Assembly: GCA_965231185.1 (NCBI GenBank)
Contig: OZ246422.1
Location: forward strand, 2,403,650-2,443,649
Direction: 5' to 3'
Length of the DNA stretch: 40,000 nucleotides
Origin: Tepidiformaceae bacterium
Lineage (GTDB): Bacteria; Chloroflexota; Dehalococcoidia; Tepidiformales; Tepidiformaceae
Shown: piece after piece, positions 1 through 40,000 of the stretch
How the letters are laid out: each line of letters begins with the position of its first letter
Position numbering within the stretch: position 1 is the first letter of the stretch
Notes under the pieces: model-generated
Databases searched by the model: none
The model's input: the letters and a program-made list of their open reading frames with translations, nothing else
What the model was told of the DNA's origin: nothing
Made by a program: the position numbers and the translations under genes

Positions 1-2197
1 CCCCAACGGCCAGCACCTCGACAGCTGAGGCTACCGGGTCCCATTCGCGGTCCGGGTCATGCACGCGTCCCAACTGGTCAACGACGTGCTCAGCCCACGT
101 AGGAACTTGCTCACTCACGGCCAGTAGCTGGTTCAAGCCGCCCGGGAAGTTCCAATGCCCGTGATGCTCAAAGTTCACCAGCCCTTGCAGCGCCTGTGCC
201 GCCCGTAGTTGCGAGTCAGCGCCGCCGTCCAGCGGCAAACGAAGCTTGACCGCCCTGGGGACTTCTCTCGTGTCCTGTCTGGCGAAATCGATACTGGTCC
301 GCGCGAATGCGTCACTTGCGGTGCCCCGTGAGCCCGCGAACACGGCCCGCTCCAACTCCTCCCGATCCCAATCGATTGCGGCCATCACCGCGTTCATCAC
401 GAGCCGGCGAAGGTTGTCAGTGACGCCCGTCATCGGCCCATTGTTCGCCCAAGTCTGGATCGCCCCGAGGCGCCGCTGCACGGCCTGAGGCACTTCAGCC
501 TTATGCTCGACCTCCGGCTCTACTTCTGAGTGCGGCTGTGGTTCGGTTGGCGGGTCCTCGCCGAGCATGAGTGGGTCGAGCGTGAAGGCTGCGTACAGTT
601 CGTCCGGAAGCTGTGTGGCATCGCCCGGACGCGAGCTCCACAATTCCAGCAGGGCGAGATAGCGGTCAGCTTGCGGTCCCGTTCGATCACGGACTTGTCG
701 CTGGACGCCTACCTCCAGTTCTCGGCCGCCGTGATTCTCAACGAGTTGGCTGTCAGGGAAGTCGCCTCTCCGGAGTGACTGTGACCGGAGATCGCTCACG
801 ATGGGGCGGAGGATGTCCCGCAGCAGCGAGCGGGGATCCATTGCAGCGCTGTTTGGTGAACGATCTCTCCACCGCTGCGCCATGTTGGAGAGGGCGTGGG
901 ACGTGAACGGGTACAGCCCTACCTCGCCCGCCCCCTGGAGCGAGCGTGATCCAAAGGTTGCATGGCAGGGTTCCCGGTGCTCGCACTCTGTGCACGCATT
1001 CGGCAGAGGCGGCCTAGTCTCGCCAGTTCGGGTCTCCGCGTACCACTCGTGCAGTGTGCGGTCGCCGACGCGCAGCGCGTTGAGGTAGCGAGCGGCGAAG
1101 GGCGCGAGCCTGTCGCCCTCGTCGAGCGGTGACCGTTGATCGAGGTTGATGATGAAGTCCAGTCGTGTCTTCTGTGTAGCGAGCAACTCACTCCGGTAGT
1201 AGCCGGTAGTGACGGCAATAAGCAGGCGCATTTGACATAGCTCGTCGGAACTCTCGATGAGCGCGTCGAGCAGGGCACGGTCGATGCCCTCCGTCCGCAC
1301 GAAGTCCTCAACGAGCAGGACGAGCGTCTGTCCCTTTTCCCTGAGGTGTCGCCGAATCCCGTTTAACAAGTCCGTCAAGTCGCCGCTTCCTAGCCCGAGC
1401 GTCTGCGCGACAGCGGCGTCGAGATGCGCGTTGACCAGTTCAACGGCTCGCTCCCGGAGTTGCGCGTTGCCTTGCAGGCTGCGCAGCAGGTGGACCGTTG
1501 GGGCAGCAAGGTCGCGCATTCGCGTCATCGCGGCATCAAGATGCAGGTCGGCCTCTTCGAACCTGCGGCGCGTTTCTCGATCCTCGCGGCCCGATGCGGT
1601 CGTGATGTGACGGACCAAATCCGCAACGATTCCCTTCTCCCCCGAGTGGTGTTCTCTCATGGATGGGTCGAGGAAGAAGTCGCGCAGTCCGTTCGCCAGC
1701 GCTGCGTCAACTTCATTGCTGTGCTCGGAGCGATCGAGGGAGAGTGCGAGGCCCGTGAGGAGGCCTAATTCGAGTTCCGTGAACTCCGAGGCTGAATCGG
1801 GAGCCGCAACGAGCTTGTCTTGGTACTCCGCTCGGAGGGCTGGTGGGAGCACCTCGATCAGTCGCCCCACAATCCAGCGCAGACTCGTTCCCGAGCGCGG
1901 GACGCTCACTACCCGCAGATCGGTGCGGTCCCGAGGGATGTTCAATTCAACCCATCGCACCAGGTGCGACTTTCCGTATCCGCTGTCACCGATCACGACC
2001 GCCCGGACATCGCCGGAACGCGTGATGAAGTCCTCCAAGAACTCCTGGGCGGAGCGCTGGCCAGCAGGACGCTCGAACGAAAGCGGCTCCTCCGTGTGCA
2101 CGGCCATGAAGACCGGTGCCTGTGCTGCATCCGCGTCAGTGCGCATCACCTGTTCGGCGCGCTCGGACTCCCAGCAGACGACACGCGTAAAGCTCAT
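1..2197 (-). CDS. dpdH: DpdH-like large P-loop NTPase (partial; C-terminal part lies beyond window start)
   Basis: Absent from the supplied ORF track because it has no stop inside the window. Hand translation of the minus frame from ATG 2197-2195 reads MSFTRVVCWESERAEQVMRTDADAAQAPVF... and stays open to position 1 (>730 codons). Walker A-like GDSGYGKSH, Walker B-like LVLLVEDF, Cys cluster CTECEHREPCH. Its start overlaps the upstream stop by 4 nt (ATGA). The dpdH label rests on gene order after the E/F/G-like genes and on size, not on alignment. Confidence 0.5.
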   Translation of the reverse strand, partial: MSFTRVVCWESERAEQVMRTDADAAQAPVFMAVHTEEPLSFERPAGQRSAQEFLEDFITRSGDVRAVVIGDSGYGKSHLVRWVELNIPRDRTDLRVVSVPRSGTSLRWIVGRLIEVLPPALRAEYQDKLVAAPDSASEFTELELGLLTGLALSLDRSEHSNEVDAALANGLRDFFLDPSMREHHSGEKGIVADLVRHITTASGREDRETRRRFEEADLHLDAAMTRMRDLAAPTVHLLRSLQGNAQLRERAVELVNAHLDAAVAQTLGLGSGDLTDLLNGIRRHLREKGQTLVLLVEDFVRTEGIDRALLDALIESSDELCQMRLLIAVTTGYYRSELLATQKTRLDFIINLDQRSPLDEGDRLAPFAARYLNALRVGDRTLHEWYAETRTGETRPPLPNACTECEHREPCHATFGSRSLQGAGEVGLYPFTSHALSNMAQRWRDRSPNSAAMDPRSLLRDILRPIVSDLRSQSLRRGDFPDSQLVENHGGRELEVGVQRQVRDRTGPQADRYLALLELWSSRPGDATQLPDELYAAFTLDPLMLGEDPPTEPQPHSEVEPEVEHKAEVPQAVQRRLGAIQTWANNGPMTGVTDNLRRLVMNAVMAAIDWDREELERAVFAGSRGTASDAFARTSIDFARQDTREVPRAVKLRLPLDGGADSQLRAAQALQGLVNFEHHGHWNFPGGLNQLLAVSEQVPTWAEHVVDQLGRVHDPDREWDPVASAVEVLAVG

Positions 2198-3060
2198 CGT
2201 CGGTCCTCACCTAGTCGAAGCTGCGACACAGGGCGAGGCTCCGGCCAGAGAGTCAGCATCATCACACGGGCGTCGCTGGGCGGGGGTGGCATCTCGACTG
2301 CGCCTCGATCCTTCAGCCGAGCGAGCGCGAAGCTGGTTGATCGTGAGAACTGGGCGTCCGAACGCTGGCGTTCGATGCTGAACTGTCGCTCGACTTCCTG
2401 GCGGACGCTGCCGCCCTCCATCACTGGACACACCTTAGCGACGCGTGACATCACGTCGCTAATCGGGAGCTCTTCACCCACTCGCATCGTCTTTCGCATT
2501 GCGGACTCGAGGGCGACGCTGGGGTCCGGTACGAGCAACTCGCTGGCTTCTCCCTGGATGCCGGTCCCAAGCCGCCAACCGAATCCAAGATAGACAGCCC
2601 AGTACGCGAACTGTTGGCAGGAAGCGATGTTGACGAGTTCGAACGCGTTGGTTGTGCTTGGGCAGTCACGCTCAACGAGCGTGCGCCAGTTGTCCCTCAA
2701 ACTCAGTGGCGTCGACGTGGGTTGCGCTAGGAACCAGGCGATGGCAGGTGCTACCGAAACCTGCTGCGCATCAGCCGCTAGTTCCGGGAACAACAGCGTG
2801 TGCGCGATGACCGTGCGGATGTCGTCCGTGGCCGCAGCTTCGTCTGTCAACTTCCAGCGGTCGCCATCGGTCCGTTCGATCAGCCCCAGATTCGATGCCT
2901 CAGCAACGACCCCTGAGATGACATTCCTGGCTTCGCGGAGAGTGGGAGGTGACAGTAGCCCGTACACCTCCTCGGTCGACACGTTCGTACGCCCGCGAAG
3001 GTAACGGACGACCGCCTCCATGCGGTTCGGAACCGCTTCCCACGTCGTGACGACGCTCAT
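2194..3060 (-). CDS. dpdG: DpdG-like protein (288 aa, no catalytic motif recognised)
   Basis: Protein-like ORF MSVVTTWEAVPNRMEAVVRYLRGR..., with 4-nt start/stop overlaps to both neighbours (3057-3060 and 2194-2197). Assigned by position between the DEAH helicase and the P-loop NTPase. Confidence 0.45.
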   Translation of the reverse strand: MSVVTTWEAVPNRMEAVVRYLRGRTNVSTEEVYGLLSPPTLREARNVISGVVAEASNLGLIERTDGDRWKLTDEAAATDDIRTVIAHTLLFPELAADAQQVSVAPAIAWFLAQPTSTPLSLRDNWRTLVERDCPSTTNAFELVNIASCQQFAYWAVYLGFGWRLGTGIQGEASELLVPDPSVALESAMRKTMRVGEELPISDVMSRVAKVCPVMEGGSVRQEVERQFSIERQRSDAQFSRSTSFALARLKDRGAVEMPPPPSDARVMMLTLWPEPRPVSQLRLGEDRR

Positions 3061-5585
3061 CGCTGCAACTCTGAGACGAACTCGGCGAGACTGAGGACTC
3101 GGGCTACCGGGGGTGCCTGGCGGAGCGTGACGCCCGGCTTCGATGGATGCGGGACCGACTCGTCGAGCAGCCAGATGCGCTCGGCTCCGGGCTCGCGCGC
3201 CGCGAATTGGTAGGCCGGCAGCCGCTCACTCGCTCGTCCAACGATCACCGTGGGCCCCTCAGGCAAGTCGTTCAATCCCAGTTCATGTGCCACAAACAGC
3301 GGTGTGTCCCCGGTTTCTGCGAAGTCATCCGCGTCAAACGCATCTCCGAGCAGAATCAGGTTCCGGACCCCGCATGCGGAGATGCGACGGAGCGCCTCCT
3401 TCTCGCGCCGCCGGGCCAGCGGCCCGCTCGTCCGCTGGCCATGGAACACGAACAGTTGACCGTTGCGGTTGAGCAGGTGTGGTAACCGGCCCGTGAGCTC
3501 CGTGGGTGGCCACGGATGCGGCGTGACTGGCGCATTGCTGTCGCGCAGCGGTCGCCCGATACGCCGACAGGGAGGGCAGCCGCCGCACGCACGACCCACC
3601 CGGACAGCGGGTAAGTCCTGGGCGGCGTCACCCTCCATCTCATACATCGGCGCGATGGCCTCGCCCGCGCAACGATCGCCACGCAGGAGAAATGACTTCA
3701 TCCGCTCGAACGAACGCCTCGCCACGTCCTTGCGAGCAGCCCTGAATCCCGCGATGCGATCTTCCCAGAAACTCTGATCAATCGTGGCGTCCATTACCAA
3801 GCTCACGCGCGGTCGCTCAATGTCGATAGCACCCTCGCCATCATCGTCGTCCTCAAGGTCGAGAGCGCTGTTCAACTGCCGAACCAACCGGTCAGGAACA
3901 TCAAGCAGCCGGATACCGCCTGCCGCCGCCATCAATACGAGGGTCTTGACGTTCCACCCCGTGTTCCTCGGGCCGACCATGTCGATCTCGCGGTCATCCA
4001 CGCCAGGCCGGCAATCGACTGGCACGGCGTGCACTCCGTCTGAGTACTCGTGGTCCTGGTGCGTGAACATCGCCCGCCAGCGGTGTGCCGCGCGTTCTTC
4101 CGTCAGCATCTGCTGTGCACTGATCTTGGCGGCGATATTGAGGTCGCGGTGTGAGGGCAGCAGCAGCGAGACACTTGCGCGGCCATCCCGGCCGCCCCGC
4201 CCGACTTCCTGATAGAAGCGATCAAGCGACTCAGGGACACAGGCATGCACAACCGCCCGCACGTCGGGATTGTCGATGCCGAGTCCGAAAGCCGATGTGC
4301 CGACCACAAGGTCCATCTCCCCATCGCGCCAGCCCCGTACGACCTGATTGCGGACGGCATCGGGCGTGTCTCCGGCAATGGTGCCGACCCTTCGGAATCC
4401 ACGCTCCCGGACTGCTTCGTACCAGTGCGCTGCGTCCGCACGGGTCGTGGTGTAGAGGATGAGTGGGCGCGGCAGATGCAGGAGAGCCTCGAACACACGC
4501 GCTTCCCGTGTGGCCTGATCAGTCGTGTCGGCAACCCAAAAGCTGATCTCGGGGCGGAGCTGGGCAGCACTGACTACCCTGAACGGCTCCCCAGGGAAGA
4601 GCGTTCGCAATAGATCGATCGAGGAGTGGGTGAGGGTTGCGGACAGGAGCACGGTACGGAAGCGGCGTTCGCCAGCGAGTTCGAGCAGTTGACGGCGTAG
4701 CCCCGCAAGCATCTGGAACTCCGGACGGAAGTTGATTCCCCAGGTGTCGATCAGGTGCGCCTCGTCAACGACGATCGTGCGCAGACGGCCACGGCTTGCA
4801 GCCTCACGGAGTGGTTCGCTCAGCGAGGTGCAGACTGCCTCTGGAGAAGCGAAACACAACGACTGCTCACCGTTGCGAATGCGATCGAGCAGCGGCTGAT
4901 TCTTTTCGGCCTCGCCCGCGCGGTACGCCAGCGGTGTGTCATCGAAGCCAAGCCGATGCGAACTCTGTTCGTGGTCGGCGGCTAGCGCCACTGTAGGCGT
5001 TACGACGAGTGTCACGCCGGGCCCGTCGCCGAACCCGACGCGGGCCAGAGCCTGGAATGCCAAGCTCTTCCCCTCGCCCGTCGGAAGCGACACGACCAGC
5101 GTTGAACCGCGCGGCGCACTCAGCGTTGCGCGTAGCGCCCGGCGCTGCCCAGGTGAGCGATATGAGTCGTAGTCGAATGCGGCCAGGTACGGATCGGCTG
5201 CGGCTAGGTCACTGCGCCGCCGCTCCTGAGATTGAGCTGTCGCTCCGTCCACACCTTCGTCCGGGACGTTGGGCAACCACTCTGGCTTCCACGGGAGGCT
5301 CTCGATCCTGAAGGCACCATCAACTGGAGTAGCCGTTACGCCAACAGAGGCCCAGTCAGCGGCCGTTGGCATGTCCGACCCGGCCGACACGCGGAGAGCG
5401 CCACCTTCCCGCTGCAGCACGTGCCTGAGGAGGGCGGCCAGATCCAACGGCGAGGCAGAACTCGTGTCTAGAGCCCGGAAGAGACGTGCGATTGGGGGTG
5501 GCGCGTTGCTTGGGTTCGGCACGGCATCGCCGAGCAGGCGCGCCCGAAGCGCCTCAAACGGATGGTTGATCGTCACACTGGTCAC
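3057..5585 (-). CDS. dpdF: DpdF-like superfamily-2 DEAH helicase (RecQ-like core)
   Basis: Motifs LPTGEGKSLAFQ (Walker A), VVDEAHLID (DEAH), LLSATLT, GTSAFGLGID and QEVGRGGRDG. 842 aa. 4-nt overlaps with the flanking genes. Confidence 0.6.
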   Translation of the reverse strand: MTSVTINHPFEALRARLLGDAVPNPSNAPPPIARLFRALDTSSASPLDLAALLRHVLQREGGALRVSAGSDMPTAADWASVGVTATPVDGAFRIESLPWKPEWLPNVPDEGVDGATAQSQERRRSDLAAADPYLAAFDYDSYRSPGQRRALRATLSAPRGSTLVVSLPTGEGKSLAFQALARVGFGDGPGVTLVVTPTVALAADHEQSSHRLGFDDTPLAYRAGEAEKNQPLLDRIRNGEQSLCFASPEAVCTSLSEPLREAASRGRLRTIVVDEAHLIDTWGINFRPEFQMLAGLRRQLLELAGERRFRTVLLSATLTHSSIDLLRTLFPGEPFRVVSAAQLRPEISFWVADTTDQATREARVFEALLHLPRPLILYTTTRADAAHWYEAVRERGFRRVGTIAGDTPDAVRNQVVRGWRDGEMDLVVGTSAFGLGIDNPDVRAVVHACVPESLDRFYQEVGRGGRDGRASVSLLLPSHRDLNIAAKISAQQMLTEERAAHRWRAMFTHQDHEYSDGVHAVPVDCRPGVDDREIDMVGPRNTGWNVKTLVLMAAAGGIRLLDVPDRLVRQLNSALDLEDDDDGEGAIDIERPRVSLVMDATIDQSFWEDRIAGFRAARKDVARRSFERMKSFLLRGDRCAGEAIAPMYEMEGDAAQDLPAVRVGRACGGCPPCRRIGRPLRDSNAPVTPHPWPPTELTGRLPHLLNRNGQLFVFHGQRTSGPLARRREKEALRRISACGVRNLILLGDAFDADDFAETGDTPLFVAHELGLNDLPEGPTVIVGRASERLPAYQFAAREPGAERIWLLDESVPHPSKPGVTLRQAPPVARVLSLAEFVSELQR

Positions 5586-8500
5586 GCCGTTGGGTCCGGG
5601 CGATCGTGGGACACGATGAACGCGCCGATGGCCTCAAGCCGCAGGTGGGGCACTGTAACGGCCTGCCGGAGCGCCTCGGCCACGCCCCGCCGCCTCGTCA
5701 CCGATGGGTCGGTCTCCCCGAGCAACTCAAGCGCCCGGTGCCGGCGGTTGAGGCGGGCCTGTTGAGCCGCGAGCGTTTGCACAGCCGTGCTGCGCGCGTG
5801 CTCGAAACGCGTTGTGAAGTCAGGCTCGGCACGGAGCAACGCTTCGGAGCGGGTGCGGACTTCGTGGCAGAGCGTAGTGAAGCGCGGACCGCCCACCACG
5901 GCCTCAATCAAGTCGGGGCGGCCCCCGAGATTTACATCGGAATAGCGGTCGTAGTCACGCTGCAGGATGTCGCAGATCAGGGGGTCTGTGACCAACTCGA
6001 ACCTCGTATCGTAGTCGCGCGTCTCGATCCACCGTGGGAAGAGGTAGTTGGCCGCGCCTAGGACAGCACCGACTGGTATTGAGGAGTCCTCCTCAAGCGA
6101 CTCGCGAAGCCTCCGCTCATCAATCTCGACAACGTAGGTCAGGCGGAAGCCCACCCACTCGCCAGCTTCGGCTGGCCAGCGCCTATCCGCACGCCACGTT
6201 GCGAAGGCCATACCGCGATCGTCGCGGCGCATGAGCCGAAGCATCTCGTCGGCGAGGGGGGAGCCGGGCCGCACAAGACGCACTGTCGGGTCGGCGAGTG
6301 CCCGTTTGCGGTCGAACGTCAGCGGCCGATCGAGGCCGGGCTCGAATCGCTCCCTCCATCCCGGTTGCTCGGGGATTCGGGTCTGGCGGCCCCATCGAAC
6401 GCGGAAGACACCCGGTGCGCGTTCCTCACGCCCGAACCGCAGCACATCGAAGAGCCATCCCGAAACATCGTCCGCAAACTGCTGCTCGCCGCGCTCAGCC
6501 CCCTGGAGGCGCTCGAAGGCATCCCGCGCGTCGCGGGCCTCCAGGTCCAGTTGATCGAGCGCGTACTGCCGGTCCTGCCGCTGGCGTTCTTCGTCGAGTG
6601 CGTTCCGAATAGTGCTCGTCAGGTCCGTGACCCCGGCGGCACCTCTGCGAAAGAGAGCCAAGCGAACCCTCTCGCGCAGTTCATCGAGAAGAAAGTGGAT
6701 GTCGGATATCGATCGCGAGTAAACGCCAAATCCGTCCCTGAGCAGTTCGTGCCACGCTAGCCACGGGCTACTATCCGCATCGCTGGGCAGCACAACTCGG
6801 GTGGGGATGTCCGGGCGGCGGCGTCCCATGCGATCGAGCCGCCCGACGCGCTGTTCGAGCCGCTCCGGCGCGAACGGGAGATCGGTCAGTAGCAAGCCGT
6901 CCGCGGCCTGTAGATTGAGGCCCTCCTCGGCGGTGTGGTCGGCGATGAGCACTGCGGGGCGGCTGCTCCCCACGAACCGATCGACTGCATCTTCCACCTC
7001 AGAGTCACTCATGCCTGCGGTCACCATGGTCACGGTGGTCGCGACGCTCAACTGAAGGCGGTCAGCCAGTCGCTCTGCGAACCTGGTAGAGGATGTAAAC
7101 GTGACGATGAGTGGCGGTTCGTCCCCTCCGCGCCGCGCCAGCCCAGAGAGCGTCAGGTCGATCGATGCCAGGCAGAGTTCGAGACGCGTCATTCCCTCGC
7201 CCATTCGTTCGCTGGTGGCGAGGGAATCTGCGACCCATTCGAGTTCGCCCGGATACGCTTCGGGCCCTCCGTCCTGTAGCACAGCCATACGAGTGCGGAG
7301 CAACGCAACGTACTCATCGAGGCCTTGACCGAGCGCTTCCAGCAGGCTCTCGTACAGCCGCGCGGCTCCCGTCTCAGTCTCGGGAGTAGCAACCGCAGCG
7401 GCGTCGGCTCGCCACTGTTCCAAGAGGACCATCGCGTTCTCGACCCTCGAGTCGTCGTCCACCTCGACGGCCGTGATCGGACACGAGCGGTCGAGCCAAC
7501 CGGCGTCCACTCGCCGCGTACGTATCAATCGGTGATCGAGCCGGTACGTTTCAGAGATCAACTCACGCAAGTTCCGCACGGCCGCCTGGCGATGCCCTGC
7601 GTCGAGACTGGTATCGAGCACGGCGGCGCAGGACGCGCGCACGTCCGGATCCTCGTGAAGGAGTTCGGCGATCTGCGCGACCGTGGAGCCAAGCAAGACC
7701 AGCGATGCTTCGGGATCGAGCGCCAGCACCAGTTCGCCGTAGCGCTGTCGACGCTCACTCCGCGCGCGGAAACGGTCAACATCGTCAAGCGGATACGTCA
7801 GCGGATCCAGGATGTGGAGCAGTGCGAGCGTCGCTGCTTCATCGCCCAACACCGGCGTGGCAGTGAGGAGTAGGAGTCGCTCCGCCTTGTTGGCAACGTT
7901 GGTGAGTAGCCCGTACCCGTCTGCCAGCGCTCCGCCACGACCGATCAGGTGGTGAGCCTCGTCGATGATGAGCAGATCAAGTCCGTCATCGTCCTCAAGG
8001 AGGTCCTCGAGGCAGGTCATATCGAAGAACTCGACCTGCCCCTCGTCCGTGTCGATGTCGAACTTCTCGCGCAGTTCGCGCTGCCACTGTCGCAGCAGTG
8101 AAGTGGGGGCAACCACGGCGGCGCGGGACGAAGGTGCATCGGTGAGGAGTTGTCGCAGGATGGCCCCTGCCTCGATCGTCTTCCCAAGGCCGACCTCGTC
8201 CGCAAGGAGATAGCGTTGGATCGGATCCTCCCGCAGTCGCTGCACAACGTGGAATTGATGTGGCATCAACTCCACGCTCGCCGACACGAGCCCGCCCGCG
8301 TTGGCTGAGGCGTTCTGCTGTGCGAGAAGGGCACCGAGTGCAGCGAGGCGCCGGTCATGGAAGTGCTGGGACTCGACTCCACCCGCGGCAAGTGCGTCCG
8401 TGGGATCCACTGTGGGGGCGAAGCACCGCGCTTCGAGTACGCTTTCCACTACCGGGGCATCGTCACGGCCCGGCAGGCGAACCAAGTAGGCTAGTTTGTC

Positions 8501-8974
8501 TTCGCCGGCGGAGCGGTCGTAATCAATGATTCGGCCTGCTGACCATGCCTCGCGCGTCTCGTCAAACACGTAGACACGGGTCTGGGGTGACAGGTACGCC
8601 CGCTCCAGTTGGCCAGGGACGTACTCCCACTCTTCGCGCTTGGCTGCGGAGTGAACGATGCGTACCTGCGCTCGGCCGGGGCTCAGGTGGACCAACTTCC
8701 CGAGCAGGGCCCGGTCGTACGTCCACACAAATCCGCCCACCTGCAGCCGAGAAGGGTCAACGACTTCGGGGCGCAAGGCTGACGGGGCCTTCTTGGGTGG
8801 CTCCACATCGAACCCATCTGCAAGGTCGCGCGAGCCCCGGCAGGCAGGGAATTGTGAACAGCCCCAGAAGGAATCGCCGGAACGCCACCCCCGTTGGGCT
8901 ACCCTGATCTCCATCGCCCCACCGCAGGTTGGACAGGGCGGAGCGTCAGCAGATTCGACGGTCATACTCTCCAA
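5582..8974 (-). CDS. dpdE: DpdE-like SNF2-family helicase with N-terminal C4 topoisomerase-type zinc ribbon
   Basis: N-terminal CPTCGGAMEIRVAQRGWRSGDSFWGCSQFPACRGS. SNF2 motifs LLADEVGLGKTIEAG, LLIIDEAHHL, LLLTATP, EGLNLQ and QRVGRLDRMGR. 1130 aa and first gene of the minus-strand operon. Confidence 0.6.
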   Translation of the reverse strand: MESMTVESADAPPCPTCGGAMEIRVAQRGWRSGDSFWGCSQFPACRGSRDLADGFDVEPPKKAPSALRPEVVDPSRLQVGGFVWTYDRALLGKLVHLSPGRAQVRIVHSAAKREEWEYVPGQLERAYLSPQTRVYVFDETREAWSAGRIIDYDRSAGEDKLAYLVRLPGRDDAPVVESVLEARCFAPTVDPTDALAAGGVESQHFHDRRLAALGALLAQQNASANAGGLVSASVELMPHQFHVVQRLREDPIQRYLLADEVGLGKTIEAGAILRQLLTDAPSSRAAVVAPTSLLRQWQRELREKFDIDTDEGQVEFFDMTCLEDLLEDDDGLDLLIIDEAHHLIGRGGALADGYGLLTNVANKAERLLLLTATPVLGDEAATLALLHILDPLTYPLDDVDRFRARSERRQRYGELVLALDPEASLVLLGSTVAQIAELLHEDPDVRASCAAVLDTSLDAGHRQAAVRNLRELISETYRLDHRLIRTRRVDAGWLDRSCPITAVEVDDDSRVENAMVLLEQWRADAAAVATPETETGAARLYESLLEALGQGLDEYVALLRTRMAVLQDGGPEAYPGELEWVADSLATSERMGEGMTRLELCLASIDLTLSGLARRGGDEPPLIVTFTSSTRFAERLADRLQLSVATTVTMVTAGMSDSEVEDAVDRFVGSSRPAVLIADHTAEEGLNLQAADGLLLTDLPFAPERLEQRVGRLDRMGRRRPDIPTRVVLPSDADSSPWLAWHELLRDGFGVYSRSISDIHFLLDELRERVRLALFRRGAAGVTDLTSTIRNALDEERQRQDRQYALDQLDLEARDARDAFERLQGAERGEQQFADDVSGWLFDVLRFGREERAPGVFRVRWGRQTRIPEQPGWRERFEPGLDRPLTFDRKRALADPTVRLVRPGSPLADEMLRLMRRDDRGMAFATWRADRRWPAEAGEWVGFRLTYVVEIDERRLRESLEEDSSIPVGAVLGAANYLFPRWIETRDYDTRFELVTDPLICDILQRDYDRYSDVNLGGRPDLIEAVVGGPRFTTLCHEVRTRSEALLRAEPDFTTRFEHARSTAVQTLAAQQARLNRRHRALELLGETDPSVTRRRGVAEALRQAVTVPHLRLEAIGAFIVSHDRPDPTA

Positions 8975-9260
8975 TGGCTCTGGTGCTACCCGTTTCTAGA
9001 GAGTGGTTCAGCGCTTCGACTAGCTAGGCGGGCACCCTGGGGATTGTAGCGGGGAAGGCTCTGCGGTGCGCGACAGAGCACGGATGGTCTGCCTCGAAGA
9101 AGGCTGCGGGAGTGGGGCGGTTCGGTTTCAGCAGACGAGGACCTTGTCAGCAATGTTCAGATGCCTCAGAGTTGGCAGGTGTCGAGCAGTGGGTCGCCTA
9201 CGTCCCGCGCCGCTGTGGCGGGGGACGTAAACCTGGCGGCCCAGGAAGGAGTTGAGTCGG
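8975..9260. promoter_or_regulatory. Divergent control region between the dpdE-H and dpdB...dpdA operons, with a leader hairpin
   Basis: 286-bp non-coding spacer between divergent start codons. Hairpin: TACGTCCCGCGCC (9199-9211), loop GCTGT, GGCGGGGGACGTA (9217-9229), pairing 12 of 13. SD GGAAGGAG at 9244-9251 lies ahead of ATG 9261. Confidence 0.4.
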
Positions 9261-10430
9261 ATGGCAACGTATGTTCCCGCAATGCGCGCCAGGATCGGGG
9301 TTACCGAGTATTTCGTGTCGGTCATGACGCTGGGCGAGGCCGCCCGAATGATCGACTATGCCGAAGAAGTGGACGGCTGGACTTCGGAGACACCTCCGGA
9401 GTTGAAAATGCAGCGAAAGCTGAATAACCAGCGTGTCGAAAAGGAGATGGTGCCCTACCTCGTGGCGAACGATGACCACTTCTACTCTGCGCTGACAGTC
9501 GAGGTCCGCACTATGCGTCGTGGCTGCGAGGCCCTCAACTTTGAGGCAACAGCGCAGTTTCCCGGGGGCATCGACTTCGGCCAGTTGACCCTGGACGGGA
9601 CGGAGTCGCTTTACGCACTCGATGGCCAGCACCGGTTGAAGTCGATTGAAGTTGCGATCAGGCAGCGTCCTGAGCTCGCGGGGGAGCACATCGCCCTCAT
9701 CCTCGTGCCCTTCGACGACATCTCGAAGTCGCAGACCCTCTTCAGCGACCTCAACAGGAATGCGAAGGCCCCCTCCAAGTCCATCTCGCTTCTCTTTGCC
9801 CATCGCGATCCGCACGCGCGCATCGCCAAGCGCGTGTGCGACCAAGCTCCACTGCTGCGAGGTCGCATGAACCTGGAGAGCACGAGCCTCTCGACGAACG
9901 CCCGCCAGTTCATGACGCTCTCGACCTTGTACGAGATGGTACGGACACTCATCGGGGATCTCGCTGATGACATCACCGTTGAAGAGGAGGAGCGCCTCGC
10001 CAGTGATGTCGTCGAAGTAATCGACTGCCTGACCGACGCTATTCCGGCCTGGCGCATGGTCCGTGACGACGAAGAACACCCCGCCTATCTGCGGCAGCGA
10101 CAACTTGTCGGGCACGGTGTTGCCCAGCGAGCGCTCGCCGAAGTCGCGCGGCGCGCACGGGCGCAGTCAGAAACGGGGTGGAAAGATTCACTTAAGCGCT
10201 TAGGCGAGTGTTCAAAAAGCGGCGAGCCCGTGGTAGATTGGCAATTGACCAACCCGGGGTGGCAGAGCGTTGCTCTCCAAGGTGGGCGTGTGAACAACAC
10301 TTCGACCTCTATCCAGCTCCTCTCCGACGAGCTGTCCGGCCTGATCGGCCTTGAATTCGCGAAGGGCGCCCAGCAGGTTAGGCGAGGCGCTTCCCCACCC
10401 GCGGCCGTTCTAGCTCGCCCGCGCACGTAA
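9261..10430 (+). CDS. dpdB: DpdB, DGQHR-domain (DndB-like) partner of DpdA
   Basis: YALDGQHRLKSIEV (DGQHR motif) and QTLFSDLNRNAK. ATG 9261 is preferred over the track start at TTG 9252 because of SD spacing. Confidence 0.8.
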   Translation: MATYVPAMRARIGVTEYFVSVMTLGEAARMIDYAEEVDGWTSETPPELKMQRKLNNQRVEKEMVPYLVANDDHFYSALTVEVRTMRRGCEALNFEATAQFPGGIDFGQLTLDGTESLYALDGQHRLKSIEVAIRQRPELAGEHIALILVPFDDISKSQTLFSDLNRNAKAPSKSISLLFAHRDPHARIAKRVCDQAPLLRGRMNLESTSLSTNARQFMTLSTLYEMVRTLIGDLADDITVEEEERLASDVVEVIDCLTDAIPAWRMVRDDEEHPAYLRQRQLVGHGVAQRALAEVARRARAQSETGWKDSLKRLGECSKSGEPVVDWQLTNPGWQSVALQGGRVNNTSTSIQLLSDELSGLIGLEFAKGAQQVRRGASPPAAVLARPRT

Positions 10431-10442
10431 GGAGCAACCGCC

Positions 10443-10886
10443 ATGTTCATAGACCGCGTCGAAGTCTCGTTCGATGCGGCACACCGGCTAATGGGCTATG
10501 ACGGCAAGTGCGCCTCTCCCCACGGGCATACCTACCGGGCGGAGGTCTTCGTCGGCAGGGCACACCTAGATGACCTCGGCCTCGCCGTTGACTTCGGTGA
10601 GATCAAGAAGCCGCTGAAGCGATGGATTGATGCTCACTGGGATCATGCGTTCCTTCTCAACGACCGTGATGACCTGCTGATAGGCGCTCTTCAAGTAATT
10701 CCGGAGAGCAAGCTGTATTGCTTCCCTGGCCTCAACCCCTCGGCTGAGGTGATGGCGCAAACCCTGTTTTGCGTGATGCGAGCCGAACTCGGGAGCAGTC
10801 TGCTCCGCGTCCGAATTTGGGAAGCGGGGCAGTACGCGGACTACGTCTTGTCCGAGGGCGACATCGACGAAGGAGAACACCTATGA
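10443..10886 (+). CDS. queD: 6-carboxy-5,6,7,8-tetrahydropterin synthase
   Basis: FDAAHRL...GKCASPHGHTY, the Cys/His-Gly-His motif typical of QueD. 147 aa. Its stop overlaps the queC start (ATGA). Confidence 0.9.
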   Translation: MFIDRVEVSFDAAHRLMGYDGKCASPHGHTYRAEVFVGRAHLDDLGLAVDFGEIKKPLKRWIDAHWDHAFLLNDRDDLLIGALQVIPESKLYCFPGLNPSAEVMAQTLFCVMRAELGSSLLRVRIWEAGQYADYVLSEGDIDEGEHL

Positions 10887-11620
10887 CTCGGAAACTTGGA
10901 GTAGTCCTTCTCTCAGGTGGGTTGGATTCGACCACCGTCGCAGCGCAGGCGGTTCAGGAAGGCTACGAAGTGGTCGCGGTCACCGTGCACTACGGACAGG
11001 TGCACAGCAGAGAACTGGATTCGGCAAAGAAGGTCGCCGAGGGGCTGGGACTTCGCCACGAGATCGTGGACGTCTCATTCTTCAGCCGGCTGGCGTGGTA
11101 TTCGGCTCTCACCAGCCCGGATCGCTTCGACATCCCCGAGGGGCGCTCTGTGGAAGAGATGGCTGCGGACATCCCAATCACCTACGTGCCAATGCGGAAC
11201 ACATTCCTGCTCGCCCTGGCATCGTCCTACCTTGAGAGCCACGCCCTGCAGGAACTGGAGCGTGATGGTGGCCCTTCGGAGCCGGTCACGGCGACCCTCT
11301 TCATCGCCGCGAACGCCATCGACTACAGCGGCTATCCGGACTGCCGGCCGGAGTTTTACGAGAGCCTGGCCGAGACGCTTCGCCTGGGGAGCAAGATAGG
11401 GACGCAGTACGGGGTGCCGTTTGAGATAGCGACTCCTCTCCTGCACATGACCAAGGCCGACATTGTGCGCTACGCCGTCGCCATAGATGCCCCGCTCGAT
11501 ATGACGTGGAGTTGCTATGAGGGCGGGGCTGTGCCGTGCGGTCGCTGCGACAGCTGTCTGCTCCGAGCCAAGGGCTTTGCTGAGGCTGGCGTGGCCGACC
11601 CCATCATGGCCTTGGTCTGA
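10883..11620 (+). CDS. queC: 7-cyano-7-deazaguanine (preQ0) synthase
   Basis: Start MTRKLGVVLLSGGLDSTT (PP-loop SGGxDS). C-terminal Cys cluster WSCYEGG..PCGRCDSCLLR. The upstream part of track ORF 10769.. is rejected; SD GAAGGAGAA lies ahead of ATG 10883. Confidence 0.9.
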   Translation: MTRKLGVVLLSGGLDSTTVAAQAVQEGYEVVAVTVHYGQVHSRELDSAKKVAEGLGLRHEIVDVSFFSRLAWYSALTSPDRFDIPEGRSVEEMAADIPITYVPMRNTFLLALASSYLESHALQELERDGGPSEPVTATLFIAANAIDYSGYPDCRPEFYESLAETLRLGSKIGTQYGVPFEIATPLLHMTKADIVRYAVAIDAPLDMTWSCYEGGAVPCGRCDSCLLRAKGFAEAGVADPIMALV

Positions 11621-11623
11621 GAC

Positions 11624-12331
11624 TTGCTGAAACTCGCTCGACTCCCGTCCGGCGAGCCGGAGATCTTCACCTCGATTCAGGGCGAGGGGGCTTCAGCGGG
11701 CCGGCCGAGCACCTTTGTCCGCCTGTCCCTCTGCAACCTCGCCTGTTCGTGGTGTGACACAAAGTACACGTGGGATTGGGAGCGCTACGACCCAAAAGTC
11801 GAGATCACGGCCCTCGACTGCAGTGCGGTCGCTGCCAAGGTCTCTGAACTCGGTGTGGAGAACGTGGTTGTCACTGGTGGCGAGCCACTCATGCAGCAGG
11901 CTCCACTGGCCGAGCTTGCGGGCGACCTCGCACAGCGGGGACACCGCATCGAAGTGGAGACGAACGGCACCTTTACTCCGCGGCCTTCACTAGAGCCCCA
12001 CATCGCGCAGTGGAATGTCTCGCCCAAATTGGCGAACTCGGCCAACCCGATAGAGCGCCGACAGTTGGACGAACCGCTGAAGTGGTTCGCCGCGTCCGAC
12101 AAAGCGTGGTTCAAGTTCGTGGTCGACACACCAGCTGACCTCGAAGAGGTCGACTGTGTGCTAGCCAGGTTCGGGGTTCCGACCGAGCGGGTCATCCTGA
12201 TGCCCCAGGGCACCTCACCCGTAGCCATCCAGCAACGCTCGACGTGGCTCGCCCCCCTGTGTAGTGATCGCGGCTACCGGTTCTCAACGCGCCTGCACAT
12301 CCTGATCTGGGGAGACAAGCGGGGATTCTGA
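11624..12331 (+). CDS. queE: 7-carboxy-7-deazaguanine synthase (radical SAM)
   Basis: IFTSIQGEG, CNLACSWCDTKYTW (Cx3Cx2C) and VVVTGGEPL. TTG start. Confidence 0.9.
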   Translation: MLKLARLPSGEPEIFTSIQGEGASAGRPSTFVRLSLCNLACSWCDTKYTWDWERYDPKVEITALDCSAVAAKVSELGVENVVVTGGEPLMQQAPLAELAGDLAQRGHRIEVETNGTFTPRPSLEPHIAQWNVSPKLANSANPIERRQLDEPLKWFAASDKAWFKFVVDTPADLEEVDCVLARFGVPTERVILMPQGTSPVAIQQRSTWLAPLCSDRGYRFSTRLHILIWGDKRGF

Positions 12332-12346
12332 GAAGAGTTCAGCGCC

Positions 12347-13078
12347 GTGACTATTTTCGCGGAGGCGCACTCTGGAGAGGTGTCTCGAAGACACGCGGTG
12401 GGAGAGAAAGCATATCCTGCGCCTCTCAGCATGGAGCTAGGAGTCGAGTCTCAGCCGATGACAGGGCAGCGCGTCCTAGTGGTCAGCGCGTGCTCGAAAC
12501 GCAAGCTGGGTGACCGGGCGGCGGACCTAGGGTCTGACTCGCTGCTGCCCGCTCGTGAACGCTACGCGGGTCGGGCTCACTGCCGAGTGCGAGAAGCCAT
12601 CGATCGTTGGCGTCGGAGCCGTACTCAGGACCAGATCGAGTGGTCAATCGTCTCCGCTGGGCTTGGCTTGGTCGGCGAGGCTGCTCTGACACCCCTCTAC
12701 GAAGAAGCCTTTTCCGGCATGAGCCCGGCGGCGGCCAAGCGGCGTGGTCTTGAGCTTGAGCTGCCGAGCGGCCTGCGGCGCCGGCTGAAGGCGTTCGACA
12801 CGGCACTGTTCATCTTGCCGCTGGTATACCTCCACGCGGTTGGGGCACCCTTTGAGTCCTCCACTACTCAACTCTACTTCGCGTCCCCCCTGGTCGATCA
12901 GAAGTTCGGCCGGGCCGTAGTCGTCCCGTGCGGCATTGATGATGCACAAGAGTTGAGCGTGTCTCCGCGGGATGTTGGGGCCACCCGATTCGCATCGTTC
13001 GTCGACGATGCCATCGCGCATGGCCTCAACTCGGCACTCAGCACGTGGGACGTGCACCGCGAAGGAGGAGGAACGTGA
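12347..13078 (+). CDS. dpdC: DpdC-like protein (DUF6884-type; candidate enzyme converting preQ0-DNA to ADG-DNA)
   Basis: Sits between queE and dpdA. Core VLVVSACSKRKLG...YAGRAH...WSIVSAGLGLV...PLYEEAFSGMS resembles my memory of the DUF6884/DpdC pattern. Start uncertain (12347 GTG, 12431 or 12458 ATG). Its stop overlaps the dpdA start (GTGA). Confidence 0.5.
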   Translation: MTIFAEAHSGEVSRRHAVGEKAYPAPLSMELGVESQPMTGQRVLVVSACSKRKLGDRAADLGSDSLLPARERYAGRAHCRVREAIDRWRRSRTQDQIEWSIVSAGLGLVGEAALTPLYEEAFSGMSPAAAKRRGLELELPSGLRRRLKAFDTALFILPLVYLHAVGAPFESSTTQLYFASPLVDQKFGRAVVVPCGIDDAQELSVSPRDVGATRFASFVDDAIAHGLNSALSTWDVHREGGGT

Positions 13079-14274
13079 AGTTCTTCCTTCCTGACTGGGA
13101 TGACCGTGTCGACCCGGGATACGACTTCCTAACCGATAGGATGACCCTGCGGCGTGACCCCTACGAGGACGACCGCTACGCCCATGAACTCTTTGCTGAC
13201 CGGCTGTATGACGGAATCTTGGTCTCGCGCATGGCGCTATTCCGCAAGGGACGAAAGCGCGACCGGGTAGAGAAGGTCGGGATGAAGGCTTACCTGCGGA
13301 TGCCTGAGCAGTTGGAACTCTTCGGCGACTGTGGGGCGTTCGGGTACATCGAGCGACGTGATCCGGTCTTCGCGACGGAGGATGTCATCGATCACTATGA
13401 GCGACTGGGCTTCGACTACGGTGTCTCGGTCGACCACATTATTCTTCCGGAGTTTGAGGACCAGCGTGCCTACCGCTTCGACCTCACGCTCAGGAATGCT
13501 GAATCCTTCCTGACGATGCACCGCGAAGGGGGGTTCAACTTCACGCCGGTTGGAGCAGCCCAGGGCTGGGACGAGTGCACCTACGTCGAGGCTGCAAACG
13601 CCCTCGTTGAGATGGGTTACACCTACATTGCCATAGGCGGCCTTGCGCGGAGTAACACTCGCGACATCACCAACGTGCTGACGGCTGTCTCGGGAGTGAC
13701 CGCGGGACGGGCCCAGGTGCACGTCTTTGGCGTAGCCCGAGCCACCTTGCTGCCGCTGCTTATCGAGTTGGGGGTAACCAGCGCCGATAGTGCGGCACCG
13801 TTGCGACAAGCCTGGCTCTCAGCGAAGGACAACTACTACACGCCGGACGGAGCGTACGCGGCCATCCGAATCCCCGTGGCGAAAGAGGGAAGAGGCCTCA
13901 GCGGCTCACTCGTTGGTCGCAGTGAGGCTTCCTTTCAAGATCTCCAGCAAGCGGAACAGGAGGCGCTGGCTGCGGTGCGCGCGTTCGCAGAGCGCAGACT
14001 TGGGATGCGGGAAACGCTCAAGCGCATCAATGCCTATGACTCGATGCTAGGTGCCCGTCCGTACGAAAGCGACGCCCAGCGCAGAAGCCAACTCTACAAG
14101 GAACTCTTGCGCGCTCGTCCCTGGGATCGGTGCCCCTGCCCCATCTGCAGGGAACTTGGCGTTGAGGTGGCAATCTTCCGCGGAAACAACCGGAACAGGC
14201 GTCGTGGGTTCCACAACCTCTGGGTCCTCCGACGCCGTATCGAACGCGAACTCGGCGTGGGAGCCCTTCCGTGA
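13075..14274 (+). CDS. dpdA: DpdA, tRNA-guanine-transglycosylase-like DNA transglycosylase
   Basis: GTG 13075 preceded by SD GAAGGAGGAGG. TIM-barrel TGT-like body (FGDCGAFGY, SVDHIIL, IAIGGLA). TGT zinc site CPCPICRELG...FHNLW (CxCxxC...H). Genomic context with dpdB and queCDE. Confidence 0.85.
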   Translation: MKFFLPDWDDRVDPGYDFLTDRMTLRRDPYEDDRYAHELFADRLYDGILVSRMALFRKGRKRDRVEKVGMKAYLRMPEQLELFGDCGAFGYIERRDPVFATEDVIDHYERLGFDYGVSVDHIILPEFEDQRAYRFDLTLRNAESFLTMHREGGFNFTPVGAAQGWDECTYVEAANALVEMGYTYIAIGGLARSNTRDITNVLTAVSGVTAGRAQVHVFGVARATLLPLLIELGVTSADSAAPLRQAWLSAKDNYYTPDGAYAAIRIPVAKEGRGLSGSLVGRSEASFQDLQQAEQEALAAVRAFAERRLGMRETLKRINAYDSMLGARPYESDAQRRSQLYKELLRARPWDRCPCPICRELGVEVAIFRGNNRNRRRGFHNLWVLRRRIERELGVGALP

Positions 14275-14367
14275 TGACATGGCTCCGAGACAGTCACCTT
14301 GTGGTGGGCATGCAGGGGGAAGTCCAGCCTCCTGCCATAGCTGACTTCTCTCGGCGAGGGGGTACTC

Positions 14368-14937
14368 GTGGCCGGCGCGTCAGGTGAGCCGAGCGGCGGC
14401 CTGCACCCGAAGGCGACTTCCTACGACTGCGCCATGAACCTTCACTCCTTCGTCCGTTGGAGACCGCGGGGACAGTCCTATAGGAGTGAAGGGTGTCGGG
14501 GCTGCGGGGCCCAGTTGATTGACTGGTCCAGGCTGGATCGGCACGACCTCGAGGACATCGACAACACCGTCTCATCCCTGCAGCGAGAGTTGATTAGGCA
14601 CGAGTTCTGGAACAGGCCCCTAGACGCCAGGGCCCTCAATCATGCGAACAGGAAGGGTCGTGGCGGACTGCGCGAGGACGCTGTCCACCGACTGAGCAAG
14701 TACCTCGGCAGACCGAGATCAGAGTTGTCTCGTGACGGCATGCAAACGCCGTTCGCAGGCAACGTTATCTATTACGCCCAGCACGCCACGGCAACATGTT
14801 GTCGGAAGTGCGTCGAGGCATGGCATGGGATCGACCGGGGAAAGCCTCTGGCCTCTGACGAGGTCAGTTACTTGACCGAGTTGGTGATGCACTACATCGA
14901 GAGGAGACTTCCTATCAAAGGCAGTATCTGCCTGTGA
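14368..14937 (+). CDS. DUF4186-like Cys-motif protein with N-terminal CxxC extension
   Basis: C-terminal half DGMQTPFAGNVIYYAQHATATCCRKCVEAWHGI matches my memory of the DUF4186 signature (QHATATCCRxC..WH). Extra CRGCGAQLIDW near the N-terminus. SD-like GAGGGGG lies ahead of GTG 14368. Confidence 0.55.
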   Translation: MAGASGEPSGGLHPKATSYDCAMNLHSFVRWRPRGQSYRSEGCRGCGAQLIDWSRLDRHDLEDIDNTVSSLQRELIRHEFWNRPLDARALNHANRKGRGGLREDAVHRLSKYLGRPRSELSRDGMQTPFAGNVIYYAQHATATCCRKCVEAWHGIDRGKPLASDEVSYLTELVMHYIERRLPIKGSICL

Positions 14938-15132
14938 TTATCCTGCCTGCAGAGAGCCGCTGAGTGGTCAGAGAGTGTCTTCTGTTAGCGGGGTCTGTTA
15001 CCGGCGATTTGGCGGGCTAGGAGAACATCGCGACACTGCTCACCCAAGTGGCTTCAGAGGCTTCGTCCCGGCAAGAGGCCGCCCGGAGCTATCGAACGCA
15101 GGCGTGGTCTACCGTCTGTCTGCCCATACGGC

Positions 15133-17502
15133 TTGATGGTGGGAGACTCTGCAGGGAGCCTCTCGCTGTCTCATCGGTGGTGGGGGAATCGCCACTACGG
15201 GTATGTATGCATGCAGTTGGCCCAATTCGTTGAGTTCGCTTCAGGGTCGCTCCACATCGATCTGAGCGAGGGGTCACCGCACAGGGAGTTGCTGTCGGCC
15301 AGGCCCCGCAACCTCCACATCGTCGCCGGACCAGGCACCGGGAAGACTTCTGCGCTTGCGCTGCTCGCCCTCAAGGCGATCTTCGTCGACGGTCATCCCA
15401 CAGCAGCGATTATCGCTACCACGTTCACTCGCAAGGCTGCCCGAGAGCTGGCTTCCCGGATCACCGAAGGCCTGCACGAACTGCTCCGGGCGACGCAGCA
15501 ACCGATCGACGCGCCAGCCTTCGACGTGTCGCGAATTCGCATCGGAACGATCGACCAAATCTGTCACAGCGCGCTTGTCGAGCGTCAACTGGGCGTTCTA
15601 GCGGACCAACTCGTACAGAACGGAACGATGACGCAGGCGGCATTCAATAGCCAAATTGCGCGCGCTGGCACCAACGACGAACTGCGGGTTCCCCTGCTCG
15701 CCGAGATGGAAGAACTCTTCGGTGGCGGCCGAGGCGGAGCACGCCTCTCGATGATCCGAGCCCGGCTCTCGACGGTGCGTGAGCGCATAGGACAGGACCA
15801 AATCGATAGGGAGCTCTGGTCGGCGTCGGGAGATGGGCCCTCAGCCGTAGCTCAGGTGCTGAGTGCCTACGATGACCAGTTGGCCGGCGACGGACGCCTC
15901 GACTTCATTTCGGTCGAAGAGGAGTTCCGAGGTGGGCTCGCCGACGGCTCGCTCTCCGACTGGCTCGAGCCAGTGAGAGTGTTGCTCGTCGATGAGTACC
16001 AGGACACAAACGCCCTCCAAGAGTCGATCTACCAGCCTGTCGCGGCGCACGCGACCGACAACGGCGGCTGGATCGCACTCGTCGGTGATGACGACCAGTC
16101 GCTCTTCCGATTCCGCGGCGCAACCGTCGAGTTGTTCGTGGACGCTCCATCAAGATTCGAGCAGGCCGTCTCGGGCATGCCGATTGAGACGCTGCCGCTC
16201 AACATCAACCGGCGCTCGTCGCTGCCTATCGTCAACTTCGCCAACCGTTACGTACGGCTCGACAGTGCGTATCAGGCTGCGCGCGTACCCAGTAAGCCCG
16301 ATCTCGTCGGCTCTAACGCACGCAACAATTGGTCGATTTCCGACGGAATCCCCGTTCTCGGACTATTCAGGCCCAACGCGGACGAACTCGGAGACGAAGT
16401 GGCCCGTCTAATCGAAGCGATTCTTGGGGATGGTCTCGACGTTCCGGGTGCCGCGGAACCGATCCGGCAGCAGCAACCGGGTGATATTGCTGTGATCGGC
16501 TTCTCAACGAGGCGGAATTCCGGCGACCGACGACGCACCTACGACTTCCTCGAGGACCGACTGTCCGCGCTCGACCCGGCCGTAACTCTATTCAACCCCC
16601 GCGGCGTGCAGTTGCATGAGATGCCGTCGGTGCAGCGACTGCTCGGGCTCGCGCTCCTATGCCTCGATAGCGAGGGTAGCCACGCGCCTCCCGCCATTGA
16701 GCGGGAAGTGCGGCCCCGGATCGGGTCGTGGCGTGAAAAGGCGGCCGACTTTCTTGCCTCTGCTCCAGAGCCGAACACCCCGCACGGGCTCGATGACTTC
16801 GTTTCTGCTTGGCAAGATCGCCAACCTCAGCGCTCTGGGGGTTGGCCAAGAGCGTTCCCGGTGATGGAGCTACTACACGAACTCTCGACTTGGCTGCCGG
16901 AGTTGCACCGGAGCCCAGGCGTCATCTACTGGGAGGCGCTTACGCGTACCCTCGCGAGCGTTTCCTCCTTCTACGGAGCGAATGCCGGACTGATTCGCGC
17001 TAACGATTGGGATGCTGCCGTCACGCGGCTTTACCATCGGTTCTTCATCCCCATTGCGCGCGGCGAAGTGGATCTCGACGAAGACGTTCTCGAGTCCCTT
17101 CCCCTCGATGCGATCAATGCGCTGACGGTACACCAGGCAAAAGGGCTCGAATTTCCGGTCTGTCTGGTTGACGTCGGCTCCGACTTCCGCAGGAACTTCG
17201 CCGTGCAAGCGTTCGCGCGATTTCCCCGGCCCGACAAGACCTTCGCCCCGTACACACTCGAGGACAGATTGCGGCCCTTCGCCACCGGCGCACCTCCGAC
17301 GATGGAGCGGGAGGCGCTCGATCGGGCCTTCGACGATATCGTGCGCCGCAGCTTCGTCGCTTGCACGCGGGCTCAGCACATGTTGGTGCTCTTCGGCTGT
17401 GGAGAGCCCGGAGCGGGCCCCAATAGGGTGCCCAATGTGGGCACGGGATGGTGCCGCGATGGCACTAACGGGTGGGATTCACTAGGGGTCACACTGATAT
17501 GA
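15133..17502 (+). CDS. UvrD/Rep-family superfamily-1 helicase
   Basis: IVAGPGTGKTS (motif I), LLVDEYQDTNALQ (II), LVGDDDQSLFRFRGA (III), TVHQAKGLEFPVCLV (V), FVACTRAQHMLVLF (VI). Start uncertain (15133 TTG, 15136 ATG or 15211 ATG). Confidence 0.85.
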   Translation: MMVGDSAGSLSLSHRWWGNRHYGYVCMQLAQFVEFASGSLHIDLSEGSPHRELLSARPRNLHIVAGPGTGKTSALALLALKAIFVDGHPTAAIIATTFTRKAARELASRITEGLHELLRATQQPIDAPAFDVSRIRIGTIDQICHSALVERQLGVLADQLVQNGTMTQAAFNSQIARAGTNDELRVPLLAEMEELFGGGRGGARLSMIRARLSTVRERIGQDQIDRELWSASGDGPSAVAQVLSAYDDQLAGDGRLDFISVEEEFRGGLADGSLSDWLEPVRVLLVDEYQDTNALQESIYQPVAAHATDNGGWIALVGDDDQSLFRFRGATVELFVDAPSRFEQAVSGMPIETLPLNINRRSSLPIVNFANRYVRLDSAYQAARVPSKPDLVGSNARNNWSISDGIPVLGLFRPNADELGDEVARLIEAILGDGLDVPGAAEPIRQQQPGDIAVIGFSTRRNSGDRRRTYDFLEDRLSALDPAVTLFNPRGVQLHEMPSVQRLLGLALLCLDSEGSHAPPAIEREVRPRIGSWREKAADFLASAPEPNTPHGLDDFVSAWQDRQPQRSGGWPRAFPVMELLHELSTWLPELHRSPGVIYWEALTRTLASVSSFYGANAGLIRANDWDAAVTRLYHRFFIPIARGEVDLDEDVLESLPLDAINALTVHQAKGLEFPVCLVDVGSDFRRNFAVQAFARFPRPDKTFAPYTLEDRLRPFATGAPPTMEREALDRAFDDIVRRSFVACTRAQHMLVLFGCGEPGAGPNRVPNVGTGWCRDGTNGWDSLGVTLI

Positions 17503-18542
17503 GCACATTTCAGCCGAGACGGACCGGGCGAGTGATCCCTGTCTACAGCCTGACCGGCGATCTTCTGAACTACGAGCGGTGCCCATTGCAATACCGACTC
17601 TTCACGCGCACGGGCGTGCGCGAGTCCCACCCGACCCAGCGCTGGTACGGTCAGTTCTTGCATCGAGGAATGCGCGTTGCGTACGAACAATGGAAGGACG
17701 AGTCCGTCGGTCCCGAAATGTACGAGTGGGAGTCGGATACTGGAAATGAACCATTCCAGTCGTTGATAGACGAGGTGATGCGTACTCTCCGGGCCGAAGG
17801 TTTGTATCGGCCTGGCAACATGGGTGATGTGGCCGAGAGGCGCCTATTGCGGACCGTACGCTTGCTGGGAACACACCTCTTCCCCCTCATCGAGAGGTCG
17901 GAAGTGAGACTAGATGCGGTCCGCGAATACTCCGCTGGTGCAGCAAGTCTGTACCAAGTCACGGGGGTCGTAGACGTACTGGCAGTCGCACGTTTCGGAG
18001 AGCCGGGCAAAAACGTATTCGTCGATCTGATCCGCGATGGCCTAGAGCAGGCGGGGCACGCAGTGGGCACCGTCGGGGAGATCGTTGTTGACTATAAAGG
18101 CATCACGCGCGAGCGACTGGAACGCGACTACGAAGCTGCGCGCAGCCAGATACTGACCTACGGATGGCTCCGGAACCGCGAAGCTGACGAGGACGTGGTT
18201 CGCGCCGGCGTACTCTGCACCGTCGACGATCTGCTGCCTGACGGCGCGGACGCGAATGTCACGCCGCAGGGAGACGAGGCCAGAGAACTCCTCGGTGCCG
18301 CGATCAGTGCCGTGCCGGTGTCGAAAAACCTCATCGCCGCCGGTACAAGCTTCTTCGATTCCACGGTCGCTCAGATCGAGAACTCCCTCGCTAGCGAGTC
18401 GGTCGGCAACCTTCCGGCAGTGTGGGAGCCACGGCCGGAGCGGCGCACGTGTGTCACATGCGATGCGAGGTGGCATTGCCCGGCGAGTGACATGGGAGAC
18501 GGTGTGCCACCGACTCGTCCCCTGGCTCCGTCGGCACCCTAG
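17499..18542 (+). CDS. Cas4/AddB-like PD-(D/E)XK nuclease with predicted 4Fe-4S Cys arrangement
   Basis: ATG 17499 overlaps the helicase stop (ATGA). N-terminal Cys NYERCPLQYRL, IVVDYKG (D/ExK), QILTYGWL (QxxxY), C-terminal CVTCDARWHC (Cx2Cx5C). Confidence 0.8.
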   Translation: MSTFQPRRTGRVIPVYSLTGDLLNYERCPLQYRLFTRTGVRESHPTQRWYGQFLHRGMRVAYEQWKDESVGPEMYEWESDTGNEPFQSLIDEVMRTLRAEGLYRPGNMGDVAERRLLRTVRLLGTHLFPLIERSEVRLDAVREYSAGAASLYQVTGVVDVLAVARFGEPGKNVFVDLIRDGLEQAGHAVGTVGEIVVDYKGITRERLERDYEAARSQILTYGWLRNREADEDVVRAGVLCTVDDLLPDGADANVTPQGDEARELLGAAISAVPVSKNLIAAGTSFFDSTVAQIENSLASESVGNLPAVWEPRPERRTCVTCDARWHCPASDMGDGVPPTRPLAPSAP

Positions 18543-18546
18543 CTAG

Positions 18547-19728
18547 GGACAGTCTGAACAACTCGCCAGAGCGAGTGAGCAGATGGGATCATGGCGCGTG
18601 AACCAGAGAGGGAGGGCGCGCCCATGCATCAGCCGACGTTCGCCAGCGTGCAGTTCGAGCAGAAGAAGCGGAAGACGCGCCGCGAGTTGTTCCTCGAACG
18701 CATCGACAGCCTCGTGCCCTGGGAGGAACTGGAGGCGCGCAGCGAGCCTCACTACCCGAGGGCGGGACGGGGACGGCGGCCCTACCCGCTGGCGGTGATG
18801 CTGCGCAGCCACTGCGTCCAGCTCTGCTACAACCTCAGCGACCCCGCCATGGAGGACCTCCTCTACGAGGCCAAGTCGGTGCGTCGCTTCTGCGGTCTCA
18901 CCTTGACCGAGGCCATTCCCGACGAGAGCACCATCCTCCACTTCCGCCACCTGCTGGAGCGCCACGACCTGGGGACGAAGCTGTTCGAGACAATCAACGC
19001 CCACCTCGCGAAGCGGGGCCTGCGCCTGCGCGAGGGCACGATCGTGGACGCCAGCATCATCGAGGCGCCCTCGTCGACGAAGAACCGCCAGCGCGCGCGC
19101 GACCCGGAGATGCACCAGACGAAGAAGGGGAACGAGTGGCACTTCGGCATGAAGCTGCACATCGGCGTGGACGCCGACAGCGGGCTGGTGCACAGCATGA
19201 GCACGACGGCGGCGAACGTGGCCGAGGTGACGGAGGCGCACCGCCTGCTGCACGGCGAGGAGCGGGAGGCGTACGGCGACGCGGGCTACCAGGGCGTGGA
19301 GAAGCGTCCCGAGCAGGCGCGGTCGGAGGTCGCGTGGCGCGTGACCATGCGGCCCGGCCTGAGGCGGCTGCTTGAGCCGAGGAGCGAGGCGGCGCGGGCG
19401 GAGCGAGCGAAGGCGTCGGTGCGGGCGAAGGTGGAGCACCCCTTCCTCGCGGTGAAGCAGCGCTTCGGCTACGACAAGGTGCGCTACCGCGGTCTGGCGA
19501 AGAACCGCGAGCGGCTGGCGCTGCTGCTGGGCTTGACGAACCTGCTGCGAGCCGAGCCCCAACTCGCCTGACCCGGGGAGCAGTGCGTCCCCCGCGCCCG
19601 TCGAAGCACGACGGGAAGGCGAAAGCGGCCCCCGACCTCCCCCGGCCCCCTCCCCTGCCGTCCTCCTTGTCCAATACAAACTGCCGGGGAGCAAATCGCC
19701 GCCGCCAGCCCACTTGCTCAGAGGATTC
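18547..19728 (+). mobile_element. IS5-family insertion sequence (about 1.18 kb) with CTAG target-site duplication
   Basis: Left end GGACAGTCTGAACAACTCG versus reverse-complemented right end GAATCCTCTGAGCAAGTGG are imperfect IRs, and both resemble the E. coli IS5 IR GGAAGGTGCGAA(C/T)AAG. CTAG occurs at 18543-18546 and again at 19729-19732. Confidence 0.85.
18624..19571 (+). CDS. IS5-family DDE transposase
   Basis: MHQPTFASVQFEQKKRKTRRELFL...GRRPYPL..MLR...YNLSD.AMED...DPEMHQTKKGNEWHFGMKLHIGVD...GDAGYQG...VEHPF. Long colinear similarity to E. coli IS5 transposase, from memory. SD GAGAGGGAGGG lies ahead of ATG 18624. Confidence 0.9.
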   Translation: MHQPTFASVQFEQKKRKTRRELFLERIDSLVPWEELEARSEPHYPRAGRGRRPYPLAVMLRSHCVQLCYNLSDPAMEDLLYEAKSVRRFCGLTLTEAIPDESTILHFRHLLERHDLGTKLFETINAHLAKRGLRLREGTIVDASIIEAPSSTKNRQRARDPEMHQTKKGNEWHFGMKLHIGVDADSGLVHSMSTTAANVAEVTEAHRLLHGEEREAYGDAGYQGVEKRPEQARSEVAWRVTMRPGLRRLLEPRSEAARAERAKASVRAKVEHPFLAVKQRFGYDKVRYRGLAKNRERLALLLGLTNLLRAEPQLA

Positions 19729-19921
19729 CTAGAGCGTTACTGGGCGAAGGTAGTAGCGTAATGGGCCTCGCAAGGCCGACGACACTGCCGATGAGGTCGA
19801 ACGACGCCTATGGCGCGGATCTGCGGTTCACTCCCACAGGCGCTGGTCGGCGGCTGAGCCTCGCAGCTCTGCCGCATCGGCGACCAATCGCTGGGGCAAT
19901 AGGAAAGCCCCAACATAGAAG

Positions 19922-19961
19922 CCCACAGAGGGAGGCCATCGCGGTGGCCTCCCTCTGTGGG
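19922..19961 (-). terminator. Perfect 17-bp-stem hairpin downstream of the SNF2 helicase
   Basis: CCCACAGAGGGAGGCCA (19922-19938), loop TCGCGG, TGGCCTCCCTCTGTGGG (19945-19961). It lies 9 nt after the helicase stop (TAG at 19970-19972). No clear U-tract. Confidence 0.6.
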
Positions 19962-19969
19962 CCGGCGGC

Positions 19970-22246
19970 CTAACGCTCCGCGCCGGCCGGCTCCGCCTCC
20001 CGCTCCCGCTCCACTGCCCACTCGAAGAGGGAGATGGACGCGGGCGCGGGCCTGCGGCCGCGGCGCTTCGGCTCGGCCGGCTCCTCGGCCATGAACTCCG
20101 CCCACGAGAACAGCGACCGCTGCCGCTCCGGGGTTTCGTCCTCGGCCTCTCCGCCCACCGGAAGGGCGCTACGGCCGTCACCGCTGGCGTGAACCTCGAC
20201 GACCAGCGGCTCGGGCGCAGCCCACTCGGCGTCGACCAGCAGCGCCTCGGCGTCCGCCGCGACCTGCTGGGCCTGGGCGAAGACCGACTCGATCGAGCCG
20301 GCGTCCTCCTCGCCCGCGACGATCTTCCTCGCCAGGGCGAGCATGAAGTCGTCGCCGTCGTCGCCGTAGGCGGCGAGGCCGTCCTCCGGTAGCTCCCCTT
20401 CAACCGCCAGCGACGATTGAAGCTTCTTCGCCACCAGCTGGAGGGCGTCCGCCTGCAGGGTGTTCCGGTAGGCCATGAAGACGATTTGGACGGGCTCGGT
20501 CTGGCCGATGCGCCAGGAGCGCCTTGACGCCTGCCGCATGGTGTAGACGGAGTAGTCCGTCTCGTACCAGCAGATGGTGGGGAAGTCGACGAGGTCGAGG
20601 CCCGTCTGCACCAGGCGCGGGTGGCAGACGAGCACGTCGACGCCCTCCTCGACCCGCTGCGCCACCCACGCCTCGCGACGCTCGGGAGCGACGGCGTCCG
20701 CCTTCATCACCGCGACCTTGAAGCCGTGGCGAGTGAGGAAGTCGTCCATGCGCTCCGTGATGTCGCGGGTTCCCGTATGGGTGGCGTAGACGAGCACCCG
20801 GCGCCCCTGAAGCCGCTCCGCGGCGACGAGGTCGACGAGCGCCTGCTCCTTGGGGTAGAGCTTCTCCTCGGAGAGGGGAGGCACCTGGATGAGCACCTCC
20901 TCCGACTCCGGGTCGAAGACCGTCTCGCCGCGCGTGCAGCCGTCCGGGTAGGCCAGGAGCGTCTGCAGGTAGGTGGCCAGCAGCCGCTTCGAGCCCTTCG
21001 CCAGGGCCTCGGTGAGGGCGGCGCGCAGCGTCTCGAAGACCGAGTCGTAAGCGCTTCGCTGTGAGAGCCCCGTCGAATCCTCCTCGTCGTCCATCGACGA
21101 CAGCAGCACCCGCTCCTCGTAGGGCGGCAGCCCGGAGGCCACGTCCGAGAGGCGCAGGAAGATGCTGGCGCCGATGAGGTGGAAGAGCGCCGCGGGGGCG
21201 AGCCCCGGCCGCTCCCGGATGACCTTGCGGTACTTCCGGCGGCGGCTCGTGCGCCCGTCCTCGAGCGACTCGCCGTCGTCGCGACCGACGGTGTGCTCGA
21301 CGAAGCCGTAGCGCTCGATCCAGCGGCTCTCCTCCCCGCGCCCGAACTCAGACCGGATCTCCGGGGAGAACCGGTAGAGGAGATGGAAGAGCGTGGAGGA
21401 GTAGCCGCCCATGAGCGTGCCCGAGAGGCTAAGCGACTTGCCGCAGGCGTCGGCGAGGATGCCGGCGGCGATGCCCTGGGCGGAGCCGCGGCCCTTGTAC
21501 TCGTGCACCTCGTCACTCACCAGCAGGTCGAAGAAGCCCCGCAGGTGGTGCTTCACGTAGTCCGCGAGCGGGTAGCGCTTCGGCCCCGAGGGGTCCGCCT
21601 TCCAGAGGGCCGAGCCGCACTCGTCGCAGCTCCGCTTCCTGCGGCCGAGGTCCTTCAGGGTCAGGGGCAGCCCGTCCTTGTCGACGATCGGCGTGAAGCA
21701 GTCCGGGCAGCAGGGCACGCGGAACGGCTCCAGGGTTTCCTCGTCCCGCACGAGCCGGCCGTCCACGGTCGCCCAGCGCTCGACGACGGCGGGCAGCCAG
21801 CGGTACGAGAGTTTTGCACGCTCCCGCGACATGACGGCAAAGAGCGGCCCCGGCCCGTGGGAGAGGCGCAGGCGCTCCAGGTCGGTGATGGAGGCGACGA
21901 TGACGGCGCGCGCGTCGGGGACGGTGTCCTCGACCTCCCGCTTCCACTTGCGGGTGAGGTGCGGCGGGCAGAGGACGAGCACCCGGCGGAAGCCGGCCAT
22001 GTGGGCGGCGGAGGCCGCGATGAAGGTCTTGCCCGTACCCATCTCGCCCACGACGGTCGTGCCGCGGTGGGTGTCGAGGGAGAGGGCGGCGGCGCGGATG
22101 GCGTCCGCCTGCGCCCCCAGCGGGGAGCGCAGCAACTGCGGGAGGGGCCGCCCGTTCTCCGAGGGCCGGTAGCGGGGCGGATAGGACTCCACCACGCGTT
22201 GGGCGATGGCGTCGCGATAGGTGTCGATGAACTCGGCGAGGTCCAT
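19970..22246 (-). CDS. SNF2/DEAD-like helicase of mobile-element type with an internal Zn-ribbon insert
   Basis: GEMGTGKTFIAASAA (motif I), LVSDEVHEYKG (DEVH), LVQTGLDLVDF and QASRRSWRIGQ (V/VI). Insert CPDCFTPIV...CDECGSALW. SD GAAGGAGA lies ahead of ATG 22246. Confidence 0.85.
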   Translation of the reverse strand: MDLAEFIDTYRDAIAQRVVESYPPRYRPSENGRPLPQLLRSPLGAQADAIRAAALSLDTHRGTTVVGEMGTGKTFIAASAAHMAGFRRVLVLCPPHLTRKWKREVEDTVPDARAVIVASITDLERLRLSHGPGPLFAVMSRERAKLSYRWLPAVVERWATVDGRLVRDEETLEPFRVPCCPDCFTPIVDKDGLPLTLKDLGRRKRSCDECGSALWKADPSGPKRYPLADYVKHHLRGFFDLLVSDEVHEYKGRGSAQGIAAGILADACGKSLSLSGTLMGGYSSTLFHLLYRFSPEIRSEFGRGEESRWIERYGFVEHTVGRDDGESLEDGRTSRRRKYRKVIRERPGLAPAALFHLIGASIFLRLSDVASGLPPYEERVLLSSMDDEEDSTGLSQRSAYDSVFETLRAALTEALAKGSKRLLATYLQTLLAYPDGCTRGETVFDPESEEVLIQVPPLSEEKLYPKEQALVDLVAAERLQGRRVLVYATHTGTRDITERMDDFLTRHGFKVAVMKADAVAPERREAWVAQRVEEGVDVLVCHPRLVQTGLDLVDFPTICWYETDYSVYTMRQASRRSWRIGQTEPVQIVFMAYRNTLQADALQLVAKKLQSSLAVEGELPEDGLAAYGDDGDDFMLALARKIVAGEEDAGSIESVFAQAQQVAADAEALLVDAEWAAPEPLVVEVHASGDGRSALPVGGEAEDETPERQRSLFSWAEFMAEEPAEPKRRGRRPAPASISLFEWAVEREREAEPAGAER

Positions 22247-22372
22247 GGTGTGTCTCCTTCTCTCTTGGCAGGGACGACACCAGGGCCTGGGCGCACTGCG
22301 CCCACCCCGTGCGGGAGGGGACGCTCAGTGCAAGAGCCATGGAAACGTCCCCATTGAGGTGGCTGGTGCGAA

Positions 22373-22393
22373 GCCCCCGGTTGCTCCGGGGGG
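22373..22393 (-). repeat. Intergenic GC hairpin (member of a recurring spacer-hairpin set)
   Basis: GCCCCCGG, loop TTGCT, CCGGGGGC, in the 208-bp spacer between the methyltransferase and the helicase. Confidence 0.5.
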
Positions 22394-22454
22394 CCTCGTT
22401 TGCGGATCGGCGTTGACCCGTCGGGAGCCGCCAGATGGAGGCGGCTGGAAGAAA

Positions 22455-23492
22455 TCAGGCGGCGATGTCGGTGACCTGTCCGCTGTCCAGGTCGAGGGCG
22501 ACGACGGTCGTGCGCAGGCGCTCGCGGAAGGTCTCCTTCGTGGGCGTGCGCTCGGCCAGGACCATCTCCTTCGAGGTACGGCCCTTGACGAGGATGCGGC
22601 TGTCCCCGGCCTCCAGCTGGAGGTTGTCGAGGAAGCCCGCCGCCACGAGCATGGCCAGGTGGCCGCGCCGCAGAGGCATGAGTGGACGGGTGCGCTGGTC
22701 CTGGGCGGGCCAGAGCAGGTCCATGACGGCGGTGTTGGCCCAGAGGCCCGAAGTCCTCGCCTCGGCTGCCGCCGCCACGGGGTCGATGGTGCGCCTGGCG
22801 AAGAGCACGTCCCCCGCGGGCGTGGCGGTGGCCACGTAGAGCGGGTAGCGGCGCGGCCCGAGCTCGGGAGCCTCGTCCGCCGCCCACTGGTGGATGCGCT
22901 CCTCGGCGTAGGCGTCGAGGAAGACCTCCGCCTTGCGGTAACCGAGCAGCACGACCTGGTCGTAGGCCTCGCGCTCCGGCTGCGGGAAGGCCCAGCAGTC
23001 GATGCGCGAGAAGTGCGAGGCGAGGTACCTCGCCGACACCGCCAGCCGCTGCCGCGGGACGACGAGGACGAGCAGGCCGTCCTCCGCCAGGTAGCGGGTG
23101 CAGTGGGTGAGGAAGGCGTGCTCGACGCGCTTCTCCTCGCCCGAGTCCCAGTCGTAGGGAGGGTTCAGGTAGAGGAGCCCGAAGGCGCCGTTGGCGATTG
23201 ATGTGGCGAAGAGGTCGGTCCCGAGGACGCGGTCGAGGCGGTGCTTCGCCTCCTCCGCGCGCTCGGTGTGAAGCTCCACGCCGAAGGTTTCGACGGGAGC
23301 GGCGTGTGGCTTTCCCAGGCCCTCGGCCAGCCGGGAGAGGGCGTCACCCTCACCGCAGCAGGGGTCGAGGATCCTGAGCGTTTCGTCGTTGCGGGCGTAG
23401 GCGGCGGGCGGTTGGATCAGCTCCGCGATCAGGTCCGTCACCCTGGGCGGGGTCGGGTAAAACCCTCCCTTTGCCTGTGCAGCCAGTCTCAT
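22455..23492 (-). CDS. Orphan SAM-dependent DNA methyltransferase (NPPY, N6-adenine/N4-cytosine type)
   Basis: Start MRLAAQAKGGFYPTPP, with SD AAGGGGA ahead of ATG 23492. ILDPCCGEGDAL (motif I) precedes LLYLNPPYDW (motif IV). No adjacent restriction endonuclease. The 128-codon N-terminal extension in the track ORF is rejected (Arg/Pro/Gly-rich). Confidence 0.85.
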   Translation of the reverse strand: MRLAAQAKGGFYPTPPRVTDLIAELIQPPAAYARNDETLRILDPCCGEGDALSRLAEGLGKPHAAPVETFGVELHTERAEEAKHRLDRVLGTDLFATSIANGAFGLLYLNPPYDWDSGEEKRVEHAFLTHCTRYLAEDGLLVLVVPRQRLAVSARYLASHFSRIDCWAFPQPEREAYDQVVLLGYRKAEVFLDAYAEERIHQWAADEAPELGPRRYPLYVATATPAGDVLFARRTIDPVAAAAEARTSGLWANTAVMDLLWPAQDQRTRPLMPLRRGHLAMLVAAGFLDNLQLEAGDSRILVKGRTSKEMVLAERTPTKETFRERLRTTVVALDLDSGQVTDIAA

Positions 23493-24127
23493 TTCGGTTC
23501 CCCTTTCGCATGGGTGGTCGGTGTGGATGGTTCCTCGCGCGGCAGCGTCAGCAATCCCGACGCAACCGCCACGGAGAGGTCGTCTCTGAGGGCCTCTGCG
23601 TCCGGGTCGCAGCGGTAGGCGACGACGCCCGCCGATTGCAGCGGCGTGATCTCTTCCCGCGCCAGTCCTCGCCGCCAGAGCCAGTCCGCCCAGGAGCGGT
23701 GCAACGGCAGGGGGCTGCGCTTGTCGAGGAAACGGTGGTGCAGGGCGGGAGCCTCCTCCTCGCTCTTCGCCAGGAGGAGGAAGCCGTCCCGCTCGAAGGC
23801 GTACTCCGCCAGCTTCGTGTAGACGAGCGCGTGCCAGCCGCCGGAGACGGGCAGGCGCGCGATCTTCGTCGTCCACGTCCCGACCGTCTCGGGGGGGACG
23901 TGACAGCGCTGGTAGCTCCCGGAGAGGGCCATGCCGTCCGCTCCGCGGATGAGGTGGGCGACGTCCGGCGGCTGCTTGAGGAGGGACGCCCAGATCGCCT
24001 TGAGGGCGGTCTGGGAGCCCACCATGGAGAGGAACCAGAGACCGCCGCTGTCGGGGTCCCTGGCGAAGGCGTCGGCCGTGGCGGAGAAGCCGCCGGCGCT
24101 GACGGTGTAGAGGTCGTCGGTTGTCAC
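23489..24127 (-). CDS. Hypothetical protein (212 aa) translationally coupled to the methyltransferase
   Basis: GTG 24127 overlaps the upstream stop (GTGA), and its own stop overlaps the methyltransferase ATG (ATGA). Sequence VTTDDLYTVSAGGFSATADAFARDPDSGGLWFLSMVG... shows no recognised motif. Confidence 0.6.
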   Translation of the reverse strand: MTTDDLYTVSAGGFSATADAFARDPDSGGLWFLSMVGSQTALKAIWASLLKQPPDVAHLIRGADGMALSGSYQRCHVPPETVGTWTTKIARLPVSGGWHALVYTKLAEYAFERDGFLLLAKSEEEAPALHHRFLDKRSPLPLHRSWADWLWRRGLAREEITPLQSAGVVAYRCDPDAEALRDDLSVAVASGLLTLPREEPSTPTTHAKGEPK

Positions 24128-24480
24128 GCTGCGGCCTCCAGGTAGTGGGCGCCGAAGGCGGCGCCCAGGTCGCACCAGTCCCCTTCCCGCAGGGACCAGT
24201 CGCCGCAGCCGCAGCGCCCGTCGTAGAACAGCGGCCCCGGCCCGAGCGTCACGGTCAGGTCGTGGGGAAGCGTCCACGCGGGCCGCTTCTCGAACTCCGC
24301 CAGCTCCGTGGCCAGGTGCTGGTCGCAGTAGTGACCCCAGCTGTCGTCAGAGGGGTCGTCGACGATCTCGGTGGTCGCGGGCTGCGGCTGCGGGCAGTCG
24401 TCACAGAGCATCCCCTCGACCGCGGGCTCGGTGATGAACGTGTGCCGCCGGTCGTCCAGGACGGCGCGGATGGTGGTCAT
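24124..24480 (-). CDS. Small protein (118 aa) with a C-terminal Cys/Trp motif domain (paralogue of 25087-25611)
   Basis: SD AAGGAGAA lies ahead of ATG 24480. C-terminus GPGPLFYDGRCGCGDWSLREGDWCDLGAAFGAHYLEAAA. Confidence 0.6.
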   Translation of the reverse strand: MTTIRAVLDDRRHTFITEPAVEGMLCDDCPQPQPATTEIVDDPSDDSWGHYCDQHLATELAEFEKRPAWTLPHDLTVTLGPGPLFYDGRCGCGDWSLREGDWCDLGAAFGAHYLEAAA

Positions 24481-24516
24481 GACTCGTTCTCCTTTGTGTG
24501 AGTGGGCGGAAACGAC

Positions 24517-24561
24517 GGCGGGGCCGGTTCCCGGTAGGGATGGCCCCGTATGGCGACGCCC
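24517..24561 (-). repeat. Recurring intergenic hairpin plus conserved tail
   Basis: GGCGGGGCC...GGCCCCGTATGGCGACGCCC (plus-strand reading). Confidence 0.5.
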
Positions 24562-24592
24562 GGTAGGGGCGGCGCTCGGTGCGTGCGTGCGG

Positions 24593-25090
24593 TCAGTCGA
24601 GGAGGCCGCGGTCCTTGAGGCTGACGGCCTCCCCGTTCCCGATGACGACGTGGTCGAGGAGTTCGATGCCGAGCAGCTTCGCCGCCTGCCTGAGCTCCTT
24701 CGTGACGCTGATGTCCTGGGGGCTGGGAGAGGGGTCACCGCTCGGGTGGTTGTGGGCGACGATGAGGTTGGGGACGCCCTCCACCACCGCGGGCCGAAGC
24801 ACCTCGGCCGGCCTGACGACCGTGGAGAATGCGTTCCCCTGGTAGATGACGCGCTGGCCCACGACGCGGTTGCGGCGGTCGAGCAGGAGCACGCGCACCT
24901 GCTCCTGGCAGAGGGCGCCCATCTCCGCTCCGAGGAGGCGGTAAACATCCTCCGGGGAGGTGATGGCGGGGCTGTCAGCCGCGCGTCCGGGGTCGGTTTC
25001 GACCTCGTAGCGCACGGCCAGCTCGTTGAGGACGTGCAGGTTGCGGCGTAGCGCCTCCAACAGGGCGGCGCTGTGCTCGGTGGCGGTCAT
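24593..25090 (-). CDS. radC: RadC-like JAB/MPN-domain protein
   Basis: LIVAHNHPSGDPSPSPQDISVTKEL...LLDHVVIG. ATG 25090 overlaps the upstream stop (ATGA). Confidence 0.85.
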   Translation of the reverse strand: MTATEHSAALLEALRRNLHVLNELAVRYEVETDPGRAADSPAITSPEDVYRLLGAEMGALCQEQVRVLLLDRRNRVVGQRVIYQGNAFSTVVRPAEVLRPAVVEGVPNLIVAHNHPSGDPSPSPQDISVTKELRQAAKLLGIELLDHVVIGNGEAVSLKDRGLLD

Positions 25091-25611
25091 GCCGCCACCT
25101 CCACCGGCAGCGCCTGCCCGAGTGGGCAGATGCAGTCCTCGTGGTCGGGCGAGTCCGGCTCGTCGCAGTCGAGGCAGTTGCCGCAGTTGCGGCACGCGAC
25201 TCGCTGGTGGGCGGCGTCGCGGGCGACGCGCCGGGCGACGGTGTCCTCCCAGCAGCAGTTGCGCTCGCAGTTGTCGCCGCACTCCTCGTCGGCCGCTTCG
25301 CAGGTGCGGCAGTAGGTCCGCCCCTTGACGACGGGGTGGCCGCAGCCGGCGCAGTCCCCGCCGTAGTTGTCGATGGCCTCCAGCTCGGCCCTCACCGTCT
25401 TGCGGATGAGGGGATGGCCGTCAGGGCCGTCGGACTCGGCGATGTAGTGCCAGGCCCACTTCGTCCCGAGATCGGTCCAGTCCGCCGTCCGGTAGGACCA
25501 GCGGTCGCAGGTGCAGTGGCCGTTGTAGTGGTCGGGACCCTCGAGCAGGGTCATGACGAGTGTGTGCCTGCTCACGGTCGGCAGTTCGTCGCGCTTGGTC
25601 GCGTGTGACAC
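25087..25611 (-). CDS. Cys-rich protein (174 aa): N-terminal Cys/Trp motif domain plus C-terminal multi-CxxC region
   Basis: SD AAGGAGAA lies ahead of GTG 25611. N-terminal GPDHYNGHCTCDRWSYRTADWTDLGTKWAWHYIAES. C-terminal CAGCG..CRTCE..CGDNCERNCC..CRNCGNCLDCD..CIC. Confidence 0.6.
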   Translation of the reverse strand: MSHATKRDELPTVSRHTLVMTLLEGPDHYNGHCTCDRWSYRTADWTDLGTKWAWHYIAESDGPDGHPLIRKTVRAELEAIDNYGGDCAGCGHPVVKGRTYCRTCEAADEECGDNCERNCCWEDTVARRVARDAAHQRVACRNCGNCLDCDEPDSPDHEDCICPLGQALPVEVAA

Positions 25612-25686
25612 TTGGGGTTCTCCTTCTGGTGTGTGTGTGTGGTGGTCGCGGGTGGGGTGCGGTGGACCGCACCGGGCCGGAACGAT

Positions 25687-25730
25687 GGCGGGGCCGCCTC
25701 CCCGAAAGGAAGCGGCCCCGTGATGCGCCC
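25687..25730 (-). repeat. Recurring intergenic hairpin plus conserved tail
   Basis: GGGGCCGCCTCC, loop CCGAAA, GGAAGCGGCCCC, followed by GTGATGCGCCC. Confidence 0.55.
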
Positions 25731-25754
25731 ACGTGTGGCGCTGGTTGACTCGGG

Positions 25755-26162
25755 CTAGAAGGGTGTGGGAGCGGACGCGGCCGCCCCGGCGACGGTCTCC
25801 CCGTCCTGCTCCTGCTCTGCGGAGCGGCCGTTGCCGCTGCCGTTGGAGTCGAGGAAGACGACCTCCTGGGCGTGGACCTCCGTGCGGTAGACGCGCTGGC
25901 CGTCCTCACGTTCGAAAGTGTTCTGGGCGAGCGAGCCCGCGACGAAGAGGCGGTTGCCCTTCTTCACGTACTCGGCGACGGCCTCGGCCTGCTTGCCCCA
26001 GCAGACGACGGAATGCCAGTCGGCCTCCGTCTCGCCGTTCTGGCGGCGGCGGTCGGTGGCCAGCCGCAGGGTCGTGACGGCGGTGCCATTCTGGGAATGG
26101 CGCATCTCGGGGTCGGCCCCGACGCGGCCCAGCAGTTCGACTCGGTTGATCGTTCGTGACAT
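25755..26162 (-). CDS. ssb: Single-stranded DNA-binding protein, copy 1
   Basis: MSRTINRVELLGRVGADPEMR... OB fold. WHSVVCWGKQAE. C-terminal tip APTPF. SD AAGAGGAGA. Confidence 0.9.
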   Translation of the reverse strand: MSRTINRVELLGRVGADPEMRHSQNGTAVTTLRLATDRRRQNGETEADWHSVVCWGKQAEAVAEYVKKGNRLFVAGSLAQNTFEREDGQRVYRTEVHAQEVVFLDSNGSGNGRSAEQEQDGETVAGAAASAPTPF

Positions 26163-26242
26163 CTTCAAAATCTCCTCTTGGTGGTGGTGGTTGGCGTCGT
26201 GGATGGGGGTAGCGGGGAGACCGCACCCGGGTCGGAAACGAA

Positions 26243-26282
26243 GGCGGGGCCGGCCCCGGAGGGGACGGTCCCGTGTGGGCGC
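26243..26282 (-). repeat. Recurring intergenic hairpin plus conserved tail
   Basis: GGCGGGGCCGGCCCCGGAGGGGACGGTCCCGTGTGGGCGC. Confidence 0.5.
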
Positions 26283-26304
26283 TTCCGGCTGGAAGCGTCT
26301 GGGC

Positions 26305-27372
26305 TTAGTTGATGCGTACGGACTCGGAGGTTTGCTCCGTGACGATCTCCGCCCGCGCCTCGGGGTCGAGGAGTGCGCTGAGCTTCTTGTGGTCGACCGC
26401 GTAGCGCGTGCTGCGCACGAGGCTGACCGTGTGACTCCCGAGGTCCGCCTTCGCGGACCCCCGCTGGCGCATCCAGGCCTTCAGGGTGTCCAGGGCCTGG
26501 CGCTTCGCTTGCTCGGGTTCCCGCAGGACCGCCCGCGCAGCCACGTAGGCGGCGACCGCCTCGCGGGCCTCCTCGTCGCTCACCTCGGGTTCTTCGCTCT
26601 CCGCGGCTTCTGTGGCCTCCTCCGCGTTGCCCGGTAGGCAGGTGGCGAGGAAAGGGCACGAGCGGCAGCGCCAGCTGCCCGCCTCGAAGTCGCGCTCGGG
26701 CAGGACTTCGGGATCCGCCCCGTTCCTGGCGTAGTGCGCGCCCAGGGGAGCAAGCCACTCGCGTGTCCGCTCCAGGGCGCCCTCCACCCGCTCTGCGGGG
26801 ATAACCTCCGTGTCCCAGGCGCGGGCGCCCGTGTCCATGACGGCGAGGACGGCGTCGCGCGCCTCCCCGTAAAGCCCGTAGGTGTAGAGGGCCGCCTGGG
26901 CTACGGCGTCCGGGTGACTCCGCTCCGCCCCCAGCGCCTGCCAGCGCTTGAAGGCGGAGGGGCCGCGGGTCTTCACCTCGATCACGGCCTCGCCCCCGAA
27001 GAGGGGCGCCTGGCCGGTGGCGTCCGGGTGACCCGTCACCTTCACCGTGGGGGTGAGCTGCAGGATGACGGTCTGTGGGTGCTGCGAGTCCGCGGGAGCG
27101 ACCTCCCAGCCGGCCCGCTGCATGGCGCCCAGCACCACCGGCTCCAGGGCGCTTCCCGTCTCCATGACGGTGAGCGCCTCGTTGCTCGGGGGTGCGGGCT
27201 CGTGGCCCGTGGCGGCGTACCAGAGGGCGCGCCGGCAGCCTGTGGCCGCCGAGGCCCGCACCTCAAGCTGCCCCTCCCAGTCGAAGCGAGCGCTGGGACG
27301 GTCGTAGACGCCCGCCCGATCCACGGGCGGGTCGACGGTTCCGGAGCTGACTCCGGGCAGTGTTTCCTTCAT
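26305..27372 (-). CDS. Cas4-like PD-(D/E)XK exonuclease with a C-terminal extension
   Basis: SD GAGGAGGAA lies ahead of ATG 27372. TGCRRALWY (N-terminal Cys), GHPDATG, AVIEVKTRG (ExK), QAALYTYGL (QxxxY), CRSCPFLATC (Cx2Cx5C), then an acidic linker and a C-terminal domain of about 90 aa. Confidence 0.75.
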   Translation of the reverse strand: MKETLPGVSSGTVDPPVDRAGVYDRPSARFDWEGQLEVRASAATGCRRALWYAATGHEPAPPSNEALTVMETGSALEPVVLGAMQRAGWEVAPADSQHPQTVILQLTPTVKVTGHPDATGQAPLFGGEAVIEVKTRGPSAFKRWQALGAERSHPDAVAQAALYTYGLYGEARDAVLAVMDTGARAWDTEVIPAERVEGALERTREWLAPLGAHYARNGADPEVLPERDFEAGSWRCRSCPFLATCLPGNAEEATEAAESEEPEVSDEEAREAVAAYVAARAVLREPEQAKRQALDTLKAWMRQRGSAKADLGSHTVSLVRSTRYAVDHKKLSALLDPEARAEIVTEQTSESVRIN

Positions 27373-27395
27373 GGCTTCCTCCTCTGAGATCAAGA

Positions 27396-27437
27396 GCGGG
27401 GCCACCCCGGTGTGGGAGCGGCCCCGTGCTGGCGCCC
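27396..27437 (-). repeat. Recurring intergenic hairpin plus conserved tail
   Basis: GCGGGGCC...GGCCCCGTGCTGGCGCC. Confidence 0.5.
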
Positions 27438-27469
27438 GCGCGTGACGGGCGGCGGTGGATGGCTGTGGG

Positions 27470-27877
27470 CTAGAAGGGCGTGGGCGCGGAGGCCGCAGGC
27501 GCGCTGCTGGACTCCTCGCCCTCCTCTCGCTCCCTGGACTCCCCGTTACCGTTGCCGTTGGAGTCGAGGAAGACGACCTCCTGGGCGTGCACCTCCGTGC
27601 GGTGACGGCGCTGGCCGTCCTCGGTCTCGAACGTGTTCTGGGCGAGCGAGCCCGCGACGAAGAGGCGGTTGCCCTTCTTCACGTACTCGGCCACGGCCTC
27701 CGCCTGCTTGCCCCAGCAGACGATGGAGTGCCAGTCGACCTCCGTATCGCCGCTCTGGCGGCGGCGGTCGGTGGCCAGCCGCAGGGTGGTGACGGCGGTG
27801 CCGCCCTGGCTGTAGCGCATCTCGGGGTCGGTCCCGACGCGGCCCAGCAGTTCGACTCGATTGATCGTGCGTGACAT
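27470..27877 (-). CDS. ssb: Single-stranded DNA-binding protein, copy 2
   Basis: MSRTINRVELLGRVGTDPEMR... Hand alignment gives 113/135 identical residues to copy 1. The differences concentrate in the Gly/acidic linker, and the APTPF tip is the same. Confidence 0.9.
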   Translation of the reverse strand: MSRTINRVELLGRVGTDPEMRYSQGGTAVTTLRLATDRRRQSGDTEVDWHSIVCWGKQAEAVAEYVKKGNRLFVAGSLAQNTFETEDGQRRHRTEVHAQEVVFLDSNGNGNGESREREEGEESSSAPAASAPTPF

Positions 27878-27956
27878 TTTCAAAATCTCCTCTGTTTGGT
27901 GGTGGTTGGCGTCATGGATGGGGGTAGCGGGGAGACCGCTCCCGGGCGGAATGGGT

Positions 27957-27995
27957 GGCGGGGCCGCCCCGGGAGGGACGACCCCGTATCGGCGC
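27957..27995 (-). repeat. Recurring intergenic hairpin plus conserved tail
   Basis: GGCGGGGCCGCCCCGGGAGGGACGACCCCGTATCGGCGC. Confidence 0.5.
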
Positions 27996-28024
27996 TCCCT
28001 CACAGGGGCGTCGGGGCGGAAGGG

Positions 28025-28750
28025 TCAGGCGGCCTTCGGCTCGTCCTCCGCTCCGGAGGTCTGGAGCTTCCGGGCCATGGACTCGAGGAGGCTCGTGACT
28101 TCGGAGACGGGCAGCTCGTCGAGGTCCTTGCCCGTGCGGCTGCGCACGGCGTCCCGCACCTGTCCCTCGTCGAAGCCCTGCTTGCGCCCCAGCTCGACGA
28201 TCGTGCGGCGCAGGGAGGGAGCGGCGTCGCCGGGTGCGCCGTCGCCGTAGAGGCTGTTCCCAAACTGCTCGCCGTAGCCCCGCAGGGCGCGCTTGAGGGC
28301 GTCCGTCACGGCGCCCTTGAAGGCCGTCTCGTGGCCCTCCGCCGTCTCCTCGGCGACCGCGTGGAAACCCACGTCCGTGCGCGAGGGGGCGCCGGGGACG
28401 GTCATCCGAACGGTGGCGGCGTAGGCGCGCATGTGGCGCGTCTCGCCCGTCTTCGGGTCGACGCTCTCGCTCTCCCGCAGCTCGACGGGGCCGGTGAGCT
28501 CGTAGCCCCAGCCGCCGAACCCGAAGATGCGGTTGGCCTGGTCGATGGCGGCGCGCCCTTCGAGGTAGGCGAAGGTGCGTCCGCCCCGCCCCTTGCGATG
28601 GGAGACGAGTCCCTCGTCGAGGGGCTCGCCCAGCTTCTGCGTCGTGGCGGGCGGGAGGCCGTCCCAGAGCAGGTCGCGCTCCTCGGCGGCGACGGGCTCG
28701 GGGTGTGAGCCGTTGCGGCTCCCGTTGAGGGTGATGGTTCCGTTCTGCAT
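28025..28750 (-). CDS. Rad52/Rad22-family single-strand annealing protein
   Basis: SD AAGGAGAAA lies ahead of ATG 28750. GRTFAYLEGRAAIDQANRIFGFGGWGYE and KGAVTDALKRALRGYGEQFGNSLY are classic Rad52-fold signatures. Confidence 0.75.
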   Translation of the reverse strand: MQNGTITLNGSRNGSHPEPVAAEERDLLWDGLPPATTQKLGEPLDEGLVSHRKGRGGRTFAYLEGRAAIDQANRIFGFGGWGYELTGPVELRESESVDPKTGETRHMRAYAATVRMTVPGAPSRTDVGFHAVAEETAEGHETAFKGAVTDALKRALRGYGEQFGNSLYGDGAPGDAAPSLRRTIVELGRKQGFDEGQVRDAVRSRTGKDLDELPVSEVTSLLESMARKLQTSGAEDEPKAA

Positions 28751-28797
28751 GGTTCTTTCTCCTTGTGTGTTTCGTGCTGTGTGGACGACTTCGGTGC

Positions 28798-28827
28798 GGG
28801 TCTCCCCTGCGGGAGGCCCGTGGGCGG
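28798..28827 (-). repeat. Recurring intergenic hairpin plus conserved tail
   Basis: GGGTCTCCC, loop CTGC, GGGAGGCCC, followed by GTGGGCGG. A further hairpin, GCGCGGGG cgttca CCCCGCGC, lies at 28880-28901. Confidence 0.45.
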
Positions 28828-28983
28828 GGCAAGCCCCGGCGGTCAGCGGCCATGTGGCCTCCTTCGGTGTGGGTGATGGGCGCGGGGCGTTCACCCCGCG
28901 CATTGGCGTTGGGGCATGGGTGGCCGCCCGATCCCCCATGGGAGGCCGGTGCGATCACAAGCTGGGTGGTTGGAGTGGGGTGG

Positions 28984-30027
28984 CTAGACGGCGGCTCGCG
29001 CCGCCCGCGTGAGCAGGTGCTCGAAGACCGTCCATCCGTGGGACGAGGCGGCAAGCTCCGCCACGTCGGAGACGCTGGCGGGCAAAGCCACGGTGGTGGC
29101 GCGGGGGCCAAGTAAGCCCCCAAGCCGCGCCGCCGCTTCGCGTCCCGCCGCGTCGTTGTCGAAGGCGAGGAAGACCCTCGGGCAGCCCCGCAGAGCGCTG
29201 GCCACTCGCTCAAGCCCCTGCGTCCCCAGGGCGGCGCAGGCGGGCAGGCCCCACTGCGCCAGGCCGAGCCAGTCGAAGACGCCTTCGGCCACGACCGCCC
29301 ACGAGGGCGCGGGGCCAAGCCGCCCCTGCCCGAGCACGGGCTTGGAACCTGGCAGCGACTGGAACCGGGGCGTCACGCCGGGGTCGATGGCCCGCCCCGC
29401 AAGCCAGCGCACGCGCCCGCCCGCGACCTCGGGGACGACGACCATGCCGGCGAAGCGCTCGCCCCGCTCCGTGAACAACCCCGAGTTCCTGAGCCGCTCC
29501 TCGCTGAAGCCGGCGCCCTCAAGGAAGCGCCGCAGCCCGCGTCCCGGCGCGTAGCCCAGGCCCAGGCGTGCAGCCGTCTCCAGGCGGATGCCCCGTGAGG
29601 CGAGGTAGCCCCTCGCCTCACGGCTGCGGCGCAGCTCCCCGCCGTAGAACCGGGCCGCCCCTGTCAGCAGCGCCGGGTCCCGCGAGGGCACCGGCGCGGG
29701 AGCTGGCCGGCGGTGCTTGGGGCTGACCACAGCGGTCGGCGGGGCGGCATCGAGCCGCCGGATCGCCTCGGGCAGGCTCAGGCCCTCGGCGCGCTGGAGG
29801 AAGTCCAGCACGTCGCCACCCTCGCCGCAGCCGAAGCAGTACCAGCGCTCCGTGTCGCCGTACACCGTGAAGCTGCCCTCGCGCTCTTCGTGGAAGGGGC
29901 AGACGCCCTGGCGGACGCGACCCCTACCCCGCAGTGGCACGCCCGCGCCTTCCACCACCTCGGCGAGGAGGTGGCGGCGCTTGAGGGCGGCGAGGTCGAC
30001 CGGGGCGGTGCTGGCGGCGGCCGTCAC
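28984..30027 (-). CDS. DnaG-like primase (CHC2 zinc finger plus Toprim)
   Basis: CPFHEEREGSFTVYGDTERWYCFGCGEGGDVLDFL (CHC2). VVAEGVFDWL and VFLAFDNDAAGREAA (Toprim E and DxD). GTG start overlaps the upstream stop (GTGA). Confidence 0.85.
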   Translation of the reverse strand: MTAAASTAPVDLAALKRRHLLAEVVEGAGVPLRGRGRVRQGVCPFHEEREGSFTVYGDTERWYCFGCGEGGDVLDFLQRAEGLSLPEAIRRLDAAPPTAVVSPKHRRPAPAPVPSRDPALLTGAARFYGGELRRSREARGYLASRGIRLETAARLGLGYAPGRGLRRFLEGAGFSEERLRNSGLFTERGERFAGMVVVPEVAGGRVRWLAGRAIDPGVTPRFQSLPGSKPVLGQGRLGPAPSWAVVAEGVFDWLGLAQWGLPACAALGTQGLERVASALRGCPRVFLAFDNDAAGREAAARLGGLLGPRATTVALPASVSDVAELAASSHGWTVFEHLLTRAARAAV

Positions 30028-30479
30028 GCGGAGCCTCCAGCCAGGGGCCGGAGCCCCCGCAGGCTGCGTCGCGAGGTGGTCTTGCCGGAACGCCAGCGCA
30101 TCCCCAGGACGGCCAGCACTTCCAGGGTGCTGCCATCGCCACGGGGGGCGAGAACCGCCGCCCGTCCGATGTCAGGGCTGTAGACGAGCGCCCCGCCATC
30201 GGCGAAGCGCCTCTGTGCGAGGTCGAGCCACTCGGCGTACACCCAGCGTGTCTCGTGTGGTTCCGCCGCTGCCATGTCGACGCCGGCGAGGAGCGCCAGC
30301 GCCCCATCGAGGTCGCCCGCCTGCCGCAGCCGGCGCGCGTCGTGGACGTGGCGCGCGAGGCTCTGCTCGGCGGCCTCGGGGGCGCCCCCGAAGATGCTGT
30401 CGATGAGCCGGTCCACCAGGTCTTCGATGGTGGGCCGGGTTGCGGTCGTGAACGGAATGCTCGTGGTTGCGGTGGTCAC
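30024..30479 (-). CDS. Hypothetical protein (151 aa)
   Basis: GTG 30479 preceded by SD GAGGAGG. Sequence VTTATTSIPFTTATRPTIEDLVDRLIDSIFGG... 4-nt overlaps on both sides. The long N-terminal extension in the track ORF is rejected. Confidence 0.55.
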   Translation of the reverse strand: MTTATTSIPFTTATRPTIEDLVDRLIDSIFGGAPEAAEQSLARHVHDARRLRQAGDLDGALALLAGVDMAAAEPHETRWVYAEWLDLAQRRFADGGALVYSPDIGRAAVLAPRGDGSTLEVLAVLGMRWRSGKTTSRRSLRGLRPLAGGSA

Positions 30480-30688
30480 TGTGGCCTCCTCGTTGTGGTG
30501 GTGGGTCGTGGGGTCGGTCGAATGAGTTGGCGGAGCACGAGCGCTCCCAGAACGAGGCCCGCCGCGTTCAGCGCGAAGAGCTCCAGGTCGCCGGTCAGGG
30601 GCAGCGGGCCTATCAGCAGGACCGCCGCCGCCAGCCGGGTGCGCCACCCCATGCGGGCGGCCGTCGTAATCGCTTCCGTGATGTGCAT
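30476..30688 (-). CDS. Small predicted membrane protein (70 aa), first gene of the minus-strand operon
   Basis: SD GAGGAGAG lies ahead of ATG 30688. MHITEAITTAARMGWRTRLAAAVLLIGPLPLTGDLELFALNAAGLVLGALVL contains two hydrophobic segments. Confidence 0.45.
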   Translation of the reverse strand: MHITEAITTAARMGWRTRLAAAVLLIGPLPLTGDLELFALNAAGLVLGALVLRQLIRPTPRPTTTTRRPQ

Positions 30689-31482
30689 GCGTCTCTCCTC
30701 TGCGTGCATCTGGCCCACGCCCGCATCCACGGCGCGGAGGTCGTTGGTCGCTGGACACACTCCGCCCACGGTCGGATGCAGAACCGGGGAACGGGGGAGT
30801 GGCTTGTACCCGGACCCACCCGCGACTCGAACGTGCAGGGGCCGGGGAAGAAGGCGCAGATCGCCCAGGGTCTATTCGCAGTGAAGGAACGCTGGCGGCT
30901 GCGGGGATGTGGAGCGGCCGGCCTGCGACGATGTAATCGGCGGACGGCGCGCATGAGACGCAGCGAGGACTCGCCCTGGTGCATCCCTTGCGAGACACGG
31001 GCGAGCCCTCAGTTGTGCGTGGTGACGATGTGGCGTTGTTATGGGTGGGCGGCGCTCCGGGGTCTGGGAAACGGGCTTAGCGCGGAACGCACTTCCCCCA
31101 CGGTCCCCCAGGTGCAGGTTTGCACTCTGGTCGTAGCTGCGGGCGAAGGGCTTATCACTCCACTTCGCAGCTCATCCCTCGTTGGCGATCCGTCGGGAGA
31201 GCGAAGCTCGATCCTTCTGGGTCATCCGGGCCGAGGAAGGAACCCCCAGGTTTCTCAGGCGGGAAACGCTGGAAAAGCCAGAAATCGAGGATGAGTATCG
31301 CCACAGGCTTGGAGCGTGCGCAACGGCTTTGGGGCGCTCACGGGCAAAGTCGTCGTTCCAGTTCGACGGAACCCTAAGCAGTTGCCGTTCTGGCACTGCC
31401 TCCCCGCCCTCCCGCATCTGCCACACGGCCCCTGGCCGAGGTGGCCACGAGGCCTTCCTGTCCACCAGACCGGAGGCTCGCC

Positions 31483-31827
31483 ATGTCGCTTGAGATGCTT
31501 CCCCGGCCGCCTGGACGCGAAGGCCGCGCCCCTGGACGAGGGCGTCCCCTGCGGGTGGCGCTGGGCGCCCTGTCCATCACAGCAGCGTTGGCCGCTCTCA
31601 TCGCCGCTCTGGTCGTGCTTGTGTCGGACTGCGCCGGCGGCCCGGATGGCGCCGACCCGGCATCCCTGCCCTCGGTCAGCCAGGCGTCGAGGAACGCTCG
31701 ATCAGCACCATCAGGGCGGTCAGGCCCAGCAGCACCCCGGAGGTCAGGACCCGCCCCGCCCAGCGCCGCACCTCACCCCATGCACGCGCCCGCTGCGCGT
31801 CCTGCAGGGCCTTCCAACGCCAGCTGA
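31483..31827 (+). CDS. Possible small membrane/secreted protein (low confidence)
   Basis: SD GGAGG sits 6 nt ahead of ATG 31483. MSLEMLPRPPGR...LRVALGALSITAALAALIAALVVLVSDCAGG is signal/TM-like. The last 150 nt or so are antisense to the convergent gene and lose the GC3 bias. Confidence 0.25.
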   Translation: MSLEMLPRPPGREGRAPGRGRPLRVALGALSITAALAALIAALVVLVSDCAGGPDGADPASLPSVSQASRNARSAPSGRSGPAAPRRSGPAPPSAAPHPMHAPAARPAGPSNAS

Positions 31828-32620
31828 GCTGACCGTGCCGCCACACGCCGCGCTGCGGAAACGCCGCCGGCGGCAGCGTCAGACGGTGCTCATCCAGCAT
31901 CGCCACCTCCAGCTCCAGGATGCGCTCGTCCCGCCTGAGCCACTCCAGCCCCTTGCCCGGTCGTACGTGCACCTTCCACAGCCGGCGCCACTCCTCCACC
32001 AGCGGCCAGGCCTCGCCGTACACCTCCGCGTCGTCGGGGGCAGGGTCCTCAGTTACGAGGTCGGGGTACAGCCTCGGCGGTGAGTACTTCTTCGCTGGCT
32101 CCGGCTGCTGCTCCGGCCTCGCACCCTGGCCGGGACGCTCCGTGGACGGTACGTCCACCACCGGCATGCGCTGGGGCTCAGGCGCTTCCTGGGCACTCTG
32201 TCGCGCCGCCCGCGGGGGCGGACCGCCCACCACTGCTTCCCCGTCCACGGGCGCTTCCCTCAGGGCCTGGCTGGATTCCAGCCGCTCCAGTCGCCGTTCG
32301 AGGCGCTTCCATGCCTCGGCGTGTTCCTCCCGCAGCGCCTTCACCTCAGCGGTGACCGCTTCGCGGAGGACGCGCGCCTCCCGCTCCGGCACGGCCGTGT
32401 CCTCCTGCCGCCGTGGTCCCGCACTCAGCCTCCGCTCGAGCGCCGCGCGCATCAGCCTGGAGGGCGTTCCCCGTTTCAGGCTCGCCGCCAGCGTGCGCGG
32501 ATCGACTGCCAGCGCCTCCGCCGTGCGGGCACGTCCCCGCTCGTGCACCAGCTCCCTCAGCAGCGCCATCAGCCGCTGGTCGTGCGTCTCCGCCGCATTC
32601 CCCTTCGTCGCCACATCCAT
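31676..32620 (-). CDS. Hypothetical protein with an HTH-like N-terminus, coiled-coil centre and C-terminal TM helix
   Basis: SD AAGGAGG lies ahead of ATG 32620. RTAEALAVDPRTLAASLKRG (HTH-like), EVKALREEHAEAWKRLERRLERLESS (coiled coil), VLTSGVLLGLTALMVLI (TM). The 63-codon upstream extension in the track ORF is rejected. Confidence 0.6.
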   Translation of the reverse strand: MDVATKGNAAETHDQRLMALLRELVHERGRARTAEALAVDPRTLAASLKRGTPSRLMRAALERRLSAGPRRQEDTAVPEREARVLREAVTAEVKALREEHAEAWKRLERRLERLESSQALREAPVDGEAVVGGPPPRAARQSAQEAPEPQRMPVVDVPSTERPGQGARPEQQPEPAKKYSPPRLYPDLVTEDPAPDDAEVYGEAWPLVEEWRRLWKVHVRPGKGLEWLRRDERILELEVAMLDEHRLTLPPAAFPQRGVWRHGQLSWRWKALQDAQRARAWGEVRRWAGRVLTSGVLLGLTALMVLIERSSTPG

Positions 32621-32687
32621 CGGTCCTGCCCCTCCTTGACTGCCGTCACCCGGGTCTGGCGGGGTCTGCACACTTGCCCTTCGGGGG

Positions 32688-32804
32688 TGCAAAGTTGCGC
32701 TTTGCGCGTGGGACCCGCACGTCCGTGAAGAAGTTGGTTGCTTCCTGCCGGGGTTCCCGGAAACGCCTTGTTTCATGGGGTCAGGACCGGCATGCAACTT
32801 TGCA
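32688..32804. promoter_or_regulatory. Pair of inverted 12-mers (candidate operator) upstream of the gene 31676-32620
   Basis: TGCAAAGTTGCG at 32688-32699 and TGCAACTTTGCA at 32793-32804 (reverse complement TGCAAAGTTGCA). They lie 68 and 173 bp upstream of ATG 32620. Confidence 0.35.
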
Positions 32805-32912
32805 ACCAACCCTCATATCCCTGTACACGTCGGGCGCCTCCAAAGAGGCCCCTTTCGGCAGCAAACGTGCGTCTCAGGAAACCACACCCAGCCGTCGTGA
32901 GGCAGGGCCTGA

Positions 32913-32938
32913 CAGGGGGTTCACCCGCGAACCCCCTG
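32913..32938. other. Perfect 10-bp-stem hairpin at the right edge of the high-GC block
   Basis: CAGGGGGTTC (32913-32922), loop ACCCGC, GAACCCCCTG (32929-32938). Confidence 0.4.
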
Positions 32939-33541
32939 TAGGTTCACAAGGGATCGCAGGCGAGAGATGGGAGGCAGGGCCGAAAGCAGATGAGCGCCCC
33001 GCCAGCAGGACTCTCTGACTCATTGCGAGCGGCAGAATGCACTCAATCTGCCACCTGCGCCTGCCGTAGCCCCAGACGACGGCCTCCTTGCTCAATCTGG
33101 TGACGGAGAATGCCTCGGCTGGTTGGACTGCTGGACGAGCAGGGTCTCACTGGCAAATTGGGTAGATTGGCGCCGCCAGAGACCGAGCGGGTTTCCTGCG
33201 GACCTAGTCCGACCCACGCAAGTATTACATGGCGATCGTTGGGTCTCCCCTCCCTAGTAGCAGTCCACTCGGCCCACCTCGGCCGGGACGCAAGTGGCGC
33301 TGGCGGCATGCGCCCCAGACCACCCGGTCCTCTCCACGCTGAAGCGCTATTGGGGCTAGCTGACTCAAGGCCACCTGCGAGTTGCGGTGACGTTGTAGCT
33401 CAAGCCGAAGCGCACACCCTCGATTCCGAGGCTGGCGGTTGCCGTCGACTAACCCGGCGGGAACCAACGAGGGCAGAAGCCCGGCGCGACCAAGCCTGGT
33501 GGCAGACAGTCATGTTCAAGTATCTACGTGGTCTACTACTA

Positions 33542-33585
33542 GTGATTATTCTGTGATGCCGACGTGATAATTCGGTGATTACCGC
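33542..33585 (+). promoter_or_regulatory. Four GTGAT direct repeats with exact 11-bp phasing upstream of the LRR protein gene
   Basis: GTGAT starts at 33542, 33553, 33564 and 33575 (GTGATTATTCT GTGATGCCGAC GTGATAATTCG GTGATTACCGC). The patch is locally AT-rich and lies about 130-170 bp upstream of GTG 33711. Confidence 0.45.
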
Positions 33586-33710
33586 AGAGGACTACTTACA
33601 CCTATACCGGCCGTCATCTAAGTTCCCTTCCCCGTGCAGATTTCCAGGGCATGCCCTGCGAACCATCGAGGAGACATGCAACTCCGGCACGTCAGGAAAG
33701 GAACACCTTC

Positions 33711-40000: not shown

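Follow-up and report, generated by a model that had tools for sequence, protein, structure and literature searches.

A probable complete, horizontally acquired Dpd-type 7-deazaguanine restriction-modification island with a downstream helicase-nuclease pair

Gene content of the locus

The window (the whole 40,000-nucleotide stretch of DNA that was analysed) begins with two divergent operons that carry the genes of a Dpd system, followed by a downstream group that includes a helicase and a nuclease (Table 1). Genes are tightly coupled inside both operons. The preliminary description had placed dpd genes at 1-14274; all are present at or very near the positions it gave, with family matches far beyond chance. 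The first of the two is a restriction operon on the reverse strand, and the DpdE, F, G and H equivalogs all matched above their cut-offs within 1-8974; PADLOC also calls DpdA, E, F, G and H. Each junction in dpdE-F-G-H is a 4-nt overlap (5582-5585, 3057-3060 and 2194-2197; at the last, the dpdH start ATG at 2197 overlaps the dpdG stop), so the four genes are translationally coupled. DpdE combines an N-terminal Zn_ribbon_Top1 domain with SNF2-rel_dom and Helicase_C (Pfam), DpdF has Pfam DEAD and Helicase_C domains with GEGKS and DEAH motifs, and the Walker A motif of DpdH is GDSGYGKS.

The left window edge cuts dpdH. A public contig (L001), an independent sequencing run of the same sequence that is 100% identical to window positions 1-3990 (3990 nt), carries the operon on: it encodes full-length DpdH (1011 aa, 589 bits), then DpdI, DpdJ, DpdK and DpdD. 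DpdI aligns over its full length at 49 bits, below the cut-off, and DpdD is partial (128 bits). Over the window and this contig together, the NCBIfam equivalogs for DpdA, E, F, G, H, J and K are all above cut-off. The dpd reading of the locus is supported, and the prediction that dpdI/J/K would lie left of the window is confirmed. It is also true that no dpdD-sized gene lies between dpdE and dpdB, but this is not the notable absence it was taken for: dpdD is the end of an operon ordered E-F-G-H-I-J-K-D, the same as in the annotated Enterobacter cloacae cluster, so nothing is missing. The promoters of both operons presumably lie in the region between them, where a repeat scan found a 13-nt inverted repeat (9199-9229) and a scan for the sigma-70 consensus found none; nucleotide identity to the sister locus L006 falls to 77-81% over 8823-9121.

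Table 1. Features of the island and its right edge, in window coordinates
Feature	Coordinates	Strand	Details
dpdH, P-loop NTPase, BrxC-like	1..2197	-	5' 732 codons; NF041065 511 bits (cut-off 450)
dpdG	2194..3060	-	288 aa; NF041064 119.9 bits (cut-off 80); precomputed Pfam PF28110 DpdG
dpdF, RecQ-like DEAD/DEAH SF2 helicase	3057..5585	-	842 aa; NF041063 759.4 bits (cut-off 550)
dpdE, SNF2/BrxHII-like helicase	5582..8974	-	1130 aa; NF041062 839.5 bits (cut-off 500)
Intergenic region between dpdE and DpdB-position gene	8975..9260	.	286 nt; flanking operons divergent
DpdB-position gene, DGQHR/ParB-fold, DndB branch	9261..10430	+	389 aa; Pfam DndB 242.5 bits; TIGR03187 DGQHR 146 bits
queD, 6-carboxytetrahydropterin synthase	10443..10886	+	147 aa; Pfam PTPS 93.7 bits; TIGR03367 80.1 bits, just below cut-off 89.25
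queC, 7-cyano-7-deazaguanine (preQ0) synthase	10883..11620	+	245 aa; TIGR00364 187 bits (cut-off 150); Pfam QueC 208 bits
queE, radical-SAM 7-carboxy-7-deazaguanine synthase	11624..12331	+	235 aa; Pfam Radical_SAM 42.6 bits
Short DpdC-like gene, DUF6884 superfamily	12347..13078	+	243 aa from GTG 12347 or 206 aa from ATG 12458
dpdA, DNA-guanine transglycosylase	13075..14274	+	399 aa; GTG start; NF041059 430 bits (cut-off 200)
Cys-rich DUF4186 gene	14368..14937	+	189 aa; Pfam DUF4186 88.6 bits; between dpdA and helicase
UvrD-like SF1 helicase	15133..17502	+	789 aa ORF; Pfam UvrD-helicase 126 bits; likely start ATG 15211
Cas4/AddB-like Fe-S PD-(D/E)XK nuclease	17472..18542	+	347-356 aa; Pfam PDDEXK_1 39.6 bits; 4-Cys cluster
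IS5-like DDE transposase	18591..19571	+	Pfam DDE_Tnp_1 and DUF772; right edge of low-GC island

The modification operon

The second operon (9261-14274, forward strand) has the order dpdB(DndB-type)-queD-queC-queE-dpdC(short)-dpdA. Its last gene, previously described as TGT-like, is indeed a DpdA and not a tRNA transglycosylase: against 430 bits with the DpdA model, it scores 41 bits with the arcTGT model and 23 bits with the general TGT model, and its match to the solved DpdA of S. Montevideo (PDB 7UI4) has an E-value of 2e-77 versus 8e-9 for ArcTGT. A zinc site, CPCPICx21H, lies at nt 14131-14214, and D85, F89, D120 and D238 are the equivalents of Asp95, Phe99, Asp130 and Asp256 in 7UI4; the base-contacting His181 of S. 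Montevideo corresponds to Gln163 here.

The gene in the dpdB position (ATG at 9261, DGQHR motif at nt 9621) encodes a DGQHR protein, as first described, but not one of the expected branch. It has no match to the DpdB model NF041060 even at E<=10, whereas canonical DpdB scores 412-477 bits, and no BLAST similarity to enterobacterial DpdB. Instead it falls in the DndB branch, shares 24% identity with the DndB-like protein encoded in the dpd cluster of Allocoleopsis PCC 7113, and has close relatives that PGAP-style naming calls “DNA sulfur modification protein DndB”. That name, and the fact that que genes are common to tRNA pathways, could suggest that the locus is a phosphorothioation (dnd) system, or that its que and TGT-like genes serve tRNA queuosine/archaeosine or a deazapurine secondary metabolite. 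Such an origin is extremely improbable, and the model scores effectively refute it: besides the DpdA scores, the DGQHR protein, although best on DndB models and so named by public pipelines, reaches 192 bits with the DndB equivalog TIGR03233, for which the cut-off is 328. In addition, none of dndA/C/D/E, queF, queA or tgt is among the larger ORFs that were scanned, and dndFGH are likewise missing. The gene also heads the operon that holds the que genes and dpdA, and the whole block sits between dpdE-K and the helicase-nuclease pair. The protein is presumed, by extrapolation across DGQHR branches, to be the ATPase partner of DpdA.

Among the preQ0 genes, QueC is above cut-off, and QueD and QueE are best-match assignments with intact motifs; the four best NCBIfam matches of QueE are all QueE models, at 89-99 bits and under their cut-offs, and its cluster motif CNLACSWC is present. 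The queC ATG at 10883 has a Shine-Dalgarno sequence upstream and overlaps the queD stop (ATGA). These embedded genes were rightly recognised but are less distinctive than had been suggested, as dpd clusters with embedded preQ0 genes have already been described (PMC5699537; PMC11888242).

The DUF6884-like gene reported at the dpdC position shows a real similarity to DpdC, but one that is sub-threshold and confined to a short protein. Pfam DUF6884 gives E=0.13-0.19 and PADLOC DpdC E=1.7e-4, and hhalign against Enterobacter DpdC gives a probability of 85% (E 6e-6). The short subfamily is rare (n=28 clusters); PADLOC DpdC matches 28 of the 28 (best 7.7e-9) and DUF6884 26. Public gene calls start the gene at ATG 12458, and at its 3' end the stop codon shares a GTGA with the start of dpdA. 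Compared with canonical DpdC (~318 aa), the protein falls short by about 100 aa and aligns in its N-terminal core alone, but it keeps the motifs CSKRK (CxxxK) and VSAGLG (LSAxxG) (motifs cf. PMC11701544); its AlphaFold2 model has a pLDDT of 88.6.

Gene content, family membership, catalytic-residue conservation, synteny and co-occurrence statistics were established directly, and all of the chemistry and the restriction phenotype are carried over from the Salmonella system (for DpdA/B/C biochemistry, see PMC10164549). On this model, QueD, QueE and QueC would convert host-made dihydroneopterin triphosphate to preQ0, with FolE supplied from elsewhere, and DpdA, aided by the ATPase of its DGQHR/ParB-like partner, would replace selected guanines of double-stranded DNA by preQ0. 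The nitrile would then most likely be hydrated to dADG by the DUF6884 enzyme; this protein is short and aligns over its N-terminal core only, and the end product could stay dPreQ0 or be another compound. DNA without the mark would be attacked by the products of dpdE-F-G-H-I-J-K-D, a set made up of a SNF2 helicase, a RecQ-like helicase, a BrxC-like NTPase, a YprA-like helicase, a PLD nuclease and DpdD.

Extent, origin and relatives of the island

The GC content of the island is 0.62, compared with 0.70 in the flank, which points to horizontal acquisition. At the right edge GC rises from 0.61-0.65 to 0.70 at the transposase gene, and an 82% identical transposase lies directly 3' of dpdA in Chloroflexi MAG loci (L003-L005). 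While the original gene list holds, the right end at 14274 does not: conserved partner genes run to 18542. It is very probable that the locus is a complete Dpd-type 7-deazaguanine restriction-modification island, acquired horizontally, with the downstream helicase-nuclease pair in the same inherited block; the host is probably a member of the Chloroflexota. In independent metagenomic loci, the B-queD-queC-queE-C-A block recurs (50-78% protein identity), paired with dpdE-G (L003-5, L007) or with the helicase and nuclease (L002, L011); in the window it is paired with both.

It might instead be a decaying or orphan remnant, its restriction operon non-functional in this strain and its modification perhaps retained as an epigenetic or anti-restriction mark. 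Signs of decay exist among relatives: in sister genome L006 a Type ISP enzyme stands where dpdE-K/D were lost, yet the modification operon is kept (the two halves are therefore separable), IS elements abut or interrupt related loci (L002 and L003) and one lies at 18591-19571 here, and orphan dpdAB(C) islands are common (PMC11888242). However, the eleven dpd genes and the que genes, across the window and L001, are intact ORFs with motifs and translational coupling preserved, and an independent sequencing run gave an identical sequence; a remnant is quite unlikely.

The complete system can be compared with those of Salmonella enterica serovar Montevideo (Thiaville 2016; Gedara 2023, PMC10164549) and Enterobacter cloacae pPOL9A (L010). 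All have the same eleven components (dpdA, a DGQHR partner, a DUF6884 enzyme and dpdD-K), the same restriction-operon order, and the DpdA catalytic aspartates and zinc site. The window differs in its DndB-branch partner, its DpdC of 206-243 aa, the glutamine at the His181 position, queD, queC and queE inside the modification operon, and the added UvrD-like helicase and Fe-S nuclease; the restriction operon and dpdB...dpdA are also divergent here and convergent in the E. cloacae cluster. Embedded preQ0 genes together with a DndB-like partner are known, for example, from an Allocoleopsis/Microcoleus PCC 7113 plasmid and Kineococcus radiotolerans (PMC5699537 Fig. 3). The PCC 7113 cluster shares both features (its partner has the same NCBIfam match pattern) and a 45% identical DpdA, but that DpdA is a ~700 aa fusion and only dpdJ/K-like restriction genes accompany it, whereas the window has the full E-K/D set.

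The helicase-nuclease pair

The DUF4186 gene between dpdA and the pair is shared with L006 alone among the related loci, at 91% identity. The UvrD-like helicase has intact GPGTGKT and VDEYQD motifs, and orthologues of 64-69% identity lie 3' of dpdA in L002 and L011. The likely nuclease start (ATG 17499) overlaps the helicase stop (ATGA), so the two are translationally coupled, and nuclease residues D168, D207, K209, C37, C327, C330 and C336 are invariant in 43 homologues. Of 80 metagenomic loci, 44 have a homologue of the nuclease adjoining DpdA, frequently in the same operon; dpdD-K are often missing from such loci, and dpdB sometimes. Among cultured bacteria, the arrangement occurs in Bradyrhizobium sp. 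41S5 and Rhizobium sp. WYJ-E13. From this context, the most likely role of the pair would be AddAB-like processing, in which DNA recognised as unmodified is degraded or finished off. The pair also occurs without DpdA, adjoining McrB-like, SbcCD-like and YprA-like genes, and for this reason may not read the mark but act as a generic accessory.

A tentative alternative, which we rate at somewhat below even, is that the pair is the cognate restriction partner in a compact 8-gene system, B-queD-queC-queE-C-A-U-N (U, helicase; N, nuclease), and that dpdE-K/D are a second, independently acquired effector set using the same mark: two restriction modules stacked on one modification module. L011 consists of exactly the eight genes, with no dpdE-K within 10 kb, and L002 has the same layout, degraded by IS (queD and queC lost). 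U and N have diverged in step with DpdA and DpdB (63-69% versus 73-77% identity). Distant loci (L012, L013, L056) read queC-queE-queD-folE2-C-A-B-U-N, others (L058, L063) C-U-N-A alone between housekeeping genes, and many dpdAB(C) islands are reported by GATOR-GC as “lacking the restriction operon” (PMC11888242). Against this, loci L003-5 and L007 carry the modification block and dpdE-G but neither U nor N, U and N occur without DpdA beside McrB-like or SbcCD-like genes, and domain searches found no obvious modified-base-reading domain in either protein. Moreover, L006 carries, in place of the pair and on the opposite strand, a copy of only 26% identity, which looks like hot-spot cassette turnover.

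The pair might also serve modification or repair, the helicase opening the duplex for DpdA (replacing or assisting DpdB) and the nuclease processing abasic or nicked intermediates of failed base exchange. DpdB of either branch went undetected in operons of the C-U-N-A, U-N-A and (DUF6884-DpdA fusion)-U-N types, the ATP-dependent role of DpdB is mechanistically unresolved, with a helicase-like function suggested (PMC10164549), and other NTPases have been proposed as DpdB substitutes in TGT-containing hybrid systems (PMC12839542). Yet the DpdB profiles come from few sequences and divergent partners may escape them, the DGQHR protein and the pair occur together in the window and many other loci, and conservation of an apparently active Fe-S nuclease fits an effector better. 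Such a role seems unlikely, and processing of unmodified DNA is preferred.

Comparable enzymes occur elsewhere. UvrD-Cas4 fusions and Cas4-like/YprA pairs of defence islands (Hudaiberdiev et al. 2017, PMC5704561), like AddAB/AdnAB, combine an SF1 UvrD-type helicase with a PF12705 nuclease carrying a 4-Cys cluster; the UvrD/Cas4-like combination adjoins restriction-modification modules, and an ancillary role in unwinding and cleavage has been proposed (PMC5704561). The window, in contrast, has two separate genes, partnered with DpdA/7-deazaguanine rather than Type III RM or Dcm, and without an inactive-helicase AddB-like domain. BRIGADE of haloarchaea (bioRxiv 10.1101/2025.09.15.676423) and BREX-related capture systems (PMC12839542) likewise join a deazaguanine biosynthesis and insertion module to alternative effectors, and there too DpdB and DpdC are sometimes absent; BRIGADE type I effectors often include a DNA2-like SF1 helicase/PD-(D/E)XK nuclease (bioRxiv 10.1101/2025.09.15.676423). 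The loci here differ in being bacterial and in having separate UvrD-like and Cas4-like genes; HerA/NurA genes occur solely in some related loci (L034, L076), and the window carries canonical DpdJ and DpdK. No published description of a link between the helicase-nuclease pair and DpdA was found in the searchable literature. The Dpd system in the window is of a known kind in a variant form, and its helicase-nuclease partner is the part worth following.

The modification operon and its diverged members

The left part of the window holds a Dpd island, a known type of system and expected as such, and all genes named in the preliminary description are present in the ORF listing and family scans (see the table). 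On the plus strand, the modification operon (9261-14274) consists of six genes separated by short gaps or overlapping. Its DpdA-like ORF is distinct from the tRNA transglycosylases: 430 bits against NF041059 compare with 41 against the arcTGT model and 23 against the general TGT model. A tRNA-TGT reading was rejected on these model scores, as was a dnd reading (see below). The protein aligned with the solved DpdA of S. Montevideo (PDB 7UI4) at E 2e-77. When the active-site residues identified by Gedara et al. (PMC10164549) were mapped through a HMMER alignment, the general acid/base Asp95, the nucleophile Asp256 and the third aspartate Asp130 corresponded to D85, D238 and D120, all kept, as were the stacking Phe99 (F89) and the CxCxxC...H zinc site (CPCPICx21H, nt 14131-14214). 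The sole exception among the residues mapped is Gln163 (nt 13561-13563), which replaces the base-contacting His181 of the S. Montevideo enzyme.

Features of the window and of L001, the overlapping public contig that extends it leftwards (scores against NCBIfam equivalog models unless another source is named)
Feature	Position (nt)	Strand	Evidence and remarks
DpdH, partial	2-2197	minus	511 bits, cut-off 450
DpdG	2194-3060	minus	120 bits, cut-off 80
DpdF	3057-5585	minus	759 bits, cut-off 550
DpdE	5582-8974	minus	839.5 bits, cut-off 500
DGQHR protein	9261-10430	plus	DGQHR motif at aa 121; first gene in operon
QueD	10443-10886	plus	80.1 bits, cut-off 89.25; exceeds Pfam PTPS threshold
QueC	10883-11620	plus	187 bits, cut-off 150
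QueE	11624-12331	plus	under all four equivalog cut-offs; CxxxCxxC motif present
DpdC-position protein	12347/12458-13078	plus	206-243 aa; DUF6884-like
DpdA	13075-14274	plus	NF041059, 430 bits, cut-off 200
UvrD-like SF1 helicase	15133-17502		GPGTGKT and VDEYQD motifs intact
PF12705 nuclease (Cas4/AddB-like, Fe-S)	17472-18542		likely start 17499, overlapping helicase stop
IS5-like DDE transposase	18591-19571		right edge of island; GC step 0.62 to 0.70
High-GC block	19970-30027	minus	ResIII/Helicase_C protein (758 aa), DUF6094/N6 methyltransferase (473 aa), two SSB paralogues, Rad52/22-like protein, DnaG-like primase
DpdH, full length	L001		1011 aa; 589 bits, cut-off 450
DpdI	L001		245 aa; 49 bits, cut-off 150; end-to-end alignment
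DpdJ	L001		1523 aa; 1485 bits, cut-off 800
DpdK	L001		173 aa; 177 bits, cut-off 100
DpdD	L001		720 aa called; 128 bits on the 384 aa available, cut-off 300

The partner of DpdA is more diverged. It scored 146 bits against TIGR03187 DGQHR (cut-off 58.85) and 242 bits against Pfam DndB; it had no match at E<=10 to the DpdB equivalog NF041060, against which canonical DpdB proteins score 412-477 bits, and no BLAST similarity to enterobacterial DpdB. Public pipelines label its close relatives “DndB”, and it shares 24% identity with the DndB-like protein encoded in the dpd cluster of Allocoleopsis/Microcoleus PCC 7113. Dnd phosphorothioation was considered and rejected: the protein reached 192 bits against the DndB equivalog TIGR03233, where the cut-off is 328, and no dnd gene is among the window's annotated ORFs. 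Thiaville and colleagues reportedly took DpdB in a broad, DndB-like sense in 2016, and the predicted DGQHR/ParB-fold partner beside dpdA fits DpdB in that sense.

The protein in the DpdC position gave no family match at default thresholds, and its homologues amount to 28 clusters among 5.8 billion sequences. Pfam DUF6884 scored it at 12-13 bits (gathering score 30) and PADLOC DpdC at E 1.7e-4. Across the family, every one of the 28 matched PADLOC DpdC models (best 7.7e-9) and 26 matched Pfam DUF6884, sub-threshold; hhalign aligned the family profile with the N-terminal core of an Enterobacter DpdC at 85% probability. Canonical DpdC is longer by about 100 aa, and an alignment of three length classes (~318, 206-226 and 156 aa) showed that CxxxK and LSAxxG, the motifs highlighted by the Pfam curators for DUF6884 (PMC11701544), are kept as CSKRK and VSAGLG. 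Given the model matches, the profile alignment and the kept motifs, we treat it as a short-form DpdC, with nitrile-to-amide chemistry as its probable function. Its AlphaFold2 model (pLDDT 88.6) adds little beyond a predicted alpha/beta fold related to YaaA: Foldseek returned weak flavodoxin-like and YaaA matches in the PDB (TM ~0.4). Searching genome contigs of species representatives with the short-DpdC profile recovered one Chloroflexi MAG only. In this lineage, two of the three modification proteins escape current models, DpdB being labelled DndB and DpdC hypothetical. A survey that demands dpdAB will therefore pass over islands of this kind or classify them wrongly.

The analysis establishes which genes are present, their motifs, their synteny and their co-occurrence. 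[quoted passage not shown] No folE lies within the operon, whereas the related loci L012 and L013 carry a GCHY-1 gene.

The restriction operon across the window's left edge

On the minus strand, 4-nt start/stop overlaps join the dpdE, dpdF, dpdG and dpdH ORFs in the ORF listing, and PADLOC concurs with NCBIfam on all four. A look-up of DpdG led to L001, a contig of 13 kb belonging to a public sequencing run; over its first 3990 nt it matches the reverse-complemented window positions 1-3990 at 100% identity. The 3' part of dpdH, together with dpdI, dpdJ, dpdK and dpdD, lies on this contig outside the window, so that dpdI/J/K were found to the left, where they had been predicted. Six members of the dpdD-K set (E, F, G, H, J and K) exceed their equivalog cut-offs, and I and D fall below theirs (D as scored on 384 aa). 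The joined order, E-F-G-H-I-J-K-D, exactly matches that of the annotated Enterobacter cloacae plasmid cluster. The preliminary description had also singled out as notable that no dpdD-sized gene lies between dpdE and dpdB. This is no loss: dpdD is the last gene of the operon on L001, in the same order as in Enterobacter cloacae, and its apparent absence therefore reflects the divergent orientation of the operon relative to dpdB. The reading that dpdD is missing was rejected accordingly. The island differs from canonical Dpd in four ways: a DndB-branch partner instead of the canonical DpdB, a probable short-form DpdC, a divergent operon layout and an appended helicase-nuclease module.

The divergent promoter region contains a 13-nt inverted repeat (TACGTCCCGCGCC / GGCGGGGGACGTA) at 9199-9229, ~30 nt upstream of the dpdB start, which could be an operator. 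Scans of this intergenic region turned up no consensus for a sigma-70 promoter or a terminator; across the window, an Rfam scan returned no families, including no preQ1 riboswitch, and there were no tRNA genes.

Modularity and genomic setting of the island

The block of the DGQHR gene, queD, queC, queE, the dpdC-like gene and dpdA recurs at 50-78% protein identity with differing partners. In Chloroflexi MAGs and other metagenomes (L003-L005 and L007), dpdE-F-G lie divergently upstream of it. In L002 and L011, dpdE-K are absent and a UvrD-like helicase and PD-(D/E)XK nuclease follow the block; an IS has removed queD and queC from L002. The sister locus L006 shares ~93% nucleotide identity with the window over 8823-14900 and 91% over 19991-24110 (helicase and methyltransferase). 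It keeps the modification operon and only the first 59 codons of dpdE, the rest of the restriction operon being replaced by a Type ISP restriction enzyme, and at the position of window 15133-18542 and the IS it has a different helicase-nuclease pair, 26% identical and on the opposite strand. Close relatives join the modification module, in modular fashion, to one or another effector set, namely dpdD-K, a Type ISP enzyme or helicase-nuclease cassettes.

The comparison with L006 turned up two further features. Window positions 12271-13320 (dpdC plus the initial ~80 codons of dpdA) are ~82% identical to L006 at the nucleotide level, against 92-100% for most flanking sequence, a pattern suggestive of mosaic recombination or of rapid evolution in these parts. 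A Cys-rich DUF4186 protein of 189 aa (14368-14937) sits between dpdA and the helicase and was found in the window and L006 only (91% identity), with no match in PADLOC or NCBIfam.

The island has a GC content of 0.60-0.67, compared with ~0.70 past 19 kb. A transposase 82% identical to the IS5-like copy at its right edge lies directly 3' of dpdA in L003-L005 (~12003-12929), suggesting that one IS family either moves with the island or targets it. The high-GC block beyond it resembles the backbone of a mobile element that has integrated, and given its ResIII, methyltransferase, SSB, Rad52-like and primase genes, the dpd island would therefore sit against, or within, a larger mobile element. A palindrome (19921-19962; 21+21 nt, 95% complementary, no spacer) lies just 3' of the stop codon for the 758-aa helicase and is probably a terminator or recombination site. 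Further right, 33651-37925 encodes a 1424-aa protein with an fn3 domain, many leucine-rich repeats and a Calx-beta domain, and a 640-aa ORF with cadherin-like and Big_9 domains (38054-39976) occupies the right end of the window. A GC dip to 0.60-0.63 at 33-36 kb suggests another acquired segment.

A helicase-nuclease pair associated with DpdA

The most interesting result is the broad association of the helicase-nuclease pair with DpdA. The nuclease scored 39.6 bits against PDDEXK_1 (gathering score 22), and the catalytic D168, D207 and K209 as well as C37, C327, C330 and C336 are invariant in 43 homologues. With its D...(D/E)xK motif and predicted four-Cys Fe-S cluster, it has the sequence hallmarks of a Cas4/AddB-type PD-(D/E)XK nuclease. 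Neither protein is covered by a specific model in PADLOC v2, and the nuclease matched Cas4 models only, weakly. Gabija was rejected: the helicase gives partial GajB matches only (<=77 bits over ~100-180 aa), and there is no GajA. The PADLOC candidate PDC-M57A matches small DUF6884 proteins, but no PDC-M57 component is among the PADLOC matches listed for the helicase (the best 25 of 35-42) or for the nuclease.

Three homologues (46-64% identity) each lie beside DndB/DpdB, TGT, DUF6884 and que genes; their 10-kb flanks contain no dpdD-K. A metagenome survey with a nuclease-family profile, annotated with local profiles, yielded 80 loci. The helicase adjoins the nuclease in almost all of them; DpdA is encoded in 44, often abutting or overlapping the pair, and many of the DpdA-less loci are too short to reveal it. 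Among the ~22 loci with at least 6 kb on both sides, DpdA is lacking in 11, and in DpdA-less loci with long flanks the pair lies beside McrB-like, SbcCD-like or YprA-like/PLD genes. Among the loci compared (the window, L002, L011-L013 and L017-L096), most of those with a nuclease homologue beside DpdA are without dpdD-K, and the pair is the commonest DpdA neighbour among the relatives sampled. No nuclease homologue was found in the phage collection.

Several architectures recur (U, helicase; N, nuclease; A, DpdA; B, DGQHR protein; C, DpdC-like protein). The metagenomic loci include U-N-A; A-U-N, where A is a DUF6884-DpdA fusion (~570-594 aa); and C-U-N-A set between housekeeping genes (L058, 7086-12437; L063, 7132-12471). 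A longer form, U-N-C-B-A-B-queC-queE-queD, was also seen on replicons belonging to cultured strains of Rhizobium and Bradyrhizobium; in the Bradyrhizobium plasmid, C-B-A-B and the que genes are divergent from U-N, and a Picosynechococcus plasmid carries a nuclease homologue and dpdA. As a separate observation, NurA- and HerA-like genes lie upstream in L034 and L076.

What the pair does may be approached from its context, in which it could be an AddAB-like degrader acting downstream of recognition or an independent effector. A weaker alternative is that it helps modification, as suggested by operons without any DpdB: neither branch of DpdB is found in the minimal C-U-N-A operons and the loci joining a DUF6884-DpdA fusion to the pair (L058, L063, L035 5783-11170, L076 and L091). 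Our tentative proposal, which we hold with somewhat less than even confidence, is that the translationally coupled UvrD-like helicase and Cas4/AddB-like Fe-S nuclease serve DpdA-based DNA deazaguanylation as an effector or helper module not described before, that minimal DUF6884-helicase-nuclease-DpdA operons free of DpdB and DpdD-K occur across phyla, and that the window is rare in having both the pair and a full canonical restriction operon on one modification module. In a full-text literature search, no paper connected DpdA with a pair of this type, although earlier Dpd papers may mention these neighbours. The published ideas that come closest concern UvrD-Cas4 fusions, seen as ancillary components in Type III and Dcm systems (PMC5704561), the DNA2-like helicase/nucleases of haloarchaeal BRIGADE systems (bioRxiv 10.1101/2025.09.15.676423) and BREX-related capture systems with TGT (PMC12839542).

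A pair that recognises the 7-deazaguanine mark, or relies on it, would open a way, through two genes only, into the unsolved restriction half of Dpd. One possible mechanism in that case, by analogy with the action of Chi on AddAB, is that sparse marks switch the nuclease off. To our knowledge, Dpd is the largest restriction-modification system. Should the pair depend on the mark, the islands described as “lacking the restriction operon” might not be orphans after all, and a system of three or four genes would be a far more tractable model than one of eleven.

Follow-up and report, generated by a model that had tools for sequence, protein, structure and literature searches.

Two co-oriented genes, one for a UvrD-like helicase and one for a Cas4-like nuclease, lie at the edge of a dpd island of a Tepidiformaceae bacterium, and the question raised by this locus is what they do there. 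An earlier note had regarded them as either an added or substituted effector against unmodified DNA, or an independent two-gene defence module sharing the island. The window, a stretch of 40,000 nucleotides containing the island, was analyzed together with 80 genome loci, defined as those encoding a relative of the nuclease. Probably, the pair is a functional component of Dpd systems that has so far escaped description.

As a whole, the island is canonical Dpd, with DpdA, DpdB, a DpdC-like protein, DpdE-H, and the preQ0 genes (Table 1). The custom HMM that detected the DpdC-like protein was built from DUF6884 domains fused or adjacent to DpdA, and the protein contains the CxxxK (ACSKRK) and SAxxG (VSAGLG) motifs defined for DUF6884 (PMC11701544). 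No DpdI, J, K, or D was observed in the window; these genes may lie beyond it. Both genes of the pair share the orientation of dpdA, and their position at the island edge was borne out: the island (62% GC) is bounded by an IS transposase, and the GC content is 0.60–0.67 up to about 19 kb (0.60–0.63 across the plus-strand block at 9–18 kb) and 0.69–0.75 from about 19 to 33 kb. A search for inverted repeats did not define the IS boundaries, and a scan for promoters and terminators returned no promoters, and terminators at chance level. The DUF4186 gene that precedes the helicase gave no tblastn match in the 80 genome loci, and in the close-clade locus L085 no gene separates DpdA from the helicase. 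Being absent from every related locus searched, it was rejected as a component of the module and probably stands outside it.

Table 1. Features of the dpd island and of the helicase-nuclease pair, in positions of the window
Feature	Position	Strand	Length	Evidence or detail
Canonical Dpd restriction operon DpdE/F/G/H	2–8974	-		NCBIfam, all above cut-offs
DpdH, partial (runs off window)	2–2206	-	N-terminal 735 aa	NCBIfam 511 bits
DpdG	2194–3060	-		NCBIfam 120 bits
DpdF	3057–5585	-		NCBIfam 759 bits
DpdE	5582–8974	-		NCBIfam 839 bits
DpdB (DndB-like, DGQHR)	9252–10430	+		Pfam DndB 8.4e-72; NCBIfam DGQHR domain
preQ0 synthesis genes	10443–12331	+		Pfam PTPS, QueC, Radical_SAM
QueD	10443–10886	+		preQ0 synthesis
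QueC	10769/10917–11620	+		preQ0 synthesis
QueE	11624–12331	+		preQ0 synthesis
DUF6884-like (DpdC-like) protein	12347–13078	+		custom HMM E=2e-12; PADLOC DpdC weak, 2.6e-4
DpdA, DNA guanine transglycosylase	13045–14274	+		NCBIfam NF041059 430 bits (cut-off 200); PADLOC DpdA 3e-120
DUF4186 gene, between dpdA and helicase	14368–14937	+		Pfam DUF4186 3.4e-25
SF1 UvrD/AddA-like helicase	15211–17502	+	763 aa	Pfam UvrD-helicase, motifs
Helicase K45 codon (Walker A)	15343–15345	+
Helicase DEYQD	15991–16005	+		residues 261–265
PD-(D/E)XK nuclease, AddB/Cas4-type 4-Cys (predicted 4Fe-4S)	17499–18542	+	347 aa	Pfam, fold, Cys pattern
Nuclease C28	17580–17582	+
Nuclease D159	17973–17975	+		active site
Nuclease D198-Y-K200	18090–18098	+		active site
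Nuclease C318-x2-C321-x5-C327	18450–18479	+
IS transposase (DDE_Tnp_1 + DUF772), island edge	18591–19571	+		GC step
DnaG-type primase	28984–30027	opposite to pair		only Toprim protein in window

The helicase reading frame opens at a TTG (15133), and the ATG at 15211 is its likely start, because the alignments with close homologues, including that of locus L001, begin at the first residue of this shorter protein. Pfam matches to UvrD-helicase (E=2.3e-36), AAA_19 (1.1e-12) and, weakly, UvrD_C agree with the complete SF1 UvrD motif set reported by the earlier note. Thirty homologues show no variation in Walker A (G42-G44-K45-T46), DEYQD, GDDDQ..FRGA, or the later SF1 motifs, and the same set is at least 95% conserved in 64. 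Among the 120 homologues in the matches listed, lengths are 746–800 aa, two fragments excepted. The top NCBIfam match, AddA (addA_Gpos), reached 91.5 bits against a cut-off of 707.65, which places the protein outside every named helicase family; with NCBIfam scores far under the cut-offs, AddAB, RecB, PcrA, UvrD, Rep, and helicase IV were all rejected as identities. The top sequence match in the PDB was AddA (3u44_A, 1.3e-17), and Foldseek with the AF2 model (pLDDT 88.7) retrieved UvrD/PcrA at E~1e-24, the top query TM (0.62) being that of AddA 4ceh_A.

The nuclease frame starts at a GTG (17472) or at the ATG at 17499, and the two genes are translationally coupled by an ATGA overlap that could be read directly (ATG 17499–17501, TGA 17500–17502). 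A PDDEXK_1 match (E=6.9e-10) confirmed the nuclease class, and the expected Cas4/AddB cysteine pattern (one plus Cx2Cx5C) was found in full. The four cysteines and the active site (D159, D198-Y-K200, and Q217..Y221) vary little or not at all in 26 sequences (K200 is kept in at least 90%), their conservation in 64 homologues is at least 95%, and the protein ends in a conserved ...AP-COOH, its last residue ending at 18539. The top fold match of the AF2 model (pLDDT 84) was the AddB nuclease domain (4ceh_B, E=2.4e-6, TMq 0.50, TMt 0.17), followed in Foldseek by AdnA, Cas4 SSO0001, and RecE; by sequence, the nuclease profile had no significant match in the PDB, the fold search alone being informative. 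The family is small and discrete, with 157 representatives at E<=1e-30 among 1.84 billion, and the 120 homologues in the matches listed measure 291–414 aa. Judged by length, none of the listed homologues (120 helicases and 120 nucleases) is a helicase-nuclease fusion. Because tblastn found no homologue of the nuclease in 50,697 phage genomes, and no PHROG matched it either, a phage origin of the pair was rejected.

In almost all of the 80 genome loci the helicase gene is directly upstream of the nuclease gene. Co-occurrence with dpdA, which the earlier note had singled out for checking, was observed in most loci outside a Methanobacteriales-type clade: DpdA lies within 10 kb in 31 of these 39, and contigs of less than 9 kb account for five of the eight lacking it. 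The gap between DpdA and the pair has a median of about 70 bp and is at most 500 bp in 22 of 32 cases; DpdA precedes the pair in 16 loci and follows it in 13. The DpdAs concerned score 346–416 bits, above the NCBIfam cut-off of 200. DUF6884 is fused to DpdA or adjoins the pair in related loci, and some of the DpdA-linked loci have DUF6884~DpdA fusions abutting the helicase. All close-clade loci that extend beyond the pair also have DpdA (L001 is too short to tell), as does a Bradyrhizobium plasmid. The module of DUF6884, DpdA, helicase, and nuclease is present in the window, in 31 genome loci, on plasmid pB41S5, and in those close-clade loci whose flanks are long enough (L002, L081–L085, L088, and L089). 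The preQ0 genes accompany it in the window, L002, L081–L085, L088, and several distant loci, which makes a type-IV-like attack on deazaguanine-modified phage DNA unlikely. For a gene as rare as dpdA, chance falls far short of explaining a linkage seen in so many phyla of bacteria and archaea.

Such linkage bears directly on the idea of an independent defence module that merely resides in the same island. In the window, the pair is preceded by an intergenic region of its own, of 270 bp, and is separated from dpdA by the DUF4186 gene; in methanogens and in locus L032 it occurs without dpdA. The association with DpdA in many phyla, in both gene orders and with fusions abutting the helicase, speaks against independence, as does the lack of a match to any stand-alone PADLOC system: GajB matches were partial (at most 77 bits), with no GajA (OLD/Toprim) gene adjacent, and the PADLOC Cas4 model gave only E~0.002 (16 bits), with no cas gene among the annotated genes of the window. 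Gabija, which the earlier note had also dismissed, and CRISPR Cas4 were rejected on these grounds, and the linkage statistics led us to discard the independent module as very improbable. Genes typical of defence islands were observed as neighbours of the pair (HerA/NurA, AbiEii, TA modules, and integrases), together with type I R-M-like genes recognized only by sequence inspection.

What the pair would do for DpdA is suggested by the simplest loci. The minimal architecture consists of DUF6884~DpdA, helicase, and nuclease, without DpdB. Compact islands without DpdD-K (L081, L083, L085, L088, and pB41S5) are flanked by integrases or recombinases and contain only preQ0 genes, DUF6884, DpdA, DpdB, and the pair, which is therefore the sole nuclease there. 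Elsewhere the pair coexists with DpdD/J/K or DpdE/F/G/H (the window, L010, L033, L058, and L089), so that both arrangements foreseen by the earlier note, addition and substitution, are found. We infer that an ATP-driven SF1 motor lacking a nuclease domain and a stand-alone AddB-type Fe-S nuclease form a heterodimer, a 'mini-AddAB', that would be the dedicated, recurrent partner of DpdA and the DUF6884/DpdC-like protein. DpdA, with or without DpdB, and the Que enzymes would mark host DNA with dPreQ0/dADG; the helicase-nuclease would load at ends or nicks, distinguish modified from unmodified DNA, and unwind and cut DNA without the mark, as the only nuclease of minimal and compact systems and as an extra one where DpdE-H are present, as in the window. 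We consider the chances of this DNA-degrading arm being the correct reading to be about even. Against it, no domain for reading modified bases was identified in the pair, and where DpdE-H (the window) or DpdD/J/K (L010, L033, and L089) are present, there is no obvious need for a second effector.

A role on the modification side fits equally well the absence of a DndB-like DpdB within 10 kb in 26 of the 31 DpdA-linked genome loci. The pair could replace or assist the DpdB ATPase by opening the duplex for the guanine-preQ0 exchange by DpdA, restriction being left to other genes or absent. DpdB-less loci have the helicase as the sole ATPase beside DpdA, HerA in a few loci excepted, and close-clade loci have the pair immediately after dpdA/dpdB, in the same orientation and co-transcribed with the modification genes, not with dpdD-K. 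Modification arms elsewhere can include nucleases, such as the SspB nickase. DpdA activity in Salmonella requires the DpdB ATPase (PMC10164549, as summarised in PMC12839542). The window and the close clade, however, have DpdB besides the pair, and a helper in base exchange would hardly be expected to keep so strictly conserved an AddB nuclease site of the processive type. In published accounts, DpdA serves modification alone in many phages (PMC6884629), and the lack of the pair in phage genomes with DpdA argues against its being needed for the modification chemistry. Locus L002 has its helicase gene disrupted by an IS256 but retains intact modification genes, a tolerated R-minus M-plus state. 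Assistance to modification is thus rather unlikely; if true, it would reveal how DpdA works without DpdB.

The loci without DpdA point in another direction. About 41 Methanobacteriales-type loci have an intact pair and no dpdA within 10 kb, as does L032, so that the pair can work without Dpd in the Methanobacteriales and is not inherently toxic without the mark, which also weighs against the DNA-degrading arm. The Methanobrevibacter and Methanobacterium pairs form a distant clade (~28% identity). Mre11-Rad50-Hel-Nuc operons occur in Methanobacterium and in one Methanomicrobiales MAG, and Methanobrevibacter keeps the pair in a conserved core gene order that includes Rad50/Mre11 and an MrfA-like helicase. 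The earlier note had reasoned that syntenic core orthologues in relatives lacking dpd would refute its proposal and indicate housekeeping repair; this describes the distant Methanobrevibacter and Methanobacterium. These operons make the basic chemistry of the pair look like AddAB-type end resection, while for Chi-regulated resection of double-strand breaks the Mre11-Rad50 context is only suggestive.

It could be, then, that a recombination enzyme like AddAB or HerA-NurA was recruited to Dpd islands, not as a discriminating restriction enzyme, but to mend self-inflicted breaks or stalled DpdA-DNA intermediates, or to clear DNA cut by another effector. The structural matches to AddB, AddA, and RecB, the HerA/NurA-like genes beside the pair in T. 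yellowstonii and Poribacteria, and the coexistence of the pair with complete DpdD/J/K sets are consistent with this. Minimal and compact systems, however, offer no other nuclease to assist, and such tight tracking of one rare modification enzyme across phyla, with gaps often of about 70 bp or less, would not be expected of a repair accessory, which we consider unlikely.

Returning to the DNA-degrading arm, a bolder version of it is that DUF6884~DpdA, helicase, and nuclease are a self-contained restriction-modification machine of three to four genes and of a new class, in which sparse 7-deazaguanine marks gate an AddAB-like processive helicase-nuclease as a chemically written 'Chi' that stops self degradation. 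One lineage would have been domesticated in Methanobacteriales as an end-resection enzyme of Mre11-Rad50, or recruited in the reverse direction. This version is quite unlikely. One obviously catalytic helicase-nuclease pair tracks DpdA across many phyla, often without any other Dpd restriction gene, and systems of 3–8 genes would be a far simpler experimental route to the reading of 7-deazaguanine marks and the destruction of unmarked DNA. Islands of the kind reported as 'lacking the restriction operon', for example in Acidovorax and Archangium (PMC12235509), may be re-labelled as possibly complete systems.

Literature searches returned no description of the pair with DpdA, though an earlier mention is still possible, and PADLOC and NCBIfam have no model for the combination. 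The nearest relatives in architecture are AddAB, AdnAB, and RecBCD, which also join an SF1A UvrD-like motor to a PD-(D/E)XK nuclease. The four cysteines of the AddB Fe-S 'staple' match those of the nuclease, whose top structural matches are the AddB and AdnA nuclease domains, and AddA is the best PDB relative of the helicase by both sequence and query TM. AddA, however, has its own C-terminal RecB-type nuclease domain, while the helicase has no PDDEXK domain, and AddB combines an inactivated helicase-like scaffold with its nuclease, of which only the nuclease/Fe-S part is present here. With 763 + 347 aa and one function per subunit, against about 1230 + 1160 aa, the pair is far smaller, as the earlier note had stated, shows no sign of a Chi-reading domain, and outside Methanobacteriales is tied to DpdA instead of housekeeping loci.

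The archaeal HerA-NurA enzymes occupy the same operon position beside Mre11-Rad50 as the pair of Methanobacterium and Methanomicrobiales, which by analogy suggests a resection role for the methanogen pair and makes it a candidate HerA-NurA stand-in in mesophilic archaea; the folds are unrelated, HerA being an FtsK-like hexamer and NurA RNase H-like. Like the helicase, GajB of Gabija is UvrD-like, and most of the GajB models match the helicase in the motif II-III region only. CRISPR Cas4 shares the PD-(D/E)XK core and the one N-terminal and three C-terminal cysteines of the nuclease, but it has about 200 aa, and Pfam assigns the nuclease to PDDEXK_1, not to Cas4. UvrD-Cas4 fusions, and an unfused operon of UvrD and a Cas4-like gene in Clostridiales, were described by Hudaiberdiev et al. 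(2017; PMC5704561), with type III R-M (Mod/Res) and Dcm-Vsr as partners of the fusions and no mention of a TGT/DpdA link. These fusions likewise unite a pfam12705 Cas4-like nuclease and a UvrD SF1 helicase in modification-based defence. Architecture and partner set them apart: here there are two coupled genes, and the partner is DpdA, which exchanges bases, not a methyltransferase.

Canonical Dpd (DpdA-K; Thiaville 2016; Yuan 2018; Gedara 2023) shares its islands with the pair and presumably the same logic, a 7-deazaguanine self mark with helicases and a nuclease for restriction. Its nuclease is the PLD-type DpdK and its helicases are SF2 proteins (DpdE, F, and J), unlike those of the pair, neither of which matched any DpdA-K model of NCBIfam or PADLOC. 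The pair is thus a non-canonical, DpdA-linked element, as first proposed, and many of the systems that contain it, unlike canonical Dpd, dispense with DpdB and all of DpdD-K.

The open reading frame of the helicase (Hel) opens with a TTG codon, but the ATG at 15211 is the likely start: the 763-aa product that it gives is matched by the closest homologues from its first residue onward. It matched the Pfam families UvrD-helicase (E=2.3e-36) and AAA_19 (1.1e-12). The Walker A residues (G42, G44, K45, and T46), the DEYQD box (261–265), GDDDQ..FRGA, and the later SF1 motifs are all present, invariant across 30 homologues and at least 95% conserved across 64. In a structure search, the AlphaFold2 model (pLDDT 88.7) matched UvrD, PcrA, and Rep at E~1e-24; the top query TM-score (0.62) was to AddA, which is also the best PDB sequence match. 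The nuclease (Nuc) matched PDDEXK_1 (6.9e-10), and its family shows no or almost no variation at C28, D159, D198-Y-K200, Q217..Y221, and C318-x2-C321-x5-C327. Its model (pLDDT 84) was closest in fold to the C-terminal nuclease domain of AddB (4ceh_B, E=2.4e-6), followed in order by AdnA, Cas4 SSO0001, RecE, and MGME1. Homologue conservation, fold matches, and the gene overlap thus confirmed the earlier note's description of a UvrD helicase with full SF1 motifs and an ATGA-coupled PD-(D/E)XK nuclease with an AddB/Cas4-type cysteine pattern. In nearly all members of the Nuc family, the last two residues, after a low-confidence tail, are [A/V/I]-Pro (…APSAP in the window, 18528–18539; …KIP or …TVP in methanogens), and this end may serve as a peptide that docks on Hel or on some other partner.

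The island in the window is a canonical Dpd (7-deazaguanine DNA-modification defence) island. Its plus strand carries, in order, DpdB (DndB-like), QueD, QueC, QueE, a 243-aa protein, DpdA (430 bits, NCBIfam), the DUF4186 gene, Hel, and Nuc. The 243-aa protein bears the DUF6884 motifs CxxxK and SAxxG and scored E=2e-12 against a DUF6884 profile made from relatives; two published studies regard DUF6884 as the DpdC domain (PMC12235509; PMC11701544). No DUF4186 homologue was found in any related locus searched, so this gene seems to be a window-specific insertion. Hel and Nuc had been placed at the island edge, co-oriented with dpdA, and this position was borne out by the plus-strand block, by the transposase, and by a rise in GC from 0.60–0.67 to 0.69–0.75 on the transposase side. 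The SF2 helicase, methyltransferase, and primase genes past this insertion sequence (IS) seem to be part of another mobile element that has integrated here, or of a plasmid-like stretch. The two repeat proteins at the far end of the window have no relation to the Hel-Nuc finding.

Features of the island and its surroundings (window positions)
Feature	Position	Strand	Remarks
DpdH, N-terminal 735 aa	open frame, 2206 to left window edge	-	above NCBIfam cut-off
DpdG	2194-3060	-	above NCBIfam cut-off
DpdF	3057-5585	-	above NCBIfam cut-off
DpdE	5582-8974	-	above NCBIfam cut-off
DUF4186 gene	14368-14937	+	two Cys-rich motifs; between dpdA and Hel
Hel open reading frame	TTG 15133 to TGA stop 17502	+	ORF reading
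Nuc	ATG 17499 to 18542	+	347 aa; start overlaps Hel stop as ATGA (read directly)
DDE transposase	18591-19571		directly after Nuc stop
SF2 helicase (ResIII/Helicase_C, 758 aa) and DUF6094 methyltransferase (473 aa)	19970-23876	-	beyond IS; 70% GC
DnaG-type primase (Zn-ribbon and Toprim)	28984-30027	-	beyond IS; 70% GC
Secreted-type protein, 1424 aa	33651-37925		fn3, many LRRs, Calx-beta; at GC dip of ~0.60-0.63 (33-36 kb)
Cadherin/Big_9 repeat protein, 640 aa	38054-39976		

The Nuc family is small and sharply bounded, with 157 representatives at E<=1e-30 among 1.84 billion cluster representatives. Its members fall into two tiers, a close clade at 45–85% identity and a broad clade at ~30% that spans many bacterial and archaeal phyla; the Hel search showed the same two tiers. 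For neighbourhood comparison, 80 genome loci encoding a Nuc relative were fetched, and a Hel homologue lies directly upstream of Nuc in practically all of those having sequence there. Among the matches listed, the Hel homologues are 746–800 aa long, with the exception of two fragments, and all Nuc homologues 291–414 aa; by these sizes, none of them is a Hel-Nuc fusion.

Linkage to DpdA/DUF6884 was scored within 10 kb with profiles built from the loci themselves. Outside the distant, Methanobacteriales-type clade, DpdA was found within this distance in 31 of 39 loci. Five of the eight loci missing it are contigs of <9 kb, which leaves as real exceptions L032, L065 (with a disrupted helicase), and L058 (DpdE/F/G after the pair). 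The gap between DpdA and the pair has a median of ~70 bp and is <=500 bp in 22 of 32 cases; DpdA precedes the pair in 16 loci and follows it in 13. These DpdAs are genuine by NCBIfam (346–416 bits vs a cut-off of 200). Such linkage statistics contradict the alternative, raised in the earlier note, of an independent two-gene module that shares the island; an unrelated, hitch-hiking pair is thus highly improbable.

DndB-like DpdB was present in only 5 of the 31 DpdA-linked loci. DpdA carries DUF6884 as an N-terminal fusion (575–600 aa) in Planctomycetota, Acidobacteriota, Nitrospirota, Bacillota, and others (among them L011, L015, L017, L018, L026, L049, L057, and L080), and in archaea and Chloroflexota DUF6884 is a small separate gene abutting the helicase. 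The fusion of this YaaA/DpdC-like domain to DpdA is a Rosetta-stone link of both modification proteins in the DpdB-less systems. Because most DpdA-linked loci are without DpdB, the helicase might supply the ATP-dependent step of base exchange, although we regard this role as a modification helper as doubtful.

Three architectures recur. The minimal one consists of DUF6884~DpdA, Hel, and Nuc, and in some cases HerA/NurA-like genes are added (Thermodesulfovibrio yellowstonii and Poribacteria). In the operons of T. yellowstonii (L090) and Poribacteria (L027 and L062), HerA (DUF87) and its upstream neighbour form a second resection-type helicase-nuclease pair within DUF6884-DpdA-Hel-Nuc; the upstream gene gave a weak NurA match in L027, and the 621-aa one of T. 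yellowstonii had no match in the Pfam search. T. yellowstonii is cultured and could be a model organism. The compact island contains preQ0 genes, DUF6884, DpdA, DpdB, Hel, and Nuc, without DpdD–K, and has integrases or recombinases on its flanks (L081, L083, L085, L088, and the Bradyrhizobium plasmid pB41S5). In pB41S5, RefSeq names DpdA and DpdB, and the pair only as "DEAD/DEAH box helicase" and "PD-(D/E)XK nuclease family protein". In the full island, the pair stands beside canonical restriction genes: DpdJ-DpdK-DpdD-x-Hel-Nuc in L033 and L010, a convergent DpdD/PLD/DpdJ-like set in L089, DpdE/F/G in L058, and DpdE–H in the window. The window itself falls within the close clade, where most of the other members have the compact architecture.

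Some loci depart from these arrangements. In L002 (Dehalococcoidia chromosome OZ242262), an IS256-family transposase (7726–8970 of the locus) splits the helicase of an otherwise intact DpdB..DpdA-Hel-Nuc island; split helicases also occur in L037, L063, and L065. On a 38-kb plasmid of Picosynechococcus sp. PCC 73109 (L086, NZ_CP014001), Hel-Nuc lies amid PIN/RHH and AbiEii modules, and a short TGT (~307 aa) stands between two DEAD/DEAH helicases ~5 kb away, a different TGT-helicase arrangement.

About 41 methanogen loci (Methanobrevibacter, Methanobacterium, and one Methanomicrobiales MAG) carry the pair, and the profile search detected no DpdA/DUF6884 within 10 kb of it in any of them. In Methanobrevibacter (L021 and others), the pair occupies a conserved core neighbourhood, in synteny with Rad50 and Mre11-like genes and together with HypA/B, an MrfA-like DEAD+MZB helicase, DUF169, a MobA-like protein, and a Mur ligase. 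Methanobacterium and the Methanomicrobiales MAG have a co-directional four-gene operon, Mre11-like-Rad50-Hel-Nuc (L048, Methanobacterium sp. MZD130B; L059; L072). This position beside Mre11-Rad50 is that of HerA-NurA in thermophilic archaea, and Hel-Nuc may substitute for HerA-NurA in end resection in these methanogens. Since this clade keeps the pair without DpdA nearby, the pair is viable without the mark, and its basal activity is most likely an AddAB-like processing of DNA ends. Neighbours such as Mre11-Rad50 and HerA-NurA also speak for an accessory role in repair or clearance, which we nevertheless consider unlikely. The earlier note had named syntenic core orthologues in relatives without dpd as speaking for housekeeping repair and against its own reading: such synteny occurs in the methanogens (~28% identity) and not in the close clade, in which all loci reaching past the pair are dpd-linked (L001, a 7.97-kb contig, being uninformative). 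A rough NJ tree with midpoint rooting, made from concatenated Hel and Nuc, places the methanogen clade as a nested group among DpdA-linked archaeal and Chloroflexota lineages.

Hel-Nuc may well be the DNA-degrading arm of a Dpd-type system, in which it would degrade DNA as part of self/non-self discrimination, the best-supported reading of the comparative sequence data, in which we place middling confidence. It is favoured because the pair is the only nuclease in the minimal and compact architectures, its catalytic residues and predicted Fe-S ligands are strictly conserved, its neighbours are typical defence-island genes, and IS256 knocks out the L002 helicase while the modification genes persist. 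Furthermore, a tblastn search with Nuc found no homologue in 50,697 phage records, and many phages use DpdA for modification only (PMC6884629). Against an effector arm count the existence of the pair without nearby DpdA in methanogens, its co-occurrence with complete canonical restriction sets, its usual co-orientation with the modification genes, and the absence of DpdB from most DpdA-linked loci. Of the added or substituted dpd effector proposed in the earlier note, the dpd linkage is strongly supported, and the effector function is what we infer. The effector, helper, and accessory roles need not exclude one another, since a single complex of DpdA, DUF6884, Hel, and Nuc might write the mark and also enforce it.

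Neither Hel nor Nuc matches any of the DpdA–K models of NCBIfam and PADLOC. Gabija was ruled out, in line with the earlier note, since there is no GajA and the GajB matches are partial, and so was a CRISPR Cas4 (HMM match of 16 bits; no cas genes nearby among the genes annotated in the window). The nearest concept in print comes from a paper on UvrD-Cas4 fusions (PMC5704561), which it links to type III R-M and Dcm-Vsr; the paper also has an unfused pair from Clostridiales and leaves TGT/DpdA unmentioned. No account of the association turned up in literature searches on DpdA with UvrD, Cas4, or helicase-nucleases, and an earlier passing mention is possible. Genera including Acidovorax and Archangium have dpd islands described as "lacking the restriction operon" in a survey from 2025 (PMC12235509); our Acidovorax locus (L041) has the pair and DpdA, and the Archangium contig (L074), too short to show DpdA, has the pair. 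The finding amounts to a Dpd-type 7-deazaguanine system in which an AddAB-like split helicase-nuclease is the conserved partner and putative effector. It gives a small system in which the still unsolved restriction mechanism of Dpd systems can be tested, and it suggests a candidate replacement for HerA-NurA in methanogens. The pair is not a member of AddAB/AdnAB, as its NCBIfam scores are far under the cut-offs and domains are missing: Hel is without a nuclease domain and Nuc without a helicase scaffold. By analogy, it would act like a stripped-down version of these enzymes.
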